From NCBI GenBank assembly GCA_021813505.1, contig JAKAKI010000038.1, positions 651 through 64,650 of the forward strand: a stretch of DNA of 64,000 nucleotides, read 5' to 3'. This DNA is from a bacterium (GTDB taxonomy: Bacteria; Zixibacteria; MSB-5A5; WJJR01). A model generated the notes under the pieces. The model was not told the origin of the DNA. It worked only from the letters and a program-made list of their open reading frames with translations, and searched no databases. Each line of letters opens with the position of its first letter. Positions within the stretch are counted from its first letter, which is position 1. The position numbers were made by a program, and so were the translations under genes. Shown one piece after another: positions 1-64,000 of this stretch.

Positions 1-1227
1 GTGCTGGCCGAGAGTCTCTTTCATCAGAGTGGAGCCAGCCATCAGATCGACCGCTTCGATCAGCGACGATGGCAGCGCCGCGATACCGCGTTTCTTGCGG
101 GTGGTCTCATCCATGTGGAAGATGTTCTCTTCGATCGGTTCCGGGAGGGTGTAGCCTTTGTCGACGCCGTCGAGACCGGCGGCGAGCATGCACGCAAACG
201 CCAGATACGGATTGCAGGCCGGATCGGCGGAGCGCAACTCGATGCGCGTCGCCTTTTCCTTGCCGACGCGGTACATCGGCACGCGGATCAAAGACGAACG
301 GTTCCGGCGTCCCCAGGAAATGTAGACCGGGGCTTCGTAGCCGACGACGAGCCGCTTGTAGGAATTGACCCACTGGTTCAAGACGAGCGTCATGGAGCGG
401 ACATGCGTGAGAATCCCGGCCATGAAGGAGCGCGCCATGGCAGAGAGGTGGTAGGGATCGCTGGGATCGAAAAAGGCATTCTTGTCACCCTTGAACAGCG
501 ACATGTGCGTGTGCATGCCGGAGCCGTTTTGCCCAGAGATCGGCTTGGGCATGAAGCTGGCATAAGCGCCGGATTCGAGCGCCAATTCCTTGACCACAAA
601 ACGGTAGAGCATGGCGAAGTCACCCATGACCAGTGCTTCCTGATAGCGCAAGTCGATTTCATGCTGCGAGGGTGCGACCTCGTGGTGTGAGCACTCGACC
701 GGAATACCGATCGCTTCGAGGGAGACGACGGCTTTCTTGCGCAGCTTGGTACCTTCGTCCACGGTGGAGTAGTCGAAGTAGCCGTCGTGATCGAGAAGCT
801 CGGTGCCGTGGGCATTGCGGAAATAGAAATACTCGATCTCGGGACCGCAATTGAAGGTGAGGCCACGGTCGGAGGCTTTCTTCAACGCGCGTTTCAACAC
901 GTTGCGCGGGTCGCCCGAATATGGCGTACCGTCGGGGTTGTAGATGTCGCAGAACATCAACGCGACCTTCTCCCCTGCGATCTCCCATGGGATCACGCGG
1001 AACGAGCGCAAGTCGGGCATCGCCATGAGGTCGGATTCCTCGATCCGGACAAAACCCTCGACGGAGGAACCATCGAAGCCCTGCCCTTCCTCGAGCACTG
1101 TGTCCATTTCACTGCGCGTGATGGACATTCCCTTCATTTGGCCGAGAATGTCGGTGAACAAAAGGCGTACATAACGGACTTTGTTAACGTCCAATAGCTC
1201 CAATACACTTTCCTTGGTTTTGACCAT
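1..1227 (-). CDS. glnA: glutamine synthetase type I, 3' end runs off window start (409 N-terminal codons present)
   Basis: Manual minus-strand translation from ATG at 1225-1227 (MVKTKESVLELLDVNKVRYVRLLFTDILGQMKGMSITRSEMD...) stays open to position 1. It shows GS hallmarks (GPEIEYF, MPKPISGQNGSGMHTHMS, NRSSLIRVP). It is absent from the ORF track only because no stop lies inside the window. Confidence 0.9.
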   Translation of the reverse strand, partial: MVKTKESVLELLDVNKVRYVRLLFTDILGQMKGMSITRSEMDTVLEEGQGFDGSSVEGFVRIEESDLMAMPDLRSFRVIPWEIAGEKVALMFCDIYNPDGTPYSGDPRNVLKRALKKASDRGLTFNCGPEIEYFYFRNAHGTELLDHDGYFDYSTVDEGTKLRKKAVVSLEAIGIPVECSHHEVAPSQHEIDLRYQEALVMGDFAMLYRFVVKELALESGAYASFMPKPISGQNGSGMHTHMSLFKGDKNAFFDPSDPYHLSAMARSFMAGILTHVRSMTLVLNQWVNSYKRLVVGYEAPVYISWGRRNRSSLIRVPMYRVGKEKATRIELRSADPACNPYLAFACMLAAGLDGVDKGYTLPEPIEENIFHMDETTRKKRGIAALPSSLIEAVDLMAGSTLMKETLGQH

Positions 1228-1711
1228 AACTGCCTCGCTTTTTTGCTTCGAACGGTTCCTGAAAAAGCCGGAAAAGAAGGGGCAAGTGGTTGGAAGTCAA
1301 TGGGAAAATGCGAGATGCCGAGACCGAACGTAAGATCTCCATGCCGAGGACGCATAAGCTATTGTTACACAAGACAATCTAGCTATTGGCCGGGTGAACG
1401 CGGCCTCCCGACCTGGGGACGTCTCGGGTTGCCGCTATATCTCATTGCAGTACAAAAGCTTCGTGGATCGGCCTCTCTGGCTTCACTTGAGATGAAGGTG
1501 CTCCTGACCACACTCGCTGTCTTTCCCGCGGAAGGGGGATACAATCGCACTCCGGCAGACTGGATCCCCGCCTTCGCGGGGATGACAACCGGGGAGCCGC
1601 TCGCGAATACTGACGGGGGAAATCTCGTGTCGCCGTACCCGACCCATTGCGAACAAGGGGCTTTCGGCCCCCTGGGTCGCGATGCTATTCCGAAGTGACT
1701 GTTGATCGGTT

Positions 1712-1745
1712 GACCAAAGAAAAGGGTGGGCAAAGCCCACCCCTA
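1712..1745 (-). terminator. intrinsic terminator-like hairpin GGGTGGGCAAAGCCCACCC followed by U-rich tract on minus-strand transcript
   Basis: Perfect 7-bp stem/5-nt loop at 1724-1743. It lies 9 nt past the stop of the stomatin-like gene (1755). The minus-strand RNA reads hairpin then UUUUCUUU. It is a member of the GGTGGGC-N3-5-GCCCACC repeat family. Confidence 0.55.
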
Positions 1746-1754
1746 CCACGGTTA

Positions 1755-2537
1755 TCAGGTCGTCTTCGGTGAGTCCTCAGCGATGTACTTCTGTGCCGCT
1801 TTGATGAATGGTGTGATCATGTCGAGCGGCAGCGGGAAGATCGTGGTGGAGTTCTTCTCCGCGGCGATTTCGGTCAGAGTTTGTAAGTAACGAAGCTGCA
1901 GAGTTGCCGGGTTTTGGCTCATGATTTGGGCGGCGGCCGCTAGTTTTTCGGCGGCCTGGTGCTCGCCTTCGGCGTGAATGACCTTGGCGCGGCGTTCGCG
2001 CTCGGCTTCGGCCTGGCGGGCGATGGCGCGCTGCATTTCGACCGGCAGATCGACGTTCTTTACCTCGACGACAGAGACCTTGATGCCCCATGGCTCAGTC
2101 TGATCGTCGATGATCTGCGCCAGCTTCTGATTGATCTTGTCGCGTGTCGAAAGGAGGTCATCAAGTTCGAACTGGCCGAGGATTGAGCGCAGTGTCGTTT
2201 GGGCGATCTGCGACGTGGCCATCATGTAGTTTTCGACGTTGACGATGGCTTTGTTCGCATCCATGACCCGGAAATAGAGGACGGCGTTGACTTTGATTGT
2301 CACGTTGTCCCGCGTGATGACGTCTTGCGGCGGAACGTCGAAGGTGATGGTCCGCAAATCGACGCGCTGCATTTTGTCGACGATCGGGATCAGGAAGATA
2401 ATCCCCGGGCCTTTGGCGCCGATCAGGCGGCCCAGCCGGAAAATCACACCGCGCTCGTACTCTTTGAGGACGCGAATGGCGTTGGCCAGGATAAACAGGG
2501 CGACGAGTACAACGGTCAATGTTCCGATTTGCGGCAT
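1755..2537 (-). CDS. SPFH/band-7 stomatin-like membrane protein (stomatin/prohibitin homolog)
   Basis: 260-aa ORF with N-terminal TM helix, SPFH core ([21 protein letters not shown]...[17 protein letters not shown]) and a coiled-coil Ala/Glu-rich C-terminus. Adjacent to an NfeD partner as in canonical operons. Confidence 0.85.
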
Positions 2538-2546
2538 GCATCCCTC

Positions 2547-3827
2547 CTATTCAACAGGCTTAACTGTTAGAACCATTCCGTTCTTGGCGATGACTTGGAC
2601 TCGGGCGCCGTCGGCAACTGGCACGGTGGTGCTCGCCTGCCAGTATTCGCCGGCGACATAGATCATTCCGGTGGCGTCGAATGATGATTTGGCATGGCCG
2701 ATCTGCCCGATCAGTCCTTCGTCGCCGGTCACGGGTCTGCGGCTGCGCGCTTTGAGCGCCAGTGCCATCGCGAGGATGAAGAACGCCACGACCGTGCCGA
2801 CCATGGCGAGAATGACGGTCAGCGAAATGCGTGCGCCGGGTTCGGCAGAATCGATCAGCATGACAGACCCGATGACCATCGCAATCGCGCCCCCGATCGT
2901 CAGCAGTCCGTGACTGACGATCTTCAACTCCAGAATGAATAGCAGAATCGCGAGGCCGATCAGCGCAAGGCCGGCGTAATTGATCGGCAGCGTTTGCAGG
3001 GAATAGAATCCAAGAATCAGGCAGATGGCGCCAACAACACCGGGGAAGATCGCGCCGGGATGGTAGAGTTCCATCAGGATTCCAAGCCAGCCGATGGACA
3101 TCAGAATATAGGCAATGTTCGGATTGGTGAGCACGGACAGGACCCGCTCCCGCCAGGTCATCTCAGTGCGTTGGACATTGGCACCTTTGGTATTGAGCTT
3201 GACGTCGCCGCGCGGAAGATTGGTCGTACGGTCCTGCAGCGAATCGAGCAGGTCGTCGATGTTGCTCGCGACAAAGTTAACGACATGGGAGTCGACAGCC
3301 GCGTCGGCAGTGATCGATTCGGAGTGACGGACGGCCCGTTCGGCCCAGTCGGCGTTGCGTCCGCGGCGCAGTGCCAGGGCGCGGATATTGGCGGCCGCAT
3401 CGCTCTCGGCTTTGACCGACATGACCGAGTCCATTTTCCCTTCCAGCATCACCGGGTGAGCGGCGCCGGCATTCGTGCCAGGCGCCATGACGGCAAAGTG
3501 GGCGGAGATCAGAATGAAGATGCCGGCGGAGGTGGCGCTGGCGCCCGAGGGGGCAACGTAGACGATCACCGGGATATTGGCATTAAGGATCGACTGCGTG
3601 ATCTCCTTCGTGGTGGTCATGAGACCGCCCGGTGTGTCGAGCTCGATAATCAGCGCTTCTGCGCCGGTGTCCTCGGCGTCCTTGATCGCACCATCAATGA
3701 CCATTTGCGTGACGGGACCGATGGGTCCGTCAACTGTGATGACCTCGACAGTCGCTGCGGGTGCCGCGACGGTCTGGAGGGCGAACACCGATATCGCCCA
3801 GAGGACGACGATCATTCCCCGTTTCAT
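2547..3827 (-). CDS. NfeD-family membrane-bound ClpP-class serine protease (stomatin operon partner)
   Basis: Signal peptide MKRGMIVVLWAISVFALQ, ClpP-like domain (LIIELDTPGGLMTTTKEI...PSGASATSAGIFIL), multiple TM helices and a C-terminal OB-fold. Start chosen at internal ATG (MKRG); the ORF track start further upstream is a TTG. Confidence 0.8.
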   Translation of the reverse strand: MKRGMIVVLWAISVFALQTVAAPAATVEVITVDGPIGPVTQMVIDGAIKDAEDTGAEALIIELDTPGGLMTTTKEITQSILNANIPVIVYVAPSGASATSAGIFILISAHFAVMAPGTNAGAAHPVMLEGKMDSVMSVKAESDAAANIRALALRRGRNADWAERAVRHSESITADAAVDSHVVNFVASNIDDLLDSLQDRTTNLPRGDVKLNTKGANVQRTEMTWRERVLSVLTNPNIAYILMSIGWLGILMELYHPGAIFPGVVGAICLILGFYSLQTLPINYAGLALIGLAILLFILELKIVSHGLLTIGGAIAMVIGSVMLIDSAEPGARISLTVILAMVGTVVAFFILAMALALKARSRRPVTGDEGLIGQIGHAKSSFDATGMIYVAGEYWQASTTVPVADGARVQVIAKNGMVLTVKPVE

Positions 3828-4077
3828 GGCTGCCACGCAGGTAGAATCGGCATTTGCCGGTGGGGCGTCAACCAAAAAGGGGGGGGCAAAGTTGTGCAAT
3901 CCATCGACGATTTGGCCCTGAAAGGGGCATCTAATTCAGCCTAGGCCGGAGGGGCGTGTTGAAGAAGTCCCCTGAAGAGCAGCGGGAGTTGTGTAAGGGG
4001 GAGATTGCTTCGGCGCAAAGAGCCGCGCCTCGCAACGACATCTGACATGTCGTTGGCAATGCAAAGGCACTGTTGTC

Positions 4078-4122
4078 GTTGCGAGGAGCGTCTCCGCCGA
4101 AGGCGGAGGGAGCGACGAAGCA
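4078..4122. repeat. 45-bp conserved palindromic motif TTGCGAGGAGCGTCTCCGCCGAAGGCGGAGGGAGCGACGAAGCAA (copy 1 of 2 identical copies)
   Basis: Identical 45-mer recurs at 55909-55953. Core hairpin CTCCGCC-GAA-GGCGGAG. Embedded in a 470-bp hairpin-rich intergenic region (3900-4373). Confidence 0.8.
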
Positions 4123-4208
4123 ACCTCCCCCCTACGCAACTACCGCGACGTTGGGGACAAGTTCTTCAACAGGCCCCGGAAGCTTGGGTCGGTTTGCGCG
4201 AAAAGAGT

Positions 4209-4287
4209 CAGCCCTGAAAGGGCGATCTTACGTGTCCGCCCAGGCTTCGGCGTGGGCGCAACGGGATTAGCACGCCCTTTCAGGGTT
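4209..4287. repeat. long-range inverted repeat AGCCCTGAAAGGGCG...CGCCCTTTCAGGG enclosing a CCCAGGCTTCGGCGTGGGC hairpin
   Basis: Same architecture recurs at 10900-11020. Read directly from sequence. Confidence 0.7.
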
Positions 4288-4373
4288 ATGTCAATAAGGG
4301 TTCGTATACCCTGGGCTGCGCCTGGGGCCACCTTTTATCGCCCCTTGGGACTCTCATTCCTCACCTGACCACG

Positions 4374-5972
4374 TCATTCCTCGGCGTCAAAGACTCGCAT
4401 CCCGTCGACGAAGGTCATGGCCACGTTCGTGTCGAAGATCTTCTTCGGTGGACAGATCAGGATATTGCGGTCGAGGACGACCAGGTCGGCGAGCATGCCG
4501 GGACGGATCATACCGCGTGTCGTGGCGTCGCCGGCGGCCAGGGCGGCACCGGCGGTGAATCCCCAGATCGCCTCCCAGGGTGTCAGATGCTCTTTCGGGT
4601 ACCAAGACCCACGGCGGTCGTCGGGGCGGGAACGGTATACCGCAGCGCCGATTCCCGAAAGAGGAGCCAGCGGCTCTATGGGCGCATCGGAGCCGAAGCC
4701 CATGGGGACACCCTGATTCCAGAGTGAGCGCAATGCGAACGCCCGGCTGGCGCGCTTGCCCCAATGCTGATCGGCGTAATCACGGTCCGTGAGCAAATGG
4801 GATGGCTGCATCGAAGCGATGATACCACAGTTGCGAATCTTGTCGAGTCCGGTTTTGTCGATCAGTTGCAAGTGTTCGATTCTGGGCGGCTGCGCGTTCG
4901 GGAACCGGCTCCGATTCTTGGAGAGGACCTCGATCGCCTGCAGGACCGCGGCATCGCCAATCGCGTGGACGCACACCGAGAGACCGTGGCGGGTGGCGCG
5001 CTTCACGATCCGGTCGAATGCCGAATTCTCCAGCCGACAGACACCGAGATTCTCGCGGTCAGAGGTGTAGGGTTTCAGCATCCACGCCGTCTGGGATCCG
5101 AGGGCGCCATCGAGGAAGATTTTGACGCCACCGATCTTCAGCCAACAGTCTCCCATACCGGAGCGAAGCCGGGCAATGATGGCGGCCTCCATGTTGTCCA
5201 ATGGAATGGTCTTCCAAACGCGGAGACGCAGACGGTGCTTGTCGCGCAAACCCTGAAAGGCGCGTAGCGCGGCGGCGTCCCCCATGTCGCCGATCGCGGC
5301 GACCCCTTGGGCATGAGCGGTCTTCTGTGACGTCTCGATGAGTTGCTCCGAGCGGCGTTGCGAGAGTTTCGGAAACACCCGGAGGACTGGGCGGTAGGCT
5401 GTCTCCTGGAGGATTCCAGTGGGCTGGCCGTCGGCTCCCCGCAGGATTCTCCCCCCTTCGGGATCAGGCGTTGCGGTGGTAATTCCCGCACGCTTGAGCG
5501 CAACAGAATTGACCCACAACGAGTGCTCATCGTGGCTGAAGAAGGCGGCAGGCCGGTCCGGGAGAATCTTGTCCAGATGCTGCTTGGTCGGCCACTTCCC
5601 CCCCCAGAGGTTGACATCGAACCCGTCGCCGATCACCCAACCATGATTCCCGTGGCTTTGTGAGACATGCGCGGCGATGCGGCCGAGCGCGGCTCCCAGA
5701 GACGGTGCACCACGGAGATTCACTTTGAACAGGGTGAGTGCGAAAAAGAGAAAGTGGGTGTGGCAGTCGGAGAAGGCGGGTAAGAGCAGACGGCCCTTGA
5801 GATCGACCGGCTTTGCCCGGCGGTATTCCGTCGGTGCATCTCCCTGGCGGCCCACCCAGACGATTTCATTGCCTTTGGTGATGACTTCGCCGGCGACGGC
5901 ATCATAGGGGTCCATGGTGACGATGGAGCCGTTGAAGAAGCGGTATGAGGGGGATTTGTCACGAGTGGACAT
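4374..5972 (-). CDS. amidohydrolase-3 family metal-dependent hydrolase (YtcJ-like)
   Basis: ~530 aa with an HxH-type metal motif (FSDCHTHFLF) and the Amidohydro_3 pattern (KIFLDGALGSQTAW, VHAIGD, GSDAPIEP). Start placed at internal ATG MSTRDKSPSYRFFNGS. Confidence 0.7.
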   Translation of the reverse strand: MSTRDKSPSYRFFNGSIVTMDPYDAVAGEVITKGNEIVWVGRQGDAPTEYRRAKPVDLKGRLLLPAFSDCHTHFLFFALTLFKVNLRGAPSLGAALGRIAAHVSQSHGNHGWVIGDGFDVNLWGGKWPTKQHLDKILPDRPAAFFSHDEHSLWVNSVALKRAGITTATPDPEGGRILRGADGQPTGILQETAYRPVLRVFPKLSQRRSEQLIETSQKTAHAQGVAAIGDMGDAAALRAFQGLRDKHRLRLRVWKTIPLDNMEAAIIARLRSGMGDCWLKIGGVKIFLDGALGSQTAWMLKPYTSDRENLGVCRLENSAFDRIVKRATRHGLSVCVHAIGDAAVLQAIEVLSKNRSRFPNAQPPRIEHLQLIDKTGLDKIRNCGIIASMQPSHLLTDRDYADQHWGKRASRAFALRSLWNQGVPMGFGSDAPIEPLAPLSGIGAAVYRSRPDDRRGSWYPKEHLTPWEAIWGFTAGAALAAGDATTRGMIRPGMLADLVVLDRNILICPPKKIFDTNVAMTFVDGMRVFDAEE

Positions 5973-6137
5973 GGGGTGTCTCCGAGTTCGGGTATTACGG
6001 TTCGTTAATAAAACGTGGAAGAACGCATGCAAAGGCGTCGCCCTTTCGCCAACCCGGGCGGCCACACCGGGCCGCCCCTACCATCGTGATCGTACGTAGC
6101 GGCGGCCCTGTGTGGCCGCCCATTTGAACGCGAGATG

Positions 6138-8018
6138 TCATCTTGATGCGTTCGTTGCCAAGACGCGTACGTCTCCCTCACGCCGGGTAATGCCCTCGCG
6201 GTCGAGGGCTTCAAGAATGGGAACGGCGTATCGCCGCGACGTGTTGAGCAGATCGCGCAGTTGCGCTGCCGACATTTCTTTTGATTCGACCAGGAATGTG
6301 ACGATCGAATCCCGAATACGATCAAAAGTCAGCTTGGGGAAAACGACCCCGTCGCCAAGTTGGACGAGTTGCTCCGAGGCGATCCAGAATGCGAGGATGG
6401 CGCGCGCATTATCACTCGTAGATTCCAGTTCGGGCCGTGTCGGCGGTTGGTATCCACCGGCGTCGATGTTTTTCCAGAGCCGGTCGGCTTCGGCCTTCCA
6501 GGCCTGGGGCAATTGCGGGGTATGGTCCGGAAGGTGATAGGCTTCGCCGGTCCGCGACACACTGCCGTCTTTCAGAAGCAGGGAAGCGATCTCGCCCATG
6601 GGTTCACCGGGCATGGCGGCATGCTCCTGCCATTCTGCAAGATTGAGTCCGGGCGAGTATGAGTTCGCTTCATGCCAATTCGAGAGCGCGGTCAGTAGCC
6701 GTGATTTCGAATCCTCAAGCCATGGAGGGTAGAGAATCCAGTCACCGGCGATAATCGCTTCACGCGCTCCTATGGCAGCCGCCAGATCACGCTCGATCTC
6801 TTCGCGGTTGTATGGACCATGTCGTAAGAACCGCGAACGCGACGCATACCCGTGCTTTTGTAGCTCGGATGTGCGATAGGCTTCAATCGTACCAGTCAAA
6901 CGAGCGCGGAGACGACCGGCCAAGCCGGTGTCCTTGCGGGTTTGACGTGTGCCACCGACATCGAGAATGATGCCGCCTCCGATAGTTACACCGGGGGTCG
7001 GCCAGCGCAGAACGAAGCGGTCGCGCAGGCGGGCTTTGACCGGATGGTCGAGCCGTAATTCGCACAGTCCATGGTGGCGGGGCGGGATTTCGGATTGCTC
7101 CAATGGATACGCGGCGCCCTCAGGCTCGGCGGTTCCCACCATCACGAGAACACGGCGGCCATGTTCCAGCGGGTGTGTCGAATCGGCGAGGACATGGACA
7201 TCGGCCCACAAGCGGTCCACGGTTTCGGAATCGGAATCGAGAACCAGGCAATGACCGCGTTTCAAGTCGGCGGTCTCAATCCCGGCAAGATTGATCGCGA
7301 CCCGCTGGCCGGGCGGAGCGACTGGGACGGCGCGGCCATGTGTCTGCAGTTCGCGCACACGGACTTTCATCTCGCCGGGCACCACGACGAGCGATTGGCC
7401 GGTGGACAATTGTCCTTCCGTCAATGTTCCGGTCACGACAGCACCGCGTCCGGCGATGGTAAAAGCACGATCGATGTAGAGGCGTGGTTTCCCGATGTCC
7501 GGGCGGTGCGGCAAGGCTCCAATCAAGTCTCCAATTGCTGACTTGAGTTCTGGAATTCCCCTCCCCGAGAGCGAGTCGACTGTGATCAGGGCTGAGTCGG
7601 CCAGAAACGATCCGGCCAGGTGCTGACGGATGTCATCCCCGACCAATACCAGCCAGTCGGGATCGACCAGATCCGATTTGGTGACAACGATGATCCCGTG
7701 TGTGACACCCAGATACTGAAGAATCGCCAGATGCTCGGCCGACTGCGGCATCCAGCCGTCATCGGCCGCCACCACAAAGAGAACAAAGTCGATCGCGCCG
7801 ACGCCGGCGATCATGTTCTTTACGAATCGCTCGTGTCCGGGGACATCGACAATGCCGACGGTGTCGCCCGACGTTGTTGTCATCCAGGCGAATCCCAGGT
7901 CAATGGTCAGGCCGCGCGCTTTTTCTTCCGGGAGCCGGTCGGGATCGATTCCGGACAGGGCAATCACCAGAGATGATTTCCCATGGTCGACGTGGCCGGC
8001 GGTTCCGAGAACATACAT
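6138..8018 (-). CDS. selB: selenocysteine-specific translation elongation factor SelB
   Basis: Starts [17 protein letters not shown] (G1 box). G3/G4 motifs DVPGHERF and TKSDL. Long winged-helix C-terminal extension typical of bacterial SelB. ATG at 8016-8018 verified; the upstream 65 codons in the ORF track are an alternative-start artefact. Confidence 0.9.
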
Positions 8019-8252
8019 GGCGCGGAATGATACGATAAGAATGTGGCGACTGACAGAAGGAATGACGGGCCTGGCAGAATGGGCGTGTTCGAAAAGCCCG
8101 ACGACCGCTCTCAGTGTGCATTGCGGTGGCGGGGAGGGCGATCCGCCGCGGCGGACTGCCGAGCCATGTTTCCGCGCGGAAAGGAGGCTCGGCAGGAGCC
8201 TCGCCCTCCCCACTGCTGACGCGATATTAAAACCGATTGACTGAGTGTTTCA

Positions 8253-8304
8253 GCACGGGCAGGGTGCCCGTGCATTCATCGACGGTGGGCGGAGCCCGCC
8301 CTAC
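8253..8304. repeat. paired REP-like hairpins GCACGGGCAGGGTGCCCGTGC + GGTGGGCGGAGCCCGCCCTAC
   Basis: Two perfect or near-perfect palindromes between selA stop and selB start. Both families recur at 63111-63303. Confidence 0.75.
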
Positions 8305-9659
8305 AAGAAGCGGACGAGATCGGCGAAATCGCGGGGGAACATGGTGCGTACGGACAGATGGAAACGGCCATCGGAGACGGTGCCGATGATCGGCGGAGTG
8401 AACTGGCGGGCCCGGGTGGCGAGCTCGTCGGCGGATGGCGGGGGATTGAAACGGATGCCCCAGCCATCGATCGTCCTTTCGGGCGCGCTGCCGCCTCCGA
8501 ATGTGTCTTTGGTTGGCACTACTTCGACATTCCACCCTGCCTTCTGGGCCGCGTCAGCCAGATGTTCGGCGCGACTCTTCAGAAGGTCGAGCGGCATTGC
8601 CAGCATTTGGTAGAGCGGGATTGCGTCCGCGGCTTTCCCGGAGCGATGGGCGGCGACAACATACTCCAATGCGAGCAGCGCCGATTTATCCGGGCGGAGT
8701 GCACGGTAGAATGGATCGGTGCGGAGCCGCTCGACCAGCGCTGACTTGCCGATGATTATTCCGGCCTGGGGACCACCGAAGAGCTTATCGCCCGAGGCGG
8801 TGACCAGATCGACACCGGTCGCAACGGCCGCGTGGAGGGTCGGTTCCGCGCTGAATTCACACACAATGCCAGGACCGATGGCACCTGAGCCCAAGTCCCA
8901 AACTACGGGGATATTCTTGGAAGCGGCCAATGCCGCAAGTGCTTTTGGATCGACCTCGTCAACAAACCCGGACTGGATGAAATTGGAGCGATGGACCTTG
9001 AGAATCAGTGCGGTCTGGGGCCCGCAGGCTTTCTCGTAGTCGGACGCGGTGGTTTGATTCGTCGTCCCGATCTCGCGGAGGACTGCGCCGCTGCGGGCGA
9101 GAATCTCCGGGATGCGGAAGCCGCCGCCGATCTGCACCAACTCACCACGGGAGATGATCACCTCGCGGTTCCATGCCAGCGCGCTCAACACCAGATACAC
9201 CGCTGCGGCATTGTTGTTGACGACCAGGGCCGATTCGGCGCCGGCGAGTGCGGCGAGTTCGGTTTCCACCGCGCGGCCACGTTTGCCGCGCTCACCTTTC
9301 TCCAGATCGTATTCGAGCGAGACATACGACGTGAGGTTGGCGCTGACTCGCTCCAGCAGGTCATGCCCCCACGGCGCTCGTCCCAAGTTGGTGTGCAGGA
9401 GCACACCGGTGCCATTAATGACCCGTTGAGGGAACTTGCGACGGTGGCTCTCAACGCGAGCCAGGACGCCCTTGATGATGTTGGTGGCATCGGGCCAGCT
9501 CTGTGCCGAGCCGATGCGCTTGCGCAGACCGTCCAATTCGGCACGGATACAATCGAGGACAGCGGCGCGTCCTGCCGAATCGAGCACTGCCGCCAAATCC
9601 GGGTGATTCAGCAGGACTTCAACTGATGGAGGACGTGAGGATGTTGGTGGCTCGGCCAT
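8301..9659 (-). CDS. selA: L-seryl-tRNA(Sec) selenium transferase SelA
   Basis: 452 aa from MAEPPTSS. PLP-fold with a KLFGGPQAGII lysine motif and SelA-type N-terminal domain. Sits between selB and tRNA-Sec. Confidence 0.9.
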   Translation of the reverse strand: MAEPPTSSRPPSVEVLLNHPDLAAVLDSAGRAAVLDCIRAELDGLRKRIGSAQSWPDATNIIKGVLARVESHRRKFPQRVINGTGVLLHTNLGRAPWGHDLLERVSANLTSYVSLEYDLEKGERGKRGRAVETELAALAGAESALVVNNNAAAVYLVLSALAWNREVIISRGELVQIGGGFRIPEILARSGAVLREIGTTNQTTASDYEKACGPQTALILKVHRSNFIQSGFVDEVDPKALAALAASKNIPVVWDLGSGAIGPGIVCEFSAEPTLHAAVATGVDLVTASGDKLFGGPQAGIIIGKSALVERLRTDPFYRALRPDKSALLALEYVVAAHRSGKAADAIPLYQMLAMPLDLLKSRAEHLADAAQKAGWNVEVVPTKDTFGGGSAPERTIDGWGIRFNPPPSADELATRARQFTPPIIGTVSDGRFHLSVRTMFPRDFADLVRFL

Positions 9660-9686
9660 GGTCGTGAGAACATCCTTTTGAAACAA

Positions 9687-9783
9687 AGCGGAAGGGGTGG
9701 GAATCGAACCCACCGCGACCGACCCGAAGCCGACCGCCTACGGATTTGAAGTCCGCGCCGGCCACCAGACCGAATCCGCTTCC
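9687..9783 (-). tRNA. selC: tRNA-Sec (anticodon UCA)
   Basis: Minus-strand RNA GGAAGCGGATTCGGTCTGGTGGCCGGCGCGGACTTCAAATCCGTAGGCGGTCGGCTTCGGGTCGGTCGCGGTGGGTTCGATTCCCACCCCTTCCGC. Anticodon loop CU-UCA-AA; 6-bp D-stem with 4-nt D-loop; long variable arm; GGTTCGATTCC T-loop. 27 nt upstream of selA. Acceptor pairing could not be fully resolved by eye, so ends are +/- 3 nt. Confidence 0.75.
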
Positions 9784-9894
9784 GGGGGGAATATACAAAA
9801 AGGTTGAGGTCCCTGCCGCAAGTTTGGGGCGATCAGTTTGTCGGGAAATGGCGGCGCGTTGAAGTGCGGTGGCGGGATCGTTCCCGCAAGCACC

Positions 9895-9956
9895 GGTGGG
9901 CGGAGCCCACCCTACTACGAGTTTTGTGCGAGACAAGCAGGGTGGGCCGTGCCCAC
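9895..9956. repeat. two REP-like hairpins GGTGGGCGGAGCCCACCCTAC and GGGTGGGCCGTGCCCACC
   Basis: Same palindrome family as 1724-1743, 8284-8304, 63188-63252. Confidence 0.75.
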
Positions 9957-10015
9957 CTTTCTCCTCCATCGATCAGGGGCCCGCGGGTTTCTCAACACGC
10001 CCCGGAGTTCGTGGA

Positions 10016-10741
10016 TTAGATCGAGGCAACAGTCATCGTCATCGGGTCCTCGATCTCAATTGATTCGCGAATGACGAAGGCTTCGGCGTAGGGCTTGCGA
10101 ATGAGCTGGCCCATGCGGCGGGCATCGATCGTGATCAGCTCGAAGATATCGACGCCGGGCTGATAGATCGATGATGCGCCTTCCTTGGTTCCGAATTGGG
10201 AGGTGTAGGCGCGCACGGCGGCGAGCTTACGGTCCAGTTGTTTAGTGATTTCGACGACAATCGAGAATGGCGGCTGCCGGGAAAAGGCTGAGTAAAGAAT
10301 CTTGTGGGGCCGGTGTGGCTCGCCGGGCAAATCCAGTTTTTTGAGGCCGGCCATGAAGCAGGCATCGTAGGCAATCTCTCCGGCGACGCGGTGATCGGGG
10401 TGGCGCTGCTCACGATGAGGCAGGATTACCAAACGCGGGCGAAGGCGGCGAATCGCCTCGGCAACGGCCAAGCGATTGGGAAGCGTGTTCTCCAGCTTGG
10501 CATCGGGCATTCCGAGGTTTTCGCGATGGGTCAATCCCAGGACCTTTGCGGCAGCGGCGGCTTCGGCGGCGCGATCCTCGGCGGTGCCACGGGTGCCCAT
10601 CTCCCCTGCCGTCAAATCGACGATTCCGGTTTTGTATCCCAAGTCAGCCAGTTTGAGCAGAAGGCCGCCGCAGGTTATTTCGATATCGTCGCGGTGGGCG
10701 GCCAAGGCGAGAGCGTCGATGGTTGGTGAGGTTTGAGTCAT
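10016..10741 (-). CDS. bshB1: PIG-L/LmbE-family N-acetylglucosaminyl-malate deacetylase (bacillithiol biosynthesis BshB1)
   Basis: 241 aa; LmbE motifs (ALALAAHRDDIEITCGGLLLK, HPDH). Immediately downstream of bshA and bshC on the same strand. Confidence 0.75.
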   Translation of the reverse strand: MTQTSPTIDALALAAHRDDIEITCGGLLLKLADLGYKTGIVDLTAGEMGTRGTAEDRAAEAAAAAKVLGLTHRENLGMPDAKLENTLPNRLAVAEAIRRLRPRLVILPHREQRHPDHRVAGEIAYDACFMAGLKKLDLPGEPHRPHKILYSAFSRQPPFSIVVEITKQLDRKLAAVRAYTSQFGTKEGASSIYQPGVDIFELITIDARRMGQLIRKPYAEAFVIRESIEIEDPMTMTVASI

Positions 10742-10842
10742 TGATTCAGCCTTTGCTTGTGATAGTGAGTATGAATTGAGCCGTCAGTAAGAGCCCCGAA
10801 ACAGGCGTCAAGAGTCCCGAATGGCTCGTCGAAAGCCCCGAA

Positions 10843-11020
10843 GGGGCGCACTATCTCAGCCCAGGGCGAAGCCCTGGGTACCCGGTTCCAGATATGATCA
10901 AAGCCCTGAAAGGGCGTCCTACATCATGCCTAACAAGGTTGATTTGCGAGTTCATTAGGTCGCCCTTTCAGGGCTCTTTCTTTTCGACGTTTCTGACCCA
11001 GGCCTTCGGCCTGGGCTGAG
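10843..11020. repeat. cluster of GC-rich hairpins (GCCCCGAAGGGGC; CCCAGGGCGAAGCCCTGGG; AAAGCCCTGAAAGGGCG...CGCCCTTTCAGGGCT; CCCAGGCCTTCGGCCTGGG)
   Basis: Direct inspection. Shares the CCCTGAAAGGGCG inverted pair and the CCCAGGC-TTCG-GCCTGGG hairpin with 4209-4287. Confidence 0.7.
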
Positions 11021-11091
11021 TTATTGTGCCCTTTGAGGGCAAAACACTAGGTGCGCTCTCCTCAGGGTCCTTCCTGAAGCGGGCGGCCTTC

Positions 11092-12237
11092 TCAGGCTCG
11101 CTCCTGGAGCAACCGGTAATACACATCCTCATACAAGGGCACGACGGCATCGGCGGTGAAATTGTCCTGGACGGATTTCAGGCCGTTCTCGCGGAGGCGT
11201 CCGGACAATTCGGGATTGGTCAGGATTTGGAAGAGCCGTTCACCGCCGGCTTCGTACTCGTCTGGACCGACTAGGAAGCCGGTCTTGCCATCCTGGATCA
11301 GTTCGGGAACACCGCCGACTTTGGAGGCGACCACCGGCACGCCGCAAGCCATGGCCTCGAGCGCCGCCAACCCGAAGGCTTCGTAGTGCGATGGCAGAAG
11401 AAACGCATCGGCGGCGCACAGGATCTCGTCGACATCCTCGCGATTGCCGAGAAACTTTACATCGGCGGCCACATCGAGCGACTTGGCGAGCGAAAACGCC
11501 TCGGCGGTTTGCGGTCCATCGCCGATCAACAGGAGTTTCGCAGGGAGCCGCTGCCGGAGTCGGGCGAACATGTGAATCACCCCGGGGATATTCTTTACGG
11601 CGCGGAAATTCGAAAGGTGCGCCACGACCTTCTCCCCTTCCGGAGCATACTTATGGCGGCATTGACCGGCTGGTCGTGCATGGAATCGGTCTGTATCAAC
11701 GAAATTACGGATCACTTCGATCGGACGGGATGTCCCGAACACACTGATTGTCTTATTGCGCAGATACTCGGATACGGCGGTCACGCCGTCGACGGCATCG
11801 ATTGAGAACCGGGTGATCTCGTAAAACGAACGGTCGGAGCCGACCAGCGTGATGTCGGTTCCGTGAAGTGTGCACAGTGTCTTCGGGGCATTCTCTCGCA
11901 TCGATTGGCGCGCGAGATAGGCGGAGATGGCGAATGGGAGCGCGTAATGGACGTGCAAAATGTCCAACCCGAATTGCTGTGACACCTCGATCATCTTCGA
12001 TGCCAAGGACAGGGTGTATGGCGGATACTTGAAGAGTGGGTAATCGGGCGTCTCGACTTCGTGGAAATACAACTCTGTCTTGAATCGATCCAGCCGGTAT
12101 GGCAACGCGTGACTGATGAAGTGGACCTCGTGGCCGCGCATCGCCAGCTTGGCACCGAGTTCGGTGGCGAGAATTCCCGATCCCCCGGGGACGGGGTAGC
12201 AGGTGATCGCGATACGCAGGGGGCGGCGGGTCATCAT
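11092..12237 (-). CDS. bshA: GT4 glycosyltransferase N-acetyl-alpha-D-glucosaminyl L-malate synthase (BshA)
   Basis: 381 aa. N-terminus LRIAITCYPVPGGSGILATELGAKLAMRGHEVHFIS and core TLHGTDITLVG...EAFGLAALEAMACGVPVVASKVGGVPE closely match characterised BshA. Confidence 0.85.
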   Translation of the reverse strand: MMTRRPLRIAITCYPVPGGSGILATELGAKLAMRGHEVHFISHALPYRLDRFKTELYFHEVETPDYPLFKYPPYTLSLASKMIEVSQQFGLDILHVHYALPFAISAYLARQSMRENAPKTLCTLHGTDITLVGSDRSFYEITRFSIDAVDGVTAVSEYLRNKTISVFGTSRPIEVIRNFVDTDRFHARPAGQCRHKYAPEGEKVVAHLSNFRAVKNIPGVIHMFARLRQRLPAKLLLIGDGPQTAEAFSLAKSLDVAADVKFLGNREDVDEILCAADAFLLPSHYEAFGLAALEAMACGVPVVASKVGGVPELIQDGKTGFLVGPDEYEAGGERLFQILTNPELSGRLRENGLKSVQDNFTADAVVPLYEDVYYRLLQERA

Positions 12238-12388
12238 TCCGAGGTCATTCCCGAAAGTCGTGAGAGCTGACGGGAGGGGAAGGCTCCCGCCGAGCCATTT
12301 TCCCGCGCGGTGAAGAGGATCGGCAGGAGCCTCGCCATCCCTCGAAACGCGGTCGGCAATTCAATGCAGCTCAGGGTAGTCGATTTCG

Positions 12389-14020
12389 TCATGGTTCGAT
12401 GATCTGGTGATCGGGGGTGCCGATCTTGAGTTGGTCACGGGCACGACCGATGAAATCGAATCCGTATTTGTTTAGATAGTAGGGAATTCCGAAAACGCGC
12501 TCCTGCGGCTTGCCTTCGGGATACAGGTGCGACGCCAGCTTGTAGAACTTGGCGCGGATCTCGTCGCCTTTGCGCTTGTGGGCTTGAAAGACCTTCTTCT
12601 CGAGGTTATCCCAGGCCATGGCAATTCGTCCGGAGGATTGCTCGAAGGTCATCTCCAGCGTGGGTTCGAAACCGATGACCTCGGCTTTGAGCCGCGCGAG
12701 GCGTTCTTCCCAGTCGGCGCGGCTTTCCTGGAATTGCTGCTCCAGCGTCATCGGAAACGAGCGTTCGAAGTGGCGGTTGATCACCGCTTCGATATCGCCG
12801 AAGAATTCGGAGACCTCATGGCCGAGCGCCTCGACGGCATTGCGATTCTTGCGTTCGACAATGGTCGCTGAGGATCGGGGGAGCACAATCGGCATTTGTA
12901 CGTCGAACCGATCAAAGAGCGCGCGCGACTGCGCCCAATAGGCGATCTCGGATGGACCGCAGACGGCGGTGATGACGGGAAAAAGATACGACTGGGCAAC
13001 CGGACGAAACAGCACGCCCGGAGAGAAGTCTGCAGGGCTTGCCTCCAGACGGCGGAGCCAGGCAACGCGTGAGAGCGGCTCTGGATTCGGCTCAATCGAA
13101 AGATGGCCATCGGCGGAGGACTTCAGCGCGTGACGGCCTTGTTCGGTTACAAACAGATGAGTGTGCAGTTTGGGATGCTCGACTTGTTGATGATAACCGG
13201 CTTCTTCGAGACGTTGATTGATCTCCGCAAGTGCGGAGGCGGTTTCATCACTGCCCGAAAGCTCCTGCGCAAAGAGCGGTTTCCAGCGCTGCTTGGCCGC
13301 CGGATCGGCGGGATTGAACATGACCATCCCGAACGGACCGAGCAATCGGGCCAGCCACCGGCCGAAGGCATCGACCATGTTTCGCCCCGGCGCGTAGTCC
13401 TGTTCGAGGGCGTCGAAAACCGATGCGGAGAATTCGGTCTCCAATTGCGCCGACCGCATCTCGGCGATGACCTTGCGGACAGAGTCACCTAAAAGGACCT
13501 GCGAGATCGGGGTTCGATCCGGCAGCCCATCGATGTCGATGCGCGGACAACGGACCTTGTTTTCCAGATCGGGGAAACCGGTCCAGCGGACCTCATCGAA
13601 ATCGTGGTCATCGGCCGCGATCCAGAAGATCGGGACGACAGGACGGTTCAGGGTGGTGCGAAGCCGCTGCGCCCAACCGAGCAGAGTGAGCGCTTTGTAG
13701 ACCGTGTAAAGCGGCCCTCCGAACAATCCAGCTTGCTGGCCGGTGAAGGCGGCCACGGCGCCGGGCTGTGCCAATTCCTCGGCCGCGTGAATCGCGGCAG
13801 ACGGCGCACCGAGCTTCTGGTTTTGCTCGACCAGAAGCTGAGTGATTCCCACGCGATCGGAGGCGGCGCAGTCCACGCGGCGGGCACAGGCCTCGAATGC
13901 CGCCGGTGTGGGGTGTGGCCAGGAAAAGAACCGTCCGGTGCGGTCGGGATCGTAGAGCGCGTCGAGATAGAGTCGTCGCCGACCGGGGATTTTTGAGGCT
14001 GGGATGGTGTGGGCGCTCAT
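12389..14020 (-). CDS. bshC: bacillithiol biosynthesis cysteine-adding enzyme BshC
   Basis: 543 aa, the size and N-terminal pattern of the BshC (YllA) family. Completes a bshC-bshA-bshB1 co-oriented cluster. Confidence 0.7.
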   Translation of the reverse strand: MSAHTIPASKIPGRRRLYLDALYDPDRTGRFFSWPHPTPAAFEACARRVDCAASDRVGITQLLVEQNQKLGAPSAAIHAAEELAQPGAVAAFTGQQAGLFGGPLYTVYKALTLLGWAQRLRTTLNRPVVPIFWIAADDHDFDEVRWTGFPDLENKVRCPRIDIDGLPDRTPISQVLLGDSVRKVIAEMRSAQLETEFSASVFDALEQDYAPGRNMVDAFGRWLARLLGPFGMVMFNPADPAAKQRWKPLFAQELSGSDETASALAEINQRLEEAGYHQQVEHPKLHTHLFVTEQGRHALKSSADGHLSIEPNPEPLSRVAWLRRLEASPADFSPGVLFRPVAQSYLFPVITAVCGPSEIAYWAQSRALFDRFDVQMPIVLPRSSATIVERKNRNAVEALGHEVSEFFGDIEAVINRHFERSFPMTLEQQFQESRADWEERLARLKAEVIGFEPTLEMTFEQSSGRIAMAWDNLEKKVFQAHKRKGDEIRAKFYKLASHLYPEGKPQERVFGIPYYLNKYGFDFIGRARDQLKIGTPDHQIIEP

Positions 14021-14281
14021 ATGGGCCTGCAGTGTGCCGGTAAAGCGAATGCAGTATCAATTTACGTACAATCCGGCTGGGACGATGAGGATTTCTCGCG
14101 GGCGGGAGGCGACTGTGAACGAGTGAGTCGCGCCGCGCCCTCACCCCCGACCCCTCTCTCCCGGAGGGAGAGGGGAGATTCCTGCCGCGAACACAAACGC
14201 CTGACCGCACGGCATTCGGCCCCCCTTCCTCTGGGAGAGGGCTGCGGTGAGGGCGCCTCCGCGTGCCAGAGTCTAATCAGG

Positions 14282-17200
14282 CTACGCCGTCTTCTTGCGA
14301 CGAAGCACCTTTGACGTCAGGTCATCAAGCAGCGTGTAGACGACCGGCACCACAATCAATGTGAGCATTGTCGAAGAGATCAGGCCGCCGATGACCGCGC
14401 GGGCCATGGGGGCGCGAAGTTCGGCGCCGGGGCCGATAGCCAACGCCAGTGGCAGCATGCCGAAGATCATGGCCAGCGTGGTCATCAGAATCGGGCGCAG
14501 GCGGATCGGGCCGGCGGCGAGGATCGCTTCCGTGCGGCTCTCCCCCCGTTCCCGGGCCTGCCGGATGAAATCGACCAGAAGAATCGCGTTCTTGGTTACC
14601 AGACCCATGAGAAGCACCACGCCGATGAATGACATGATCGACAGTGCGCTGCCGAAGAAGAAGAGTCCGAAGAGCGCCCCGACCAAGGCCATGGGCAGCG
14701 AGAGCATAATGGCGAAGGGATCGCGGAAGCTCTCGTATTGCGAAGCCAGAACGAAGTAGATGAAGATGATCCCCAGGAACAGCGCGACGAGAATGTAGCC
14801 AAACGATTCCTGCTGAATCTCGGCCTCACCGGTGGCGGTGATACTGTAGCCGGGCGGTGTCGGGATATTCTGGGTTTTTTTGAACGCAGCGTCACGCACG
14901 TCGCCGGCGAACGCGCCGGAGGCGATATTGCCGGAGATGAGGACCTCGCGCCGCTTGTCGTAGCGCCGAATCTCGGTGGGGCCACCGCGCTGATCAAGGC
15001 GGGCGACTTCTTTGAGCGGCACGAAGAAGTGCTCGCGGCCCGGGATATCGCGGCTGCTGCGGATATTCAGATTCTCGATCGCCCAGGCGCTGGATCGATC
15101 CTCCGCGGCGAGGCGCAGGCGAACCTTATACTCCTCGTCACCCTCTTTGTAGGTCGTGGCGTCATCGCCATCGACCAGAATGCGGAGGCTGGACGCGATC
15201 TGCGCCATGGAGAGACCGAGTTCGCTGGCACGATCACGGTCAACAACGATCTGGGCCTCAGGACGCGCGCCAACCAGGGAATTGCGCACATCACGGGCGC
15301 CGGGTACGGTACGTGTAGACTCCTCGACGGCCGCCGCCAGACGTCGCAACACTCTCAGGTCGTCACCCTGGATCGAGAGATTGATCGGTTTGTTGTGACC
15401 TCCCTCGGACGGTTCAGTCGCGAAGCTCAGATACAGGCCTGGGACGTTCTTCAAGTGATCCCGGATGGCGGTCAGCAAGGCGAACACACTTCGTTCGCGT
15501 TCGGTCTTCGGTGTCAGTTTGACGGTGATGGTGCCCTCGTTGACCTGCTGCTGACCGGAGCCGATGGCCGTGTAGATGCCGGTGACCTCGGGGAACTCGT
15601 GGATCTTCTGTTCGATTCCGCCAATGAGCCGTTCGGTTTCGAATAGGGTCGTCCCCGGTGCTGCCTCGAAGTCGACGAAGAACTGAGCCTCATCACGCAA
15701 CGGTATGAACTCGGTGCCAACGAACGGAATCAGCGCGAAGCTGGAAACAAACCCAAGGATGGCAATCAGCAACGTGGCGAGTCGATGGCGCAACGACCAT
15801 GACAGCGCACCCTTGTACAGATTCTTCAGCCACTCGAATCGCTTATAGAAAGCCAGTTCAAAGCGGTTCAGCCAGCGCGCCCCAAACCACTTTGTGCTAT
15901 GATGCTCCTCTTCTTCGGGACGGGACACCAAACGCGAGAACAGCATCGGTGTCAAAGTGAACGCAACGAATAACGAGACCATGACCGCCACGGTGACGGT
16001 GAGTCCGAACTCGAAGAAGAACCGGCCCACGATCCCACCCATGAATGCCACGGGCAGGAACACGGCCACGATGGTAAACGTCGTCGCCATGACCGCCAAG
16101 CCGATTTCTGCGGTCCCTTTGGCGGCAGCGGAGTGGGCATCGGCGCCTCCGTGATAATTCCTGTAGATGTTTTCGACCACGACGATGGCATCGTCGATGA
16201 GAAGTCCGACAGCGATCGACATGCCCAGCAGGCTCATGAAGTTGATCGTGAAGCCCAGAAGGTACATGAATGTGAATGTGGAGATAATCGACGTGGGAAT
16301 TGCGAGCGCCGAAATGAGTGTGGTGCGCCAGTTGTACAAGAACAGGAAGATGACCAGGACAGCGAGCGCACCGCCATAGTAGATATTGACCATGACGTCA
16401 TCAACCGCATCGCGGATGAAGGTCGAATTGTCGGAGGCGACTTCGATGGAGATGTCGCCCGGCAGTTCGGATTTCAGTTTGGCGATACGGTCCCGGATGT
16501 CATCAGCCACGCGCACAGTATTGGCGCCAGATTGGCGAACTATGTCGAGCGCCACTGCCTCAGCCCCGTTATAGCGGGAGAAGCTGCGCTGCTCCTTGAC
16601 ACCATCGGAGATGGTGGCCAGATCGGAAAGCCGCACTGGGGAGCCGAGCCGGTGGGCAACGACCAGATTGCCAAACTCCCGCCAGTTGGAGAACTTGCCC
16701 AAAGTCCGCAAGGTCAGCTCAGTGCTTCCCTGATCGATTCGTCCCGTAGGGAATTCGATATTCGCCATCTTGATGGCGCCTTGAACTTCCTGGACCGACA
16801 CGGCGAATGCATCGAGACGACGCGAATCAAGCGAGACTTGAATCTCGCGCTCGGCGCCGCCAACAACTTGGACCGCCCCCACGCCGGTGATGGATTCCAG
16901 GCGGCGTTTGATGATGTCCTTGGTCATCGTCGTGATTTCTTTGAGGGGACGATGGCCGGAAACCACGAGGGACATAATCGGTGCAGTGGCGGGGTCGAAG
17001 CGCTGGATGATCGGTTCCTTTGCGTCATCGGGGAGCTCGGCGAGAATGATCGATATCTTCTCGCGCACTTCGAGGGCTTTGTCGGCGGGCTTCTCCCCCA
17101 GCTCAAACTGGGCCACGACCTGGGAGAGCCCCTCGGTGGACGTCGAGGTCAGGTGTTTCAATCCAGAAATTGTATTGATTTGATCCTCGATCTTCTTGGT

Positions 17201-17388
17201 GATCTCCGATTCGACGGCCTCCGGTCCGGCGCCGGGGTAGGCAGTTAGGACGACGATGAATGGGAAGTTGACGTCGGGGAACAAGTCGACAGACATCCGA
17301 GTGTAGGAGAAGACGCCCAGCACCATCAACGCCAGGATGATCATGACGGTGAAGACGGGGCGTTTGATCGCGGTATCGGCAAGTATCA
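14282..17388 (-). CDS. RND efflux transporter permease (AcrB/HAE1 family)
   Basis: 1035 aa from ATG at 17388 (MILADTAIKRPVFTVMIILALMVLGVF) with GGAG SD upstream. 12-TM RND topology and large periplasmic loops. Confidence 0.9.
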
Positions 17389-17414
17389 TTTCATGGTCCT
17401 CGATTGCGAGTTCA

Positions 17415-18446
17415 TTACTCGGCCACCGGATTAACCTTTGTGCCGTCCTGCAGGTTGTTCTGGCCGAGCGTGACAACCTGATCGCCGGCCTGCAACCCGG
17501 AGACGACTTCAACGAGCTTGCCGGACTCCACACCGGACGAGATCGCCTGGAAGTGGGCTACGGAGTCGCGGACCAGGTAGGTGCCGATGCCCGACTCGCG
17601 ATACACGAGAGCATCGCGCGGGATGCACACGACTTGATTGCGGCGCTCCAGTTCAATGGTGGCACCAACAAACATCCCCGGCAACAACTGATGGTCCAGA
17701 TTCGGCGCGAGAATTTCCACGGAGAGGGAGCGCGAGCCGGGATCGGCGGAGGATGAAATCTCATCGACCCACCCAGCGCCGACGAGTGTCGTATCCTGTT
17801 CTGAACGGATACGCACCTGCTGGCCCTTCGTGAGATCCTTGGATTCGTATACTGAAACATCAAGCAGGATGCGGACCGTATCGACGGCGGCGATCAAAGC
17901 CATCGGCTCACCCATTCCGGCCTGACGTCCGACGCGGGCATAGACCTCGGTGACCACGCCGCTGATCGGCGCGGTCAGGACGGCGGCGTCGCGGGCAGCT
18001 TCGTAATTGGCGCGGGCAACTTCGAACGCGGTCTTGTGCGCGTCACGCTCGATTTCGCTGACGGCTCCCTGCTGCAACAGGCGGTCGAATTTCTCTGAGG
18101 TCTTCTTGGCATCCTCATAGACAGCGCGGGCCTGGCGCACCGATGAACCGGGGCCGTTTTCGTCGAAGGTGATCAAGGGAGCGTTGGCGCGGATCGTGCT
18201 CCCCTCTTTTGCGTGAATGGAAACAATGGTCTCCGGAATACGCGCGTAAACTTTTGCCTGGCGGATACCCTCGACGGTCCCTGTATACGATCTGGTCCGT
18301 TGCAGGTCAGCGCGCGCAGCGGTGGCGACAACGACTGGCACACGGTCGTCGCCGTTGACCTTGGCCTTTTCACTAGAGCATCCGGGAGTGAACAACAAAA
18401 GCGCGGCACCCAGGACAGTCAGGGATTGTATTCGATCAGATCTCAT
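17415..18446 (-). CDS. RND efflux membrane fusion (periplasmic adaptor) lipoprotein
   Basis: Lipobox LLLFTPGCSS. Biotinyl-like/beta-barrel MFP pattern (AVLTAPISGVVTEVYARVG). Confidence 0.85.
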   Translation of the reverse strand: MRSDRIQSLTVLGAALLLFTPGCSSEKAKVNGDDRVPVVVATAARADLQRTRSYTGTVEGIRQAKVYARIPETIVSIHAKEGSTIRANAPLITFDENGPGSSVRQARAVYEDAKKTSEKFDRLLQQGAVSEIERDAHKTAFEVARANYEAARDAAVLTAPISGVVTEVYARVGRQAGMGEPMALIAAVDTVRILLDVSVYESKDLTKGQQVRIRSEQDTTLVGAGWVDEISSSADPGSRSLSVEILAPNLDHQLLPGMFVGATIELERRNQVVCIPRDALVYRESGIGTYLVRDSVAHFQAISSGVESGKLVEVVSGLQAGDQVVTLGQNNLQDGTKVNPVAE

Positions 18447-18492
18447 TTGCCTTGCCACATCTGGCTCCTTCGCTATAACCTCAAAGAGAATC

Positions 18493-19851
18493 CTATTCCA
18501 TTCCGACTGAGCTCAACACCGGTTCGCCCATGGCCCGACGCCACTGCGCGCGTGCCACGAGACGGTCATGGCGGGCGGTCTGGGCATAGATGCGCGCGGT
18601 GGTCAACTCCAGCTGGGCATCAAGAACCTCAAGCTGGGTTCCAACCCCCGACTCATAGCGCACGTTGGCGACTTGCAGACCGCGTTCGGCCTGGGCGACC
18701 GTTTCCTTCTGTGCCTCGAGCCGCTGGGTCGCTTCATGGAAATAATTGCGCGCCTGCTCGACTTCGAGGGCGACTCCCTTGAGCAGCGCCTCGCGACGGT
18801 AACGCGCTTGCGAGAGGTCCACTTTGGCAAGACCGACATTACCCGAACGGCGGAAACCATCGAAAATCGGGTATGAAACCAGGACCATTCCGAGCCACGA
18901 CTTGGAAACTTCTCCGGGACGGTATTTGAACTGGTCGGTTTGCGTCTGCCAGTTAAACATCCCCTTCAATTTCAGACTGGGCCAATAGTCGGCTTGCGCC
19001 GACTGCACACCATTGCCGAGAATCTTGACCTCGTACTCCGAGGCACGGACGTCGGGACGATGCCGCCGCGCATCAGCCACCAGTTGCTCCAGCGAATTCG
19101 ACTCCCAACTGGACGAATCAGGTTCGGAGTCCTGCAGTTCGATCCCGGTTCCGGAGGGGATGCCTATAATCGTGCGCAAACGCGAATCCGCAAGCTCACG
19201 GTTGTTCTGCGCCGATATCAGCGGTGGACGAAGGTTCGAGAGACGGACTTGCGCGCGCAGGTGGTCGTATTCGGAGACCAGTCCCTGGGCGAACTTTTTA
19301 TCGACGACGGCGAAGTTCTCTTCGGCCAGCGATAGTGATTGCTGGGAGACATCCACCAGCCGGCGAGCCAGGAGGGCATCGAAAAACGCCTGGGCGACCT
19401 CTGTCTCCAGATCCAATCGTGCCTGTGAGACCATTTCGTTGGTCATGCCGTGGTAGCTGCGCGCGGCGGCCCAGGCGGCAAAAACGCGTCCACCCTCCCA
19501 GAGGGACTGTTCGACCGATACGCCCCAGCTCGCAGTATGCCGCGTGCCGAATTGCACGGTCATCGGCACGTCGTTGAAGATGATCCGGTTCACGGCCAGT
19601 TTGAAGTTCCGCGTGTAGGATCCGTCGAATCGGATGTCCGGGAGAATTCCGGACCGCGCCTGCTTGATCCGGGCATCGGCGCGATCCTGCTCCGCCTGGG
19701 TGATGCGATACCGCTCGTTGGTTTCCAGTCCGCGCTTGATGGCATCGGACAGGGTCAGTGGCTGCTGCGCCGAGGCCGCTGCGGCCATCAACAAACCGAA
19801 GGTGATTGGTAACACCCAACGCAGCATCTTTTGTGCAACTGTTTGTCTCAT
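18493..19851 (-). CDS. TolC-family outer membrane efflux protein
   Basis: Signal peptide MRQTVAQKMLRWVLPITFGLLMAAAASAQQ, then two OEP repeats (LSLADAIKRGLETNERYRI...). Confidence 0.85.
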   Translation of the reverse strand: MRQTVAQKMLRWVLPITFGLLMAAAASAQQPLTLSDAIKRGLETNERYRITQAEQDRADARIKQARSGILPDIRFDGSYTRNFKLAVNRIIFNDVPMTVQFGTRHTASWGVSVEQSLWEGGRVFAAWAAARSYHGMTNEMVSQARLDLETEVAQAFFDALLARRLVDVSQQSLSLAEENFAVVDKKFAQGLVSEYDHLRAQVRLSNLRPPLISAQNNRELADSRLRTIIGIPSGTGIELQDSEPDSSSWESNSLEQLVADARRHRPDVRASEYEVKILGNGVQSAQADYWPSLKLKGMFNWQTQTDQFKYRPGEVSKSWLGMVLVSYPIFDGFRRSGNVGLAKVDLSQARYRREALLKGVALEVEQARNYFHEATQRLEAQKETVAQAERGLQVANVRYESGVGTQLEVLDAQLELTTARIYAQTARHDRLVARAQWRRAMGEPVLSSVGME

Positions 19852-19867
19852 CCTGTATTTCCCGGCT

Positions 19868-20548
19868 TTATGCTTTGGCTCTTGTCGCTGTGGCAACGAT
19901 ACCTTCGAAGAACACCGATACAATCATTTCCGTCTGCGCCCGAACCGTTTTGGCCGGGAGCGGCGGGACCATATTCATCACGTAGTAATCATGCACGATG
20001 CCGATGAACATCTTCGCCAAAATCATCGGATCAGAGCGGCGGATCAGGCGGCGGCGCATGGCCGATTTGAAGAGCTGTGCAAGCGGTTCCGCCACCATCT
20101 GGATTCGCGCGTGAATCTGGCCGATGGGGCAGGCAACGCCCTCCAGCTCCGGCCTAACCCACTCGCTCATCATCATCCGGCAAAAATCGAAATTGGCTTC
20201 GTAGTACGCAATCATCCGCTTGACATATTCTGTCAGCGCCTCGCGGATCGGCAGATCCATGACACTGACCTCACGCGCGATGGCGGTGACATCGTCCAGG
20301 AGGTCGGCGATAGCGGCGGAGAACAGGGTTTCTTTGCTTTCGAAGTAGTTGTAGACCGTACCCTTGCCAAATCCGGCGCGCTCGGCGATTTCTTCCAGGG
20401 TGGCATTGGCAAAGCCCTTCTCCGCAAAGACGGCACGGGCGGCGTGCACGATTTCGTGTCGCCGGGCGCTGCGTTCGCGCTCCTTGCGCGCCTTTGCTCC
20501 CGCGGAGCGGGGTCTCACATTGGCAGCGACGGCGGTTCGGGACGGCAT
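19868..20548 (-). CDS. TetR/AcrR family transcriptional repressor
   Basis: HTH IVHAARAVFAEKGFANATLEEIAERAGFGKGTVYNYF. First gene of the tetR-tolC-mfp-RND operon; ATG at 20546-20548 verified. Confidence 0.85.
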   Translation of the reverse strand: MPSRTAVAANVRPRSAGAKARKERERSARRHEIVHAARAVFAEKGFANATLEEIAERAGFGKGTVYNYFESKETLFSAAIADLLDDVTAIAREVSVMDLPIREALTEYVKRMIAYYEANFDFCRMMMSEWVRPELEGVACPIGQIHARIQMVAEPLAQLFKSAMRRRLIRRSDPMILAKMFIGIVHDYYVMNMVPPLPAKTVRAQTEMIVSVFFEGIVATATRAKA

Positions 20549-20599
20549 AGGACTCCGCGGTCAGAAAGTGACCGTTGGGTCAACTTAACGATTGGACGG

Positions 20600-20615
20600 T
20601 TTGCATAGTTGCAAA
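20600..20615. promoter_or_regulatory. candidate TetR operator palindrome TTTGCA-TAGT-TGCAAA
   Basis: Perfect 6-bp inverted repeat 52 bp upstream of tetR start, in the divergent promoter region with the + strand gene at 20721. Confidence 0.4.
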
Positions 20616-20720
20616 AAAGAATTGGAAGTTGTCACAAACTCGAAAGAGCCGTTTTGAGCTCACACGTGAGAATCAGGCGGTTGGGCTTGCGAATTCCACG
20701 GATCATGCTTTATTTAGTAT

Positions 20721-21761
20721 GTGAGCATTGGACGCGCGGAATTTCGTCATATTCTATTCAAAATCGCAGCCCTCGCTTTGGCAATGGTTTTGACGGTACC
20801 GGCCAGAGCCAGCCTGGTCAGTCCGTACGAACAGGCCTCGGACGCTCGGGAGACATTTGCCGGCGGTCAGGAATTCCTGGAACGCGTGGAGGCGCCCGGA
20901 GGCGATCAAGTCGCAGATTGGCCACAAACGACAGCGGCGGCGCTGGCCAGCGAATCGGATGAACCCGTATTGAACGCTCCGGGCGTCGGGACACCGCGCA
21001 AATCAGGACCGTTTCTGGTAGCTGGCGGCTCGAAGCTTGGCCCTCTCCCCGGTCGGGGCCGCTTTCTGCTTTGGACAGGATTCAGTGCGGCAGCCTGTGT
21101 GGAGGCATTCCGCCAGTCGCAGGCATCGTGGGGAGCCTCGAAGGGGAAGTTTCATCTCAAGGCCGATTTCAAAGAGGATGGCCTCGCGATGACGGATGAA
21201 GTCTCGCATTTGTTTGTCGCCTACCGGCTGAGCCGGGTCATCGAGGGTGGATATCGCTGGAGCGGAATGGAGGCACATCAGGCCCGTCTGTGGGGCTCGG
21301 CAGAGGCCTGGTTGCTGACGTTCCTGGTGGAATACCCGATTGATGCATACAATCCTCAGCAGGGTTTCGGCGTCTCCGATCTGATCTTCAACACGATCGG
21401 CACGGCGGCGGCATATGCCCATTCGGCGATGGCCAATCCGCGCTGGGACATCAAGGTTTCGGTCAAGCCCCGCTTCTTCAATGGTGATGGACGGATCGTC
21501 GCCTACAATAACCGTCAGTATGACGATTTCGTCTACTGGATCACGTACAGACCAATTCAGAACCGATACGTTCCGCTGCTTCTCGGCGCCGGGTACTCGA
21601 CGGCGCATGTCACCGCGCACGGTCCGGTCAAAGAGCTTCGGCTAGGCGTGGGCACGACGCTCGAAGAGCTCGGAGCGCTGATCGGTCCCAGGACGGAACG
21701 ATTCCTGCGGCCGCTGAACTTCTTCTTCTTCAATCTTGCGGCAACGATCTCGTGGCGGTGA
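20721..21761 (+). CDS. hypothetical secreted protein (signal peptide; DUF2279-like?)
   Basis: 346-aa ORF with N-terminal signal (ILFKIAALALAMVLTVPARA). No recognisable catalytic motif. Confidence 0.5.
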   Translation: MSIGRAEFRHILFKIAALALAMVLTVPARASLVSPYEQASDARETFAGGQEFLERVEAPGGDQVADWPQTTAAALASESDEPVLNAPGVGTPRKSGPFLVAGGSKLGPLPGRGRFLLWTGFSAAACVEAFRQSQASWGASKGKFHLKADFKEDGLAMTDEVSHLFVAYRLSRVIEGGYRWSGMEAHQARLWGSAEAWLLTFLVEYPIDAYNPQQGFGVSDLIFNTIGTAAAYAHSAMANPRWDIKVSVKPRFFNGDGRIVAYNNRQYDDFVYWITYRPIQNRYVPLLLGAGYSTAHVTAHGPVKELRLGVGTTLEELGALIGPRTERFLRPLNFFFFNLAATISWR

Positions 21762-21811
21762 CGGCTTGGCCGATTACCTCATGAGAATCATGGGAAGAAC
21801 GGGAGATATGA

Positions 21812-21841
21812 AGAGGCGGGAATCTTTCGGTTCCCGCCTCT
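21812..21841. terminator. bidirectional hairpin AGAGGCGGGAA-tctttcgg-TTCCCGCCTCT between convergent genes
   Basis: 10-bp perfect stem located between the stop of 20721..21761 (+) and the stop of the giant gene (21866, -). Confidence 0.55.
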
Positions 21842-21865
21842 GTGATTACTGCTTTGGCTTCCTGA

Positions 21866-24800
21866 CTATCGCTTCGGACATGGATCGCAGAGGGGCTTGC
21901 CCTGACTGAAGATGTAGGACGTTACGGCATCGACATCCTTGCGGTTCACGACTCCGTCACAGTTCACGTCGCAGCGCTGGATCGCCGGGCAGGCGCCGGT
22001 GTCATTCAGCTTCTCAGCCTCGAAAACTACAGTGCACAGAATCGCCAGGTCGCTCACCGATACCTGACCATCGGTATCGATGTCGCCCGGTGCCGGGCAC
22101 CGGCACGGATCCAACGCCATGGCGGTCATCGGCACGCTATTGGACAGTGCCGAGAGTGACCCGCCACTGCAGTTCGTTCCATCCATCCGGATGCGCACAG
22201 TCAGCGACCACTTCCACGTGTTTCCGCACACCGATTGGCACTGCACCGTCGCGCGCACGTCTTCGTTGACGGTCGGCGTGTAAACCCAATACCCGCCTAT
22301 CAGCGTTCCCAAACCTCCAGAGACATAGCAGTCGACCAGCCCAATGGCGTTTGCATATAGAGGTATCATGATCGGGATCGACGGACAGGCATGTACGGTC
22401 GTGTCAAGGACCGGCTTGCAGACCGGCTTCAGGTTATCCCGTACAAAGGAGACTGTAAACGTCCCCTCGCAGAACGCCCCGCACGAATCGGTGCAACGGA
22501 TCGTCACGGTCACCGTGTCCGGGCCGTACGGCGTGTAGTTCCAGTTGCCACGCGACGAAATCTTACCCGGTCCCGACACGATCGTGCACGACTTGAAGTT
22601 GCCGTTCGCGTCAGTCGCACTCACCGGCAGACTGATCGTTGTCGGAATGCACTGCATGATGGTTGTGTCACGAGGCAGGTTGCATATCGGCGCGATATTG
22701 CCCTCGCACGGCGGAATCAACGACCGGTAGAGGATTGTCACACGGAACTGCGAACTGCAACTGTCGCACGCATCACGGCAACGGATTTCGACCAATACTG
22801 AGGTGTCCTTCGGCGCCGACCATGTGAAGCACCACTGGCCACCGGATAACGTTCCCGCACCGCTGATCTTGGTGCAGGTTACCGCGTCTCCGTCCACATC
22901 TGTACCACTCACCGGCAGACAGATCGTCACCGGTACAGTGGTCGTTGTGATTGAGGTGTCATGCGGCACGACGCAGACCGGCGGGTTGTTCGGCGTCTTC
23001 GTGACCAGCGCCACGTCCGTAGCCATACAGCCGTTTGCCGGATTGGTGACTGTCAACGTGTACGTCCCCGCTGCGTCCACGATCGGCGTGGCTGTCGTCG
23101 GACCCGACACGATGTGACCGCCGTTCGTCGCCGCCCAGCTGAAGGTGGCGCCCGGCGTGCTCGACGCACCCGACAGCGCAATCTGCGTCACCGTGCAGGT
23201 CAGAGCCTTGTCCGGTCCCGCATCCGCGTTCGGCAGTGTGTTGTCAAGGGTCACGGTAGCCGCGTCGCTGGCCTTACAACCGGTCGCCGTCACGGTCACC
23301 GTCAGAGTGTAGGTTCCCGGCTGGTCCACCAACGGCGTCGCCGTTGTGCCACCTGAAACGATGTGTCCACCAGCGGAGGCAACCCACGAGAAGGTCACGC
23401 CCGGAGTGCTGGACGAACCACTCAAGTTGATCTGTGTGACCGAGCAATTGAGCACCTTGTCGACACCGGCGCTCACGTTCGGAGTTGTCGCGTTTCGCGT
23501 CACCAGTGCCACGTCGGTCGCAGTACAGCCGTTGGTTGGATTGGTCACGGTCAGCGTGTACGTCCCCGGCTGATCCACCAGCGGGGTCGCCGTGTTTGCT
23601 CCCGAGACGATATGGCCACCCGCCGAAGCCACCCACGAGAACGTCGCTCCCGGAGTGCTCGACGAACCACTCAGGTTGATCTGCGTCACCGAGCAGGTCA
23701 GCACCTTGTCGGCGCCCGCGTCCGCATTCGGCGCCGTGTTGTTGCGGGTCACCGAGGCGACATCGGTCGCGGTACAGCCATTGGCCGGATTCGTGACCGT
23801 CAGCGTGTACGTGCCCGGCTGGTCGATCAGCGGTGTCGCCGTCGAACCACCCGAGACGATGTGACCGCCCGCCGACGCCACCCAGGAGAATGTCGCTCCG
23901 GGCGTCGAGGACGATCCGGAGAGATTCAACTGGGTTGCGGTGCAGGTCAGAATCTTGTCGGCACCGGCATTCGCGTTCGGCGCCGTGTTATTCAAGGTGA
24001 CCAATGCCACGTCGGTCGCTTTGCAACCGTTCGTGGGATTCGTCACGGTCAGAGTGTATGTCCCCGCCGCATCCACCGTCGGTGTGGCCGTTGTGCCGCC
24101 CGAGACGATGTGGCCACCTGCGGTTGCCACCCAGGTGAAGGTGACCCCGGGTGTCGAGGAGGATCCCGAGAGATTCAATTGCGTCACGGTGCAGGTCAGC
24201 ACCTTGTCGGTACCGGCGTTCGCGTTGGGCACCGCGTTGCTCTGCACGATCGTCGCCGCACACGAATCCTTGCAGCCATTCGGCAGGAAGGTCACGACGA
24301 CCCACTTTTGACCCGGTGTGTCATAGCGTGCGCACGATGTACCCTGTCCGGACAGAGGCGCCGGACGCCAGAGATACCTCACTATCGGGGTGGTCGATTT
24401 TCCGGCATCGAACCACTGCACGCAGGCACTTGCTTGCAGGCTGTCGCAGGTCAGCGTGTCGCCAAAACACTGGAGTCCCGGTTTGAAGATATCCTGCGAG
24501 ATCGTCGCCTCGCATGAATCCTTGCAGCCCGTCGCCAGAATCGTCACGACGACTTTCTTTTGACCCGGAGTGTCGTAACGGGCCCAAGGTGTGCCCTGTC
24601 CTGAAACCGGTGCCGGGCTCCAGAAATAGCTCAATCCATTCAGAGCTTTCCCGGCAGGCAGTGAGACCGAAGCCGTTGCCAGGACACTGTCGCAAGTCAG
24701 CACATCACCGGTGCAGCGAAGCTCAGGCTTGACGGTATTCTGTGTAATCTCCGTCGAACACGAGTCGGTGCAACCGTTCGCCAGATCCGTCACGACGGCC

Positions 24801-27800
24801 CACTTCGTCCCAGGGGCATTGTATCGTGCCCACGGTGTCCCCTGTCCGCTCACTGGAGATGGCTTCCACACGATGTTGTGCGTCCCGTTCATCTTCAGGC
24901 CCGGTGTTGTCAATGTGACGCTTGCGGTCGCCAGCAGGCTGTCACAGGTCAGTTCATCTCCGGAGCAGCGCAGCGACGGCTTCTCAATGTTCTGCGTGAT
25001 CACGGCCGAACACGAATCCTTACAACCGGTCGCCAGCACTGTTACGACCACCCACTTCGTCCCGGGTGAATCGTAACGCGCACTGGGAGTGCCCTGGCCA
25101 CTGATCGGCGCGGGGCTCCAGAGGTAGGAGTACGGCGACGGATTCGGATCCTTCCCTCGTCCCGGGAAAGTGACCGTTGCCGATCCCAGCAGGCTGTCGC
25201 AGGTCAGTTCATCGCCGGAGCAACTCAAGAGCGGCTTGTCGATGCTTTGCGTGATCGTCGCTTCGCAGGAGTCTTTGCAGCCCGTCGGCAGGTACGTCAC
25301 GACGACCTTCTTCTGGCCGGGCGTGTCGTACCGCGCGTTCATTGTTCCCTGTCCCGATATCGGCGCTGGCGTCCACAGGAAGGTGTATGGTTGGATCGCC
25401 TGAGAACCGGCGGTCGGGAAGATCACTGACGCTGTCGCCAGGAGGCTATCGCACGTCAGTTCGTCACCCGAGCAGGTGAACTCAGGTTTGAACTTGTTTT
25501 CCACCACGTCCACCGTGCACGTGTCCTTACAACCCGTCGCGAGAATCGTGACCACGACATGCTTGATTCCCGGCGTGTCGTAGACGGCCTGAGTCGTCCC
25601 TTGGCCCGACAAGGGCGAGGGATCCCAGAAGTAGCTGACGCCGACACTCGGGCCGGAGTTCACCCACGCGGTCGCCTGCAAATGCGCACACGTGATCGTG
25701 TCGGCTCCGCAACTGATTTCCGGACGGCGGATGTTTTGCGTGATTGTCGCTTGGCACGAGTCTTTGCAACCGGTCGCGGTGTACATCACGACCACTTTCT
25801 TCGGACCCGGTGTGTCGTAACGCGCCCACTGCGTTCCCTGGCCGCTGACCGGTTCCGGAGTCCACAAATAGGTCACGCCATTGGACGTCTTGCCCAGGTT
25901 GAACGACACCGACGCGGTCGCCAGCAGGCTGTCGCACGTCAGCTCATCGCCGTGACAACTGATCGACGGCTTGATGATGTTCTGTGTGATCACGGACGAG
26001 CAGGAGTCTTTGCAGCCCGTCGGCATGTAGGTCACGACTACCCACTTGGTGCCCGGTGTGTCGTAACGCGCTTCGGGTGTCCCCTGGCCACTGTTCGGAG
26101 ACGGACTCCAGAGGTAGCTCCACACCGGCCCCATCGCCTTTTGCGCCGATGGGAGTGTCACCGTCGCGGATGCGAGCAGACTGTCGCAGGTCAGCTCATC
26201 GCCATTGCAGGTCAAGATCGGTTTGACGATGTCCTGCGTGATCTCCGCCGAACAGGAGTCTTTGCAGCCCGACGGCGTGTAGGTTACTACGACCCACTTG
26301 GTTCCCGGCGTGTTGTAACGCGCATCCGGGGTTCCCTGGCCGGACAACGGCTCAGGGGTCCAGTGGAAGGTGAACGGGAACGGAATCTTTGACCCGGCCG
26401 TCCCCAACTGCACGGAGGCAGTCGCTTCCAGACTGTCGCAGGTCAGTTGGTCGCCCGAACAGGAGAGGACGGGCTTGTATATGTTTTGCTGGACGTCGAC
26501 GGTGCAGGAATCCTTGCAACCAGTCGCCAGAATCGTCACAATGACTTTCTTCGGACCCGGCGTGTCGTAGACGGCCTGAGTCGTCCCCTGGCCCGACAAG
26601 GGCGAGGGATCCCAGAAGTAGCTGACGCCGACATTGGGACTCGAGTTCGCCCACGCGGTCGCCTGCGGATGCGCACACGTGATCGTGTCGGCCCCGCAAC
26701 TGATTTCCGGACGCCGGATGTTCTGCGTGATCGTCGCGTCGCACGAGTCCTTGCAACCGGTGGCGGTGTACGTTACGACGACCTTCTTCGAACCCGGTGT
26801 GTCGTAACGCGCCCACTGCGTTCCCTGGCCGCTGACCGGTTCCGGAGTCCACAGATACGTCACGCCGTTTAAGGTCTTGCTTGGATCAAACGACACCGAT
26901 GCGGTCGCCAGCAGGCTGTCGCACGTCAGCTCATCGCCGTGACAACTGATCGACGGCTTGATGATGTTCTGCGTGATCACGGACGAGCAGGAGTCTTTGC
27001 AGCCCGTCGGCATGTAGGTCACGACTACCCACTTGGTGCCCGGTGTGTCGTAACGCGCTTCGGGTGTCCCCTGGCCACTGTTCGGAGACGGACTCCAGAG
27101 GTAGCTCCACACCGGCCCCATCGCCTTTTGCGCCGATGGGAGTGTCACCGTCGCGGATGCGAGCAGACTGTCGCAGGTCAGCTCATCGCCATTGCAGGTC
27201 AAGATCGGTTTGACGATGTCCTGCGTGATCTCCGCCGAACAGGAGTCTTTGCAGCCCGACGGCGTGTAGGTTACTACGACCCACTTGGTTCCCGGCGTGT
27301 TGTAACGCGCATCCGGGGTTCCCTGGCCGGACAACGGCTCAGGGGTCCAGTGGAAGGTGAACGGGAACGGAATCTTTGACCCGGCCGTCCCCAACTGCAC
27401 GGAGGCAGTCGCTTCCAGACTGTCGCAGGTCAGTTGGTCGCCCGAACAGGAGAGGACGGGCTTGTATATGTTTTGCTGGACGTCGACGGTGCAGGAATCC
27501 TTGCAACCAGTCGCCAGAATCGTCACAATGACTTTCTTCGGACCCGGCGTGTCGTAGACGGCCTGAGTCGTCCCCTGGCCCGACAAGGGCGAGGGATCCC
27601 AGAAGTAGCTGACGCCGACATTGGGACTCGAGTTCGCCCACGCGGTCGCCTGCGGATGCGCACACGTGATCGTGTCGGCCCCGCAACTGATTTCCGGACG
27701 CCGGATGTTCTGCGTGATCGTCGCGTCGCACGAGTCCTTGCAACCGGTGGCGGTGTACGTTACGACGACCTTCTTCGAACCCGGTGTGTCGTAACGCGCC

Positions 27801-30175
27801 CACTGCGTTCCCTGACCACTGACCGGTTCCGGAGTCCACAGATACGTCACGCCGTTTAAGGTCTTGCTTGGATCAAACGACACCGATGCGGTCGCCAGCA
27901 GGCTGTCGCACGTCAGCTCATCGCCGGTGCAACTGATCGACGGCTTGATGATGTTCTGCGTGATCACGGACGAGCAGGAGTCTTTGCAGCCGGTCAGCGA
28001 GTTGGTCACTACCACCCACTTGGTACCTGGAGTGTTGTATCTCGCGAACGGCGTTCCCTGGCCACTCAACGGCTCCGGCGTCCAGTGGAATGTGTAGGTG
28101 ACCGGGATCTTAGATTGCCCGACCAGTGCCACGGAGGCGGATGCCTCTGTGCTGTCGCACGTGAGTTCGTCTCCAGAACAGTTCAACACCGGTTTGGCGA
28201 TGTTTTGCTGCACATCCACGGTGCATGTGTCTTTGCAACCCGAACTCAGGATCGTCACTACGACACGCTTGACTCCCGGCGAGCCATACACCGCCTGTGT
28301 TGTTCCCTGGCCGCTGATCGGCGCCGGCTCCCAAAGGTAGCCCACGCCTTCGCTTGGGTTTGACGTCACCCACGCCGTTGCCTGAGGCCTCGCGCAGGTG
28401 ATTGTGTCGGCTCCGCAGCTCACTTCCGGCTTACGGATGTTCTGCGTGATCGTGGCCTCGCACGAATCCTTGCAGCCGTTGGCGAGAATCGTGACAACGA
28501 CCTTTTTGGAACCGGGTGTGTCGTAACGGGCGAATCGCGTCCCCTGTCCGCTGATCGGGGTGGGACTCCAGAGATAGCTGACCCCCTCCGAGGGGTTCGA
28601 CGTCACTGCCGCGGTGGCGAGCAGGCTGTCGCAGGTCAATTCATCCCCGGTGCAAACCAGCGCGGGTTTGCGCTGATCGACCGTGACCAGTGCGGAATCC
28701 ATCGCCTTGCAGCCATTTGCCGGATTCGTTACCGTTAGAATGTACTTTCCTCCAGCATCGACAAGCGGCGTTGAGGTCGTACCTCCCGAGACGATGTGGC
28801 CGCCCTCGGTTGCGAGCCAACTGAATGTGACAGACGGAGTCGTGGAGGAGCCGGAAAGGGTCACCATAGTCTCTGAGCAGGTGATGACCTTGTCGGCGCC
28901 GGCATTCGCGTTCGGCAGTGTGATATTGCGGGTTACGAGGGCCGTATCGACGGCGGTGCAGATACAACTGACACCTTCCACCGAGGCCGTTAGATTCGAG
29001 CTGTCAAAGCCGCCGGCCTTGCTGGAGCTTGAACTGCCGAATGACCGGGTCACGGTCAGAATGTAAGTCCCCGGAGCATCGACGATGGGGGTCAGCGTGT
29101 TTGCACCGCTGACGATGTGTCCGCCCCCTGTTGCTGTCCAATGGTAGGTGCTATTCGGTGTGGAGGATGATCCTTCGAGCATAAGCTGGGTTTTATCGCA
29201 GGTCAGAACCTTGTCGGGACCGGCATCCGCTTCTGCGCCGAGATTCAAGTTGACGCTTATCGGATCAACGAAGTCCTTCAATTCCGCGGTTGGCGAATCG
29301 GACGACTTGGTGCGAATGAACACGACCGGCACGGCGATGCAGGGATTCAGATTCTTGAGCAGCTTCGTCATGTTGAGGGCGGCTTCGCCGAATGCGTTCT
29401 TCACGTATGTCGTGCTGCCGAACGCTCCGAACGGCACCCATACGGCCGAGTCGATGTTCGCCGCGGTGTACGCGGCGCCGGAGGGCGGTGTGTAGTTATG
29501 GTACTTGAATCCTGAAGGCGCGCCGCCATCGGCCTCCCAGCGCTGAACCTTGAAAATAGCCTGCGAGCCGCCATTGCTCAAATCGATGGTGATCAGGATG
29601 TCGCCGACGGTGCGTCCGCCATTGGGTCCAAGGGAGGTGAATGTGGAGTCAGGGTTCTTGACGAGCGAATTCTGGAGAAACTCGAAATCGATATAGCTCG
29701 TGCCGGTGACGGACTTGCGGTCGCCGGCGACCATCACCCAAATATTCCCGGATCCATCAACGAGCCAACTGAACAGCGCGTTATTGATGTCATCCTTCGG
29801 GGGAACGCTTCCCGCCTTCCACGTGTAGGTGTTGGGATTATCGCTGACCTTCTGGCTGGCGGCGCCGAAGACAGTCAAGTCTGCCCCGCCGTACCCATCC
29901 AGGCTGTGATAGGTCTTGGTCGGATCCACTGGAATGCCGGTGTTCGTGAGAACCGCCGTGGATGCCGCGTTGGCACCGGGCACCCAATCATTGGTGGTGC
30001 CATATGGCACACCACTGGGTGACCTGGAGAGAAGGTTCCCATCGATTCCGAATCCGGCCGCAACGCCGGGGCCTTGCGCGAAGGCGCCGGTGGTGAGGAC
30101 CAGAAACGGTATGAACGCGGTGAGCGTGGTCCGAACCGTGGACCGGATGATCCGGGGAATGTACGGGCAGGTCAT
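21866..30175 (-). CDS. giant repeat-rich cell-surface protein (2769 aa): signal peptide, ~290-aa N-terminal domain, 2 PKD-like repeats, 18 four-cysteine ~82-aa repeats, 5 PKD-like repeats, Ig-like modules, C-terminal dockerin-like EF-hand pair
   Basis: Single uninterrupted ORF. Start at ATG (MTCPYIPRIIRS...signal FIPFLVLTTGAFAQG) with GGAG SD. PKD-like units NANAGxDKVLTCxVTQxNLSGSSSTPGxTFSWVAxAGGHIVSGGxTATPxVDxxGTYTLTVTNPxNGC. Four-Cys units C.GDxLTCDSLxATASV...Y.W.PxPxSGQGT..ARYDTPGxKxVVVT...GCKDSC...ITQNI.KP. C-terminus GDIDTDGQVSVSDLAIL...CDVNCDGVVNRKDVDAVTSYIF. Confidence 0.85.
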   Translation of the reverse strand: MTCPYIPRIIRSTVRTTLTAFIPFLVLTTGAFAQGPGVAAGFGIDGNLLSRSPSGVPYGTTNDWVPGANAASTAVLTNTGIPVDPTKTYHSLDGYGGADLTVFGAASQKVSDNPNTYTWKAGSVPPKDDINNALFSWLVDGSGNIWVMVAGDRKSVTGTSYIDFEFLQNSLVKNPDSTFTSLGPNGGRTVGDILITIDLSNGGSQAIFKVQRWEADGGAPSGFKYHNYTPPSGAAYTAANIDSAVWVPFGAFGSTTYVKNAFGEAALNMTKLLKNLNPCIAVPVVFIRTKSSDSPTAELKDFVDPISVNLNLGAEADAGPDKVLTCDKTQLMLEGSSSTPNSTYHWTATGGGHIVSGANTLTPIVDAPGTYILTVTRSFGSSSSSKAGGFDSSNLTASVEGVSCICTAVDTALVTRNITLPNANAGADKVITCSETMVTLSGSSTTPSVTFSWLATEGGHIVSGGTTSTPLVDAGGKYILTVTNPANGCKAMDSALVTVDQRKPALVCTGDELTCDSLLATAAVTSNPSEGVSYLWSPTPISGQGTRFARYDTPGSKKVVVTILANGCKDSCEATITQNIRKPEVSCGADTITCARPQATAWVTSNPSEGVGYLWEPAPISGQGTTQAVYGSPGVKRVVVTILSSGCKDTCTVDVQQNIAKPVLNCSGDELTCDSTEASASVALVGQSKIPVTYTFHWTPEPLSGQGTPFARYNTPGTKWVVVTNSLTGCKDSCSSVITQNIIKPSISCTGDELTCDSLLATASVSFDPSKTLNGVTYLWTPEPVSGQGTQWARYDTPGSKKVVVTYTATGCKDSCDATITQNIRRPEISCGADTITCAHPQATAWANSSPNVGVSYFWDPSPLSGQGTTQAVYDTPGPKKVIVTILATGCKDSCTVDVQQNIYKPVLSCSGDQLTCDSLEATASVQLGTAGSKIPFPFTFHWTPEPLSGQGTPDARYNTPGTKWVVVTYTPSGCKDSCSAEITQDIVKPILTCNGDELTCDSLLASATVTLPSAQKAMGPVWSYLWSPSPNSGQGTPEARYDTPGTKWVVVTYMPTGCKDSCSSVITQNIIKPSISCHGDELTCDSLLATASVSFDPSKTLNGVTYLWTPEPVSGQGTQWARYDTPGSKKVVVTYTATGCKDSCDATITQNIRRPEISCGADTITCAHPQATAWANSSPNVGVSYFWDPSPLSGQGTTQAVYDTPGPKKVIVTILATGCKDSCTVDVQQNIYKPVLSCSGDQLTCDSLEATASVQLGTAGSKIPFPFTFHWTPEPLSGQGTPDARYNTPGTKWVVVTYTPSGCKDSCSAEITQDIVKPILTCNGDELTCDSLLASATVTLPSAQKAMGPVWSYLWSPSPNSGQGTPEARYDTPGTKWVVVTYMPTGCKDSCSSVITQNIIKPSISCHGDELTCDSLLATASVSFNLGKTSNGVTYLWTPEPVSGQGTQWARYDTPGPKKVVVMYTATGCKDSCQATITQNIRRPEISCGADTITCAHLQATAWVNSGPSVGVSYFWDPSPLSGQGTTQAVYDTPGIKHVVVTILATGCKDTCTVDVVENKFKPEFTCSGDELTCDSLLATASVIFPTAGSQAIQPYTFLWTPAPISGQGTMNARYDTPGQKKVVVTYLPTGCKDSCEATITQSIDKPLLSCSGDELTCDSLLGSATVTFPGRGKDPNPSPYSYLWSPAPISGQGTPSARYDSPGTKWVVVTVLATGCKDSCSAVITQNIEKPSLRCSGDELTCDSLLATASVTLTTPGLKMNGTHNIVWKPSPVSGQGTPWARYNAPGTKWAVVTDLANGCTDSCSTEITQNTVKPELRCTGDVLTCDSVLATASVSLPAGKALNGLSYFWSPAPVSGQGTPWARYDTPGQKKVVVTILATGCKDSCEATISQDIFKPGLQCFGDTLTCDSLQASACVQWFDAGKSTTPIVRYLWRPAPLSGQGTSCARYDTPGQKWVVVTFLPNGCKDSCAATIVQSNAVPNANAGTDKVLTCTVTQLNLSGSSSTPGVTFTWVATAGGHIVSGGTTATPTVDAAGTYTLTVTNPTNGCKATDVALVTLNNTAPNANAGADKILTCTATQLNLSGSSSTPGATFSWVASAGGHIVSGGSTATPLIDQPGTYTLTVTNPANGCTATDVASVTRNNTAPNADAGADKVLTCSVTQINLSGSSSTPGATFSWVASAGGHIVSGANTATPLVDQPGTYTLTVTNPTNGCTATDVALVTRNATTPNVSAGVDKVLNCSVTQINLSGSSSTPGVTFSWVASAGGHIVSGGTTATPLVDQPGTYTLTVTVTATGCKASDAATVTLDNTLPNADAGPDKALTCTVTQIALSGASSTPGATFSWAATNGGHIVSGPTTATPIVDAAGTYTLTVTNPANGCMATDVALVTKTPNNPPVCVVPHDTSITTTTVPVTICLPVSGTDVDGDAVTCTKISGAGTLSGGQWCFTWSAPKDTSVLVEIRCRDACDSCSSQFRVTILYRSLIPPCEGNIAPICNLPRDTTIMQCIPTTISLPVSATDANGNFKSCTIVSGPGKISSRGNWNYTPYGPDTVTVTIRCTDSCGAFCEGTFTVSFVRDNLKPVCKPVLDTTVHACPSIPIMIPLYANAIGLVDCYVSGGLGTLIGGYWVYTPTVNEDVRATVQCQSVCGNTWKWSLTVRIRMDGTNCSGGSLSALSNSVPMTAMALDPCRCPAPGDIDTDGQVSVSDLAILCTVVFEAEKLNDTGACPAIQRCDVNCDGVVNRKDVDAVTSYIFSQGKPLCDPCPKR
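25950..27860 (-). repeat. near-perfect tandem duplication of a 987-bp (329-codon, four-domain) super-repeat inside the giant gene
   Basis: ORF-track fragments are identical or 1-2 aa different at a constant +987 offset: 26352..26852 vs 27339..27839; 26370..26570 vs 27357..27557; 26447..26872 vs 27434..27859; tail of 25559..26392 vs 26939..27379. A third, diverged copy follows (to ~28.4 kb) and a diverged copy precedes (~25.0-25.9 kb). Confidence 0.9.
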
Positions 30176-30594
30176 AACAACTCCTTTGAAGCGATACGCT
30201 CCTGTACCTATGAATTCAGAATCACCAATCGTTGCTCTCCGAGTGGCGGACCAGGGACACGATGTTGACCTGATGGCATGCAAGATCACGCAACTTCAAC
30301 CCCGGCGAGACGGGGCTACCCTTCCGCCGCGAGTGAAAACTCAATGCCTGGACAGGATTCCCGATTCGGACCGGCGGAATCGACCGGCCCGAGGTCCCAG
30401 CATCGCGATCCCCGCATTTAGTATATCGTCATTACCGGAAAAACTGTGCGCCAATCAGTTCTGCCAATCTGCCGATACCCATTTTGTGACGAACTGAGCG
30501 GTACAATTCAGACACGACAGATATCGTTATCGGTCTTGGCGTTATGGAGCGCAGGATTCGCAGGCCGACAGTGGGGGATTTCTCCCATACAGAC

Positions 30595-30624
30595 CGAGGC
30601 GGGGATTTTTGATCCCCGCCTCGG
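30595..30624. terminator. hairpin CGAGGCGGGGAT-TTTTG-ATCCCCGCCTCG between the two giant genes
   Basis: 11-bp perfect stem 27 bp past the stop (30651) of the upstream giant gene. Stem sequence related to the 21812 hairpin (GAGGCGGG...). No clean U-tract. Confidence 0.45.
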
Positions 30625-30650
30625 AAGTTACTGCTATCGTCGTGATCGGA

Positions 30651-33600
30651 TTACCGTTTCGGACACGGATCGCACAACGATTTCCCCTGGCGGAACATGT
30701 ATGATGTCAGGGCGTCAACGTCCTTGCGATCCACGATGCCGTCGCAGTTCACGTCGCAACGCTGGATCTCCGGACAGGAGCCAGTTGTAGTGACTGTCTC
30801 GACTCTGTAGATAACGTTGCACAAAACCGCCAGATCGCTCACCGACACCTGGCCGTCGGCATCGATGTCACCCGGCGCCGGACAGCGGCAAGGATCGGGA
30901 GCTGATGCTGTCATTGGCATGCTGACCGATGGATCGGTTGCAATGGCCGACGCACAGTTACCGTCCATCCGGACACGCACGGTCAGTGACCACTTCCACG
31001 ACTTCCCGCAGAAGGACTGGCACTGCACAGTTACCCGAACGTCCTCGTTCACCGTCGGCACGTACACCCAGAATCCGTCCGCCAATGCTCCCGGACCGGC
31101 TACTATATACGCGTTGACCATTCCGACGGCGTTTGCGTACAGTGGAATCGTGATCGGGATCTCGGCGCACGCATGTACGGTCGTGTCAAGGACCGGCTTG
31201 CAGACCGGCTTCAGGTTATCCCGCACGAAAGAAACTGTAAACGTCCCCTCGCAGAACGCCCCGCACGAATCGGTGCAACGGATCGTCACCGTCACCGTGT
31301 CCGGGCCGTAAGGCGTGTAGTTCCAGTTGCCGCGCGACGAAATCGTGCCGGGACCGGAGATGATCTTACACGACTTGAAGTTTCCGTTCGCGTCGGTGGC
31401 CGAAAGCTTCAGGCTCACGGTTGTCGGGATGCACTGCACAATCGTCGTGTCATGCGGAAGATTGCATTCCGGTGCGATGTTTCCTTCGCATGGGGATACC
31501 GGCGACTGATAGAGGATTGTCACACGGAACTGCGAACTGCAACTGTCACACGCATCGCGGCAGCGGACTCCGACCAATACTGAGGTGTCCTTCGGCGCGC
31601 TCCATGTGAAGCACCACTGGCCGCCCGACAGCGTACCCGCACCGCTGATCTTGGTGCAGGTTACCGCGTCTCCGTCCACATCTGTACCACTCACTGGCAG
31701 ACAGATCGTCACCGGTACCGTGGTCGTTGTGATCGACGTGTCATGCGGCACCACGCACACCGGCGGGTTGTTCGGCGTCTTCGTGACCAGCGCCACGTCC
31801 GTAGCCATACAGCCGTTTGCCGGATTGGTGACTGTCAACGTGTACGTCCCCGCTGCGTCCACGATCGGCGTGGCTGTCGTCGGACCCGACACGATGTGAC
31901 CGCCGTTCGTCGCCGCCCAACTGAAGGTGGCGCCCGGCGTGCTCGACGCACCCGACAGCGCAATCTGCGTGATCGTACAGGTCAGGGCCTTGTCCGGTCC
32001 CGCATCCGCGTTCGGCAGCGTGTTGTCAAGGGTCACGGTAGCCGCGTCGCTGGCCTTACAACCGGTCGCCGTCACGGTCACCGTCAGGGTGTACGTGCCC
32101 GCCTGGTCCACCAACGGCGTCGCCGTTGTGCCACCCGAGACGATATGCCCGCCACCGGAAGCGACCCAGTTGAAGGTAACTCCCTGTGTCGTCGAAGATC
32201 CGGAGAGGTTGATCGAAGTTACCGAGCAATTGAGCACCTTGTCGACACCGGCGCTCACGTTCGGGGTTGTCGCGTTTCGGGTCACCAGTGCCACGTCGGT
32301 CGCAGTACAGCCGTTGGTTGGATTGGTCACGGTCAGCGTGTACGTCCCCGGCTGATCCACCAGCGGGGTCGCTGTGTTCCCACCCGAGACGATATGGCCA
32401 CCCGCCGAAGCCACCCAGGAGAAGGTCACGCCCGGGGTGCTCGACGATCCACTCAGGTTGATCTGTGTCACCGAGCAGGTCAGCACCTTGTCGGCGCCTG
32501 CATCCGCGTTCGGTGTCGTGTTGTTGCGGGTCACCGAGGCGACATCGGTCGCGGTACAGCCGTTGGCTGGATTCGTCACCGTCAGCGTGTACGTGCCCGG
32601 CTGGTCAATCAGCGGTGTCGCCGTCGAACCACCCGAGACGATGTGGCCGCCCGCCGACGCCACCCAGGAGAATGTCGCTCCGGGCGTCGAGGACGATCCG
32701 GAGAGATTCAACTGGGTTGCGGTGCAGGTCAGAATCTTGTCGGCACCGGCGTTCGCGTTCGGTGGAGTGTTGTTTAAAGTAACCAATGCCACATCGGACG
32801 CCTTGCAACCGTTCGTAGGATTGGTCACGGTCAGCGTGTATGTCCCCGCCGCATCCACCGTCGGGGTGGCCGTTGTGCCGCCCGAGACGATGTGGCCACC
32901 CGCCGATGCCACCCAGTTGAAGGTGACCCCGGGTGTCGAGGAGGATCCCGAGAGATTCAATTGCGTCACGGTGCAGGTCAGCACCTTGTCGGTACCCGCG
33001 TTCGCATTTGGCACTGCGTTGCTCTGCACGATCGTCGCCGCACACGAATCCTTGCAACCGTTCGGCAGGAAGGTCACGATCGCCCACTTCTGTCCAGGCG
33101 TGTCATACCGTGCGCACGCCGTTCCCTGACCAGAGACCGGCTCGGGACGCCACTGGTAACTCAGGATTGGCGTGGACGTCTTCGAGGCATCGAACCAGTA
33201 CACGCAGGCAGTTCCCTGCAGACTGTCGCAGGTCAGCGTGTCGCCGAAACACTGCAATTCCGGTTTGAAGATATTCTGCGTGATTGTGGCAGCGCACGAG
33301 TCCTTGCAACCCGTTTCCGGAATGGTGATGATCACCCACTTCGTCCCCGGGGTGTCATAGCGCGCAAAGGGCGTGCCCTGACCGCTTACCGGTGACGGTT
33401 TCCACAAGTAGCTAAAGCCATTCAGTGCCTTGCCTGATTGCGGCAGATTCACTGAGGCTGTGGCCAGCACGCTGTCGCAGGTCAATTCGTCACCCGAACA
33501 GCCGAATTCCGGTGTCCTGGCGTTTTGCATGATCTCGGCGGAACATGAGTCTTTGCAGCCCGACGCCAGATCCGTCACAACCACCCACTTCGTGCCCGGC

Positions 33601-36600
33601 GTGTCGTAGCGGGCAAATGGCGTTCCCTGACCGCTCAACGGCGCAGGACTCCACACGATAATCACTGTGCCATTTGTCTTCTGGCCGGGCGCACCGATCG
33701 TGACACTCGCTGTCGCCTGCAGACTGTCGCAGGTCAGAACGTCACCCGAACAACTCAGGGACGGCTTCTCGATCTTCTGCGTGATCACGGCCGAACACGA
33801 GTCTTTGCAGCCTGTCTCCAGAACCGTTACCACAACCCACTTCGTGCCGGGACTGTCGTAACGTGCATTGGGTGTTCCCTGGCCGCTAATCGGCGCCGGA
33901 CTCCAGACATAAGAGTATACTGCCGGATTCGGATTCTTCGCCTGCTCGATGAAGTTTACCGAGGCGGACGCCAGGAGGCTGTCGCAGGTGAGTTCATCAC
34001 CGGAGCAGCTCAAGAACGGCTTGTCGATACTTTGAGTGATCGTCGCTTCGCACGAGTCCTTGCAGCCAGTCGGTCCGTACGTCACCACCACTTTCTTCTG
34101 ACCCGGCGTATCGTAACGTGCCCACGGCGTCCCCTGGCCGCTGATCGGCTCCGGACTCCATACGATGAGGAACGGAATGAACGCCTGCGATCCCGCACTC
34201 GGGAATTGCAGCGACGCGGTCGCCAGCAGGCTGTCGCAGGTCAATTCATCACCTGAGCAGATGAATTGCGGTTTGTACAAGTTCTCCTGGATGTCCACGG
34301 TGCAGGTGTCTTTGCAGCCGGATTCCAGAATCGTTACCACAACACGCTTAATTCCTGGTGTGTCGTAAACGGCCTGCGTCGTCCCCTGGCCCGACAATGG
34401 CGCCGGATCCCAGAAGTAGCTGACGCCCACGCTCGGGCCTGAGTTCACCCAGGCGGTCGCGTGTGGATGCGCGCACGTGATTGTATCCGCGCCGCATGCG
34501 ACTTCCGGGCGCCGCGTGTTCTGCGTGATGTTCGCTTCGCACGAGTCCTTGCAGCCCGTGGCGGTGAACGTCACGACGACTTTCTTCCAACCCGGCGCAT
34601 CGTAACGCGCCCACTGAGTTCCCTGGCCGCTGATCGGTTCGGGGGCCCACAGGTACGTCACGCCATTTAGTATCTTGCTTGGGTCAAACGACACCGACGC
34701 GGTCGCCAGCAGGCTGTCGCACGTCAGTTCGTCGCCATGACAACTGATCGACGGCTTGATGATGTTCTGCGTGATCACGGACGAGCAGGAGTCTTTGCAC
34801 CCTGTCGGTAGATACGTCACGACGACCCACTTAGTGCCCGGTGTGTCGTATCTCGCAAACGGAGTTCCCTGGCCACTGATCGGCGCCGGGCTCCAGAAAT
34901 AGCCCCACACATCGACGAGCAGCTTCTGCGCGTCGGTCAGATTGACCGTCGCCGAGGCCAGCAGGCTGTCGCAGGTCAGCTCATCACCGGAACAGCTTAG
35001 CAGCGGCTTGATGACATCCTGCGCGATCTCCGCCGAACACGAGTCCTTGCAACCCGACGGCGTATAGGTCACCACCACCCACTTGGTCCCCGGTGTATTG
35101 TAACGCGCCTCCTGTGTCCCCTGGCCGGAAATCGGCTCGGGAGTCCAGTAGAAGGTGAACGGGAACGGAATCTTCGATGCGGCCGACACCAACTGCACGG
35201 AGGCGGTCGCTTCCAGGCTATCGCAGGTCAATTGGTCACCCGAGCAGGAAAGGACAGGCTTGTATATGTTTTGCTGAACGTCGACGAGGCAGCTGTCTTT
35301 GCATCCCGTGGCCAGAATGGTCACAACGACAACTTTGATACCGGGGGTGTCGTAAACGGCCTGCGTGGTTCCCTGGCCGGTGATCGGAGCCGGATTCCAG
35401 AAGTAGCTCACACCTTCACTGGGACTCGAGTTCACCCAGGCGGTCGCCTGCGGATGCACACACGTGATCGTGTCGGCTCCGCAACTGATCTCCGGACGGC
35501 GGGTGTTCTGCGTGATCGTCGCTTCGCAAGAGTCTTTGCAGCCGGTTGGCGTGTAGGTCACGACGACCTTCTTCGGACCCGGGGTATCATAACGCGCCCA
35601 CGGCGTTCCCTGGCCACTCAACGGATCAGGCGACCAGAAGAAAGTGAGCGGCGGCGGAATCTTGGCGTCATCCAGTACGATGCTCACCGAAGCAGTCGCC
35701 TGCAGGCTGTCACAGGTCAATTCGTCACCGGCGCAGAGCAGTTTGGGTTTGTAGGTATCTTGAACGATGTCAACGCTGCAACTGTCTTTGCAACCGGTCG
35801 CGGCAATCGTCACGGTCACCCACTTGATGCCGGGGGAGTCGTAGACGGCCTGGCTGGTTCCCTGCCCGCTCACTGGGGCCGGATTCCAGAAGTAAGTGAT
35901 GCCTTCGACGACACTCGATTGGACTGTGGCAGTCGCCTGCAGTTTGTTGCAGGTGATTGAATCGGCGTGACAGCTCAGCTCCGGCTTGGCGATATGCTGC
36001 GTGATTTCGGCTTCGCAGGAGTCCTTGCAGCCAGAATCGAGGACGGTCACCACGACCTTCTTAAATCCCGGCGTGTCATAACGCGCCAGGTTGGTCCCCT
36101 GGCCGCTCACGGGCGCGGGCGTCCAGAAGTAACTGATGTTGGTCAGCGACTTGGATTGCCCGCCCAGTAACACCGAAGCGGTGGCCAGAAGGCTGTCGCA
36201 GGTCAGATCATCACCGGAGCAGATCGGGACCGGCTTAACAGCGTTTTGCTCGACTATCGCCTCGCACGAATCCTTGCAACCGCTGCTCAGGATCGTCACG
36301 ACGACTTTCTTGGCGCCGGGCGCGTTGTACAGAGCGTGCGAAGAGCCCTGGCCGGAAAGCGGCGCGGGGTCCCAATTGTAGCTGACCGGCTCGGTGATAT
36401 TCGTGCTGACCGAGACACTCGCCATGACCGTGTTGCAGGTCAGGGTGTCGCCCGTGCAGGTCAGATTCGGCTTGCGGATATTCTGGGTGATTGTCGCTTC
36501 ACACGAATCAACGCAGCCATTGGCCGGGTTGGTGACAATTACCCACTTGGATCCCGGAGAATCGTAGCGGGCAATCGCCGTACCCTGGCCGCTGACCGGC

Positions 36601-39600
36601 GCGGGTTTCCATTCATAGGTGACACCGACCGCCGGATTGGAGATCACCGAAGCTGTCGCCAGGAGACTGTCGCAAGTCAGGTCATCTCCCGCGCAAGTCA
36701 ACACCGGCTTGGTGCGGTCGATCGTGACGAGCGCTGTGTCGTAGGCACTACAGTGAGTTTCAGGATTCGTCACCATGAGGACATAGGTACCGGCAGCGTC
36801 CACGATCGGAGAGGGGCTCGAGGCTCCCGACACGATGTGGCCACCGGAGTACGCGCTCCAGCTAAAGTTCACACCTGGAGTCGAGGAGGAGCCGTGCAAT
36901 GTGTCCAGCGTATTGGCACAGGTCAGGACCTGGTCCGCACCGGCGTTGACGTTGGGTCTGCTGATATCCCGCGTGACCAATGCTCCATCGGTCGCGGTAC
37001 AACCGTTGGCCGGATCCGTCACTGTCAGCGTGTAGGTTCCGGGGGCGTCAACCAGCGGCGAGGCCGTGGTTGAGCCGGAGACGATGTGTCCGCCATTGGA
37101 GGCCAGCCAACTGAAGGCGGCTCCCGGCGTGGTGGAGGATCCTGAGAGGTTGACTTGAGACACTTCGCAATTGAGGAACTTGTCCGGGCCGGCATTCGCA
37201 TTCGGCTTGGAAACATTGGACGTGACCAGTGCCGTGTCGAGCTTGGTGCAGCCGTTGGCGGGATTTGTCACGGTGAGGACATACGTGCCCGCGGAATCGA
37301 CCAGCGGGGTCGCAGTGCTGCCACCGGAAACTATATGGCCGCCATCGTAGGCCGCCCAACTGAAGGTGGCACTCGGAGTGCTCGATGATCCCGCAAGATT
37401 GACCTGCACCACTATGCAATTGAGAACTTTGTCCGGACCGGCATTGGCGTTGGGAGGCGCGGTATTCGCTGTGACCAGCGCGGTATCTGCCTTCGTACAG
37501 CCATTGGCCGGGTTCGTCACGGTCAGCACATAAGTTCCGGCCGCATCCACCAGAGGCGATGCGGTCGTGCCGCCGGAGACGATATGCCCACCGGCAAACG
37601 CGCCCCAACTGAATGTCGCACCGGGCGTGCTGGAGGAACCGGACAGATTGATCTGAGTCACCAGACAGGTAAGGACTTTGTCGGCACCGGCGTTGGCATT
37701 CGGCTTGGCCGTGTCCACCGTTACAAGCGCCGTATCTTTCTTCGTGCAACCATTGGCCGGATCGGTCACGGTCAGGATATAGGTTCCGGCCGCGTCGACC
37801 AGCGGGGTTGCAGTGGAGCCACCCGACACGATGTGCCCACCCGCCGCCACCGCCCAGGAGAATGTCGCCGACGGCGTGGTTGACGAACCATCGAGATTAA
37901 CCTGAGTGACAGTGCACGTGAGAACCTTGTCCGGACCCGCGTTGGCATTCGGCTTGGCCGTGTTGACGGTGACCAATGCCGTGTCCTTATCGGTACAGCT
38001 ATTGGAAGGATCGGTAACGGTCAAAACGTAGGTGCCGGCCGCATCGACTGTCGGAGTGGCGGTCGAGCCGCCGGAGACGATGTGACCGCCGCCGGTTGCC
38101 GTCCAGGAGAAGTTGATTCCGGGGGGCGTCGACGAACCCGAGAGCTGGACCTGCGACACGAGGCAAGTCAGGGCCTTGTCTGGACCAGCATTCGCAATGG
38201 TCGGGCAAATCGGGAAGGCATGATGGCCGATGGGCGCGTTGGACGGAGTCGCAACGGTATGTTCACCATCTGAGGCCGTGAAATAGTATTGAATGCTATC
38301 GCCGGAGCAAAGCAACTGACTGGCCGGCACCGTTGCGCAGAACGTGCTGTCCGTTCGCGTGGTCGCAACTGATGTGTATGATGTTGGACCATTTCGATAG
38401 AACAAGTTCACGGTCAGCGACGCGAGCGGCGTGTCTTTGTCTGTGACCCAGGCACAAAGCTGGACATTGGTCTTGGCCTTCTGGCAGATATTGTCCAGCG
38501 CAATGGTTGGCGGCGTGCGCTTGATGACCGGCGGGGCCTTTTCGCAATAATCGCCCGTGTCGCACGGTGCGCAGGTCAAATCAGCATTCTGATGGCAGAC
38601 GACAACCTGGTGGCAATCGCCGTCGGGGATTGTATCGATGCTGTTGTAGCAGATTTTGTAGCGTGTGCACAAGCGTTCCTTGATCGCGTCGTAGATCGAA
38701 TCGAGTTCCGCGCCGCTGGGGGCATGGAAGTGCGAACCACCGGATCCATTCGACAGCGAGACCAGATAGTGCGGATCAAAGTCGCTGCCCAGACTGATGG
38801 TATAGATCGGGATTCCGGCACCGAGTGCGAGACCGACGATCAGAGTCGAGTCATCGGTGAATCCGTTGTTAGGCTGGCTGCCGTTCAAGCCGTTCGGCGT
38901 GGCCGAAGTCCCGCAGTTCTGGCTTTCGTTTTCCAGACCATCGGTGAGGGCGATGACCGCCTTGCTGCCGAGTTCGGTCGTGGTCAGGCTGACGCCCTTC
39001 CAGGTGCCGTCGAAGAAGGCTGTCCTGCCGCTGGCGGACAGGCTATTAATGCCGGAGATGAGAAGCGCCGTGTCGCTGGTGAAATTCTGGACAACGGTGT
39101 AGCAGTCTGAGAACTTGACGATCGCCGTGCGATCATAGATCGACATCGCCCGCACGAACCGGCGTGCGGCATCCTTGGCTGCGGTAATCTTGCTGTTCGT
39201 GCCCATGCTGCCCGACACGTCAATCACCAGACAGGTTGACGTGCGGCACGAATCGCCGGTAAGCTCCTGAATCGTAAACTCGCTCATCCGGAAGCCGTCC
39301 TGGTAGACGCAGAAGCTATCTGCCGGGAGGTGGGGGATTGGAAGCCCGTTGGGATCGAGCACTTCAACGTAGGTGCAAATGAGCGGGAACAAACTCGCGT
39401 CGATCGACCCCAGGAAGACATCGGAGACGCCATTGACGCTTGCCGGCGAGAGAATGGAGGTGACTTTTGCCGCGGTGGTCAACGTGGGGCGTTGCTCGAC
39501 CATGTACGGGTCATCGGGCGTGCCAAGGTTGATCATCTTCTTCTCACTGGGGGCCGCGCCCAGGGCGATGACCGAAAGCGATATGGCCGCCAGGATCGCG

Positions 39601-39671
39601 CGAATGATCCATCCCAAGCGGGAGATTCCGCGCCGACCGTTCGGGGTGTACGACTTGTACAATTGCGACAT
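30651..39671 (-). CDS. giant repeat-rich cell-surface protein (3006 aa): signal anchor, VWA domain, 6 PKD-like repeats, 15 four-cysteine ~82-aa repeats, 5 PKD-like repeats, Ig-like modules, dockerin-like C-terminus
   Basis: Single ORF. ATG with GAGGAG SD. N-terminus MSQLYKSY...WIIRAILAAISLSVIALGAA. VWA/MIDAS CLVIDVSGSMG...AIVKFSD...IALTDGLEN. C-terminal ~800 codons nearly identical in nucleotide sequence to the neighbouring giant gene. Confidence 0.85.
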   Translation of the reverse strand: MSQLYKSYTPNGRRGISRLGWIIRAILAAISLSVIALGAAPSEKKMINLGTPDDPYMVEQRPTLTTAAKVTSILSPASVNGVSDVFLGSIDASLFPLICTYVEVLDPNGLPIPHLPADSFCVYQDGFRMSEFTIQELTGDSCRTSTCLVIDVSGSMGTNSKITAAKDAARRFVRAMSIYDRTAIVKFSDCYTVVQNFTSDTALLISGINSLSASGRTAFFDGTWKGVSLTTTELGSKAVIALTDGLENESQNCGTSATPNGLNGSQPNNGFTDDSTLIVGLALGAGIPIYTISLGSDFDPHYLVSLSNGSGGSHFHAPSGAELDSIYDAIKERLCTRYKICYNSIDTIPDGDCHQVVVCHQNADLTCAPCDTGDYCEKAPPVIKRTPPTIALDNICQKAKTNVQLCAWVTDKDTPLASLTVNLFYRNGPTSYTSVATTRTDSTFCATVPASQLLCSGDSIQYYFTASDGEHTVATPSNAPIGHHAFPICPTIANAGPDKALTCLVSQVQLSGSSTPPGINFSWTATGGGHIVSGGSTATPTVDAAGTYVLTVTDPSNSCTDKDTALVTVNTAKPNANAGPDKVLTCTVTQVNLDGSSTTPSATFSWAVAAGGHIVSGGSTATPLVDAAGTYILTVTDPANGCTKKDTALVTVDTAKPNANAGADKVLTCLVTQINLSGSSSTPGATFSWGAFAGGHIVSGGTTASPLVDAAGTYVLTVTNPANGCTKADTALVTANTAPPNANAGPDKVLNCIVVQVNLAGSSSTPSATFSWAAYDGGHIVSGGSTATPLVDSAGTYVLTVTNPANGCTKLDTALVTSNVSKPNANAGPDKFLNCEVSQVNLSGSSTTPGAAFSWLASNGGHIVSGSTTASPLVDAPGTYTLTVTDPANGCTATDGALVTRDISRPNVNAGADQVLTCANTLDTLHGSSSTPGVNFSWSAYSGGHIVSGASSPSPIVDAAGTYVLMVTNPETHCSAYDTALVTIDRTKPVLTCAGDDLTCDSLLATASVISNPAVGVTYEWKPAPVSGQGTAIARYDSPGSKWVIVTNPANGCVDSCEATITQNIRKPNLTCTGDTLTCNTVMASVSVSTNITEPVSYNWDPAPLSGQGSSHALYNAPGAKKVVVTILSSGCKDSCEAIVEQNAVKPVPICSGDDLTCDSLLATASVLLGGQSKSLTNISYFWTPAPVSGQGTNLARYDTPGFKKVVVTVLDSGCKDSCEAEITQHIAKPELSCHADSITCNKLQATATVQSSVVEGITYFWNPAPVSGQGTSQAVYDSPGIKWVTVTIAATGCKDSCSVDIVQDTYKPKLLCAGDELTCDSLQATASVSIVLDDAKIPPPLTFFWSPDPLSGQGTPWARYDTPGPKKVVVTYTPTGCKDSCEATITQNTRRPEISCGADTITCVHPQATAWVNSSPSEGVSYFWNPAPITGQGTTQAVYDTPGIKVVVVTILATGCKDSCLVDVQQNIYKPVLSCSGDQLTCDSLEATASVQLVSAASKIPFPFTFYWTPEPISGQGTQEARYNTPGTKWVVVTYTPSGCKDSCSAEIAQDVIKPLLSCSGDELTCDSLLASATVNLTDAQKLLVDVWGYFWSPAPISGQGTPFARYDTPGTKWVVVTYLPTGCKDSCSSVITQNIIKPSISCHGDELTCDSLLATASVSFDPSKILNGVTYLWAPEPISGQGTQWARYDAPGWKKVVVTFTATGCKDSCEANITQNTRRPEVACGADTITCAHPHATAWVNSGPSVGVSYFWDPAPLSGQGTTQAVYDTPGIKRVVVTILESGCKDTCTVDIQENLYKPQFICSGDELTCDSLLATASLQFPSAGSQAFIPFLIVWSPEPISGQGTPWARYDTPGQKKVVVTYGPTGCKDSCEATITQSIDKPFLSCSGDELTCDSLLASASVNFIEQAKNPNPAVYSYVWSPAPISGQGTPNARYDSPGTKWVVVTVLETGCKDSCSAVITQKIEKPSLSCSGDVLTCDSLQATASVTIGAPGQKTNGTVIIVWSPAPLSGQGTPFARYDTPGTKWVVVTDLASGCKDSCSAEIMQNARTPEFGCSGDELTCDSVLATASVNLPQSGKALNGFSYLWKPSPVSGQGTPFARYDTPGTKWVIITIPETGCKDSCAATITQNIFKPELQCFGDTLTCDSLQGTACVYWFDASKTSTPILSYQWRPEPVSGQGTACARYDTPGQKWAIVTFLPNGCKDSCAATIVQSNAVPNANAGTDKVLTCTVTQLNLSGSSSTPGVTFNWVASAGGHIVSGGTTATPTVDAAGTYTLTVTNPTNGCKASDVALVTLNNTPPNANAGADKILTCTATQLNLSGSSSTPGATFSWVASAGGHIVSGGSTATPLIDQPGTYTLTVTNPANGCTATDVASVTRNNTTPNADAGADKVLTCSVTQINLSGSSSTPGVTFSWVASAGGHIVSGGNTATPLVDQPGTYTLTVTNPTNGCTATDVALVTRNATTPNVSAGVDKVLNCSVTSINLSGSSTTQGVTFNWVASGGGHIVSGGTTATPLVDQAGTYTLTVTVTATGCKASDAATVTLDNTLPNADAGPDKALTCTITQIALSGASSTPGATFSWAATNGGHIVSGPTTATPIVDAAGTYTLTVTNPANGCMATDVALVTKTPNNPPVCVVPHDTSITTTTVPVTICLPVSGTDVDGDAVTCTKISGAGTLSGGQWCFTWSAPKDTSVLVGVRCRDACDSCSSQFRVTILYQSPVSPCEGNIAPECNLPHDTTIVQCIPTTVSLKLSATDANGNFKSCKIISGPGTISSRGNWNYTPYGPDTVTVTIRCTDSCGAFCEGTFTVSFVRDNLKPVCKPVLDTTVHACAEIPITIPLYANAVGMVNAYIVAGPGALADGFWVYVPTVNEDVRVTVQCQSFCGKSWKWSLTVRVRMDGNCASAIATDPSVSMPMTASAPDPCRCPAPGDIDADGQVSVSDLAVLCNVIYRVETVTTTGSCPEIQRCDVNCDGIVDRKDVDALTSYMFRQGKSLCDPCPKR

Positions 39672-40665
39672 AGCAACTCCTCAGTTGATTATGGTAAATG
39701 TCAGCTACGTTATTTCGTGGCGAATGGCAAAACGAGTTTATTGCTATGAGTTACACACGATGTCCGTGCCAGTACGGCACCTCCTGCCGCACACATCCAC
39801 TCCCCGTGGAGCGCTCGACCGGACGAGGGTATAATCTCAGAGAACCACCATCCAAACTCTTCTTGAACATGATTTGCAAGATCGCCTATTCCCCCAGTTT
39901 GTCAAGGGGTAAACGTCTGGTCGCCGAAAGATCGCAAGCCACGGGTCTTCATCCTCCACCTTCAGCCCGTGAAAGGCGATGGGACAACTCTGCTTTAGTC
40001 CCGCTTGGTCGCCCGGCCACCCACTTTTAATCTATATCGACAATCGCCGCAGAACCACTTCCTGTTCGAGATCTTATGAAAAAGTTGACAAGGTGATCGG
40101 CGTCGTCCAGACCACGATCGGTCCACGCTCTTGGCGGTAAGACTGGGAGTCTTGGCGTAAATCGGTCGACTGGAAGGCGCCTCAGGTAACTCGATGTCGG
40201 TTGATGCAATACGTGCATGGCGCGGCATAATCGCTTGAAATCCAATGTGTTATGATTACGCCTAACGACTGGTCTCGATCCGGGGTCGTCTATCACAGAG
40301 ATTCCAATGCGTCAGCGACTGATGCACCAGCGTGCATACTTTCGCGCGTCGGGCCATCCGAAGATTGAATGGAACTGATGGTCAAGTTCAAATCGTGGAG
40401 CCTTTCGACTTTGTGGCAAAACTTTGGCAAACGAGTGCGGCCTGTCGCTAATGCCCACTGCCGGTTCCGCCTGAGGTCCAATCCTCAGAATGCCACTGAG
40501 TGGTATCAATGACTTCTCCAGATGCCAACGGGACCCTGCCTTTGTTCTCAATAGCATGGCGGCTGTCCTGGCCAGATTCCGTGGAGCGCGGTGCTGCGTT
40601 CGCCGCACCATTCTCGTATAATCGCCTAAGGTGCCGGACGGGATGGCCGGCATGGCAACCGAGTA

Positions 40666-41661
40666 ATGGGTGTATGGCGGGGCGCAATGACGACTTCACA
40701 TTCTGACGAGTCCACCAACTTCCCGATCGCGGTCGAGGGCCTTTGTCATAAGTACGAAGACCGTATCGCACTGACTGACGTCAGTTTCTCGGTGGGGAGC
40801 GGGGAATTGTTTGGGATCGTCGGTCCCAATGGCGGTGGCAAGACGACCACTTTCAAGATACTGACCACCCTGCTTCGACCGACCGGGGGACGGGCTTCGG
40901 TCTGGGGTCTGGATGTCGTCGGGCAGCGCGATCAGGTTCGGCACCTAATTGGAGTGGTTTTTCAGTCGCCTGCCCTGGATGTCAAACTGACGGTTAGAGA
41001 AAACCTGCTCCACCACGGTCACCTGTATGGTCTGGCGGGGCGTGACTTGAAGACCCGGATCGACGGCTGCCTGGAGCGCCTGAGTCTGACCGACCGGTCG
41101 CGCGATCTGGTCGAAAAGCTGTCCGGAGGGTTGCGACGCCGGGTCGAATTGGCGAAAGCCCTGATGTCTCGTCCCAAAGTTCTGCTGATGGATGAGCCGA
41201 CCGCCGGCCTGGATCCGGGCGCGCGCGATACGTTCTGGAATCTGATCAATCGCATGCGGACAGAATCCGGGATGACCGTTGTGCACACGACGCATCATCT
41301 CGAGGAAGCGGAGCTTTGCGACCGGATCGCGGTATTCGACCGCGGGCGACTGGTGGGATTGGACAGTCCGGGTAAGCTACGGGCCGAGATCGCTGGCGAG
41401 GTGGTCACTCTGCGGGGTTCCGATCTGTCTGCGATCGATGAACAGCTTCGCAAGAAGCTGGGAGTAGAAACTCAATTGGCCGGTGATTGCGTTCGTGTTC
41501 TGACGGGCGACGGCCATGCATTCGCGGCAAAGGCCCGCGAAGTGTTGGGCGGGATTCTTGACAGTATCAGCATTGCGCGGCCGTCGCTGGCGGACGTATT
41601 CCGGCAGCGCAGCGGCCATGATTTCGCCGGGGAGGCCGACGTGATGGAGGCGAAGGAATGA
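40666..41661 (+). CDS. ABC transporter ATP-binding protein (ABC-2/DrrA-CcmA type)
   Basis: Walker A GPNGGGKTT, signature LSGGLRRR, Walker B LLMDEPTAGLD, H-loop. Alternative in-frame ATG at 40687. Stop overlaps the permease start (ATGA). Confidence 0.85.
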   Translation: MGVWRGAMTTSHSDESTNFPIAVEGLCHKYEDRIALTDVSFSVGSGELFGIVGPNGGGKTTTFKILTTLLRPTGGRASVWGLDVVGQRDQVRHLIGVVFQSPALDVKLTVRENLLHHGHLYGLAGRDLKTRIDGCLERLSLTDRSRDLVEKLSGGLRRRVELAKALMSRPKVLLMDEPTAGLDPGARDTFWNLINRMRTESGMTVVHTTHHLEEAELCDRIAVFDRGRLVGLDSPGKLRAEIAGEVVTLRGSDLSAIDEQLRKKLGVETQLAGDCVRVLTGDGHAFAAKAREVLGGILDSISIARPSLADVFRQRSGHDFAGEADVMEAKE

Positions 41662-42530
41662 ATCCGTTGGCGGCAGTGCCTGAACTAACTGCGGCGGCAC
41701 CACGGCCGGCGGTGCCAACCCCGTCACTGGAACTGACGCATCCACGTCCGTGGCTGGTGGTCGGGACGCTGTTGCAACGGGAGTTTGTGCGATTTATCCG
41801 CCAGCGGCATCGGGTCTTTGGCGCGCTCGGTCAACCGCTGATATTTCTGGTCTTGTTCGGTGCGGGGTTGCACGGATCGTTCCGCAATCCTCTGGTTGCC
41901 ACAGAGCACACGTACTTTGAGTATTTCTTCCCTGGGACGCTGATTCTGATCCTTCTATTCACGGCCATCTTTGCGACCATCTCGATCATTGAGGACCGGC
42001 GGGAGGGGTTCCTGCAATCGGTTCTGGTTGCCCCGGCGCCACGTTGGACTATTGCCCTGGGGAAGATGCTGGGAACCGGGTCACTGGCCGTTTCGCAGGT
42101 GATCCTGTTTATGATCATCGCCCCATTAGTCGGGATTCCATTTGACCTTTTGGGCTGGGCGGGGGCGGTCGCAGTGATGGCTGTTATCGCGCTGGCACTC
42201 ACCGGGCTGGGATTTATGCTGGCCTGGTCGATGGATTCGGCGCAGGGGTACCACGCAATCATGAATGTCGCTTTGATCCCGATGTGGCTTCTTTCGGGGG
42301 CCTTCTTCCCTGCTTCGGGTGCGACCGGGTGGATGCGCGCAATCATGTTGGGGAATCCGCTGACCTACGGGACAGCAGCCGTGCGCCACATGCTCTATTT
42401 GCATAATCCCGCGATGACAGCGGGGCTGCCGTCGCTGGCGGTCAGCCTTGGGGTAACCGCCCTCTTCGCCGCCGCAGCCTTTGCCGGGGCGGTGTGGATT
42501 ACGGGCGTCCATTTCAAAAAGCACCAGTAA
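41658..42530 (+). CDS. ABC-2 type transporter permease
   Basis: 290 aa, 6 predicted TM segments, translationally coupled to the ATPase. Confidence 0.8.
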   Translation: MNPLAAVPELTAAAPRPAVPTPSLELTHPRPWLVVGTLLQREFVRFIRQRHRVFGALGQPLIFLVLFGAGLHGSFRNPLVATEHTYFEYFFPGTLILILLFTAIFATISIIEDRREGFLQSVLVAPAPRWTIALGKMLGTGSLAVSQVILFMIIAPLVGIPFDLLGWAGAVAVMAVIALALTGLGFMLAWSMDSAQGYHAIMNVALIPMWLLSGAFFPASGATGWMRAIMLGNPLTYGTAAVRHMLYLHNPAMTAGLPSLAVSLGVTALFAAAAFAGAVWITGVHFKKHQ

Positions 42531-42640
42531 AGGCGCTCGCTCTTGCGGGTGACCGTTTCTGTATAACGCGTTGGCCGGCGACCACGACGCAGTTGTTACA
42601 AGACCGCCATAGCTGAAGTCGAGAGATTGTTAATTCAGGT

Positions 42641-42774
42641 ACCACGGACAAGGAAAGTCGAGCGGCTTTTCTGCTCGGTCTTTCTTGTCCGTGTCTTTAC
42701 TTCGGTTGTCAGAAGAAGGCACGGACAAGCGGATTCTCCAAAGAACCGGAGAATCCGCTTGTCCGTGGCACCCT
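42641..42774 (-). repeat. MITE-like 134-bp element (copy A, inverted relative to copy B) with CACGGACAAG/CTTGTCCGTG hairpin modules
   Basis: Reverse complement aligns along its whole length with 46959-47093 (about 85-90 % identity by eye). Internal perfect hairpin GCCACGGACAAGCGGATTC...GAATCCGCTTGTCCGTGGC. Confidence 0.75.
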
Positions 42775-43224
42775 GCTGGAGAACTGTGCATTTCAACAAT
42801 TCCTGCAACGTGGAAGCCAAGGTTCCCAGTTGGCCTGCAAGGGTGCCACACTCGCAAGTCTGATAGGCCGGGCAGGAGTGCCCGGCCTACCAATGTCGGA
42901 ATCTACCAGTACGCCCCACGCTTGTCAGATCGAGTTCATGCCCCAACCAGCGCCTGCGACGGGTTCCCACCGGCAAGATTCACTGTTTCAGAATTCTTCG
43001 GAAAACCGGGAATAAGACAGCGCTGAAAGTGTATTAGGGGTGTCGTAACTGGGTGCCGGGACGGCGCAGTGACCGGGTTAGTGGTCAGAATCGATGTGCC
43101 CCTTCCCCGCTCGAGCACTTGGTTGGCTCGAAGAATTCATGCACAGGTCCGGATACACTCGGGCCGGTCGTTAAATCCGTTGGGACTTCACACGGAGTGT
43201 GAAGTTGGGGAAAGGACGGTTGAC

Positions 43225-44508
43225 ATGAAGAAATTCGCCTGGCCGGCCGTAGCGCTGGTCCTCCTGTGGGCTGGCGCAACGTACGCGGGGAATCCTCCCG
43301 CGGCGAATTGGGAGTCCATTCTGGCGTCATGGTCGGCGCCCGACATCATCCTGCCCCGGGCTGCCTCGGGGGACTACTCGGTGATCGTTGAATCGAAAGA
43401 TGTTCGCGCCGGGGATTCGGCACGGATCGGCATCTACCTCAAAAATGAGCAGCCGCTCGGCTCGCTGGTGATCCCGTTGGTCATTCGGTCGATCGACCCG
43501 GGGGCGTTCTGCACTTCGGCCATCCCCTCATTTGACCACACGGCAAGGATCAATGGCTATCTCAACGGGATCTACAATGGCGAGGTCATCTGGCCAGAAA
43601 TCATCAATCCCTGGCCCGACCATCCCGGGATCGGCGCACCCAGACCGCTGGACTACCTCTCCCCTGACTTCATTCTGTTCGCGAAGGGGAGGATTCTGTC
43701 TGACAACAATCTCCCAGCGGGAGATGACGGTGTTCCCGGCTCCGGCCAACCATCAATCGTCATCGATATTGTCGCGAACACCATCGCCGGACGGTTTGAA
43801 ATCGACACGGCGATGATCGCACCGGCCAATCATATCATATTCGTGTTGGGGCAAGGTGTATCCTCAGTGGGCATCGTGCCGGAGTTCACCAGGGGAGTCA
43901 TCACGATCCTTGGCGATGACGTCGCGATCGGCACCGAGGATTCTCTCGACACAGGCAGTGCGCCGACAGACACCGCCACTACCGACCCCGCAGTCGACAC
44001 TGGCGACGCGGATTCGACAGCCGGTGAAATTACCGGAGACATCGCACCACCGGCAGAGGATTCGACTTCGAGCCAGGATACCACTTCCTCGGAGCCAGCA
44101 GAGGTGACGAGACTTATCGACAAAGGACATTTCGTGATCGCTTCGGATGAAGACAGTGGCCAGAATCCGACATCCGTTATCAAAAGCAAAGGAACGGCCG
44201 GACACTCACCGGCGACTGAAAACGCGGTAACGAAGGTGTCCCTCTGCTCGAATTTCCCGAACCCATTCAACGCCGGAACTTCGATTCGGTATGCGGTGAC
44301 TGAGCACACGACGGTTGACGTGTCGGTCTATAACCTGCTGGGACAAAAAGTAGCGACAATCGCTGAGGGTTCACGGTCACCGGGCGAGTATTTCGCAATT
44401 TGGAACGCCGCCGATGGCCATGGCAGTCAGGTGGCATCGGGTATCTACTTTTATCGCGTGCAGAGCGGCAGCCGGACGGAAGTGGGCAAAATGATGCTGA
44501 TCCGGTAG
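43225..44508 (+). CDS. secreted protein with C-terminal T9SS (Por) type-A sorting domain
   Basis: Signal peptide MKKFAWPAVALVLLWAGATYAG. Acidic Thr/Asp/Ser low-complexity linker. C-terminal ~85 aa KVSLCSNFPNPFNAGTSIRYAVTEHTTVDVSVYNLLGQKVATIAEG...SGIYFYRVQSGSRTEVGKMMLIR matches the T9SS CTD consensus. Confidence 0.8.
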   Translation: MKKFAWPAVALVLLWAGATYAGNPPAANWESILASWSAPDIILPRAASGDYSVIVESKDVRAGDSARIGIYLKNEQPLGSLVIPLVIRSIDPGAFCTSAIPSFDHTARINGYLNGIYNGEVIWPEIINPWPDHPGIGAPRPLDYLSPDFILFAKGRILSDNNLPAGDDGVPGSGQPSIVIDIVANTIAGRFEIDTAMIAPANHIIFVLGQGVSSVGIVPEFTRGVITILGDDVAIGTEDSLDTGSAPTDTATTDPAVDTGDADSTAGEITGDIAPPAEDSTSSQDTTSSEPAEVTRLIDKGHFVIASDEDSGQNPTSVIKSKGTAGHSPATENAVTKVSLCSNFPNPFNAGTSIRYAVTEHTTVDVSVYNLLGQKVATIAEGSRSPGEYFAIWNAADGHGSQVASGIYFYRVQSGSRTEVGKMMLIR

Positions 44509-44554
44509 GTGGACTTCCCAAACCTGCCTCCGGGATGGTGGGTTTGTGGCGCAG

Positions 44555-44598
44555 AAGGCGGCCTTTACTCCTCCGGGCCGCCTTTGTCTTTTTCGCTT
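44555..44598 (+). terminator. rho-independent terminator AAGGCGGCC-loop-GGCCGCCTT followed by TTTGTCTTTTTCGCTTT
   Basis: 9-bp GC stem plus T-rich tail, 47 nt after the stop of the T9SS-cargo gene. Confidence 0.6.
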
Positions 44599-44739
44599 TG
44601 ACCTCCCACAGGTGCGGCCTTGACCCTGATCACCGGGTGCAGTATGCTCTGCCCCAATGGTAACCGCCGGTGGCGGATACTCGACGATCCGGGTGTGGAT
44701 TGTGGGAATAATAGCGAAGTCGACAAAGGAGAGAGCACG

Positions 44740-46875
44740 ATGCTCCGCAGGATTGGGTCAGTTCGGCTGCCGTCGGCAGCGGCGCTTGGGGCGCTGTTGC
44801 TGGCCGGATCATCCGTCAGCTTTGGACAGGACGCCATGAGGCCGCCGGTTGCACAGATCATCCCCAAAATCGATACGGTCAACGGCGACGTCCGCACCGA
44901 CAACTATTTCTGGCTGCGCGAGAAGACGAGTCCCGAGGTGATCAATTACCTCGAAGCCGAAAACGCGTACACCGAAAGTGTGTTGAAACACACGGAAGCG
45001 TTGCAGAAGACGCTCTATGATGAAATGCTCTCCCGCATCAAGGAAACGGACCTGGATGTGCCGGAGAAGAACGGGGATTACTATTACTACACGCGCACGG
45101 AAGAAGGAAAGCAGTATCCGATCCGCTGCCGCAAGCAGGGCAGCCTGGATGCGCCGGAGGAGGTCCTGCTCGATCCCAATGCCCTCGGGCAGGGGCACAA
45201 GTTCTTCGATATCGGCGTGTTCAAGGTCAGCGACGATCATACCATGCTGGCCTATTCCGTCGATACGACCGGCTCTGAGGAATACACTCTGTACTTCAAA
45301 GATCTCCGGAACAATGCCACATTCAAGGATGAGCTTCGCAACACGTCGACCGGAGTGGAGTGGGCCGCCGACAATCGAACGGTCTTCTACAACACGCTCG
45401 ACTCCGCAAAGCGTCCGTACAAGCTCTTCCGCCACATGCTGGGCGCCAGCCAGAAGAATGATGTCCTGATCTATCATGAGGCCGACGAGGCGTACTTTCT
45501 CGACGTATCGAAGACCCGCAGCCATGCGTATCTGTTGATCACGCTGGAGAGCCAGACAACATCCGAGGTGCGCTATCTGGCGGCGGACAACCCAAAGGGG
45601 GAATTCAAAGTCCTTCAGCCGCGCAAACACGAGATGGAGTACCACGTCGATCATCACGGCGACGATTTTTACATCGTGACCAACGACCGGGCACGCAATT
45701 TCCGATTGATGAAGGCGCCCGTGGCCGATCCCGGGATGGCGAATTGGAGCGAAGTGATCGCGGGACGGGATGCGGTGAAGCTCGACGACATCGATGCCTT
45801 CGCGGATCATCTGGTGGTCTATGAGCGTGAGGGCGGACTCAAGAAGATCCGCATCCGCAGTTTCAACTCAAACGAAGACTTCTACGTGGATTTCGCGGAG
45901 CCGGTGTACACGTACTCGCCCGCGCGGAATCCCGAATTCAATACGAATCTTTTGCGGTTCACCTATACATCGCTGGTGACACCGCGGTCGGTGTACGACT
46001 ACGACATGACGGCCAAGACACGCGAGCTGAAAAAGCAGTACAAGGTTCTCGGCGGATACGATCCGTCGAAATACACGTCCGAACGCATCTTCGCCAAGGC
46101 CCCGGATGGCACGGGGGTGCCGATCTCACTCGTGTACAAGAAGGGCATGAAGCGCGACGGGTCCAATCCGCTCTTGCTTTACGGCTACGGTGCCTACGGC
46201 ATCAGCTCCGATCCGAACTTTTCGTCCAACCGGCTCAGCCTTCTGGACCGCGGTTTCATCTACGCCATCGCCCATATCCGCGGCGGCGGTGAGATGGGGC
46301 GGCCATGGTATGACGACGGCAAGCTGTTGCACAAGAAGAACACGTTCACCGACTTCATCGCCTGCGCCGAGCATCTGATCGACGAGAAATACACATCGAC
46401 ACCGAAGCTGGTCATCAATGGCGGCAGCGCCGGCGGTCTGCTGATGGGTGCCGTGGTGACCATGCGGCCCGATCTGTTCGGAGTCGTGGTGGCGAAAGTG
46501 CCGTTTGTCGACGTGGTCAACACCATGCTCGACGAGTCGATCCCTCTGACCGTGATCGAGTTTGAGGAATGGGGCAATCCCAAAGAGAAGAAGTTCTACA
46601 ATTACATGAAGTCGTACTCCCCGTACGACAATGTCACGGCGAAGCCATACCCGACAATGTTGATCACCGCCGGGTTGAACGACCCGCGCGTGGGGTATTG
46701 GGAACCCGCCAAGTTCACTGCGAAGTTGCGCACCATGAAACAAGACGACAATCTCCTCCTCTTGAAAGTCAACATGGGCGCGGGCCACGGCGGGTCATCG
46801 GGGCGGTATGACTACCTGAAAGAGATCGCGCTGGATTACGCGTTTATCCTCGATCGGCTGGGATTGGCGAAGTAG
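44740..46875 (+). CDS. ptrB: S9A prolyl oligopeptidase family, oligopeptidase B (protease II)-like, with signal peptide
   Basis: ATG with AAAGGAGAGAG SD. Signal MLRRIGSVRLPSAAALGALLLAGSSVSFG. Beta-propeller N-domain; catalytic GGSAGGLLMGAV serine motif plus downstream Asp/His region (NDPRVGYWEPAKF...GAGHGG). Confidence 0.85.
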   Translation: MLRRIGSVRLPSAAALGALLLAGSSVSFGQDAMRPPVAQIIPKIDTVNGDVRTDNYFWLREKTSPEVINYLEAENAYTESVLKHTEALQKTLYDEMLSRIKETDLDVPEKNGDYYYYTRTEEGKQYPIRCRKQGSLDAPEEVLLDPNALGQGHKFFDIGVFKVSDDHTMLAYSVDTTGSEEYTLYFKDLRNNATFKDELRNTSTGVEWAADNRTVFYNTLDSAKRPYKLFRHMLGASQKNDVLIYHEADEAYFLDVSKTRSHAYLLITLESQTTSEVRYLAADNPKGEFKVLQPRKHEMEYHVDHHGDDFYIVTNDRARNFRLMKAPVADPGMANWSEVIAGRDAVKLDDIDAFADHLVVYEREGGLKKIRIRSFNSNEDFYVDFAEPVYTYSPARNPEFNTNLLRFTYTSLVTPRSVYDYDMTAKTRELKKQYKVLGGYDPSKYTSERIFAKAPDGTGVPISLVYKKGMKRDGSNPLLLYGYGAYGISSDPNFSSNRLSLLDRGFIYAIAHIRGGGEMGRPWYDDGKLLHKKNTFTDFIACAEHLIDEKYTSTPKLVINGGSAGGLLMGAVVTMRPDLFGVVVAKVPFVDVVNTMLDESIPLTVIEFEEWGNPKEKKFYNYMKSYSPYDNVTAKPYPTMLITAGLNDPRVGYWEPAKFTAKLRTMKQDDNLLLLKVNMGAGHGGSSGRYDYLKEIALDYAFILDRLGLAK

Positions 46876-46958
46876 GACGCGCGGGTGGCAAGGTCATCCT
46901 GCACGCGCGTCGATGCCCAACCAGATAGGAACTGCTAAGCAACCAAGCTCACCATCGG

Positions 46959-47093
46959 GGTGCCACGGACAAGCAGATTCACCGGCCCTTTGGAGAATCT
47001 GCTTGTCCGTGCCTTCTATACAGAAGCAGAAGAAAGACACGGACAAGAAAGACCGAGCAAAGAACCACTCGATCTTCCTTGTCCGTGGCACCC
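46959..47093 (+). repeat. MITE-like 135-bp element (copy B) with perfect 15-bp terminal inverted repeats GGTGCCACGGACAAG...CTTGTCCGTGGCACC
   Basis: Terminal inverted repeats and two internal hairpins read directly. Lies between the convergent ptrB and gltS-like genes. Confidence 0.75.
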
Positions 47094-47290
47094 GAATGGT
47101 CGGGCATTCACCTGATCGGTCGGGTATTCCAGCACGCCCGATTGCTTGGGCACCCGCATGGGCAAGATTCCCATGTTACCAACGAATTAAAAATACCGAT
47201 GGCGGGTACGTTGGACCCGCCATCACTGCGTCCCTCTCGGAGACTGGGCCGATTACAATCAGTCCCCGCCGGGATATCGAAGACCGATGA

Positions 47291-48946
47291 TCAGTTCGGC
47301 CGCACTGGCATCGCAGATCCCGCCGACTTGGGATCGCCCAACTGCGATTTGCCCCGGTGGCCGTTGCCGCCGAAGATCTGGTCGACGGCCTCTTTATCGA
47401 CGTCCATGATGTACGGGATGCCACTGACCTTGGCGGCTTCCGGTGTGAGGGCAGCAAGGTCGTCGCGCGACATATACTCGAGAGCAAAGCGGCGGCTGCC
47501 GGCCATGAGCTGGCGCAGGCCCTGAGCGAGACGTTCGTAGTACGTGTACAGCCCGATCGCTCCGGGCGGGAGGCGGTCGAACGCGTCATCGCCAAGTTCC
47601 TTGCGCAGATCGCTCGCCGTAACGAAGATCTGATCGATCGTATCACCGAACCGTTCGACGTAGACAGGCAGTTGCTGATCTCGAATCGCCTGGCCGATGG
47701 TCTTGCCGACCATCGCGGCAGCAATTGGGGAGCGGGCCATGCCGACCAGCTTCACGAATGGAGCGCCCATTGCCAAACCCTTGAATATCTGATCTTCAAA
47801 CGTGAATCCGCCAGCAACCGCGAGAGTCGGAACGTGCTGTCCTGCCGCTTGCAGACGGGTGGCATACTGGTGAAGCAGCGAATGCAGCTCCAGCGGTGGG
47901 ACACCCCATTCATTCATCATCCGCCACGGGCTCATCCCGGTTCCGCCACCGGCACCATCGACGGTCAGCAGATCGATACCATAGCGGGAGGAGAAGACAA
48001 TGGCGCGGGCCAGATCGACCGGCCGATAGGCGCCGGTCTTGAGGAAGATGTACTTGGCGCCGATCTTGCGGAGGTTTTCGACCGCCTGCGCGAACGCATC
48101 CTCGGTCACCATGCCGACACGCGAGTGGCGTTCGAATTCCTTGAAGGCGCCGTGCTCGAAGGCCCGGATGACATTCGGGTCGGTGGGATTCGGCATGACG
48201 ATGTAACCGCGTTCGTAGAGCATCTGCGCTTTCTTCAAGTTCCGGATCTTGACCTCGCCACCGATGTCTTTGGCGCCCTGTCCCCACTTCATCTCCACGC
48301 ATTCGACACCCAGCTTTTCGATGGCGTATTGGTGTACGCCGAGCCGGGTGTCTTCGATATTGGACTGGACGATGATGGCGCCGTAACCGTCGCGCTGATG
48401 ATCTTTGAAGAGATTGACGCGGCGCTTGAGGTCGACCGTGTCAATGACCCGGCCGTCGCGGATAATCGATTCCACGTCCATCCCGGCAACGTTCTCGCCA
48501 ATCGTCAATCCGGTTCCCGCGAGCGCGGAGCCGATGGCCAGGCCCTCCCAATTGTTCTTGGCGATGTCGGTCGAGCCGATGCCGGGAATGATCCAGGGAT
48601 AGCGGAACTTGAGCTTCTTGTCATGTCCAAAGCGGACCTCGAGACTGACCGCCGGGAAGATGGCCTTGTCGGAATCGGCCGCCACACCGAATGCGCCGGC
48701 CGCGGTGCCCATGATGTTGAGGTGCGAATAATCGAGCGGGTAGTCCTTCTCGGCCGCGGTCGTGATGACGCCGAACGGCTGGGGATAGATCACCTCGTGC
48801 CCCCGGAAGGCCGATTTCCCGATTTCGCACATGCCGATACACCCGTCGACGCAGGTCACGCACATTCCCGAGGTGTGCACGATCGAACCTTCGGTCCGGT
48901 TCTTCGTCAGGGTTGCTGCCGACGTATTGATTCTGGACAGTGACAT
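47291..48946 (-). CDS. archaeal-type glutamate synthase large-subunit homolog (FMN-binding GltS domain 2 with N-terminal Cys-rich Fe-S region)
   Basis: 551 aa from ATG (MSLSRINT) with AAAGGAG SD. Cys cluster CVTCVDGCIGMCEIG. TIM-barrel GltS_FMN hallmarks (LKTGAYRPVDLARAI, DGAGGGTGMSPWRMMNEWGVP, VAGGFTFEDQIFKGLAMGA). Confidence 0.75.
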   Translation of the reverse strand: MSLSRINTSAATLTKNRTEGSIVHTSGMCVTCVDGCIGMCEIGKSAFRGHEVIYPQPFGVITTAAEKDYPLDYSHLNIMGTAAGAFGVAADSDKAIFPAVSLEVRFGHDKKLKFRYPWIIPGIGSTDIAKNNWEGLAIGSALAGTGLTIGENVAGMDVESIIRDGRVIDTVDLKRRVNLFKDHQRDGYGAIIVQSNIEDTRLGVHQYAIEKLGVECVEMKWGQGAKDIGGEVKIRNLKKAQMLYERGYIVMPNPTDPNVIRAFEHGAFKEFERHSRVGMVTEDAFAQAVENLRKIGAKYIFLKTGAYRPVDLARAIVFSSRYGIDLLTVDGAGGGTGMSPWRMMNEWGVPPLELHSLLHQYATRLQAAGQHVPTLAVAGGFTFEDQIFKGLAMGAPFVKLVGMARSPIAAAMVGKTIGQAIRDQQLPVYVERFGDTIDQIFVTASDLRKELGDDAFDRLPPGAIGLYTYYERLAQGLRQLMAGSRRFALEYMSRDDLAALTPEAAKVSGIPYIMDVDKEAVDQIFGGNGHRGKSQLGDPKSAGSAMPVRPN

Positions 48947-49030
48947 CTTACTCGCTCCTTTCAACCGTCAATGATTTCATCATCATAGCCTATGCGATCA
49001 TTCCCGTGTGGCATGCGTGGCCGGACGGCC

Positions 49031-49708
49031 TCAGTCTTTCTTGATCTCGCAAGCGACACACGGTGTCATGTAACACATCATATCATCGAACTGCGGCTTG
49101 TCGACGCAGGGCGGCTCCAGATTACCGCAACCGCCGCAGATCGCCTTCTCCGGCTGGTTATAGGTGCAACGAAGCTGGCAGGCCGGGCAGACGTAGATAC
49201 ATCCACCGCAGAGACGGCAGACTTCGGATTTGGCATCGAACGGCGTGCCGAGGCTGCGATGCTCGCCACGGCCACGGAAACCGATCGCGTGGGCCATCAT
49301 CTGTTCGGAACACATGCGCAGGCACAGCCCGCAGAGAATGCAATCCTCGTGTTCCTGCCGGAAACGCTGCTGCCGTACGCCATGCTCGGAGGCGAGATCC
49401 TGAATGACCTTCGATTGCGGGCAGGTGGCGAGCAGCAATTCGATCACCATCTTGCGTGCCTTGACTACACGCGCCGAGGAGGTGCGTACAATCAGACCCG
49501 CTTCGGCCGGATAGGTGCAGGAGCTGACGAGCCGCGACTTGGGGCTCTCGCCAATCTCCACAACACACAACCGGCAGGCGCCGTACGGCGATAGGCCCTC
49601 CATGTGGCAGAGCGTGGGAATCGGAAAGCCGAGAAACTTGGCGGCTTCGAGGACGGTTGTCCCTTCCTCTACGGTGACATTCAATCCGTTAATCTTCAGA
49701 GTGATCAC
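49031..49708 (-). CDS. 2Fe-2S / 4Fe-4S ferredoxin-domain protein (NuoG N-terminal / HndD-BfuA-like fragment)
   Basis: GTG start with GGAGGGAG SD. VITLKINGLNVTVEEGTTVLEAAKFLGFPIPTLCH (2Fe-2S fold) followed by His-ligated and CxxCxxCxxxCP 4Fe-4S motifs. Start overlaps the stop of the upstream gene (GTGA). Confidence 0.75.
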   Translation of the reverse strand: MITLKINGLNVTVEEGTTVLEAAKFLGFPIPTLCHMEGLSPYGACRLCVVEIGESPKSRLVSSCTYPAEAGLIVRTSSARVVKARKMVIELLLATCPQSKVIQDLASEHGVRQQRFRQEHEDCILCGLCLRMCSEQMMAHAIGFRGRGEHRSLGTPFDAKSEVCRLCGGCIYVCPACQLRCTYNQPEKAICGGCGNLEPPCVDKPQFDDMMCYMTPCVACEIKKD

Positions 49709-52700
49709 AGGGCAACTCCCTCCACGACCGAGACCTCGGCGTTGGTCTTCGATGGCTGGGTGAATTCGAGATCGCAACGCAGGCAACGTCCGGCCTCACG
49801 GCGCGCGTCCTCGGTGGACAGGGTTCCGTCGACTTCGGCGAAGCTGCGCCTCCGGGCCTCGACAGCAACGTGGGGCGCAACGGCGCGGTGGCCGTTGCCA
49901 TTCCCGTCTCCAGGAGGCCCAACCGGTTCGACGTAAATGTGCGGCAGACGGGCAGTCCCCGGCTGGCGAAGAGTCGTGCCGGAGAGATACCGGTCGATCA
50001 TTACCGCGGCCTTCTTCCCTGCCGCCACCGCATCGATCACTGTGTTGGGTCCGGTCACCACATCCCCGGCGGCGAAGACTCCGGGGCGATTGGTCAGAAG
50101 AGTCGCCGGATCGGCATTAACCGTGCCGAACTTGCTCATCTCGATCAAGCTGGAGCTGGCGGCGCGGATGCAGTCGGTGTCGGATCCCTCGCTGATGGCG
50201 ACGATCAAGGTATCCAGCGAGGCGGTGAACTCGGTTCCGGGAACTGGTTCCGGCTGGGGCCGGCCACTGGCATCGCGAGGGCCGAGTTTATTCCGGAGGA
50301 ATTCCACCCCCGTCAGGCGGCCATCTTTCGCGAGGATTCGCATCGGTGTGACCAACGGTTCGAGGATGACGCCTTCCTCGATGGCGGCTTCGATTTCTTC
50401 GGCAAAAGCCGGCATCTCCGCCCGGGTGCGGCGGTAGAAGAGTGTGACGCTTTTGACTTCTTTCTGCCGGAGCGCCAAGCGAGCGGCGTCGACGGCCGAG
50501 TTCCCACCGCCAATGACACCCACGTGGCCACGCGCCAGAGCGAATCCCCCGGTATTGAATGCTCTCAGGAATTCGATGGACGGATAGATGCCGGGAGTGT
50601 CCTCACCGGGGAGTCCCAGGCGCAGGCTCTTGTGCGCGCCGATCGCGATCAGCACCGCCTTGTAGCCATCCGACTGGAGACTGTCGATGGTGAAGTCTCG
50701 TCCGAGGGCGGCGTTGCAGCGCACTTCGATATTCTCATCGAGGATCGATTCGATTTCTTTGCGAATCACATCGGGTGGCAGGCGGTAGGCCGGGATGGCG
50801 CTGTAGAGCATGCCGCCGGGTTTGGCGGCCTGCTCGAAAATGGTCGAGCGATAGCCGCGCAATGAGAGGTGATGCGCCGCGGTCAGCCCCGCGGGGCCGG
50901 AACCGATGATCGCGACCTTTGGCGAATTGGAGTCCGGATACGCGGTCCGCAGTGGCCGATACGTTGACGGATCGACGCGATCAGTTACGAAGCGCTTGAG
51001 GGCACGAATCGCAATCGCCTCTCCCCCGTGCTCGCCGGCCCGGCAATGCTCTTCGCAGGGATGATTGCACACACGGGAACAAACCGACGGGAAGGGATTG
51101 GCTTCGCGAATCACACGGTAGGCTTCCTCGTACTCGCCACGCCGGATGTGGGCGACATAGCGCCACGCCTCGGTGCCCGCAGGACAGGCCGACTGGCACG
51201 GCGCCCCGACCAGATCCTTGCAGACGTGGGCATCGCACTTCTTGTCCCAAACGTGGCGTTCGCACTCCTCGCGGAAATAGCGCAACGTGCTGAGCACCGG
51301 GTTGGGTGCGGACTGCCCGAGGCCGCACATGGTTGTGTCCTTGACCGTGGTGGCAAGTTCTTCGAGCAAATCGAGCTGGTCGAGAGTCCCCTTGCCTTTC
51401 GAAATGTCCTCGAGGATTTCGTACATGCGTTGCGTGCCCTTGCGGCAGGTGAAGCACTTGCCGCAGGACTCATCTTTCAAGAACGACATGAAGTACTTGG
51501 CGACGTCCACCATGCAGGTGCGTTCGTCCATGACGATCATGCCGCCGGAACCCATGATCGAACCGGCCTTGGTCAGGCTGTCGTAATCGATGGGAAGGTC
51601 AAACATCCTCGCCGGAATGCATCCGCCGGAGGGACCGCCGGTTTGCACGGCCTTGATCTTTGCGCTTCCAACCTGCCCGCCACCGATTTCATAGACGACA
51701 TCCCGGATCTTTATGCCGAGAGGGACCTCAACCAAGCCGGTACTCTTGATCTTGCCGACGAGCGAAAAGATCTTCGTACCGGTGTTGCCGGGCACGCCGA
51801 TTTTTGCGAATTCTGCTCCGCCGCGGTTGATGATCACCGGGATGTTCGCCAGCGTTTCGACGTTATTGATACACGTCGGATGTCCGTCGATTCCCTTGTG
51901 AATCGGATACGGCGGGCGCTGGCGGGGCTCTCCGAGTTTGCCCTCAACTGACTTTATCAGCGCTGTTTCCTCGCCGCATACGAAAGCGCCGGCGCCGCGC
52001 ACGATGGACATATTGAACCTCAGATCGGATCCGAGAATCCTGTCGCCGAGCAATCCCAGTTCGGTGGCGTGCTTGATGGCGATGTAGGAATGCTTGACGG
52101 CGAGAGGGTATTCGCTGCGTACGTAGATGATGCCTTCGGTCGCGCCGATCGCGATTCCGGCGATGATCATCCCCTCGAGGATCGCGTGCGGGTTGCCCTC
52201 GAGAAGGCTTCGATCCATATAGGCACCCGGATCGCCCTCGTCGGCGTTGCAAACGACGAACTTCTGCTCGTCTTTCCGGCCGGAGGTGCGGGCGAGGCGC
52301 CACTTTTGTCCGGTGGGAAATCCCGCGCCGCCACGTCCGCGCAGACCCGAGGCAATGACTTCCTGAATGATCGCATCCGGATCGGGGCTGGAGAGGACTT
52401 TCTCAAGAGCAGTGTATCCCCCCAACGCCAGGTAGTCGCGAATCCGAATGGGGTCGAGCTTTTCGTTGCTCCCCAAAATCGTCCGTGTCTGCTTCTCGAA
52501 GAAGGGAATGTCGTTTTGGGAGTACCGCGGGCGCCCGTCCCGGGCGTCCTTGTAGATTAGTTGTTCGTCAACGTAATCTCCGAGAACCGCGTCGATAACG
52601 CGAGGCACATCTTCCATGCGCAACTTCGGATAGAGCTGGCGTCCGGGTTGCACCAGGATGAAAGGATCCATTTCGCAGAATCCCTGGCACCCGGTGATTC

Positions 52701-52896
52701 GCAGACCGAGACGGTCCTGTATGCCGCGTTCAAGCAGGACGCGCTTGATCACGCGGATGATATCGTTGGAACCACTGGCCTGTCCGCCGGTCCCAGCACA
52801 GACAACCAATGTGGGCCGGTCGTACCGGATGGTCTGCTCGCTGTAGATGTCCTGCCGAAAGCGCGCAAGATCCTGTACCGATTGAAGCCTCATCAT
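49705..52896 (-). CDS. fusion of NuoF-type NADH-binding FMN/4Fe-4S flavoprotein (with N-terminal thioredoxin-like 2Fe-2S domain) and GltD/NfnB-type FAD/NAD(P) oxidoreductase
   Basis: NuoF motifs GRGGAGFPTGQKW, ESCGKCFTCRKG. GltD-like part VAIIGSGPAGLTAAHHLSLRGYRSTIFEQAAKPGGML with two CxxCxxCxxxCP clusters before it. ATGA overlap with the upstream nuoE-like gene. Confidence 0.8.
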   Translation of the reverse strand: MMRLQSVQDLARFRQDIYSEQTIRYDRPTLVVCAGTGGQASGSNDIIRVIKRVLLERGIQDRLGLRITGCQGFCEMDPFILVQPGRQLYPKLRMEDVPRVIDAVLGDYVDEQLIYKDARDGRPRYSQNDIPFFEKQTRTILGSNEKLDPIRIRDYLALGGYTALEKVLSSPDPDAIIQEVIASGLRGRGGAGFPTGQKWRLARTSGRKDEQKFVVCNADEGDPGAYMDRSLLEGNPHAILEGMIIAGIAIGATEGIIYVRSEYPLAVKHSYIAIKHATELGLLGDRILGSDLRFNMSIVRGAGAFVCGEETALIKSVEGKLGEPRQRPPYPIHKGIDGHPTCINNVETLANIPVIINRGGAEFAKIGVPGNTGTKIFSLVGKIKSTGLVEVPLGIKIRDVVYEIGGGQVGSAKIKAVQTGGPSGGCIPARMFDLPIDYDSLTKAGSIMGSGGMIVMDERTCMVDVAKYFMSFLKDESCGKCFTCRKGTQRMYEILEDISKGKGTLDQLDLLEELATTVKDTTMCGLGQSAPNPVLSTLRYFREECERHVWDKKCDAHVCKDLVGAPCQSACPAGTEAWRYVAHIRRGEYEEAYRVIREANPFPSVCSRVCNHPCEEHCRAGEHGGEAIAIRALKRFVTDRVDPSTYRPLRTAYPDSNSPKVAIIGSGPAGLTAAHHLSLRGYRSTIFEQAAKPGGMLYSAIPAYRLPPDVIRKEIESILDENIEVRCNAALGRDFTIDSLQSDGYKAVLIAIGAHKSLRLGLPGEDTPGIYPSIEFLRAFNTGGFALARGHVGVIGGGNSAVDAARLALRQKEVKSVTLFYRRTRAEMPAFAEEIEAAIEEGVILEPLVTPMRILAKDGRLTGVEFLRNKLGPRDASGRPQPEPVPGTEFTASLDTLIVAISEGSDTDCIRAASSSLIEMSKFGTVNADPATLLTNRPGVFAAGDVVTGPNTVIDAVAAGKKAAVMIDRYLSGTTLRQPGTARLPHIYVEPVGPPGDGNGNGHRAVAPHVAVEARRRSFAEVDGTLSTEDARREAGRCLRCDLEFTQPSKTNAEVSVVEGVAL

Positions 52897-53834
52897 GATG
52901 CGCTTCCCCTCTCTGGAGCATTAAAGGCCGCCGTGGCGCCTGACCGGCCGGAATCGAGATCCAGCGTATGTGACGGACAACCGCGGCGGGAACAGAATTG
53001 CACAATCCCCCCACCCGTGATGCCGAGAGGTACCATCGGTGCGTCGCAGTCATTGCAATGGACGGGCCCCGCCAAATCGTGGTCACAATTCGGGCAGCGA
53101 AAACTCGTGATGCTGTCGTTTGGGAAAAGCGTATCCGTCACCGAATGGACGCTCCCGTAGAGGCGGGACAGATTGATCCAGCCGCTTTGCCCATCGGCGT
53201 TACCGCGCAATCGAATAGAGGCCTGGCCATCAACAAGGTGTGCCTCATCCAAAAGAGAGTGCCCACAGCGCGGGCACTGGACATTGAGCGGAAAGATGCG
53301 TTCGTCATGCAGCGCATCGTCGGCTTCCGAGCCGCGGATCGCTTTCGCGATGATGGGCTCCACCTTGGCCACACCAACGTTGGGATTGTAGCGGCCGTCG
53401 ACGACCACGATCGGGCCGAGCGCACAGGCCCCCAGGCAATTGACCGTTTCCAAAGTGAATTCCCGGTCCGTAGTGGTCGCGCCGGGATTGATTCCGAGGC
53501 GCCGCTTTAACTCCTCGACCACGCCGGGCGCCCCCCGGACATGGCAGGCGGTGCCGACGCAGGCGGATACCAGATGACGGCCGCGAGGGCTGAGACTAAA
53601 CGCGCGGTAGAAGGTCGCCACGCTATAGATGTCCACTAGCGACCGGCGGCTCTTCAGCGCCACTGCCTCAAGCGCCCCCCTCGACAGATATCCGTATTTC
53701 TGCTGAATATCCTCCAGAACCGAGATGAGTGCGCCGCGGCGGTCAGCATGCTTCTCGACAACACGAGCTACTTCTTCTGCAATCATGTCTTCCTCACCGA
53801 TGAAGTCGAACTTAGCGTTCCAATAGGCAAACAT
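52893..53834 (-). CDS. NuoE/HoxE-type thioredoxin-like [2Fe-2S] ferredoxin with C-terminal Cys-rich (4x CxxC) extension
   Basis: Core CVGTACHVRGA...CLGACALGPIVVVDG. C-terminal CPRCGH...CPNCDH...CNDCDAPM...CSRRGCPSH. Start uncertain (ATG at ~53834 MFAYW or ~53786 MIAEEV). Confidence 0.7.
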   Translation of the reverse strand: MFAYWNAKFDFIGEEDMIAEEVARVVEKHADRRGALISVLEDIQQKYGYLSRGALEAVALKSRRSLVDIYSVATFYRAFSLSPRGRHLVSACVGTACHVRGAPGVVEELKRRLGINPGATTTDREFTLETVNCLGACALGPIVVVDGRYNPNVGVAKVEPIIAKAIRGSEADDALHDERIFPLNVQCPRCGHSLLDEAHLVDGQASIRLRGNADGQSGWINLSRLYGSVHSVTDTLFPNDSITSFRCPNCDHDLAGPVHCNDCDAPMVPLGITGGGIVQFCSRRGCPSHTLDLDSGRSGATAAFNAPERGSAS

Positions 53835-54060
53835 TCTTAGCGATACTTCTCGCAGTGCCAGACACCGCCCAGCGGCTTGGCGTCGCTGCAGGTGAAGCGA
53901 TCCTTGCAATCGCGGCAGAGACCGTTGAACCCCTCACTCGGCTGCCGATCTTGCCGCCGCGGGGTGGTCCCTTTTTTCCCTTCGGGCTTGCCCTTCGGAC
54001 TCATTGTCAGCAATCCCTGCGCGACCCCAATTGGCCGCGCATCCTCCGCTCCCGAAACGG

Positions 54061-54082
54061 GGCAACCATCATGCCGTCAAGG
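54061..54082 (-). promoter_or_regulatory. candidate sigma-54 (-24/-12) promoter CGGCAT-N5-TTGCC upstream of the nuoE-like operon
   Basis: Minus-strand reading of 54061-54082 gives GACGGCATGATGGTTGCC with GG and GC spaced exactly as in TGGCAC-N5-TTGCA. ~230 nt upstream of the operon start and directly downstream of a sigma-54 activator gene. Confidence 0.3.
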
Positions 54083-54316
54083 CCATATGGATCAGACAAT
54101 TGGGTATTCTTTGTCACTTGGAGTGGCGCGAGAGAAATACGGTCAAATTCCCCGAATGAAAAGTGAGATTATGACTGATGAGTCGTCTAATCTCTATGAC
54201 AGCAGCGTCAGACAGTAATGCTGAGAATCACCCGGAAATGCGGGGAATTCGGAATCGGCGGGGAGGAACTACCCGGTGGACTGGGTCGACGAAGTGGACG
54301 GAGTGGACTTAGTGGA

Positions 54317-55672
54317 CTATGGCTCGTCGGGGGCACCCGAGAGTTTGAGTTTCTCGCGGAGGGTCTTGCGGTCGATGCCGAGGATTTCGGCGGCGCGCGT
54401 CTTGTTGCCGTCAACCGACGCCACGACATTGCGAATGTGGTCGGCCTCGACTTCGGCGAGTGTGCGGTGAACCCCGCTTTCGCGAAGCGCGCGGAATCGC
54501 ATCAGCGACGGCAGATCCGGCACTTCGATCAGGTCCCCCTCGCTCATGACGACCAGCCTTTGGATCACGTTTTCCAGTTCACGCACATTGCCGGGCCAGT
54601 AGTAGTTGCGCAGGACATCGAGGGCATCCTCGGAGAATCGAGGTGCAGGACGGCCCTGCTCGCCGGCGAATTTCTCGGCGAAGTAACGAATCAACAGAAT
54701 GATGTCATCGCCCCGATCGCGGAGCGGCGGGATGGAGATCGTGATGACATTGAGCCTAAAGTAGAGATCCTCCCGAAACGTCCCCTTCTTCACCAGCCCA
54801 AAGAGGTCTTTGTTGGTCGCGGCCAGGATGCGAACATCGACTTTGCGACTCTTGGTGTCGCCAACGAGACAGACATGCTTGTCCTGCAGGACGCGCAGGA
54901 GCTTGACCTGCATTGCCAGGCTGGTTTCGCTGATTTCGTCCAGGAAGATCGTGCCCCCGTCCGCAGTCTGGAAGAATCCGGCGCGTGTCTCGGTGGCACC
55001 AGTGAACGCCCCTTTGAGGTGGCCGAAGAGTTCGCTCTCAAGAAGTGTTTCCGGGATTCCACCGCAATTGACGGCGACAAACGGGGCTGCCCCCCTGGGG
55101 CTCCCGTAGTGGATAGCACGTGCCAGCAGTTCCTTGCCGGTGCCACTCTCCCCGGTGATCAGGACAGTGGCGGCAGTGCCCGCTGCTTTGGTGACCGCAG
55201 CGAATACGTTTTGCATCGCCTCCGAGGCAGCGATGAATCCGTGCTTGGAGGCCGGAGACTGTGCAATGGCCAGTTGCTGCGCGCGCAACGCCGGCAGGCG
55301 ATCCAAGGCGCGGCCGACCGCGGCCAGCAGTTCATCAGCACTGAATGGTTTTGCCAGGTACTCCTCGGCCCCTGCCTTGACCGCAGCGACCGCCCCTTCG
55401 ATGGAAGCGTAGCCGGTGATCATCATGACTTCGGTGGTCTTGAAGTTCTCCCGGACATGGCGCACCAGATCCAAGCCGGGAGAACTCGGCATTTTCTGAT
55501 CAGTGATCACCAAATCGACGCGGCAGCCTTCGAGGAGCTTGACCGCCTCCGCAACGCCGGGAGCGGTCAGGACACGGAATCCCGCTGGGGAGAGATTGCG
55601 GCGGATGACCTCGAGTGTGTCGGGGGAATCATCCACGACGAGGATGGTTGTCTTCGCGGCAGTTGAGGACAA
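54317..55672 (-). CDS. sigma-54-dependent Fis-family response regulator (NtrC-like enhancer-binding protein)
   Basis: Receiver domain (ILVVDDSPDTL...DLVITDQKMP). AAA+ sigma-54 interaction domain with GAFTGA (GHLKGAFTGATE), Walker A GESGTGKE, and C-terminal Fis HTH. Confidence 0.9.
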   Translation of the reverse strand: MSSTAAKTTILVVDDSPDTLEVIRRNLSPAGFRVLTAPGVAEAVKLLEGCRVDLVITDQKMPSSPGLDLVRHVRENFKTTEVMMITGYASIEGAVAAVKAGAEEYLAKPFSADELLAAVGRALDRLPALRAQQLAIAQSPASKHGFIAASEAMQNVFAAVTKAAGTAATVLITGESGTGKELLARAIHYGSPRGAAPFVAVNCGGIPETLLESELFGHLKGAFTGATETRAGFFQTADGGTIFLDEISETSLAMQVKLLRVLQDKHVCLVGDTKSRKVDVRILAATNKDLFGLVKKGTFREDLYFRLNVITISIPPLRDRGDDIILLIRYFAEKFAGEQGRPAPRFSEDALDVLRNYYWPGNVRELENVIQRLVVMSEGDLIEVPDLPSLMRFRALRESGVHRTLAEVEADHIRNVVASVDGNKTRAAEILGIDRKTLREKLKLSGAPDEP

Positions 55673-55908
55673 ATTGCTGAATCTCCGGGATTGGAATCAG
55701 AATCCACTCACAATCCCCAGGACCAGTTTACAATATATTGGGAGGCTGAACAACCACCCAGCATGGGTTCATGACAACGCCATGGCCACGATGCCGTGCT
55801 GAAGTAGCCCGAGCAATTGAGACGCTATCAAAACAGCGAGGCGGAGATTGCTTCGCTCCGCTCGCTGTGACCTCGCGAGTATCCCGGAGCTAATTGTGTC
55901 CCATGTCA

Positions 55909-55953
55909 TTGCGAGGAGCGTCTCCGCCGAAGGCGGAGGGAGCGACGAAGCAA
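55909..55953. repeat. second identical copy of the 45-bp TTGCGAGGAGCGTCTCCGCCGAAGGCGGAGGGAGCGACGAAGCAA motif
   Basis: Exact match to 4078-4122. Located upstream of the sigma-54 activator gene. Confidence 0.8.
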
Positions 55954-56070
55954 TATCGTGCGTCCCCTGTTCCAGAATACGATTGGCAGGCTTCTTCAGC
56001 AGGCCCATGAGGGGCGCGGACTGCCTCGTTCCCGAATCGCGGGCAGGGAGATGGTTGGAATGAGGTCGGA

Positions 56071-57690
56071 CTACTTCAACCGGATCAGTTGGCTTTCTTT
56101 CGCGGGATCGTGGAGGACGACGGCATCAACACCATCGGCAATCAACTGGGCCTTCTCGGTGGGTCCGAATTCCTGCCAGGTCTTTATGGTATCGATCAGG
56201 CCGGTCGCGGTCTGGGAGTGATGCGCAAGGTACCCGTTGACGGCCTTGCGCTCATGCACAGTCTGCCAATACAGATACCAGTTACAGATTTGCAGTTTCT
56301 CCGAAATGGGCAGTTCACAGATTACTTTGATGGTTGAATCGGCTTTGATCTGCTCATAGACAGCGGGAACGTCCATCCGCGAAAGCTCGATCGGCCCCCG
56401 GATGTAGAGAGCGTAGATCGCAACGGCGAGCAGCAACTCCCCGGCGCTCAAGATCACCAGCCGAAGGAGGCGGCCGATGCGGCGCTGGGTGTAGGCGATA
56501 ACGGCTGCGAAACCAATGCCGATCAGAACCGCCAAACAAAGCTGGGCAACGATCACAAAGCGTGCCGGGGTGCGTGACAGGCTGAAGTACGGGACGATGC
56601 CGTACAACCATCGATACGGCAGCCAGCCGTCGAGATAGATTCGGTCCCCGATTGCCAGACTCGGCCCCAATGACAGAATCAGGAATATTCCGGCCAGCGC
56701 GGCCCATCTGTGCCGGTACTTGTGCGCCGTGTAGAGGAGCGCCGCCACCGCGAGGCCGATGATCAGCCAACCAAGGAAGACCTCGCCCGGCTCCGGCTGC
56801 TGCATACGGCTGGCGGGAACGATGAAGTCGGGAAGGCTGGCGGACCGGGGAATGCTGTCCCGCCAGGTCAGCGGCCAGGCAGCGCGCGCGTGCTTCAGGC
56901 TTATCAAGAGCGGAAGCGCCAACGGAATCGTCGCGAACGCGCCTAACAATCCACGCCAGATCAATCGCCAACGTTCGGGGTGAGCCCAGATATGTCTTAC
57001 CGAGACTAGCAGGTAAAGGACCAGAAAACTGCCGACCTGCATGGCATTGGTCAGCGAGGAATACAGTTGGATGGTGAAGAAGACGCCCGCCCAGATCAGA
57101 TCGGACCACCGCGAAGTATCGAGAAAGCGCAGCGAGAAATAGATCGCCAGAACCCCCCAACCGAGAAACAGCAGATTGAGATGCTCCAGATGAAACAGGA
57201 AGTAGGGCGAGAAGGTGAAAACCAAACTGCCGGCGAAGGCCGCCAGGCTGTAGCCGGTGACATACCGAATGAGGGCAAACGAGGCCAGCCCGCCTACCAC
57301 AAATGACAGGAGGACAAATAGATTGTAAAGCAAGGGGGCGTTGATGGGGATTCCGCTGACCGACGATACGAAGATCGCCAGGATGTTGGTGAACAGGCAG
57401 GAGTGGTGGGCAAGTTCGGTTCCATAGGGAAAATACATGACGTCGGTCCAGAATGGGGACTGATGGAGCTGGAGGAGGGCGGCCTTTGTCCACCAAAAGA
57501 ACCAGATGAATTGGCACTGATCGCCGGAGCCACTGCCACGAGGCGTGAAGTGGAGGGCATTGGCGAGCAGAGGGCGTGTGGCGATGATTGCCAGAAGCGA
57601 ATAAGTCGCGCAGAGCCCACCCCACAGGAGGATCGAACGCCGGAGTTGACGAACGCGAGGGTGCGGGGGGGGGGATTCCGATATTACCAT
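56071..57690 (-). CDS. polytopic integral membrane protein, GT-C/YfhO-like (function unknown)
   Basis: 539 aa from ATG (MVISESPPPHPRV) with GGAG SD. >10 hydrophobic helices; Trp/Phe-rich loops. C10 homopolymer inside codons 6-9. Confidence 0.6.
   Translation of the reverse strand: MVISESPPPHPRVRQLRRSILLWGGLCATYSLLAIIATRPLLANALHFTPRGSGSGDQCQFIWFFWWTKAALLQLHQSPFWTDVMYFPYGTELAHHSCLFTNILAIFVSSVSGIPINAPLLYNLFVLLSFVVGGLASFALIRYVTGYSLAAFAGSLVFTFSPYFLFHLEHLNLLFLGWGVLAIYFSLRFLDTSRWSDLIWAGVFFTIQLYSSLTNAMQVGSFLVLYLLVSVRHIWAHPERWRLIWRGLLGAFATIPLALPLLISLKHARAAWPLTWRDSIPRSASLPDFIVPASRMQQPEPGEVFLGWLIIGLAVAALLYTAHKYRHRWAALAGIFLILSLGPSLAIGDRIYLDGWLPYRWLYGIVPYFSLSRTPARFVIVAQLCLAVLIGIGFAAVIAYTQRRIGRLLRLVILSAGELLLAVAIYALYIRGPIELSRMDVPAVYEQIKADSTIKVICELPISEKLQICNWYLYWQTVHERKAVNGYLAHHSQTATGLIDTIKTWQEFGPTEKAQLIADGVDAVVLHDPAKESQLIRLK
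57665..57674 (-). other. 10-nt poly(C) tract (coding strand) near the 5' end of the membrane-protein gene
   Basis: + strand reads GCGGGGGGGGGGATT; encodes SPPP. Confidence 0.8.
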
Positions 57691-57918
57691 CGTGCTCCGG
57701 AAGACATCTGCGAGTTTGTGGGCAGAGTCCACCCAACAGCTCGGTTCCACTCGGTGAGCATGATGTTCATGTTCGATTCCATTTGCGGATATGTACGCGC
57801 GGCGTCGCGGACATCTCCGAAGCCTCGCACCGAGGGCGGGCAAATCCCGCCGCTATAACTGGGCTCGCACAGCGGACGGTGAAGCGTGCACGGCCATCCG
57901 CAGAATACTCAGGAAAAC

Positions 57919-58008
57919 TGGTGCCGGAGGCCGGACTTGAACCGGCACGCCCCATACGGGACAAGGGATTTTAAGTCCCTGGCGTCTGCCATTCCGCCAC
58001 TCCGGCGC
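57919..58008 (-). tRNA. tRNA-Leu (anticodon UAA), CCA encoded
   Basis: GCGCCGGAGTGGCGGAATGGCAGACGCCAGGGACTTAAAATCCCTTGTCCCGTATGGGGCGTGCCGGTTCAAGTCCGGCCTCCGGCACCA; anticodon loop CU-UAA-AA; long variable arm. Confidence 0.85.
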
Positions 58009-58090
58009 TGACGGACGAAACGCAAACGGGCGGCGCCCAGCAAGCGATTCCCCATCCGACAGGGGCTTGACGATTTCGAAGGATTGAAAA

Positions 58091-58162
<72 letters not shown>

Positions 58163-58241
58163 GTCGAAGTACCTGCCACTACTGGTAAAATCGGTGCCGA
58201 TGGGCTGAAAGTCAAATACGACCCCAACCCCTTGCCTGCCA

Positions 58242-58260
58242 ACAAAAAACCCGGCTCGGG
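58242..58260 (-). terminator. weak terminator-like hairpin CCCGAGCCGGG + UUUUUUG downstream of tRNA-Gly
   Basis: Minus-strand reads CCCGAGCCGGGTTTTTTGTT. Short 4-bp stem. Confidence 0.35.
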
Positions 58261-58305
58261 AGCGCGCCACCCTGTGGCGCATGGAGACCGGACCGAGATT
58301 TAAAG

Positions 58306-58379
58306 AGCGGGAAACGGGATTCGAACCCGCGACATTCACCTTGGCAAGGTGACGCTCTAGCCAACTGAGCTATTCCCGC
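58306..58379 (-). tRNA. tRNA-Gly (anticodon GCC)
   Basis: GCGGGAATAGCTCAGTTGGCTAGAGCGTCACCTTGCCAAGGTGAATGTCGCGGGTTCGAATCCCGTTTCCCGCT; anticodon loop UU-GCC-AA. Confidence 0.85.
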
Positions 58380-58470
58380 CTCACCTGGGCCTACTATAGC
58401 GCCAGAAGGGATGTCTGTCAACCCAGATTTATTTGGTGGCCTTGCGAACGCGGTTTGCCGGGGAGAATTC

Positions 58471-60378
58471 CTACCAGAATCCGATCAGCCACGGGGCCAG
58501 CCGACTCAGATGGCGGGCGACTCCCTGCAATTGCGCCGTATCGTGTTTGGCGTTGTAGACGGTCGCCTTCTCCCACCAAGCCATGACGGCAAACGAGTCA
58601 ATGGCCAGGGCGGAGTCGGCATAATCGAGAGCCAGATCGTTCGCCCCCTGTTTGCGAAGCACGTCGGCCATGAACATGTAAGGAAGCGGGAAATCTCCCG
58701 GGCCATTCCGTTGGATGGCATAGAATCGATCGAACGACTCTTTCGACTTGTCGTTGATCATGAGATTCAGGGCATCGTTGACATCATGGGCCAGTTGAAT
58801 GGTTGGCCAGACTTCGTCCGGACCGGTATAGACGCCCTTCCGTTTGGAAATGGCGAGCATCTTGCTCCCCCCTTTGGGGGCAAACAGAATCGTGTAGTAA
58901 TTCCGACGGTACTTCTTGTGAAGCAAAAGCGCCCGCTCGGCCGGGGCCGATGGTTTATGGCCGGTTGAGAAGAGAATGTAGTCCGGGTCCTGGCTGAGCA
59001 GGTACGATGCGTTGAAGTTGCGTTCCCGCCAGGTGGAGACGTTTCCGGGAACAGACTCCGGGTGCCGGGCGATGGTCGAATCGGTCAAGCCGAGCATGTC
59101 GATCACCCGATGACCCAGCAGATCGAACGACATCTTGCCGATGGTCGACACCGCCAGGGAGAAGTTGGATTTGTCGACCTCGGTCAGATTGCGGGAGACT
59201 TCGGACATCTTGCTCACCAGAGCCAGTTCCATGTCCCGGATGCGGGCGAGAGAATCGGCGGGGCCAAGCATGGTCCATGCAGCCATCGCCAGTCCCGCCG
59301 CTGTGGTCACCCAAGGTGCCATCCTACCGCCGATGAACCGATTGAACACCCACCCTAAAGAGACGAGCACCGAGACCGCCAGGAGGACTGTGCCGGGCAC
59401 AAAGAAACGATGTGCCTTGAGCACATCCCCACCCACGAAGACGATGTAGGCAGTGTACACCAGCCAGATTGCGGGAATCGCCCGCCAGCGCCGGGGCAGG
59501 ATGCGCAGCGAGAAGATGGCAAGAAGGGCCGCGGCGCCGAAGAACCCGTACTGGCGAAGATAGAGCCAGGCGTAATCGAATCCACTTTGGAGGTACTCCA
59601 GACCCAGTCCGGTCTTGGCATAGAACGGATTGGGCAAGAACGATCCGTAGTACCAGACTTTGAAGATGGCGAACGGGACAAGCAAAACGATTCCGGAGGC
59701 CAAGCGGATAGCGTTCCGCAGACCTTCTCCCCAAACCCACTCGGCCAGTACCAACAGGCCCCAGATCAGGGCTCCCTCGGGACGGCTCAAACAGGCAATC
59801 GTCAACGCGGGGATGGTCAGCCACGATCTTCGGACCCACCACCAAACCGCAAGGCAGGTCCAGAACGCAAACCACGCGGTTTCCAATCCGGACACCGACC
59901 AGTAGGCAATCGAGCCGTTCCCCGCGACCAGAAGGGCCGCGGCGATGGCTGCCCCGACGCCGTTTCCCCAGCGAAGCTCCTGCCAGGCGGCACGGACCCA
60001 AAGACCGGTCAGGATGATAAGTCCCAGTCCGGATGCGATCCCCAAAACCTTGGCGACAGGATCAAAGGCAAAGTTGAGGCTGCCAGCCAGGACGAGCAGG
60101 ATGACCCAAAGGAAATTGGTGTACCCCTCGACGTGCTCACCGGCATTGAAGACCAGCCCATCACCGCGAAGCGCATTGGCGGCGTAGCGGTAGGAGATGA
60201 AGGCGTCGTCCTGGGTAAACCAGAGATTGCTCACTTGATAAATATAAACCGCGCACGCGGCGATTAGCCCGATAGCCAGAATCAGCTTTTCTGAGGGGAA
60301 ACTGCGGGCCCGCAGTCGCACGGCGTCCGGGGTTCTTCCTGCAGACGGCCGTCTCCCGGACTTGGTCGGTTTGGCCAT
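58471..60378 (-). CDS. GT-C-fold-like polytopic membrane protein with conserved N-terminal DD motif ([39 protein letters not shown]) and C-terminal soluble TPR-like domain; putative glycosyltransferase
   Basis: 635 aa. ~12 TM helices then a ~180-aa soluble C-terminal domain. Stop verified (…APWLIGFW*). Confidence 0.65.
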   Translation of the reverse strand: MAKPTKSGRRPSAGRTPDAVRLRARSFPSEKLILAIGLIAACAVYIYQVSNLWFTQDDAFISYRYAANALRGDGLVFNAGEHVEGYTNFLWVILLVLAGSLNFAFDPVAKVLGIASGLGLIILTGLWVRAAWQELRWGNGVGAAIAAALLVAGNGSIAYWSVSGLETAWFAFWTCLAVWWWVRRSWLTIPALTIACLSRPEGALIWGLLVLAEWVWGEGLRNAIRLASGIVLLVPFAIFKVWYYGSFLPNPFYAKTGLGLEYLQSGFDYAWLYLRQYGFFGAAALLAIFSLRILPRRWRAIPAIWLVYTAYIVFVGGDVLKAHRFFVPGTVLLAVSVLVSLGWVFNRFIGGRMAPWVTTAAGLAMAAWTMLGPADSLARIRDMELALVSKMSEVSRNLTEVDKSNFSLAVSTIGKMSFDLLGHRVIDMLGLTDSTIARHPESVPGNVSTWRERNFNASYLLSQDPDYILFSTGHKPSAPAERALLLHKKYRRNYYTILFAPKGGSKMLAISKRKGVYTGPDEVWPTIQLAHDVNDALNLMINDKSKESFDRFYAIQRNGPGDFPLPYMFMADVLRKQGANDLALDYADSALAIDSFAVMAWWEKATVYNAKHDTAQLQGVARHLSRLAPWLIGFW

Positions 60379-60503
60379 GACGTATCAAGACCCAGCGGCG
60401 CCTTGTTGCTCCGGCTGGGAAAGCCAAGGAAAGCAAACGGTGGCCGGGTTGCAACGGTGAAGCGCGAATGAAGCGGCAGCAGAATCGAGATGCTGGGATG
60501 CCG

Positions 60504-61297
60504 TTAGTACGATCCCAGTAACCAGGGGGCGAGCTTGCGCAGTTGGGCTTGGGTCGCTTCGAGACGCGCGGTGTCTTGTTGTTCGTGATAGATGACCGCC
60601 TTTTCCCACCAGGCCATGACGGCAAACGAATCGATCGCAATCGCCTCATCGGCGTACTGCAGCGCCAGTTCCTTGGCGCCCTGGCTGCGGAGGATTTCCG
60701 CGATGATCATGTCCGGAAAGGGAAAATCTCGCGGTCCTTCCTGTCGGAGGCGGGACAGGAGGTCGTACGATTCTTTGGACTTGTCGGTGATGAGCAGGTT
60801 GATCGCATCATGGATATCCAGTGCGAGCTGGCTCGACGGCCAGACCTCATCCAGCCCCTGAAAAGTGCCTTTGCGGCGGGAGATTACCTGCATTGTCGCA
60901 CCGGCCACGCGTGGCGGGTACATTCCGGCGGTACTTCTTGTGCAGCACCAGCGCCCGTGAAGTTAGTGTACCCCTCAACCTTCTCCCCCGCGTTGAAAAC
61001 CAGCCCATCGCCACGCAGCGCATCGGCCGCGTAGCGGTACGAGATGAAAGCGTCATCCTGGGTAAACCAGAAGTCTCGGACTTGATACAGGAAGAGCGCA
61101 ATCGCCAGCAGAAGGCCGATTCCCCAAAGCCAATCCTGGTTCGAAAGCCGCCGCGTACGCGACTGTGAACCGACGTGCGATCTTTCGAATGGTGATACCG
61201 ACCCGTGGCTATTCGCTCTGGTCATGGCTTGGCGGCAGGAGTAATTCCGTGCTGTATCCCGCAGTGCCAAGGAAGCAAACCCAACGGTATCGAGCAA
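60504..61297 (-). pseudogene. internally deleted remnant paralog of the 58471..60378 gene (N-terminal ~110 codons fused out of frame to C-terminal ~150 codons)
   Basis: ORF 60884..61297 encodes ...[44 protein letters not shown] (matches the N-terminus of the full gene). ORF 60504..60923 encodes ...GLDEVWPSSQLALDIHDAINLLITDKSKESYD...FAVMAWWEKAVIYHEQQDTARL...LAPWLLGSY (matches its C-terminus). The two are in different frames. Nucleotide matches to 60100-60378 and 58471-58930. Junction near 60950. Confidence 0.75.
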
Positions 61298-61353
61298 TTA
61301 CGAACAACGCCGCGAATGCACGGGGTGAGGCGAGGATCCTGGATTGAGAGTCC

Positions 61354-62970
61354 TCAGGACACAGCGGCAGAGACCGGCTCATGGTGGACATGGCGCAGCC
61401 CGGTCGTTTCGGTGTTGATCCACGGGAAGGACTGCGTGGTCAACACCTCGATGAAGATGTTCACAAGATTGGGGTCGAATTGGGTGCCGGCGCAGTCCTG
61501 GAGTTCCTTGCGGGCGTCCTCCCAGGTGCCGGCCGTTCGATAGGGCCGGTCCGACGTCACCGCGTCAAACGTGTCCACCACCGCGAGGATTCGGCCTTCG
61601 ATGGGGATCTTGTCCCCTGCCAACCCCGTCGGGTATCCCTTGCCGTCATAGCGCTCGTGATGGTAATACACGTACGGTACCGCCGGTTTCAGAAAGGGAA
61701 CATCCTGAATGATGGTCGCGCCGATTTCGGGATGACGCTTCATCAATTCAAACTCTTCCGGGGTCAGCGGGGCCGGCTTGTTGAGGATGTGGTCGGGCAC
61801 ACCGATCTTCCCGATATCGTGAAGGGTGCATCCGATCCACAGATCGAAGAGCTGCTCGACACCCCAGCCCAGACGGCGGGCAATCGCCTGTGCCAGAACC
61901 TTGACGCGGTCGGTGTGGCCGCGCGTGTAGGGGTCACGCGTTTCAATCGCGTTGGCCAGCGCCGCCACGGTGTCCATGTAGGCACTTTGGACGTTCTTGT
62001 AGAGGCGGGAGTTCTCGATGGCGATGGCGGCCTGGGCGGCGGTGATTTCAATCGACCGCATCGTGCCTTCGCTGCAAGGGCCGGCGTTTGATTTGCGGAT
62101 CAGATTCAGTACGCCGATGACGGAGCCTTTGGCGATCAGGGGCTGGCAGATGAGATCGTGTTCGCGGAGCCCGCTTTCGAACATGTCGGTCTGGCGTCCG
62201 CTGAGCACGATGGTGCGTCCGGTGGCCAGACCGGTTTGAACCGCCGGCGTGACGCCCTTGAGGAATTCGAGGTAGGTGGGATTGTGTGTCAGTTCATTCT
62301 CGCCGTCCATGACCTGCAACTGCAGGGCGGGACGCGATCCTGTGCGCAGGAGAATCGATGCCGCCTGGACGGAGAATTCGCGCCGCACGGTTTCGATGAC
62401 CATGCTCAGCAATTGGTCGAGTTCCAAAGTTGATCCGATCGCACGAACCAGCTCGGAGATGGCGACTTGTTCCCGCAACTGCATGTTTTCGCGGCGCATG
62501 CGTCCGCGTTCCAGCGCGCGGCGCACTGTCGTGATCAGGTGCTGGACTTTGAATGGCTTAAGCAGATAATCGTCGACACCAAGTTGCATCGCCTCGATGG
62601 CGGTTTCGACGGTCGGGTAGCCGGTGATGAGAATGGAGATGAGATCGGGCTGGTGAATGTGTCCGGCACGAATCACATCGACACCGCTGGCATCTTCCAG
62701 CATGAGATCGGTCAACAGCAGCGCGATGGGCTGAGATGACAGGATGCGCTCGGCCTCTGCGCCATCGCCGGTCGCCACGACCTTGAGGCCCATTTCATGT
62801 TCGAGACATTCCCGTAACAGGCGCCGTAGAAGCGGATCATCATCCACGACGAGGACTGTCCCGACAGAGGAGTTCATCGGGCGCGATGACAGGGACAGGT
62901 CAGTCATTTCACCAGTAGTATCGGGTGTTGAAACAGGACTGTTCAGCGATACATTCGGCAATTGACTCAT
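61354..62970 (-). CDS. response regulator with receiver, GAF and HD-GYP (c-di-GMP phosphodiesterase) domains
   Basis: Receiver VLVVDDDPLLRRLL...LLLTDLMLEDASG. HD-GYP motifs HTDRV...LHDIGKIGVPD...HHERYDGKGYP. Confidence 0.9.
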   Translation of the reverse strand: MSQLPNVSLNSPVSTPDTTGEMTDLSLSSRPMNSSVGTVLVVDDDPLLRRLLRECLEHEMGLKVVATGDGAEAERILSSQPIALLLTDLMLEDASGVDVIRAGHIHQPDLISILITGYPTVETAIEAMQLGVDDYLLKPFKVQHLITTVRRALERGRMRRENMQLREQVAISELVRAIGSTLELDQLLSMVIETVRREFSVQAASILLRTGSRPALQLQVMDGENELTHNPTYLEFLKGVTPAVQTGLATGRTIVLSGRQTDMFESGLREHDLICQPLIAKGSVIGVLNLIRKSNAGPCSEGTMRSIEITAAQAAIAIENSRLYKNVQSAYMDTVAALANAIETRDPYTRGHTDRVKVLAQAIARRLGWGVEQLFDLWIGCTLHDIGKIGVPDHILNKPAPLTPEEFELMKRHPEIGATIIQDVPFLKPAVPYVYYHHERYDGKGYPTGLAGDKIPIEGRILAVVDTFDAVTSDRPYRTAGTWEDARKELQDCAGTQFDPNLVNIFIEVLTTQSFPWINTETTGLRHVHHEPVSAAVS

Positions 62971-63110
62971 TTCCGCGAAGTTGTTTGAGAGGTAATGACG
63001 GACCGGCCGAATCGCATTGCGCCAGTCACAAAAGTGAAGCGAATTGCGGTGTGCGTGAGTTGCACAGAGAGCAGCGCGAGAGCAATGTCCGTGCCGGGAT
63101 GAATCGCGAC

Positions 63111-63303
63111 GGTAGCATGGGTAGCATGGGCATCCTGCCCATGCAGTTCCGGCGGCAGGGCGTGTTGACTACATCGCACCAGAACTGGTAGGGTGGGCTT
63201 TGCCCACCTATCTTCCCCGCGCGAATGGGACGGTGGGCGGAGCCCACCCTACATGCATCCGGACATACCCAAATGCATGGGCAGGATGCCCATGCTACCA
63301 TGC
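63111..63303. repeat. nested palindromic repeat cluster: GCATGGGCATCCTGCCCATGC / GTAGGGTGGGCTTTGCCCACCTA / GGTGGGCGGAGCCCACCCTAC / GCATGGGCAGGATGCCCATGC arranged symmetrically
   Basis: Direct reading. Outer arms TAGCATGGGCATCCTGCCCATGC (63122-63144) and GCATGGGCAGGATGCCCATGCTA (63275-63297) are reverse complements. Inner arms are the GGTGGGC-N3-GCCCACC hairpins. Lies between cobA stop and HD-GYP gene start. Confidence 0.8.
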
Positions 63304-63316
63304 GGTGGCACGTTCT

Positions 63317-63874
63317 CTAGTAGTCGATGCCCTTTTGGGCCAGTTCGCCCTTCTGGTAGGGGTGTTTGATCTCGCGCATCTCGGTGACCAGATCAGCGGC
63401 CTCGAGAACCTCGGGCGGCGCCCCACGTCCAGTGAGAACCAGATGCACACTTGCAGGTTTTTGCGCGATCAGTGCAAGGAGATCGTTGGCGGTCAGGAAA
63501 CCAAGCTGGCAGCCGACGAAGACCTCGTCGAGAATCACAACATGATATTTCCCGGAGACAATCTCTGTTTTGACATCCTCGAGGGCGTGGAGGGCGGCCT
63601 GCCGGTGGACCTCGCGCGGTTTCTTGTCATCGACGATTCCGACAAACCCCTCCCCTCTTTGGCGGAGTTCGACATAAGGCTCGAGGCGTTTGATGCCATC
63701 CAGTTCGCCGTAATGCCATGATCCCTTGATGAACTGCCAGATGAGGGTTCGCAGGTTATAGCCGGTGGCGCGGATGCACATGCCGAGTGCCGCGGTAGTC
63801 TTGCCTTTGCCGTCGCCGGTGTAGCAGATCACGAGGCCTTTGCGGACTTGGATTTTCGGTGGGTCGAGTTGCAT
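63317..63874 (-). CDS. cobA: cob(I)yrinic acid a,c-diamide / cob(I)alamin adenosyltransferase (CobA/CobO/BtuR family)
   Basis: P-loop CYTGDGKGKTTAALG. Family motifs LDEVFVGCQLGFL, VLTGRGAPPEVLEAADLVTEMREIKHPY. Start at internal ATG MQLDPPKIQVRKG. Confidence 0.85.
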   Translation of the reverse strand: MQLDPPKIQVRKGLVICYTGDGKGKTTAALGMCIRATGYNLRTLIWQFIKGSWHYGELDGIKRLEPYVELRQRGEGFVGIVDDKKPREVHRQAALHALEDVKTEIVSGKYHVVILDEVFVGCQLGFLTANDLLALIAQKPASVHLVLTGRGAPPEVLEAADLVTEMREIKHPYQKGELAQKGIDY

Positions 63875-64000
63875 GAGGGCTCCTTCAGTGTGCGCCAAGA
63901 ATGCAGTGGGCGGAGCACGCCTCCAAGGGGAATCTGAGCCCTCCTGATTGTGATTCGTTCACGGCGCGATCACGCACGGCCGTCGCCGCTGTCTTTCCCC

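Follow-up and report, generated by a model that had tools for sequence, protein, structure and literature searches.

Two paralogous giant proteins with a common stalk and unrelated heads as probable dockerin-anchored fibrillar adhesins of a candidate-division Zixibacteria bacterium

Two giant genes lie side by side in a 64-kb stretch of DNA (hereafter the window) from a candidate-division Zixibacteria MAG. Do their products serve a gliding-motility-like surface system, as the initial annotation had allowed, or are they surface adhesins of a more ordinary kind? The host is also reflected in database names: NCBI has the identical sequence of the upstream protein (A) on a 66.8-kb contig, and the members of its 90% cluster are called candidate division Zixibacteria.

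Results

Two intact tandem genes encode proteins with a common stalk and tail

Gene A (39671..30651, minus strand) starts with ATG and encodes 3006 aa according to the ORF list and its translation. The downstream gene B (30175..21866, minus strand) lies in an open frame of 30289..21866, in which the ATG at 30175 gives a protein of 2769 aa that is identical to library protein P0088. Both ORFs are uninterrupted and point in the same direction, and together they span 17.3 kb, or 27% of the window; the description of two giant, co-oriented tandem genes and the share of the window ascribed to them thus hold. Residues 575-3006 of A and 316-2770 of B (B numbered from a GTG one codon upstream) are 73% identical. 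The most alike part is the second block of PKD-like units, five in each protein, with about 90-95% DNA identity, and the longest exact stretch common to both genes measures 161 bp (31759..31919 in A and 22977-23137 in B, minus strand). Outside this common region, A begins with a VWA/MIDAS domain and B with a domain that has no Pfam match. These comparisons support the view of A and B as paralogs, modular surface proteins that have their stalk and tail in common but not their heads, as first proposed, except that the head of B comprises about 280 aa (aa 34-314) rather than ~290 aa.

Modular organization of A and B

The first 40 residues of A (39552..39671, minus strand; RRGISRLGWIIRAILAAISLSVIALGAA) form a putative signal or membrane-anchor segment, read by eye. 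They precede a VWA domain (aa 143-335; 38667..39245, minus strand; Pfam VWA_2 2e-12, VWA 3e-8) with a complete DxSxS...T...D MIDAS, contributed by DVSGS, the T of SGRTAF, and the D of LTDG, which bears out the VWA/MIDAS start reported for this protein. A complete MIDAS is likewise found in VWA/MIDAS-headed bacterial adhesins, and the head matches TIGR03436 ('acidobact_VWFA') over 270 residues (2e-16), although its 60 bits remain under the family cut-off of 81, and TIGR03436 proteins are small whereas this domain heads a 3000-aa rod. A Cys-containing linker domain (aa 378-491; 38199..38540, minus strand), without any family match in Pfam, joins the VWA domain to the stalk; it is kept in paralog C, a protein of 3611 aa from the same-genus genome JACRMA01, whose head is 64% identical to that of A over aa 1-491.

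The stalk of A consists of six PKD-like/Ig_7 units (aa 492-989; 36705..38198; K319L-like_PKD 4e-18, Ig_7 1.5e-29, and PKD_4), fifteen four-Cys Ig-like units of 79-85 aa each (aa 990-2221; 33009..36704), five further PKD-like/Ig_7 units (aa 2222-2636; 31764..33008), and three Cys-rich Ig-like modules of ~90 aa (aa 2637-2905; 30957..31763), all on the minus strand. The period of the PKD-like units is exactly 83 aa. The Cys-rich modules match Big_9 marginally below its cut-off (2e-4, 22.5 bits versus 23.6), and modules of this type recur in P0089, in P0246-P0251, and in an RBG-1 Zixibacteria protein. The tail (aa 2925-3006; 30654..30899, minus strand) is a Cys-rich dockerin with the Ca-binding loops DIDADGQVSVSD and DVNCDGIVDRKD (Dockerin_1, 27.9-31.8 bits versus a Pfam cut-off of 22.9). 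In total, A contains 129 Cys.

Protein B (119 Cys) starts with a putative hydrophobic signal-like segment, again seen by eye, followed by its head (29234..30076), two PKD-like units (aa 315-504; 28664..29233), the first of which has a 24-aa Ser-rich insertion, and eighteen four-Cys Ig-like units (aa 505-1983; 24227..28663), all on the minus strand. The four-Cys region contains an internal tandem duplication of 987 bp, whereby units 4-7 equal units 8-11 (25986..27814, minus strand); 842 bp of it are 100% identical (25986-26827 and 26973-27814). Five PKD-like units (aa 1984-2398; 22982..24226), three Cys-rich Ig-like modules colinear with those of A (aa 2399-2668; 22172..22981), and a Cys-rich dockerin (aa 2688-2769; 21869..22114; Dockerin_1 25.4 bits versus 22.9) complete the protein, likewise on the minus strand. 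The two PKD-like blocks noted earlier are therefore present in each protein (6+5 in A and 2+5 in B), and so are the dockerin tails, which exceed the Pfam cut-off in both proteins and have both Ca loops intact. Either protein would make a 300-kDa rod.

The head of B belongs to an unannotated family of >85 proteins from Bacteroidota, Zixibacteria, and Chitinivibrionia. The family sits N-terminally in FCB-group proteins with HYR, SprB, Ig_7, and PKD_6 repeats; SprB-, HYR_4C-, and Ig_7-repeat proteins and CHU_C proteins are among those that carry the homologues. T9SS sorting domains occur wherever the C-terminus or the locus is readable, and one homologue, in Bacteroidota, adjoins PorP/SprF. The fold of the head, a large beta-sandwich, is distantly CBM9/DOMON-like, a likeness that makes for a weak CBM assignment.

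The four-Cys unit is a diverged Ig-like domain

Alignment of 20 four-Cys units showed no variation in the four Cys, W, P.P, GQG, Y, PG, K, G, and P, in agreement with the motif given in the initial annotation, whose 15-18 copies correspond to 15 in A and 18 in B. The unit matches no Pfam model, SprB and HYR included, and so stands outside these two families, as had been suspected. Against the PKD-like units of the same proteins, hhalign returned a probability of 93% (E 3e-7), with Cys8 and Cys61 aligned to both Cys of the PKD-like unit. An AF2 model of a di-unit (pLDDT 90) is all-beta with tandem Ig folds, and its Foldseek matches (titin, Hoc, intimin, and Aureispira GhpA; TM 0.5-0.56) are tandem Ig rods. 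We class the four-Cys unit as a diverged member of the PKD/Ig_7-type Ig-like domains; since it adds a second Cys pair to such a domain, it probably has an extra disulfide, although the model gave no readable Cys pairing. The novelty implied earlier for the repeat is overstated, given its alignment with the PKD-like units and its ordinary tandem Ig fold. Authentic copies were found almost exclusively in Zixibacteria. An exhaustive profile search with the unit drew in ~2000 giant PKD/Ig_7/HYR-type Ig-repeat proteins, and all three giants sampled from it end in CHU_C.

The dockerin tails point to anchoring on cohesins

Neither A nor B has a T9SS CTD of type A or type B (Por_Secre_tail, CHU_C, TIGR04183, and others were searched) or a recognised outer-membrane export signal. 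Relatives point to another way of attachment. The RBG-1 Zixibacteria protein combines four four-Cys units with a cohesin (34.7 bits, cut-off 24.1), a dockerin-like module, and Por_Secre_tail, and paralog C has six four-Cys units together with cohesin-like, dockerin-like, and Por_Secre_tail modules. Because four-Cys repeats occur in these relatives alongside cohesin or cohesin-like, dockerin-like, and T9SS-CTD modules, the comparison suggests that T9SS-anchored cohesins are the docking sites of A and B. The window itself yielded no cohesin, and the one nearby protein with a T9SS CTD (43069..44508) has no cohesin similarity (hhalign 0.2%; phmmer against the PDB, nothing). For Cloacimonadota, a cohesin scaffold anchored through its CTD has been inferred, along with proteins that have a signal peptide and a dockerin (PMC8542988), and in Chlorobiota a filament of 18 BIg domains has been modelled binding a cohesin by its C-terminal dockerin (bioRxiv 10.64898/2026.03.19.712371).

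Discussion

We read A and B as paralogous fibrillar surface adhesins of Zixibacteria that are anchored by dockerins, with a probability of roughly 0.6 that includes their presumed surface location and ligand binding. The modular architecture of both proteins fits the adhesin half of the original proposal.

The same dockerins could make A and B cargo of a cellulosome-like assembly, in which the heads would capture insoluble particles of polysaccharide or protein as food, attachment not being the aim in itself. The CBM9-like fold of the B head, the relatives that combine cohesin and CTD, and the Cloacimonadota precedent (PMC8542988) are consistent with this role, but the CBM assignment is weak, no catalytic domain was found in A or B, and the window contains no dockerin-bearing glycoside hydrolase or peptidase, its prolyl oligopeptidase (44620..46875) being dockerin-free. 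We consider substrate capture unlikely.

Somewhat less probable still is that the arrangement in two genes arose in assembly, the real locus having one giant gene or other repeat numbers. Another assembly of the same population (GCA_027457245.1) and a MEGAHIT k141 contig each show a single 3007-aa gene in place of A and B, which matches A at 100% to ~nt 7800, bar one mismatch, and then B at 100% into the downstream genes. The 842-bp exact tandem repeat in B, which short reads cannot count, leaves the repeat number uncertain. However, the switch falls exactly within the 161-bp shared stretch, which is longer than the k of 141, as expected of a mis-join in those assemblies. Moreover, the tail of A, the 475-bp spacer, and the head of B are unique sequence, for which the window gives the only possible linear order, and synteny with JACRMA01 extends as far as the A gene, whose copy in that genome is cut by a contig end. 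The concern that the ORFs might be interrupted in the real genome applies in part: they are intact here, but the other two assemblies carry an A/B chimera.

Gliding, in which A and B would be SprB-like adhesins exported as T9SS cargo and propelled over the cell surface by gld/spr machinery in which the neighbouring ABC-2 exporter served as GldA/F, is very improbable. Giant Ig-repeat proteins in an FCB-group host, a T9SS type A CTD protein of 479 aa located 3.4 kb from A, and the homologues of the B head on SprB-repeat and CHU_C proteins, one of them beside PorP/SprF, speak for it. The CTD protein is the only nearby counterpart of the T9SS cargo mentioned earlier. A and B have no CTD; they also have no SprB repeat match in Pfam, and no gld, spr, or porP genes lie within the 64-kb window. 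The ABC ATPase scored 159 bits on the GldA model, far from the cut-off of 402.6, and matched DrrA/DrrB best; it was rejected as GldA, and the exporter is DrrAB-like. With neither CTDs on A and B nor a GldA beside them, the gliding-motility-like system is unsupported. Least probable of all are cell-cell contact or prey-capture filaments like the Aureispira grappling hook GhpA (PDB 9flp/9flu/9g8b), which is a giant Ig-repeat filament, the sole solved protein with a sequence match to the repeat region (weak, E 2e-4) and among the top structural matches of the four-Cys di-unit (clearer, TM ~0.5), but the likeness is limited to generic Ig-like repeats, and GhpA, itself T9SS cargo, assembles into heptameric hooks, whereas A and B have no hook, neck, or CTD and no evidence of oligomerisation.

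Dockerin-anchored adhesins of this design have two sets of known counterparts. The fibrillar adhesins of Bacteroidota and the wider FCB group (the large CHU proteins of Cytophaga, Flavobacterium SprB and RemA) are likewise Ig-repeat chains of several thousand residues that begin with a head of their own; the PKD-like units of A and B match the same Ig_7, K319L-like_PKD, and PKD_4 models as FCB PKD/Ig_7/HYR-repeat T9SS cargo, and the head of B is homologous to those of SprB-, HYR_4C-, and Ig_7-repeat adhesins. Unlike these, A and B have a Cys-rich dockerin tail instead of a T9SS CTD, no PorP/SprF neighbour, and a Pfam-invisible four-Cys variant as the main stalk unit. The second set is the non-cellulosomal cohesin-dockerin systems of the FCB group (the CTD-bearing scaffoldin of Cloacimonadota 'Ca. 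Stygibacter' and Chlorochromatium Cag_2038/Cag_2037), which share with A and B a putative signal peptide, a C-terminal dockerin, and a large, non-catalytic Ig-repeat protein. Cohesin-bearing proteins with a T9SS CTD occur both in these systems and in the Zixibacteria relatives, although the latter have a dockerin of their own as well, and the dockerins of A and B are unusually Cys-rich (9 Cys in ~80 aa) and follow three Cys-rich modules.

As dockerin-anchored adhesins, A and B would be exported by Sec via their N-terminal signals and would undergo oxidative folding outside the cytoplasm. About 28-30 Ig-like domains (PKD-like, four-Cys, and three Cys-rich) would then form a rod in the 100-nm range that keeps the ligand-binding head distant from the cell. 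The head of A may be a metal-dependent VWA/MIDAS ligand binder, and the beta-sandwich of B, with its remote resemblance to carbohydrate-binding modules, may bind a ligand too. The attachment end would be the C-terminal Ca-binding dockerin, whose most likely partner is a cohesin in a surface protein that the same cell anchors through T9SS. With their common stalk and tail and differing heads, A and B would represent a lineage-specific version of ordinary fibrillar adhesins rather than a gliding machine.

Results

Genes A and B lie on the minus strand as two long, co-oriented ORFs, which are unbroken in the ORF list and translation of the window and jointly occupy 27% of it. Gene A (39671..30651) encodes a protein of 3006 aa, and gene B (open frame 30289..21866, ATG at 30175) encodes one of 2769 aa that is identical to library protein P0088. 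Their repeat architecture was established by motif counting and alignment. Protein A starts with a putative signal/anchor segment (aa 1–40), followed by a VWA domain (aa 143–335), a linker domain (aa 378–491), six 83-aa PKD-like units (aa 492–989), fifteen four-Cys units of 79–85 aa (aa 990–2221), five further PKD-like units (aa 2222–2636), three Cys-rich modules of ~90 aa (aa 2637–2905), and a dockerin (aa 2925–3006). Protein B has a putative signal peptide that ends in AFA, directly before QG, a head (aa 34–314), two PKD-like units (aa 315–504), and eighteen four-Cys units (aa 505–1983); as in A, these are followed by five PKD-like units, the three modules, and the dockerin. Residues 575–3006 of A and 316–2770 of B (numbered from a GTG one codon upstream) are 73% identical, and the DNA of the two genes is 83% identical across the final 5 kb, whereas the two heads are unrelated. 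The initial annotation, which had described two giant, co-oriented modular genes, was thus right, given the intact ORFs and the repeat architecture. A promoter and terminator scan of 21.5–40.7 kb gave counts lower than the shuffled expectation and is therefore uninformative on whether A and B are co-transcribed.

The same annotation had raised interrupted ORFs, as an assembly artefact, as grounds for doubt. Both ORFs are unbroken in the window; however, two contigs of the same population, L001 (GCA_027457245.1, DAIEEG010000041.1) and L002 (ENA ERZ27237563 k141_1729918, a MEGAHIT k141 contig), have a single 3007-aa gene in place of A and B, with DUF2279, TetR, and the other genes of that operon immediately after it. 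This gene equals A, with one mismatch, until about nt 7800 and B thereafter, including the downstream flank, and omits about 8.8 kb relative to the window. The switch falls within a stretch of 161 bp (31759–31919 in A, 22977–23137 in B); A and B share no longer exact match than this stretch, which exceeds the k of 141. A real deletion variant in the population is possible, but a collapse or mis-join in L001 and L002 is likelier; the unique tail of A, the spacer, and the head of B can be placed linearly only in the arrangement of the window. Within B, units 4–7 and 8–11 form a 987-bp tandem duplication, of which 842 bp are identical (25986–26827 = 26973–27814). This perfect direct repeat points to a duplication of very recent date or to a copy number that the assembly did not resolve, so the count of four-Cys units in B is uncertain. 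Since public assemblies of one population disagree at this locus, the numbers and lengths given for such repeat-protein genes in MAGs should be relied on only where long reads back them.

An identical copy of protein A exists in NCBI on a contig of 66.8 kb. By annotation, members of its 90% cluster, and of that of the window's BshC, belong to candidate division Zixibacteria. A genome of the same genus, JACRMA01 (DNA identity 86–90%), shows synteny with the window on the side of A. The surroundings of A and B are housekeeping genes. The window holds glnA, an SPFH/NfeD pair, selB-selA-tRNASec, bshB/bshA/bshC, a TetR-OEP-MFP-AcrB efflux operon, a DUF2279 lipoprotein, a DrrAB-like ABC-2 exporter, a prolyl oligopeptidase, an NADH-dependent oxidoreductase pair, a putative sigma-54 response regulator, three tRNAs, and a 479-aa protein with a type A T9SS C-terminal domain (CTD) (43069–44508, plus strand), in which a ~210-aa unannotated N-terminal domain precedes a long Thr/Asp/Ser-rich linker. 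The selenocysteine locus is compact (6138–9784, minus strand; tRNA-Sec 9688–9784, selA 8301–9713, selB 6138–8213). Directly upstream of the PIG-L/BshB-like gene of the bshB-bshA-bshC cluster is a match to the Rfam Acido-Lenti-1 sRNA (10834–10878, minus strand; 50.7 bits, gathering score 37). At 47291–53909 (minus strand), a 1063-aa fusion of NuoF-like (FMN/4Fe-4S) and GltD-like pyridine-nucleotide oxidoreductase domains adjoins a NuoE-like 2Fe-2S protein with Zn-ribbon extensions and a Glu_synthase-domain protein; this cluster may be an electron-bifurcating module. A 482-aa ORF without a family match (54218–55666, plus strand) appears to be the shadow of a 451-aa ORF (54317–55672, minus strand), which, judged by its sequence, looks like a sigma-54-dependent response regulator.

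The 83-aa PKD-like units exceed the gathering scores of the PKD, Ig_7, and K319L-like PKD models (PF18911, PF19081, and PF22352), with bit scores for Ig_7, K319L-like_PKD, and PKD_4 of 102.6, 65.7, and 44.1 in A and 51.8, 47.8, and 31.0 in B; by these matches, they are classed as ordinary domains of these families. The four-Cys unit had no Pfam match, neither in full-length A and B nor unit by unit. At E ≤ 10, single units gave chance-level hits only, the best being PKD_4 (E 0.07) in one of the 20 units. The view that this repeat stands outside the SprB and HYR families was borne out by these searches: SprB (PF13573) had no match at E ≤ 0.01 in A and B or at E ≤ 10 in single units, and neither HYR (PF02494) nor HYR_4C (PF23237) matched whole proteins or single units. 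All four Cys and about 17 further positions are invariant in the 20 aligned units. Compared profile to profile with the PKD-like units of A and B, these 20 units reached a probability of 93% (E 3e-7), with Cys8 and Cys61 aligned to both Cys of the PKD-like unit. This leaves Cys1 and Cys65 as the added pair, and we infer a second disulfide. AlphaFold2 modeled a di-unit as two Ig-like beta domains (pLDDT 90), and Foldseek searches with this model returned tandem Ig rods, namely titin, phage Hoc, intimin, and the Aureispira grappling-hook protein GhpA. The last is the sole solved protein with sequence similarity, albeit weak, to A. Taken together, the profile alignment, the model, and the Foldseek matches suggest that the four-Cys unit belongs to the fold class of the PKD-like units.

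A word-indexed homologue search with the four-Cys profile recovered only 2 fragments, and exhaustive searching of 1.84 billion representatives with HMMER matched 1993 proteins at E ≤ 1e-3, PKD/Ig_7/CHU_C giants among them. At least two units with the four-Cys spacing were found in 7 of the best 150 of these 1993 matches, and a few others have one; three giants sampled among the remaining matches are PKD/Ig_7 proteins with CHU_C at the end. A scan of one genome per species located genuine four-Cys loci on six contigs (L005–L010) from five Zixibacteria MAGs, including RBG-1, with two of the contigs belonging to JACRMA01; the other genuine loci were in two MAGs, one with the label Ignavibacteria and one without classification. 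These results indicate that the four-Cys Ig-like stalk unit is essentially restricted to Zixibacteria.

The head of A is a VWA domain with a complete MIDAS (criterion DxSxS + T + D; DVSGS, SGRT, and LTDG in the sequence) and Pfam scores of 44.7–47.9 bits for VWA_2 (cut-off 27) and 34.4 bits for VWA (cut-off 23.8). The head of B had no match in Pfam, NCBIfam, or, by sequence, the PDB, and sequence searches of the PDB with either head returned nothing significant. Homologues of the B head number 85 (33–53% identity) and come from Zixibacteria, Chitinivibrionia, Verrucomicrobia, and many Bacteroidota (Flavobacterium, Lutibacter, and Saprospiraceae). They have repeats of the HYR_4C, SprB, Ig_7, or PKD_6 type, which the N-terminal head precedes in the sequences that were read; the HYR_4C units, taken by the pattern ...CP..V.C...P...ATDNC....RTWTATD.CGN...C.Q.I.V, differ from the four-Cys unit in Cys spacing and motif. 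The majority of homologues are fragments ending at contig edges, and where the context is legible it includes a T9SS sorting domain, namely type A in library protein P0083 and in the ORF after the B-head-type gene of Flavobacterium sp. AED, and type B (CHU_C) with a PorP/SprF neighbour in Lutibacter. In the latter (Lutibacter sp. JBTSEY010000003.1, L053:10001–17657), the homologue opens a broken giant Ig_7 gene with a CHU_C end, followed by PorP/SprF and an OmpA/PD40 protein, a classic type B T9SS adhesin cassette. The AlphaFold2 model of the B head (pLDDT 83.6, pTM 0.83) had no significant Foldseek match in the PDB (best E-value 0.03). With modest confidence, this model suggests a large beta-sandwich, distantly CBM9/DOMON-like, and the head is probably a ligand-binding module, perhaps for a glycan.

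Neither type A (PF18962/TIGR04183) nor type B (PF13585/TIGR04131) T9SS C-terminal domains were found in A and B, whether full proteins or the last 316 aa were searched. Unlike A and B, the neighbour at 43069..44508 and relatives on L007 (RBG-1) and L008 (JACRMA01) and in library proteins P0092 and P0095 matched a T9SS sorting domain. The ATPase of the ABC-2 exporter scored 159 bits on the GldA equivalog TIGR03522 (cut-off 402.6), which rejects it as GldA/GldF; its top matches are DrrA (264.9 bits) and DrrB (155.8 bits). No gld or spr genes were found within the window. Thus, the idea that A and B are T9SS cargo of a gliding-like system found no support.

The C termini of A and B exceed the cut-off of Dockerin type I (PF00404; 22.9) with 27.9–31.8 and 25.4 bits, respectively, and keep both predicted Ca-binding loops, DIDADGQVSVSD and DVNCDGIVDRKD, in line with the duplicated loop plus helix that defines this family. 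The tail cassette of three Cys modules and a Cys-rich dockerin is rare, being present in six relatives, all fragmentary and from short contigs, and in library protein P0089. No cohesin was found within the 64-kb window. The N-terminal segment of the CTD protein at 43069..44508 had looked cohesin-like by eye; a role as cohesin partner was not supported, with a probability of 0.2% in hhalign against the Zixibacteria cohesin-like modules and nothing in phmmer against the PDB. Zixibacteria RBG-1 does have a Cohesin (34.7 bits, cut-off 24.1), in a 1412-aa protein (L007:9299–13537, AUYT01000001.1) with four four-Cys units, Big_9-like Cys modules, the Cohesin, a dockerin-like module, and Por_Secre_tail. 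Cohesin, dockerin, and CTD are again combined in one chain in P0095. In JACRMA01, the 3611-aa paralog C (L008:3158–13993, JACRMA010000116.1) has a head with an A-type VWA, 64% identical to that of A, then 23 PKD-like and 6 four-Cys units, a cohesin-like module (weakly similar to PDB cohesins, E 0.1–0.26), a dockerin-like module, and a type A Por_Secre_tail. The 864-aa ORF upstream of paralog C also ends in Por_Secre_tail.

Discussion

Proteins A and B have the architecture of fibrillar adhesins, with a repeated stalk, a distinct, putatively adhesive distal domain, and an anchor end. The adhesin reading of the initial annotation is therefore reasonable. Giant fibrillar adhesins built of Ig repeats are a well-known class in the FCB group, and the pair is a variant of this class specific to its lineage. 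Its moderate interest lies in two domains that lack annotation, the four-Cys unit of the stalk and a widespread family of adhesin heads, and in the presence of a dockerin where a T9SS anchor would be usual. Modules are shuffled at the locus, where one stalk bears differing heads, and across relatives, where one head type is paired with different anchors (dockerin only versus cohesin, dockerin, and T9SS CTD). Heads of the B family, for which Pfam has no model, are widespread at the N terminus of giant T9SS adhesins in Bacteroidota, Zixibacteria, and Chitinivibrionia. Domain databases could take up both this family and the four-Cys unit, and the annotation of many "hypothetical" giant proteins would improve as a result.

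The most economical mechanism for holding A and B would be that these dockerin-ended rods plug into cohesins on T9SS-anchored surface proteins. For Cloacimonadota, a similar arrangement of cohesin/CTD scaffolds and signal-peptide/dockerin partners has been proposed (PMC8542988), and for Chlorobiota a giant BIg filament whose C-terminal dockerin binds cohesin (bioRxiv 10.64898/2026.03.19.712371); a literature search for Zixibacteria with dockerin or T9SS found no papers. Tentatively, at a probability of roughly 0.3, Zixibacteria may build a modular cohesin-dockerin surface layer, in which T9SS-anchored cohesin giants, with a dockerin of their own, would serve as sockets and might also link up into chains, giants with a dockerin but no CTD, such as A and B, would plug in, and swappable heads (VWA, CBM-like) would sit on a common disulfide-stapled stalk.

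Because a dockerin takes the place of the usual T9SS anchor, the display of adhesins by cohesin-dockerin docking in this uncultured FCB-group phylum is a testable hypothesis. If the surface-layer reading is true, the CTD-less rods would cross the outer membrane by an unknown route, and the Cys-rich dockerin cassette would be a new solution for anchoring fibrillar adhesins in diderm bacteria.

Follow-up and report, generated by a model that had tools for sequence, protein, structure and literature searches.

A cysteine-framed dockerin closes two giant adhesin-like proteins of a Zixibacteria bacterium and suggests their docking onto T9SS-anchored partners

Introduction

Cohesin–dockerin pairs are familiar chiefly as the modules that hold Gram-positive cellulosomes together. 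A cellulosome-like complex has also been predicted for Candidatus Stygibacter (Cloacimonadota), with a cohesin scaffoldin that bears the C-terminal domain (CTD) of T9SS substrates (PMC8542988). Non-cellulosomal dockerins, for which attachment was proposed, occur on very large secreted proteins of freshwater Planctomycetes, termed the 'planctosome' (PMC6461901), and on the dockerin-type giant proteins of Omnitrophota (bioRxiv 10.1101/2023.11.21.568195).

Here, we analyzed 64,000 nucleotides of a Zixibacteria contig (JAKAKI010000038.1 of assembly GCA_021813505.1, positions 651 to 64,650), hereafter called the window. Two adhesin-like proteins encoded there by this uncultured bacterium of the FCB superphylum, each approximately 3000 residues long, terminate in a bona fide dockerin. 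Standard annotation names the domain, and a scheme of this kind has been proposed for other candidate phyla; therefore, a known pattern is extended here rather than a new one described. In the literature library that we searched, no paper combined Zixibacteria with dockerin or cohesin.

Results

Two giant genes lie on the minus strand of the window. The first gene, two of its parts, and the second gene are as follows.

21866..30175, minus: giant gene 1, 2769 aa from the probable Met start (ORF list and translation)
30077..30175, minus: predicted Sec signal peptide of giant 1, MTCPYIPRIIRSTVRTTLTAFIPFLVLTTGAFA, cleavage before QG
22130..22900, minus: three Cys-rich Ig-like domains of giant 1, directly upstream of its dockerin (Pfam Big_9, 31.2 bits)
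30651..39671, minus: giant gene 2, 3006 aa

The ORF of giant 1 spans 21866..30289 on the minus strand, with the probable Met start at 30175. From the N-terminus, giant 1 consists of the signal peptide, an unannotated domain, approximately 25 Ig/PKD-like repeats, the three Cys-rich Ig-like domains, and the dockerin; giant 2 consists of a signal peptide or anchor, a VWA domain, Ig/PKD-like repeats, three Cys-rich Ig-like domains, and the dockerin. The two proteins are 72.8% identical over 2471 aa. Pfam identified Ig_7, K319L-like_PKD, PKD_4, and Dockerin_1 in both, and VWA_2 in giant 2. Both are non-enzymatic multi-Ig/PKD proteins, in which only Ig_7, PKD, Big_9, and VWA domains were recognized by Pfam besides the dockerin. 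No NCBIfam family matched the C-terminal 344–349 aa of the giants or the N-terminal domain of giant 1, and an exact sequence look-up of giant protein 2 gave no record. Short-read MAGs were observed to break within these giant genes.

On reading of the translation, the N-terminus of giant 1 appears to be a Sec signal peptide, with a basic n-region, a hydrophobic core, and an AFA motif, and that of giant 2 is also signal-peptide-like; the two giants are presumably located at the cell surface. The Cys-rich Ig-like repeat starts with P-V-C-x-x-P-x-D-T. The stretch 22130..22900 of giant 1 was matched by homologues P0001–P0006 and loci L005–L015, and its domains are also present in giant proteins of other Zixibacteria. 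The genes near the giants encode an AcrB-type RND efflux operon with a TetR regulator and an ABC-2 exporter; no secretion genes were found among these neighbors.

Both minus-strand ORFs end in a cysteine-framed module (...DPCRCPAPGDIDTDGQVSVSDLAILC...CPAIQRCDVNCDGVVNRKDVDAVTSYIFSQGKPLCDPCPKR* in giant 1, and its paralogous counterpart in giant 2), in which the first-pass annotation of this DNA had noticed a dockerin-like pair of EF-hand loops.

21869..22129, minus: cysteine-framed dockerin of giant 1 (last 87 aa; Pfam Dockerin_1, 30.3 bits), with the Pfam core at 21911-22090, calcium loop 1 at 22049-22084, and calcium loop 2 at 21935-21970
30654..30914, minus: cysteine-framed dockerin of giant 2 (Pfam Dockerin_1, 33.3 bits), with the Pfam core at 30696-30875 and calcium loops at 30834-30869 and 30720-30755

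The module had been placed at 21866-22110 in the first gene and at 30651-30900 in the second. The coordinates were correct but the strand is minus, and the plus-strand translation of 21866-22110 is meaningless. Against a gathering score of 22.9 bits, the tails of giants 1 and 2 matched Dockerin_1 (PF00404) with E-values of 4.8e-07 and 5.7e-08, respectively, and profile positions 1–56 of 57 were covered in both. The family also passed in the full-length giants (25.4 and 27.9 bits), and EF-hand families matched both tails only below their own cut-offs. The Dockerin_1 match is far beyond chance.

The two modules are 76% identical. In the numbering of the last 87 residues of giant 1, loop 1 reads D16-I-D18-T-D20-G-Q-V-S24-V-S-D27 and loop 2 reads D54-V-N56-C-D58-G-V-V-N62-R-K-D65. 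Both 12-residue loops have Asp or Asn at positions 1, 3, 5, and 12, as is characteristic of dockerins, and positions 1, 3, 5, 9, and 12 are held by acidic or amide residues (D16/D18/D20/S24/D27, with Ser at position 9, and D54/N56/D58/N62/D65). In a regular-expression scan of all ORFs in the window, such loops were confined to the two giant ORFs. The conservation of the ligand positions suggests that the module may bind two calcium ions. Eight Cys residues (C9, C11, C32, C47, C53, C57, C81, and C84 in giant 1) form the frame CxC ... C ... CP ... C-DVN-C-DG ... CxxC, within which disulfide bonds are probable. A covarying extra pair of C32 and C53 was also considered and rejected, because P0001 and P0002 carry C53 but no C32.

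An AlphaFold (AF2) model of the dockerin, built from an alignment of 31 sequences, had a pLDDT of 81.8 and a pTM of 0.72; a single-sequence model of the last 120 aa (pLDDT 34) was unusable. Helices were located at residues 25–37, 49–53, and 63–74, the first and the third of which come after the calcium loops. When the model was compared with the PDB using Foldseek, ranks 1–32 were all dockerins (probability 1.00 at ranks 1–22 and 0.77–0.99 at ranks 23–32), with target-normalized TM-scores mostly of 0.73–0.89, falling below this range for multi-domain or atypical entries, and rmsd values of 1.4–4.6 Å; the probability of calmodulin-like matches was at most 0.03. A profile of the 31 sequences matched solved type I dockerins (4fl4_A at an E-value of 1.9e-13). 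The module is thus predicted to fold as a three-helix dockerin and not as the beta-sandwich of a T9SS CTD.

The window also encodes a protein with such a CTD, as the first-pass annotation had claimed.

43225..44508, plus: T9SS type A substrate, candidate surface anchor only (Por_Secre_tail, TIGR04183)

This protein consists of a signal peptide, an unannotated domain termed domain X (43288-43941), a D/S/T-rich linker, and the CTD (about 44254-44493). Its ORF (43069..44508) scored 29.1 bits with Por_Secre_tail (cut-off 27) and 40.2 bits with TIGR04183 (cut-off 23). With this protein as the positive control, the giants gave no CTD match in Pfam or NCBIfam (TIGR04183 / PF18962 for type A; PF13585, CHU_C, for type B), and their tails are helical. 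Hence, the earlier statement that they lack a T9SS CTD was confirmed: without a C-terminal beta-sandwich sorting domain, the giants do not qualify as T9SS substrates.

These data also bear on the view that the module is no dockerin at all, and is instead an EF-hand-like motif that arose by chance, a T9SS CTD that has degenerated, or the calcium-binding end of an RTX-type adhesin of a T1SS. In other bacteria, the T1SS does serve giant adhesins, genes for an outer-membrane factor, a membrane-fusion protein, and an ABC transporter lie close by, and the EF-hand families did match weakly. However, Dockerin_1 scored above its cut-off while every EF-hand match fell below, the fold search returned dockerins only, and no CTD was detected although the control passed; on these grounds, the chance-motif and hidden-CTD readings were rejected. 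The T1SS reading was rejected as well, as the giants start with signal-peptide-like sequences, Pfam found no RTX repeats, and the transporter genes in the vicinity are those of an AcrB-type RND system and an ABC-2 exporter rather than of an HlyB/HlyD pair. Taken as a whole, this view has a negligible probability. Therefore, the earlier dockerin reading of the tails was supported, and we concluded that a genuine dockerin forms the C-terminus of both giant proteins.

In the sister genome, the syntenic locus L005 shares 88.6% nucleotide identity with the window. Between the dockerin of giant 1 and its orthologue there, 20 codons differ synonymously and 5 non-synonymously; the module is under purifying selection. 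With the last 100 aa of a giant as the query, a word-indexed search yielded no homologue; the 349-aa and profile queries found relatives. C-terminal dockerins proved to be common among Zixibacteria, 'Ignavibacteria', and Planctomycetota MAGs, and the initial impression that such a tail is unusual for FCB-type adhesins therefore had to be abandoned for this phylum. In nearly all related ORFs, the dockerin ends a few residues before the stop codon, and dozens of unrelated secreted proteins per genome carry a strictly C-terminal dockerin.

We then turned to possible partners of the module. No cohesin or SLH protein and no scaffoldin is encoded in the 64-kb window. Giant ORFs of related genomes (loci L007, L008, L012–L015, and L040) have the same Cys-rich Ig-like domains as the window giants, and their tails run in the order cohesin module, dockerin, further module, and Por_Secre_tail. 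These cohesin modules were located by motif and then by Pfam. Pfam Cohesin (PF00963) scored 24.9 bits in L007 (cut-off 24.1) and 17.3 bits in L013, the sole match above the cut-off covering profile positions 13–47 only. The three best PDB profile matches of the module were cohesins at E-values of 0.04–0.1, with the alignment falling on the N-terminal strands and the isYDas motif; hhalign gave a probability of 4% against CipA cohesin 2. Searches of the window ORFs and 68 loci by jackhmmer and phmmer with CipA cohesin 2 (identical to 1ANU) yielded nothing significant. As judged from the Pfam, PDB profile, and hhalign results, the cohesin assignment of the relatives' module is borderline. Furthermore, the cohesins of the relatives adjoin a cysteine-free dockerin, a subtype different from the CxC-framed one; therefore, the CxC-framed dockerin need not be their ligand. 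One genome, MAG275, encodes both a giant that exceeds 4000 aa and ends in the same CxC dockerin (L010; Dockerin_1, 31.5 bits) and a T9SS-CTD protein that has a cohesin (L040).

Given that giants of relatives with the same Ig-like domains carry a T9SS tail after a cohesin module, a dockerin, and a further module, we favor docking of the window giants onto T9SS-anchored proteins as the best reading. We regard such a non-cellulosomal cohesin–dockerin display, with the giant adhesins docked on a T9SS-anchored cohesin partner, as somewhat probable; a cohesin–dockerin-like attachment mode had already been suggested for these proteins, and it may well apply. The lack of a cohesin or SLH gene in the window, the borderline cohesin assignment, and the different dockerin subtype beside those cohesins count against it, as do two points of background. 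Many genomes reportedly hold dockerins without cohesins, as Peer et al. are said to have noted in 2009, and we know of no outer-membrane route for a Sec-signal protein without a CTD in a T9SS organism.

Dockerins without cohesins are indeed widespread, and the module could be an orphan that has no protein partner and serves as a cap stabilized by calcium and disulfides, or as a calcium-dependent binder of glycans or minerals. The absence of a cohesin from the window is in line with this reading, as is the count in related genomes, where a cohesin-like module lies within 10 kb in only about 10 of 68 dockerin loci; moreover, the eight cysteines suggest a structural role. On the other hand, cohesin modules do exist in the phylum and on homologous giants, the model fold overlays cohesin-bound dockerins, and the strict C-terminal position on dozens of secreted proteins per genome fits docking or sorting better. 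We consider an orphan role quite improbable.

As another candidate for the receptor, we investigated domain X of the window T9SS protein. Its family comprises 293 representative clusters, of which 146 have E ≤ 1e-10; the domain, approximately 190 residues long, usually follows a signal peptide at the N-terminus and often occurs in tandem, with up to 7 stretches (P0062). Among the best 150 of the 293 representatives, about 82–88 proteins have a dockerin-like tail and at least 28 have a T9SS CTD, and none has both. Pfam analysis of 100 members detected Dockerin_1 in 24 and Por_Secre_tail in 22. The CxC motif precedes loop 1 in 26 of 88 tails of domain X proteins vs 4 of 49 other dockerin ORFs, and tandem-X proteins of other genomes end in the same dockerin subtype (CxC ... 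CP ... DxNCDG ... PCxxC). It was also observed that domain X of the window protein co-occurs with the cysteine-framed subtype. The gene for the window protein and giant gene 2 are 3.4 kb apart, and a second domain X protein adjoins a dockerin gene in L040; in L073, a relative, the domain X-CTD orthologue keeps its S9 peptidase neighbor but not the giant genes.

These features could indicate that the CxC-framed dockerin is recognized not by a classical cohesin but by domain X, as a cohesin analogue on anchor and adaptor proteins: the family is large and often tandem, its members end in either tail and never in both among the best 150, the motif is enriched in their tails, and its genes lie close to dockerin genes. 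However, the co-occurrence would be explained just as well if domain X were plain cargo that either tail can display, the linkage to the giant genes is not kept in L073, and no similarity to cohesins was detectable. For domain X, Pfam gave nothing at E ≤ 10, phmmer against the PDB gave nothing, a 40-sequence profile found no cohesin in the PDB, and the hhalign probabilities were 0.6% with CipA cohesin 2 and 3.9% with the cohesin module of Zixibacteria; an assignment of domain X as a cohesin by sequence was thus unsupported. Recognition by domain X is unlikely on balance. The complete scheme of T9SS-anchored giant-adhesin docking in Zixibacteria, in which a disulfide-clamped dockerin subtype is received by domain X on T9SS-CTD anchors and tandem-X adaptors, is less likely still.

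The mutual exclusion of the two tails in domain X proteins, together with the sorting-tag-like placement of the dockerin close to the stop codon in almost every related ORF, also agrees with the dockerin being a sorting or export signal. Recognized by an outer-membrane translocation system, or carrying the giant out bound to a T9SS substrate, it would then be a functional substitute for the CTD and not an anchor alone. This would fit giants that, besides Sec signal peptides, bear no known tag for export across the outer membrane. Because cellulosomal dockerins are usually C-terminal too, the C-terminal position is weak evidence for such a signal. Beside the giants, the RND efflux operon and the ABC-2 exporter stand in place of secretion genes, and to our knowledge a dockerin acting as an export signal has no precedent. 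This explanation is very unlikely.

Discussion

Here, we proposed a docking model by summarizing the above results. The giants would be exported via Sec, and their dockerin would act as a calcium-dependent plug, probably stabilized by disulfides. The plug would dock each giant non-covalently onto a cohesin-bearing partner, which would itself be held on the cell surface by the T9SS. The partner is presumably encoded in the genome of this organism, and the giants would have to cross the outer membrane.

If docking is true, T9SS organisms can display proteins indirectly, with the CTD needed on the anchor alone and large cargo plugged on by a calcium-dependent module. The docking reading also raises a testable question, namely, how a giant without a CTD crosses the outer membrane. 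The cysteine-framed dockerin could serve as an oxidation-stabilized docking tag. Should domain X prove to be the receptor, it would represent a novel analogue of cohesins, and diderm bacteria would have a further, novel means of building a surface layer.

Among the closest known systems are the type I dockerins of clostridial cellulosomes, with which the module shares the duplicated 22-residue segment, where a helix comes after each calcium loop of 12 residues. The type I dockerins 1OHZ_B, 2CCL_B, and 4FL4 have the same three-helix fold as the model (target-normalized TM-scores of 0.79–0.89, rmsd of 1.4–2.3 Å), and clostridial type I dockerins are likewise C-terminal on secreted proteins. In contrast, the carriers here are non-enzymatic Ig/PKD giants of diderm Zixibacteria rather than glycoside hydrolases of Firmicutes. 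The inter-repeat linker is longer, and one of the eight cysteines occupies position 4 of loop 2, where the aligned dockerin of Clostridium thermocellum has Arg. Loop positions 10–11 are V-S and R-K vs the repeated Ser-Thr of Clostridium thermocellum type I dockerins, and binding properties are therefore not transferable. The giants are not cellulosome components: they have no carbohydrate-active catalytic or CBM modules, and the window has no scaffoldin.

Candidatus Stygibacter is a diderm of the FCB superphylum as well, with signal-peptide proteins that have C-terminal dockerins and with a proposed T9SS-CTD cohesin anchor (PMC8542988). Its carriers are hydrolases, peptidases, and one halomucin-like protein, whereas here they are two adhesin-like proteins of approximately 3000 aa; its scaffoldin has tandem cohesins and CBMs (PMC8542988), and no scaffoldin was found in the available sequence here. 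Both that scheme and the giant-adhesin docking are computational models only. The hosts of the 'planctosome' and of the Omnitrophota giants are diderm, mostly uncultured bacteria like the Zixibacteria host. However, both belong to different phyla. The 'planctosome' is anchored by a lamin-tail-domain protein instead of a T9SS substrate (PMC6461901), and the Omnitrophota giants have C-terminal membrane anchors and numerous dockerin/thrombospondin repeats in their interior, as opposed to a single terminal dockerin (bioRxiv 10.1101/2023.11.21.568195). The T9SS adhesins of the SprB/CHU type in Bacteroidota, with Ig_7 repeats and a type B CTD (TIGR04131 / PF13585), are built of the same kind of repeat; Pfam Ig_7 ('Ig-like domain CHU_C associated') scored 51.5 and 102.6 bits on the giants. 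Those adhesins are defined by a CHU_C or Por_Secre_tail CTD, and the giants have the dockerin in its place.

Giant genes and their domain composition

The two adhesin-like giant genes lie side by side, and their products shared 72.8% identity across 2471 aligned residues.

Genes encoding the giant proteins
21866-30289, minus strand: giant gene 1, with the probable Met start at 30175 (2769 residues)
30651-39671, minus strand: giant gene 2 (3006 residues)

Besides a C-terminal dockerin, both proteins contained only binding-type modules in Pfam, namely Ig_7 ('CHU_C associated'), K319L-like PKD, and PKD_4 domains, with three Cys-rich Ig-like domains directly before the dockerin (Big_9 at 31.2 bits). 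Both N-termini were signal-peptide-like, as judged by eye from the translation. The following ~330 residues of giant protein 1 (29102-30077, minus strand) matched no Pfam or NCBIfam family; the corresponding place in giant protein 2 is occupied by a VWA domain (Pfam). The paralogues therefore probably have different binding targets. Giant gene 1 also carries a near-perfect in-frame tandem duplication (25914-27927, minus strand), in which a 987-bp stretch coding for three Ig-like domains is repeated. Its segments 25914-26940 and 26901-27927 were 99.6% identical over 1027 nt; in a gene so rich in repeats, this is a very recent expansion if it is not an artefact of assembly.

Identification of the C-terminal dockerin

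The first-pass annotation had read a dockerin-like tail at the end of both giant proteins. Its positions were right; the strand is minus, and a plus-strand translation is meaningless there. Both proteins do end in the quoted tail sequence, and a chance motif was rejected. Dockerin_1 (PF00404) matched the last ~60 residues of giant 1 at 30.3 bits (E 4.8e-07) and of giant 2 at 33.3 bits (E 5.7e-08), above the gathering score of 22.9 and covering profile positions 1-56 of 57 in both. The match was kept when the full-length proteins were queried. Pfam EF-hand families scored only below their cut-offs on these tails. Both 12-residue loops retained D/N/S at positions 1, 3, 5, 9, and 12, consistent with calcium binding, and such loops were found in no other ORF of the window.

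A single-sequence AlphaFold model of the tail gave a pLDDT of 34. Relatives were collected with a 349-aa C-terminal query, yielding six metagenomic fragments, five with the same tail, and a profile built from seven tails retrieved 41 additional PF00404 proteins. With a 31-sequence dockerin alignment (A2), the model reached a pLDDT of 81.8 and a pTM of 0.72; it shows three helices, spanning residues 25-37, 49-53, and 63-74 of the 87-residue tail. In a Foldseek search of the PDB, the top 32 matches were all dockerins (probability 1.00 down to rank 22 and 0.77-0.99 for ranks 23-32; rmsd 1.4-4.6 Å), with target-normalised TM scores mostly of 0.73-0.89 and lower values for multi-domain or atypical entries. 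Calmodulin-like structures appeared only at probabilities of 0.03 or less. Used as an HMM, A2 matched solved type I dockerins (best E 1.9e-13). The tail is therefore a dockerin rather than the beta-sandwich of a T9SS CTD. The first-pass annotation had named missing HMM support and a modelled beta-sandwich as grounds for discarding its reading; both were checked, and neither turned up.

Selection on the module and its spread among relatives

Homologues were scanned with one genome per species. The MAGs GCA_027457265.1 and GCA_027349185.1 represent the same genome, and their contigs break within the giant genes. The closest relative was locus L005 in a 'Candidatus Zixiibacteriota' groundwater MAG (80% protein identity), collinear with window positions 12388-23366 at 88.6% nucleotide identity. 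The 87 dockerin codons of giant 1 and its L005 orthologue differed by 20 synonymous and 5 non-synonymous changes, showing that the module is under purifying selection.

Such tails had been called unusual for the FCB group, a view that does not hold for this region of the phylogeny: the scan gave 68 dockerin loci, mostly from Zixibacteria, MAGs labelled Ignavibacteria, and Planctomycetota, with several in each complete genome. Their ORFs ranged from ~80 to >4000 residues, the dockerin ending a few residues from the stop codon, typically as GDVNCDG ... YLINYLF.GGP.PC. A Zixibacteria MAG (locus L010) held a >4000-residue ORF with the same cysteine-framed (CxC) tail (Dockerin_1 31.5 bits).

T9SS signals and export of the giant proteins

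Searches of both giants with Por_Secre_tail, CHU_C, and TIGR04183 gave no match, and a hidden CTD was rejected. The T9SS protein noticed earlier in the window was borne out: ORF 43069-44508 matched the Pfam CTD at 29.1 bits and TIGR04183 at 40.2 bits. For a CTD-less protein, no route across the outer membrane is known in T9SS organisms; the dockerin itself might act as a sorting signal, a rival to its use in attachment. An RND operon lies directly downstream of giant gene 1.

RND operon
14282-20548, minus strand: TetR regulator, outer-membrane factor, membrane-fusion protein, and AcrB-type pump

It was rejected as a T1SS for the giants, being instead a drug/metabolite efflux system.

Domain X of the T9SS substrate

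T9SS substrate gene
43225-44508, plus strand: T9SS type A substrate, with an N-terminal domain X of ~190 residues at 43288-43941

Sequence searches of Pfam, NCBIfam, and the PDB returned nothing for domain X. An exhaustive HMMER search placed it in a family of 293 representative clusters (146 at E ≤ 1e-10), mostly after a signal peptide and often in tandem. Among the best 150 representatives, 82-88 had dockerin-like tails, at least 28 had a T9SS CTD, and none had both; in 100 members searched with Pfam, Dockerin_1 was found in 24 and Por_Secre_tail in 22. Many of the dockerin tails carried the exact cysteine frame of the giants (e.g. protein P0061). This architecture is as expected for anchoring or adaptor scaffoldins, and equally for X as mere cargo. 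Docking of the giants onto domain X is a rival that would be a novel case, and is not our explanation: the domain showed no detectable similarity to cohesins, and its proximity to the giant genes was not conserved in one relative.

A candidate cohesin partner

No cohesin or SLH protein was found within the 64-kb window, and an orphan dockerin with a structural or adhesive role is another rival. Giant ORFs in Zixibacteria and 'Ignavibacteria' MAGs, matched via their Cys-rich Ig-like domains, shared a C-terminal cassette of a ~190-residue module, a Cys-free dockerin, a further unannotated module, and a T9SS CTD.

Cassette carriers
L007, 7898-16924
L008
L012-L015
L040, 6035-9097

The ~190-residue module contains IGGFDFLI.YD ... 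WEYFTYR. Pfam Cohesin matched two of four sequences tested: L007 at 24.9 bits (cut-off 24.1), over profile positions 13-47 only, and L013 at 17.3 bits, below that cut-off, over positions 11-105. A seven-copy profile against the PDB had cohesins 6KGC, 6KG8, and 5LXV as its top three (E 0.036-0.11), aligned at the N-terminal strands and the isYDas motif. hhalign with CipA cohesin 2 aligned this motif again, at a probability of only 4%. With moderate confidence, we regard the module as a divergent cohesin, so that cohesins do occur in this phylum, borne by proteins with a T9SS anchor. Such a protein (L040) is found together with a giant ending in the CxC dockerin (L010) in a single MAG, MAG275. 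With cohesin and dockerin on a single T9SS-anchored polypeptide, head-to-tail assembly is conceivable.

We lean, by a little over even chances, to a model in which the dockerin would be a calcium-dependent, probably disulfide-stabilised plug fixing the Sec-exported giants to a cohesin-bearing, T9SS-anchored surface protein.

Other features of the window

6138-8213, minus strand: selB
8301-9713, minus strand: selA
9688-9784, minus strand: tRNA-SeC (anticodon TCA)
10016-10741, minus strand: PIG-L deacetylase
11092-12237, minus strand: GT4 glycosyltransferase
12389-14020, minus strand: BshC
56071-57843: PMT_2-like membrane glycosyltransferase ORF
57919-58379, minus strand: tRNA cluster (Leu-TAA, Cys-GCA, Gly-GCC)
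58471-60378: 635-aa ORF without a Pfam family

In the selenocysteine locus (6138-9784), the tRNA overlaps the listed selA start, so the true start is probably further downstream. The bacillithiol-type set (10016-14020) is in keeping with an FCB-group organism. The last two ORFs listed without strand flank the three-tRNA cluster.

Comparison with known dockerin systems

The giants' module departs from textbook dockerins in its cysteine frame of eight residues (C9, C11, C32, C47, C53, C57, C81, and C84 of the last 87 in giant 1). The cysteine at loop 2 position 4 was invariant across 31 relatives, one shortly after the last helix was present in at least 70% of them, and the closest subfamily followed CxC-P ... 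C-P ... D-V-N-C-D-G ... P-C-x-x-C. Disulfide clamping is a reasonable inference because the module is Sec-exported. Clostridium thermocellum dockerins repeat Ser-Thr at loop positions 10-11; the giants carry V-S there in repeat 1 and R-K in repeat 2, so binding specificity is not transferable.

None of the papers covered by our literature search mentions Zixibacteria alongside dockerin or cohesin. Genome analyses have proposed dockerin-tailed secreted proteins with a T9SS-CTD cohesin scaffoldin in Cloacimonadota (PMC8542988) and a 'planctosome' in Planctomycetes (PMC6461901), and have described dockerin-type giant proteins in Omnitrophota (bioRxiv 10.1101/2023.11.21.568195). The present case belongs to this already-known phenomenon, in which large surface proteins of uncultured diderms carry dockerins of the non-cellulosomal type.

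Follow-up and report, generated by a model that had tools for sequence, protein, structure and literature searches.

A near-identical four-domain tandem duplication in a giant, putatively stalk-forming protein of an uncultured Zixibacteria bacterium

The window, the whole 64,000-nt stretch of bacterial DNA analysed here (GCA_021813505.1, JAKAKI010000038.1:651-64650), contains two adjacent minus-strand ORFs that encode paralogous giant proteins, referred to as genes a and b. Protein searches place their closest sequence relatives among surface proteins of the candidate phylum Zixibacteria, and a contig with conserved synteny, from a groundwater MAG of the Zixibacteria, shares 85–90% DNA identity. 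Gene a lies in an ORF spanning 21866–30289. With M39 of that ORF as the start, at 30175, it occupies 21866–30175 on the minus strand and encodes 2769 aa; gene callers use the same start on two other contigs of the species, L019 and L020, which are discussed below.

Domain matches give gene a a modular order. A signal peptide-like N-terminus is followed by a head of ~325 aa, two Ig_7/PKD domains and an array of 18 Cys-rich PKD-like domains of ~82 aa each (a1–a18; 24221–28654, minus strand), which was delimited by domain alignment and fold models. After the array come five Ig_7/K319L-PKD domains, three Big_9-like modules and a C-terminal dockerin type I, for which the Dockerin_1 match (E 1.7e-5) is above cutoff. 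The head has no family match in Pfam or NCBIfam and no sequence match in the PDB. Gene b (30651–39671, minus strand; 3006 aa), defined by its ORF, domain matches and alignment to gene a, carries a VWA head, six PKD domains and 15 Cys-rich domains, and ends with the C-terminal modules and dockerin also seen in gene a. From this architecture the product of gene a would be secreted, located at the surface and stalk-forming.

Protein searches with the duplicated block and with the gene a N-terminus returned nothing above ~68% from a database that listed no protein longer than ~1,450 aa; the same database missed the L020 fragment, so an empty result there is uninformative. One entry that is 100% identical to the gene a product (P0179) was rejected as independent support, being the window's own NCBI record and a singleton. 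A preprint on giant genes (10.1101/2023.11.21.568195) was also set aside as not relevant to this family, as it concerns Omnitrophota.

The Cys-rich domain has the consensus C.GD.LTCDS...W.P.P.SGQGT..ARYDTPG.K.VVVT...GCKDSC, and an alignment of 30 domain copies contains 20 invariant columns, four Cys among them. Neither the single domain nor the whole four-domain unit matches a Pfam family even at E≤10, no match is found in NCBIfam, and a sequence search of the PDB gives none for the domain, while the flanking, different repeats of the gene a protein do match Ig_7 and K319L-like_PKD in Pfam. The AlphaFold model of a single domain is a beta-sandwich (pLDDT 83) whose best PDB fold match is the PKD domain of KIAA0319 (2e7m; E 1.5e-3, TM 0.57). 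A profile built from the 30 copies matches 2,043 cluster representatives, many of them proteins of 2–4 kaa with 15–38 copies, and its best non-self matches are repeats labelled PKD_4 or K319L-like_PKD by Pfam, in proteins with a T9SS CHU_C end. Because of the fold match and the remote homology to PKD_4/K319L-like_PKD repeats, the Cys-rich domain is a divergent member of the PKD/Ig-like clan without a Pfam model.

The 18 domains of gene a fall into four types by length and sequence: A (82 aa), B (79 aa), C (84 aa), and D (84–85 aa). Together A-B-C-D form a super-repeat of 329 aa and 987 nt, the 329 codons being the sum of domains of 82, 79, 84 and 84 aa. Adjacent domains of gene a share 44–68% aa identity and the four domains inside one unit are 48–68% identical to each other; high identity recurs only at period four. 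Domain alignment resolves three units on the minus strand, which are U1 (a4–a7, types A-B-C-D, 329 aa; 26945–27931), the extra copy U1' (a8–a11; 25958–26944), and the older U2 (a12–a15; 24968–25957). U1 and U1' are 99.7% identical in protein sequence. Their DNA is 98/100/100/100% identical domain by domain, and of the codon differences one replaces T by H and four are synonymous. The initial annotation had equated protein repeats 4–7 with repeats 8–11, which holds to within that single residue. It had also described repeats 12–15 as diverging and placed diverged copies on both sides of the block. This is the pattern found, with a12–a15 being 90/83/71/71% identical to a8–a11, and a1–a3 59–75% identical. 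Identity climbs gradually from a15 to a12 toward the duplicated block in the self-comparison.

The Cys-rich array of gene b holds two units only, b5–b8 and b9–b12. At the unit level U1 is 82.4% identical to b5–b8 and U2 is 82.4% identical to b9–b12, whereas U1 and U2 are 78% identical (aa) to each other. Since both between-gene values exceed that of U1 against U2, the two-unit state should be older than the split of genes a and b. By this comparison U1' would be an added third unit, specific to gene a of the window.

The AF2 model of the four-domain unit shows four beta-sandwiches with a pLDDT of 89, and at a pTM of 0.54 their relative orientation is uncertain. Among solved structures it is best matched by fragments of the GhpA shaft (E 5e-15, TM ~0.5), the RTX adhesin extender 6xi1 and titin I65-70 from the I-band. 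These extended-shaft matches, together with the signal-peptide-like N-terminus and the C-terminal dockerin, support a predicted role of the unit as a bead-on-string stalk, which is not proven.

Comparison of the gene with itself at offset 987 reveals the duplication directly. In gene orientation the upstream copy at 26973–27814 and the downstream copy at 25986–26827 are the same base for base over 842 bp. This is the longest exact repeat of the locus; the runner-up, of 161 bp, is shared with gene b (22977–23137 = 31759–31919). Identity is ≥95% for every position i from 25902 to 27004 against i+987, and the near-identical tract therefore covers 25902–27991, or 2 x 987 + 116 nt. The period of 987 was also recovered by repeat finding and TRF. 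Direct repeats with ≥95% identity over 200 nt number just two in the full 64-kb window, at offsets 987 and 8782, and chance is excluded for the 987-bp repeat because it is one of only these two. The reading frame of gene a is open throughout its 2769 aa and the duplication is in frame. The near-identical 987-bp tandem duplication reported earlier is thus real in the sequence and inside a giant gene, as claimed. The interval first given, 25950–27860, marks the right locus, but the true block is ~180 bp wider, and the gene itself lies on the minus strand.

The ends of the block are defined by a short junction segment. In gene orientation, near-identity takes in the final 60 nt of a3 at one end and the initial 56 nt of a12 at the other. 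The corresponding 116-nt segment h, consisting of a D-type tail and an A-type start, is present in three copies on the minus strand that match each other at 111–114/116 positions. The first, h0 (27876–27991), comprises the last 60 nt of a3 and the first 56 nt of a4. The second, h1 (26889–27004), joins the a7 tail to the a8 start and matches h0 at 113/116 and h2 at 114/116, and h2 itself (25902–26017), at the a11 tail and a12 start, matches h0 at 111/116. The b8/b9 junction of the paralog matches the h copies at 108–111/116; by comparison identity in the domain bodies flanking h is just 73–88%. Without interruption, h0 and h2 share at most 39 nt.

Every difference between the two copies falls in a 145-nt joint between the exact blocks (26828–26972, minus strand). 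A comparison of informative sites shows this joint to be a mosaic, in which a4-like and a12-like sites alternate (0=1 / 1=2 / 0=1 / 1=2 / 0=1). The alternation rules out a single simple crossover as the origin of h1, and extra events are needed. Nonetheless, the features by which unequal recombination is recognised are present, namely identity over 2L+h, an in-frame junction, and an h1 that mixes h0-type and h2-type sites. The order h-R1-h-R1-h-R2, with a total length of 2L+h, points to unequal crossing-over between h copies 987 nt apart, and h1 would be the novel junction made by the duplication. The earlier proposal of very recent unequal recombination gains support from the three copies of h, the 2L+h geometry and the 145-nt mosaic joint.

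The reading that we consider likely, on the sequence evidence, is a very recent in-frame tandem duplication via unequal homologous recombination, leaving a unit number that differs within the species. A crossover between two 116-nt h segments, each a D-type end with an A-type start and lying 987 nt apart, would yield h-R1-h-R1-h-R2 as its product. The mosaic joint could then reflect patchy heteroduplex repair or later micro-conversion. The stalk would be lengthened by four PKD/Ig-like beta-sandwich domains, or ~15 nm judging from typical Ig-domain lengths, and this change in length may have a functional effect. Neighbouring domains would never become identical after such a duplication because domains within the unit are only 48–68% identical. 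Homology-dependent recombination favours longer perfect repeats, and 842 bp is a far better substrate than 39 nt. As the longest exact match went from 39 nt to 842 bp, gains and losses of copies should now come easily, and the locus would be far less stable than before. Stalk length would then be expected to vary within the population, as with Periscope Proteins.

Whether copy number differs in other assemblies of the species was approached through neighbouring genes. BshC is found on 11 same-species public contigs and DUF2279, next to the 3' end of gene a, on 14, at 99.7–100% identity; none of these contigs carries an intact gene a or an intact gene b. Look-ups returned no exact match to the product of an intact gene a or gene b, or to that of the neighbouring ABC-transporter gene. 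A scan of genome and metagenome contigs with the 329-aa unit retrieved one related species and distant relatives and yielded no copy-number comparison for gene a, and the contig of the related species (L001) stops inside the array of its gene b ortholog. Several public contigs terminate within the C-terminal part of gene a. This agrees with the initial remark that short-read assemblies struggle in the region, since public contigs end or jump inside both giant genes. Two of them stop at position 23117, having entered the 161-bp repeat shared by the two genes by 140 nt, exactly k-1 for k=141. Such ends predict a b-side contig starting from 31899 and carrying the C-terminal 415 aa of gene b, and a look-up found two, L019 (ENA ERZ27237541) and L020 (ERZ27237538), the latter from a second sample.

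L019 is a MEGAHIT k141 contig of 7019 nt that contains the gene b stop, the intergenic spacer, and then 1765 aa of gene a. It is collinear with the window over 31899->23894, minus exactly one 987-bp unit, and retains h0 and h2 without h1. The flanks differ from the window by one mismatch in ~5.9 kb (~99.98% identical). Within its single unit, L019 differs from the window by 7 SNPs; none alters an amino acid, and at each of these sites the two window copies agree with each other. L020 crosses the entry of the exact block unbroken and ends after a strain-specific SNP cluster; its a5 variants equal those of paralog b6 at 7/10 sites. MEGAHIT contigs are unitigs, produced without repeat resolution. 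As L019 crosses the 842-bp node, the h1 branch must therefore be absent or rare in that sample, and L019 is best read as a true one-unit haplotype. The count of 14 Cys-rich domains in L019 against 18 in the window supports the earlier suggestion of a stalk that varies in length, and as a copy-number difference it sets one short-read contig spanning the region against one assembly.

The second long direct repeat, at offset 8782, lies between the two genes. Paralog self-comparison finds an island at 22842–24297 that is 87–99% identical to 31624–33079 of gene b, amid surroundings that are 65–84% identical, and this difference suggests gene conversion between the paralogs. The 161-bp exact repeat is where public contigs switch or stop. 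Two contigs from two further samples (L011, ERZ27237563; L012, ERZ27237554) are 100% identical to the gene a 3' end up to this repeat and 100% identical to gene b beyond it; they encode one 3007-aa hybrid and miss 8782 bp, including the entire gene a array. Public assemblies therefore differ by the presence or absence of sequence at each of the two long direct repeats of high identity. The coincidence fits a recombinationally active locus and equally marks two spots of short-read graph ambiguity.

The same pair of haplotypes would arise in the opposite direction if the two-copy state were older within the species and L019 had undergone a recent deletion inside the 842-bp repeat. Deletions between long perfect repeats are frequent in general, which helps this reading, and if copy 0 and copy 1 recombined anywhere within the 842 identical bp, the product would have precisely the structure of L019, with h0, one unit and h2. 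However, the outgroup paralog b, with its two units, favours the extra unit as the derived state, and the perfect identity of the copies argues for an origin more recent than the strain divergence recorded by the 7 SNPs. Deletion in L019 is on balance rather unlikely.

An assembly artefact is improbable. It would require a one-unit genome in which a false or strain-induced loop was traversed twice, with the a8 start being the a4 allele of a co-occurring strain. The h0 and h2 segments of L019 share at most 39 nt exactly, and so a one-unit genome forms no cycle at the usual final k (≥55). A short-read assembly at k < ~106 could in principle build a false loop from strain alleles, but a false h1 needs two further hypothetical alleles in addition to such a k, and the h1 junction is in frame, keeps the domain phase and has the exact 2L+h geometry. 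The possibility is nonetheless raised by the source of the window, a single NCBI contig of 66.8 kb, and by all other public assemblies of the species, which break or jump in these genes. The differences between the copies are also confined to two tiny patches that could be alleles, and strain SNP clusters exist in the unit. If a short-read, loop-traversing assembler was used, two copies are a minimum and more identical copies may be collapsed.

Very unlikely is an old duplication homogenised by gene conversion, with three units fixed in the species and L019 a collapsed assembly: concerted evolution could account for the a/b island, for the rise in identity from a15 to a12 and for the b6-like a5 sites of L020, but a unitig assembler cannot silently collapse a tandem with h1 k-mers at comparable depth where L019 crosses the node and L020 its entry, the window copies have 0 differences over 842 bp yet stand 7 sites apart from the L019 allele, and the domain order is stable, with no additional unit, in both paralog b and its related-species ortholog.

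A recent duplication by unequal recombination, as favoured here, invites comparison with bacterial surface proteins of variable length. Periscope Proteins are single-chain surface proteins in which tandem, near-identical folded domains form a rod, and their repeat number varies between strains through homologous recombination (PMC8201768, PMC9704523). Examples are the E-G5 repeats of SasG/Aap, Rib, and the SHIRT domains of Sgo_0707 (Whelan et al. 2021, PMC8201768; review PMC9704523). Neighbouring SHIRT domains are 82–100% identical, breaking the rule that neighbours share <50% identity (PMC8201768, PMC9704523). The Periscope sequence screen asks for a repeat of >50 residues at ≥80% identity, and it is passed by the 329-aa unit, present twice at 99.7% aa identity, with the third unit, at 78%, just under the threshold. 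The Periscope hallmark of near-identical neighbours is absent, however, as adjacent domains of gene a share 44–68%. The high DNA identity of the repeats and the proposed recombination are Periscope-like, and the 14 domains of L019 against 18 in the window, seen on one contig, would be so too; the multi-domain E-G5 unit repeated in SasG/Aap resembles the growth of the array here. A single chain with a tandem array of independently folding domains is a further resemblance, and for gene a the rod shape and the anchoring at the surface are predictions. The locus differs in that its variation comes from one contig and not from a strain collection, and in having two near-identical units only. Periscope Proteins are anchored by LPXTG or a beta-barrel and their hosts are pathogens, whereas gene a ends in a C-terminal dockerin and belongs to an uncultured environmental Zixibacteria bacterium. 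The locus is filed as one that works like a Periscope-type variable stalk, with membership of the class not established.

Other long shafts share parts of this organisation. GhpA of Aureispira (PDB 9flx, 9g8b, 9flu and others), the best fold match of the unit, has a long Ig-like bead-on-string shaft. Its identity to the unit is only 14–17%, and there is no sign of heptameric hooks or predation at this locus. Among the giant Bacteroidota T9SS proteins rich in PKD/Ig_7/SprB repeats, the remote relatives are PKD_4/K319L-like CHU_C proteins of 2–4 kaa. GhpA-type proteins end in a T9SS C-terminal domain, unlike the proteins of the window with their dockerin end. The extenders of RTX/BIg adhesins, such as the Aeromonas tetra-tandem repeat 6xi1 and SiiE, are likewise tandem Ig-like domains, which project a distal binding module. 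They rely on the T1SS route and calcium-dependent rigidification motifs and belong to another domain family, none of which was detected here. The super-repeats of the eukaryotic proteins titin and nebulin place similar domains at a fixed period next to dissimilar neighbours. Titin and nebulin offer an analogy, an Ig-like array grown by multi-domain block duplication, in proteins that are evolutionarily unrelated to those of the window.

Taken further, the locus may represent a 'super-repeat' form of Periscope Protein in Zixibacteria, a tentative proposal at present. Length would change in four-domain steps via the 116-nt junction, by which identical neighbours and their misfolding cost, borne by classical Periscope Proteins, would be avoided. 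Through the repeat at the 8782-bp offset, the locus would in addition switch between a state with two giant genes and one with a single hybrid gene, giving at least three coexisting structural haplotypes. In databases, the short-read MAGs available for this species are fragmented or chimeric at these genes, and gene content and lengths recorded there need long reads to be trusted. The Cys-rich PKD-like family without a Pfam model is itself widespread, as the 2,043 cluster representatives matched by its profile indicate. Recombination-driven length variation of repetitive surface proteins is already known as such, and this locus would be a case in an under-studied phylum. If real, it would take the phenomenon beyond cultured pathogens, into an uncultured phylum of groundwater and sediment, and an Ig-like stalk could grow by four-domain steps without identical domains being placed side by side.

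The two giant genes share a 161-bp exact repeat, at 22977-23137 in gene a and 31759-31919 in gene b. In two public MEGAHIT contigs of the same species from different samples (L011 and L012), the 3' end of gene a is fused straight to gene b at this repeat, giving a single b/a hybrid of 3007 aa. These contigs lack 8782 bp, with the entire gene a array absent. A further two contigs terminate exactly k-1 nt inside the repeat. Two readings fit the L011/L012 structure: a genuine deletion or single-gene haplotype, or a chimeric unitig.

The five-domain Ig_7/PKD block is 87-99% identical between the paralogs (22842-24297 in gene a vs. 31624-33079 in gene b). Because this block sits between less identical flanks, with the Cys-rich arrays at 65-84% on one side and the C-terminal modules at 65-91% on the other, its sequence suggests gene conversion between genes a and b. 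All 18 mismatches between the window and L020, a contig from a separate sample, fall in domains a5-a6 (L020 4259-4610, window 27290-27641), with none in the 4.2 kb upstream of this cluster. Seven of the 10 a5 variants equal the paralogous domain b6, suggesting templated conversion or retained ancestral states, while five of the a6 variants are common to L019, which carries one 987-bp unit fewer.

An ortholog of gene b is found in a related Zixibacteria species (L001, JACRMA010000085.1, 8562-11421), where the contig stops partway through the Cys-rich array; around position 9281 of L001 the reading frame is broken. Domains b2-b7 follow the same order of lengths in both species.

Downstream of the giant genes, window 2389-20700 contains housekeeping genes, as annotated from loci L004 and L013. 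These include a TetR-regulated RND efflux operon, bacillithiol genes (BshC, GT4, PIG-L), the selenocysteine genes SelA and SelB, an amidohydrolase, and NfeD. Going by annotation, they have no obvious tie to genes a and b.

Both giant proteins end in a C-terminal type I dockerin (21866-22100 in gene a, 30651-30900 in gene b), unlike most homologs in other Zixibacteria and Bacteroidota, which carry a T9SS sorting domain at this position. Nearby, 43069-44508 encodes a protein of 479 aa that carries a T9SS Por_Secre_tail.

The Cys-rich arrays span 24221-28654 in gene a and 33003-36695 in gene b. Each domain of ~82 aa has four invariant Cys residues and SGQGT and GCKDSC motifs, with no Pfam model and no PDB sequence match. 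A profile of the domain matched 2,043 cluster representatives, and many of these are 2-4 kaa long and contain 15-38 copies. The domain is a candidate new family of the PKD clan.

Follow-up and report, generated by a model that had tools for sequence, protein, structure and literature searches.

The window (the whole 64-kb stretch of DNA that was analysed) carries two inverted copies, A and B, of a double-hairpin element, which bracket a 4.2-kb segment with two + strand genes coding for a secreted protein of 427 aa with a T9SS C-terminal sorting domain (43225..44508; Pfam Por_Secre_tail / FlgD_ig; gene call in L088) and for an S9 oligopeptidase B of 711 aa (44740..46875; Pfam). Copy A begins 59 nt past the stop codon of an ABC-2 permease gene (42530) and approximately 420 nt ahead of the start of the T9SS-protein gene, and copy B begins 52 nt past the oligopeptidase B stop codon (46875), ahead of the terminator of the convergent glutamate-synthase-like gene, a canonical hairpin followed by a T-run (47197..47225, - strand) that, unlike copy B, is conserved in the element-free relatives L102 and L103. 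The existence of the two inverted copies, proposed by a sequence-only reading of the window, was confirmed: their cores occupy 42638..42772 (copy A, + strand) and 46959..47092 (copy B, - strand), and copy A is the reverse complement of copy B at 118 of 137 core positions (86 %), the longest stretch of identity being 27 nt. The 15-bp inverted repeats described for copy B are indeed perfect (GGTGCCACGGACAAG at 46959-46973 and its reverse complement CTTGTCCGTGGCACC at 47078-47092, 0 mismatches each); for copy A, the inverted orientation and the degree of identity hold, but the start lies 3 nt further to the left than proposed and the left end (GGTACCACGGACAAG) has one mismatch, the right end being perfect. 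Specifically, the core of copy A is a head-out REP heterodimer composed, in order, of the head GGTAC, hairpin 1 (42643-42693), a spacer hairpin (42694-42719), hairpin 2 (42720-42767), and the head GCACC, and that of copy B comprises hairpin 2 (46964-47011), the spacer (47012-47037), and hairpin 1 (47038-47087). The hairpins measure 51/48 nt in copy A and 48/50 nt in copy B, and every stem opens with CACGGACAAG and closes with CTTGTCCGTG; the former 10-mer occurs eight times in the 64-kb window, exclusively within the two copies, against 0.16 occurrences expected from shuffles. In each copy, either strand folds much more stably than shuffles (z from -9.6 to -11), and the only ORFs within the elements are spurious and overlap the palindromes.

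The exact double hairpin (51 + 48 nt) recurs at no fewer than 12 loci of the MAG JACRMA01 and at least 7 loci of the MAG JAGVEK01, both titled Candidatus Zixiibacteriota, a positive outcome for the copy count that the sequence-only reading had suggested. Across the family, the core (~135-137 bp) has the architecture GGGTGCC-hairpin 1-spacer-hairpin 2-GGCACCC, with two different REP-type hairpins arranged head-out, and the description as REP-type elements, initially offered as an alternative, is the nearest to this structure. Each outer stem follows the head GG(G)TGCC, which does not vary in 11-12 of 12 copies, and the consensus core folds into a four-way junction with an 8-bp closing stem and a 26-nt structured spacer (96.9 % of cells paired); compensatory changes are found at 6 pairs, compared with 2.1 ± 1.1 in shuffles, none of 500 of which reaches 6. 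The inner 15-bp repeats, which had been taken for the element's termini, are internal, because the similarity among family members runs ~45 nt and ~30 nt past the ~135-bp core; the complete element is ~206-214 bp long (three JACRMA01 copies measure exactly 212 bp each, end to end), and its termini are 16-nt outer inverted repeats (GGCGTGTTGAAAAACC) that, in intact members, adjoin target-site duplications of 6-7 nt. Hence, the proposal of a MITE-like element of 135 bp was right about a dispersed non-coding palindrome and mistook its conserved core for the whole. Alignment to 15 JACRMA01/JAGVEK01 family members extends copy A to 42590..42803 (~214 bp, + strand) and copy B to 46928..47138 (~211 bp, - strand), both hairpin-1-first on the respective strand.

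Several features of the family point to the outer repeats as transposon ends. Exact direct repeats of 6-7 nt abut 6 of the 8 elements with both terminal repeats and a seventh shows 6 of 7 matching positions, in a small sample drawn from three genomes in which mismatched flank pairs share at most 4 nt. Moreover, a copy with an internal deletion (L010) retains its two outer ends and a 7-nt duplication, and the same outer repeats enclose other interiors at L015 (508-636), at L033 (1591-1707), and twice in the window itself. Of the latter two, the miniature element at 3953..4175 carries the outer repeats GGCGTGTTGAAGAAGT / GGCCTGTTGAAGAACT around a different palindromic interior and lies between CCGGAGG and CCGGAAG, a direct repeat matching at 6 of 7 positions, and the one at 9853..10001 has the right end GGCGTGTTGAGAAACC (one mismatch) and an interior of GGTGGGC…GCCCACC REP hairpins. 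The intergenic region of copy A also holds a separate GTAG-headed REP hairpin, the inverted repeat GGTAGGCCGGGCA-CTCC-TGCCCGGCC (42861..42892, - strand). In 1.1 Mb of fetched sequence, the outer repeat is confined to Zixibacteria loci, save for one unpaired match with two mismatches (L174). Reconstruction of the empty sites yielded perfect hairpins with the duplication at the loop in four of seven cases, several copies occupying the loop of an older hairpin, and all 21 copies whose gene context was considered are intergenic, at least 18 of them within ~110 nt of the 3' end of a gene, in both orientations relative to the neighbouring genes (9 versus 4).

Copies A and B have largely lost these ends, and their membership in the family with terminal repeats and duplications rests on an arm identity to the consensus of 58-73 %. 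The left arm of copy A (42590..42637) retains a decayed outer repeat (CAGTTGTTACAAGACC versus the consensus GGCGTGTTGAAAAACC) and the remnant of a subterminal small hairpin, and its right arm (42773..42803) ends in a decayed outer repeat (…TTTCAACAATTCC versus the consensus …TTTTCAACACGCC). Identity to the consensus amounts to 0.67, 0.88, and 0.73 for the left arm, core, and right arm of copy A, and to 0.73 and 0.58 for the arms and 0.90 for the core of copy B; the two copies are 86 % identical to each other in the core, against 48 % and 62 % in the arms, a pattern of core-over-arms conservation also seen across the whole family. Because the arms decayed while the core retained 86 % identity and its stems changed in a compensatory manner, the comparison suggests that the core is still under constraint in copies A and B, although the conservation could instead stem from gene conversion among copies.

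A host function of the hairpins would account for such constraint. The elements may be kept mainly as bidirectional structures at transcript ends (to terminate transcription or to protect the 3' ends of mRNA) or as protein-binding sites, as their position directly 3' of stop codons and the conservation of the core in place, with compensatory changes and decaying arms, would permit. A pyrimidine- or T-rich tract also follows each outer hairpin, reading inward, and several of these hairpins were flagged by a terminator scan, including, on the - strand, hairpin 2 of copy A and hairpin 1 of copy B with their CT-rich tails. However, the T-tracts are weak, the clear terminator in that scan is the one at 47197-47225, with which the convergent gene beside copy B is already provided, and the same sites in relatives hold other repeats or none. 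Since terminal repeats, duplications, and copy number are also left unexplained, the reading is doubtful as a main account, and it is compatible with a mobile origin rather than an alternative to one. The stable fold and the covariation could also recall a gene for a structured small RNA that is present twice, an explanation with hardly any likelihood: no Rfam family matches (the best overlapping one, BTnc231, scores 20 bits against a gathering threshold of 80.4, E = 0.99), the elements lie in both orientations relative to the neighbouring genes, the two strands fold equally well, wobble pairs show no clear strand bias, and terminal repeats and duplications point to mobility at the DNA level.

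The bracketing of the two genes had been interpreted as the geometry of a composite transposon or invertible cassette, in which the inverted copies would move or flip the 4.2-kb segment. The inverted arrangement is consistent with this interpretation, and the 27-nt identical run could in principle allow rare homologous inversion. Nevertheless, the search for target-site duplications returned none at copy A or copy B (1-3 nt only) or around the pair, whose flanks, ACCACGACG and CGATTGCTT, have only CG in common, and the outer repeats are decayed in both copies. Moreover, the proposed synteny comparison revealed no inversion: the same species is represented by six independent assemblies, all collinear with the window at 99.9-100 % and in a single orientation. 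Among relatives without the element, oligopeptidase B is convergent with the same glutamate-synthase-like gene in L102, L103 retains a convergent gene downstream along with the common terminator hairpin, and L101 keeps the order and orientation of ABC transporter, T9SS protein, and oligopeptidase B. The GC content across the segment is unremarkable, without a compositional step, and no invertase, recombinase, or transposase lies near it, the Pfam-assigned neighbours being an ABC transporter, a peptidase, and redox enzymes. The composite or invertible cassette is thus largely refuted and very improbable, given the missing duplication, the collinear assemblies, and the shared location of oligopeptidase B in relatives without the element; oligopeptidase B is ancestral at its position, and the T9SS-protein gene is context only, outside any mobile unit.

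The 15-mer ends of the core link the family to RAYT (IS200-like Y1 transposase) genes, which they bracket, or flank in arrays, on Planctomycetota- and Deltaproteobacteria-like contigs. RAYT genes flanked by the same REPs were found in other phyla at L020, L140, L108, and L134; at L020, a Y1_Tnp ORF (Pfam 30.5 bits, cut-off 23) has GGTGGCACGGACAA(A/G) hairpins on both sides, and at L140, the RAYT lies between GGTGCCACGGACAAG…CTTGTCCGTG and CACGGACAAG…CTTGTCCGTGGCACC. GGTG[GC]CA heads occur within 600 nt of the gene in 56 of 80 metagenomic RAYT loci (158 heads versus ~19 expected), in approximately 33 of 120 RAYT homologues the gene call runs into translated REPs, and the Deltaproteobacteria MAG JACRCP01 contains bare GGGTGCC-hairpin…hairpin-GGCACCC doublets without outer arms. 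Neither the window nor 19 Zixibacteria loci yielded a RAYT, the absence of a transposase noted at the outset holds for all Pfam-scanned ORFs of the window, no transposase of any kind was detected in the 64-kb window or the fetched Zixibacteria loci, and the Zixibacteria loci checked contain no pair of outer repeats 0.7-3 kb apart of the kind that an autonomous element would have.

These links raise the question of whether the family is purely a REPIN, that is, a REP doublet moved only by a RAYT encoded elsewhere, with the outer palindrome serving as a preferred target or hitch-hiker and not as a transposon end. The head-out doublet, with head and stem base identical to those of RAYT-flanking REPs, and the better conservation of the core than of the arms agree with it, and REP dimers in fixed longer palindromes have a precedent in, for example, GGGaaGCTT-GAAAaACC… of Halothiobacillus neapolitanus (PMC3733652). 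However, the exact 6-7-nt duplications adjoin the outer repeats and not the REP heads, unrelated interiors lie within the same outer repeats, the deleted copy retains both outer ends and its duplication, and a RAYT was found in none of the Zixibacteria sequences examined, all of which makes this account unlikely. Duplications are not known for Y1 transposition of the IS200/IS605 type.

Copies A and B are best explained, with a probability of roughly 0.7, as old, independently inserted, and now immobile members of a Zixibacteria-specific miniature element of ~206-214 bp, whose bracketing of the two genes is coincidental. A transposase acting in trans with staggered cuts would have spread the whole element, and the REP-dimer core would be a captured REPIN-like module, constrained in place either through use as a substrate by a RAYT whose gene lies elsewhere in the genome, or through a host-level role such as that of transcript-end hairpins; the location of the T9SS-protein and oligopeptidase B genes between the copies would then be a by-product of two insertions into neighbouring intergenic regions. 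Because no autonomous element with the outer repeats was found, the two enzymes proposed to act in trans are hypothetical as far as this genome is concerned. A bolder version, which is possible though doubtful, describes the family as a chimeric non-autonomous element that combines a lineage-specific chassis of terminal repeats and duplications, targeted to hairpin loops, with a REPIN core whose 15-16-nt module GGGTG(C/G)CACGGACAAG is common to Zixibacteria, Planctomycetota, and Deltaproteobacteria, a RAYT/REP pair or a conserved hairpin-binding host factor having spread or persisted across phyla. If so, the core would remain under selection once the chassis dies.

Among known systems, bacterial MITEs (Correia/NEMIS, ERIC, RUP, Nezha) are likewise non-coding, 100-300 bp long, multi-copy, and intergenic, with terminal repeats and duplications, and place strong hairpins beside genes upon mobilisation in trans. 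Unlike in these, the best conserved part of the Zixibacteria element is its interior and not the terminal repeat, this interior consists of a REP dimer whose kind is associated with another transposase class (Y1/HUH), and a parent insertion sequence is only hypothetical. IS1397/ISKpn1 and IS110-family members such as ISPpu9, which target REPs or hairpin loops, insert at the apex of palindromes already in place; they are autonomous with a transposase of their own, and produce duplications of other lengths or are not known to produce any. The Zixibacteria element may resemble them in its insertion at a palindrome apex in four of the seven reconstructed empty sites. REP sequences are usually lineage-specific, whereas the head and stem base that form the 15-mer of the Zixibacteria element are common to three phyla. 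With the REPINs or REP doublets associated with RAYTs (P. fluorescens SBW25, E. coli BIMEs; PMC3116915, PMC3337134), the family shares two inverted head-out REPs around a structured spacer, a short conserved 5' head (here GGTGCC/GGTGGC versus GTAG/GTGG), and an extragenic, multi-copy distribution of doublets that are better conserved than their surroundings. It differs from them in that no RAYT was found in this Zixibacteria lineage, the hairpin pair is a fixed heterodimer, and the doublet is embedded in a longer unit that has 16-nt terminal repeats and 6-7-nt duplications of its own, which are not described for REPINs. REP dimers within longer palindromes are known from H. neapolitanus (CGTC-1) and Anabaena variabilis (GTAG-15) (Di Nocera et al. 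2013, PMC3733652, section 7), and in both, as here, a fixed outer palindrome regularly encloses the dimer, the H. neapolitanus consensus GGGaaGCTT-GAAAaACC…GGTaTTTCgAAGC-gCCC resembling GGGGCGTGTTGAAAAACC…GGTTTTTCAACACGCCCC of Zixibacteria (PMC3733652). That work took the outer palindrome for a possible target and not for a terminus, did not investigate the association, and reported no duplications (PMC3733652); the outer palindrome of Zixibacteria, by comparison, behaves as a transposon end, with its target-site duplications, its other interiors, and its deletion derivative.

The double-hairpin repeat is present in the window as two inverted copies, A and B, and the observation is real and non-random. 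Copy B ends in perfect 15-nt inverted repeats (GGTGCCACGGACAAG at 46959-46973 and CTTGTCCGTGGCACC at 47078-47092), and the core of copy A spans 42638-42772, starting 3 nt to the left of the position (42641) proposed by the sequence-only reading and carrying one mismatch in its left end. Each copy contains two hairpins of about 50 nt, and all four stems per copy start with CACGGACAAG and end with CTTGTCCGTG; the 64-kb window contains the stem 10-mer eight times, where 0.16 would be expected, and all the occurrences are confined to A and B. Copy A matches the reverse complement of B at 118 of 137 positions (86% identity; the longest identical run is 27 nt), both strands fold with z-scores between -9.6 and -11 when compared with shuffles, and hairpin 2 shows one compensatory difference between the two copies (CGG/CCG versus CAG/CTG). 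An Rfam search of 42000-47700 returned no match near threshold, and the literature matches of the stem 10-mer are limited to unrelated primer sequences.

The repeat is multi-copy in related genomes. Scanning species-representative genomes with the generic hairpin pattern CACGGACAAG-N15-45-CTTGTCCGTG, which yields lower bounds, detected the double hairpin of 51 + 48 nt at at least 12 loci in the metagenome-assembled genome (MAG) JACRMA01, and double or single hairpins at at least 7 loci in the MAG JAGVEK01, both records being titled Candidatus Zixiibacteriota. The window shares ~74-82% nucleotide identity with JAGVEK01 over 3 syntenic kb and belongs to a third species related to these two. The alignment of 17 copies with their flanks extends the conserved region by ~45 nt beside hairpin 1 and by ~30 nt beside hairpin 2, so that the 15-nt terminal repeats of B, although perfect as originally described, are internal. 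Specifically, the consensus runs from an outer repeat (GGCGTGTTGAAAAACC) through a small subterminal hairpin around CCATCGATCAAG, GGGTGCC and hairpin 1, a spacer hairpin (TCTTTCTT…AAGAAGA), and hairpin 2 followed by GGCACCC, to …GGTTTTTCAACACGCC, the inverted outer repeat. Three JACRMA01 copies are each exactly 212 bp end to end, and the family alignment assigns 42590-42803 to the whole of copy A and 46928-47138 to that of copy B. The initial description of a MITE-like or REP-type element mobilised in trans was right in kind and wrong in its boundaries.

The outer repeats have the properties of transposon ends. One and the same pair of 16-mers encloses unrelated palindromic interiors at two fetched loci (L015, 508-636; L033, 1591-1707) and in the window at 3953-4175 and 9853-10001, and one internally deleted copy (L010) keeps both outer ends. 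Six of the eight elements in which both outer repeats are recognisable are immediately flanked by perfect direct repeats of 6-7 nt (TATCCTG, CCCCCGG, CTGGCG, CTCTTG, TCTGCG, and CCGCAG). When left and right flanks are taken from different elements instead, the shared sequence is never longer than 4 nt. In four of seven rebuilt empty sites, a perfect hairpin was already present and the duplication lies at its loop; insertion into hairpin loops agrees with the nested, mosaic appearance of these intergenic regions. Across the 1.1 Mb fetched, the outer repeat is restricted to Zixibacteria loci, barring one unpaired match with two mismatches in L174; viral contigs contain it at chance level, as single matches. 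The window element at 3953-4175 (223 bp) combines the outer terminal inverted repeats of the family with a different long-palindrome interior, and it was probably inserted more recently than A and B, since its flanks CCGGAGG/CCGGAAG still preserve a 6/7 target-site duplication. The element at 9853-10001 (149 bp), between selA and a PIG-L deacetylase gene, carries the outer repeat and GGTGGGC…GCCCACC REP hairpins, with no recognisable target-site duplication.

The architecture of the 137-bp core and its sequence match to REPs linked to RAYTs (IS200-like Y1 transposases partnered with REP hairpins) identify it as a REP heterodimer in head-out arrangement, which is REPIN-like as defined in PMC3116915. 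Among the matches listed by the pattern scan, the hairpin motif is also multi-copy in Planctomycetota, Phycisphaerae, and Deltaproteobacteria MAGs, and the deltaproteobacterial JACRCP01 contains plain GGGTGCC-hairpin…hairpin-GGCACCC doublets with nothing conserved outside the heads. The L020 locus contains an ORF of 181 aa that scores 30.5 bits against Pfam Y1_Tnp (cut-off 23), is bordered on both sides by GGTGGCACGGACAA(A/G) hairpin arrays, and has homologues named "REP-associated tyrosine transposase" by their sources. Three diverged homologues of this ORF (Brocadia, Phycisphaerae, and Myxococcales) all have GGGTGGCA-headed hairpins with differing stems in their flanks, and in ~33 of 120 gene calls for homologues the predicted protein extends into translated REP sequence, with terminal peptides such as GTDK, HGQ, and LSVP. 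Moreover, of the 80 loci retrieved from metagenomes with a RAYT alignment, 56 have GGTG[GC]CA heads within 600 nt of the RAYT (158 heads against ~19 expected under uniform composition), and eight contain CACGGACAA. The RAYT of L140, whose named relatives come from Phycisphaerae and Planctomycetota, lies between two single REPs, GGTGCCACGGACAAGctctgCTTGTCCGTG and CACGGACAAGcagagCTTGTCCGTGGCACC, which are the exact 15-mer ends of the window core. A reading of TGGCACGGACAAGC as a sigma-54 promoter was rejected by eye, because the -12 element has its GC shifted by one base and the head in Zixibacteria reads TGCCAC. In the JGI metagenome contig L184, two IS110-family transposase genes of identical length (95-1204 and 8439-9548) adjoin a RAYT homologue (10001-10717), and the CACGGACAA motif is absent.

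Both candidate trans-acting enzymes are inferred for the Zixibacteria lineage, as no RAYT or other transposase was found in the window, in agreement with the sequence-only reading, or in 19 Zixibacteria loci. The RAYT queries (an E. coli YafM sequence, the L020 and L140 RAYTs, and an HUH…Y regular expression) scored in L020 alone when run on the window and all fetched loci. Conversely, the family HMM finds no Zixibacteria-type element beside any of 90 RAYT loci, and its matches are all weak: the short REPs in L140 score E 3e-4 and 7e-4, and a single match in L108 has E 0.0098. Two RAYT homologues picked for their REP-like translated termini (P0291 and P0309) lie on contigs that lack such a motif. 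Viral contigs contain the 15-mer as chance-level single matches and in a few short REP hairpins, alongside which no RAYT was found.

Twelve full cores share a consensus fold, a four-way junction composed of a closing stem of 8 bp, hairpin 1 (19 bp), the spacer hairpin (8 bp), and hairpin 2 (17 bp), in which 96.9% of the cells are paired. Both partners have changed in six of the pairs; shuffles give 2.1 ± 1.1 such pairs, and none of 500 shuffles reaches six. The copies lie in both orientations relative to the upstream gene (9 versus 4), which speaks against a strand-specific RNA gene. The wobble pairs, examined for signs of a transcribed strand, show no clear strand bias (~11 versus ~8 cells, loop-edge pairs excluded). 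Identity to the family consensus ranges from 0.86 to 0.98 in the core and from 0.13 to 0.96 in the arms, and A and B are 86% identical in the core and just 48% and 62% in the arms. The conservation of cores while the arms diverge suggests that, once the carrier element has lost its ends, constraint or homogenisation acts on the core.

The inverted geometry of A and B had raised the possibility of a composite mobile or invertible segment, which the comparisons do not support. On the forward strand, the genes of an ABC ATPase (40666-41661) and an ABC-2 permease (41658-42530) precede copy A, those of a T9SS-sorted protein (43225-44508) and oligopeptidase B (44740-46875) lie between the copies, and a glutamate-synthase-like gene lies on the reverse strand from 47291, beyond copy B. 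The GC content shows no step across the bracketed segment, and no duplication surrounds A (G), B (GAT), or the pair (CG). The window oligopeptidase B is identical in GCA_027457265.1, GCA_027457245.1, and four other assemblies, and over 40001-49500 six independent same-species assemblies are collinear with the window, at 99.9-100% identity and free of indels and inversions. Three relatives with oligopeptidase B at 84% (L103), 77% (L102), and 74% (L101) amino-acid identity lack the element (nhmmer, E ≤ 1) and keep the neighbourhood: L101 has the ABC transporter, T9SS protein, and oligopeptidase B genes in this order and in one orientation; in L102, oligopeptidase B is convergent with the glutamate-synthase-like gene, as in the window; L103 retains a convergent downstream gene, whose product has no Pfam record; and the terminator hairpin GATGGCGGGT…ACCCGCCATC (window 47197-47225) is kept in L102 and L103. 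The missing duplications, the collinear assemblies, and the gene order kept in element-free relatives indicate that the T9SS-protein and oligopeptidase B genes are ancestral, ordinary residents and that A and B were inserted in separate events. A rare homologous inversion across the 27-nt identical run could occur in principle. With the genes taken as residents, a false lead is removed: they do not form a mobile or phase-variable cassette. The copy-B intergenic site is a hot spot for palindromic repeats, since different REP-like hairpins occupy it in the relatives (GGTGCCCCACCCTTCGGGTGGGGCACC in L103, 2475-2775; a GTAGGGGCGCGGCTTGCCGTGCCC doublet in L102, 3100-3400). Upstream of oligopeptidase B, L102 100-970 looks like a disrupted gene for an ABC ATPase (Walker A GPNGGSKTT) in place of the T9SS-protein gene, so the presence of the latter varies across the lineage.

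Further repeats populate the window. A ~180-bp palindromic element at 63111-63299 has 29-nt ends (GGTAGCATGGGCATCCTGCCCATGCAGTT) that are 97% complementary. It encloses an internal GGGCGTGTTGAC as well as GTAGGGTGGGC…GCCCACC REP hairpins, and appears to represent a second family of REP doublets, headed by GGTAGCA; the syntenic JAGVEK01 spacer (L067) is ~230 bp shorter, and the intergenic part of 62900-63400 is too diverged from it to set insertion boundaries. Another palindromic family, unrelated in sequence to A/B, occurs at 10835-11040 and 4176-4228 (GCCCCGAAGGGGC / GCCCTTTCAGGGC hairpins; 45-nt arms, 82% complementary). Short intergenic repeats at 8156-8217 and 12264-12344 are 80-96% identical to several JACRMA01 loci (L025, L044, L059, and L076) and thus represent further dispersed families; a repeat at 8082-8217 lies between selB and selA. 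On the reverse strand, a GTAG-headed REP hairpin (GGTAGGCCGGGCA-CTCC-TGCCCGGCC, 42861-42892) lies 58 nt right of copy A, near a lone GGTGCCAC head (42842-42849), and two giant ORFs of 2807 and 3006 aa (21866-30289 and 30651-39671) are made up of ~249-bp tandem domain repeats, a few of which reach 98-100% identity, both inside a gene and from one gene to the other.

A REP/MITE-type repeat system is now documented in the uncultured phylum Zixibacteria, in which a REP dimer is carried inside a miniature element with terminal inverted repeats and target-site duplications that prefers hairpin loops, and whose REP head and stem base match those adjoining RAYT genes in unrelated phyla. The family explains why contigs break and intergenic regions are mosaic in these genome bins and, if confirmed in complete genomes, would offer a tractable case for the movement of REP/RAYT recognition modules between lineages and a tractable test of selection keeping REP cores after the death of the carrier. 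REP dimers that regularly lie within a longer palindrome of fixed sequence are on record, though without analysis (PMC3733652, section 7), and the H. neapolitanus consensus GGGaaGCTT-GAAAaACC… resembles the Zixibacteria outer repeat. In contrast to those embedded dimers, the Zixibacteria outer palindrome carries target-site duplications and also encloses other interiors, the insertions favour hairpin loops, and the REP head and stem base are identical across three phyla; on these grounds, the element is of the REP/BIME/MITE kind with new features, rather than a new kind.
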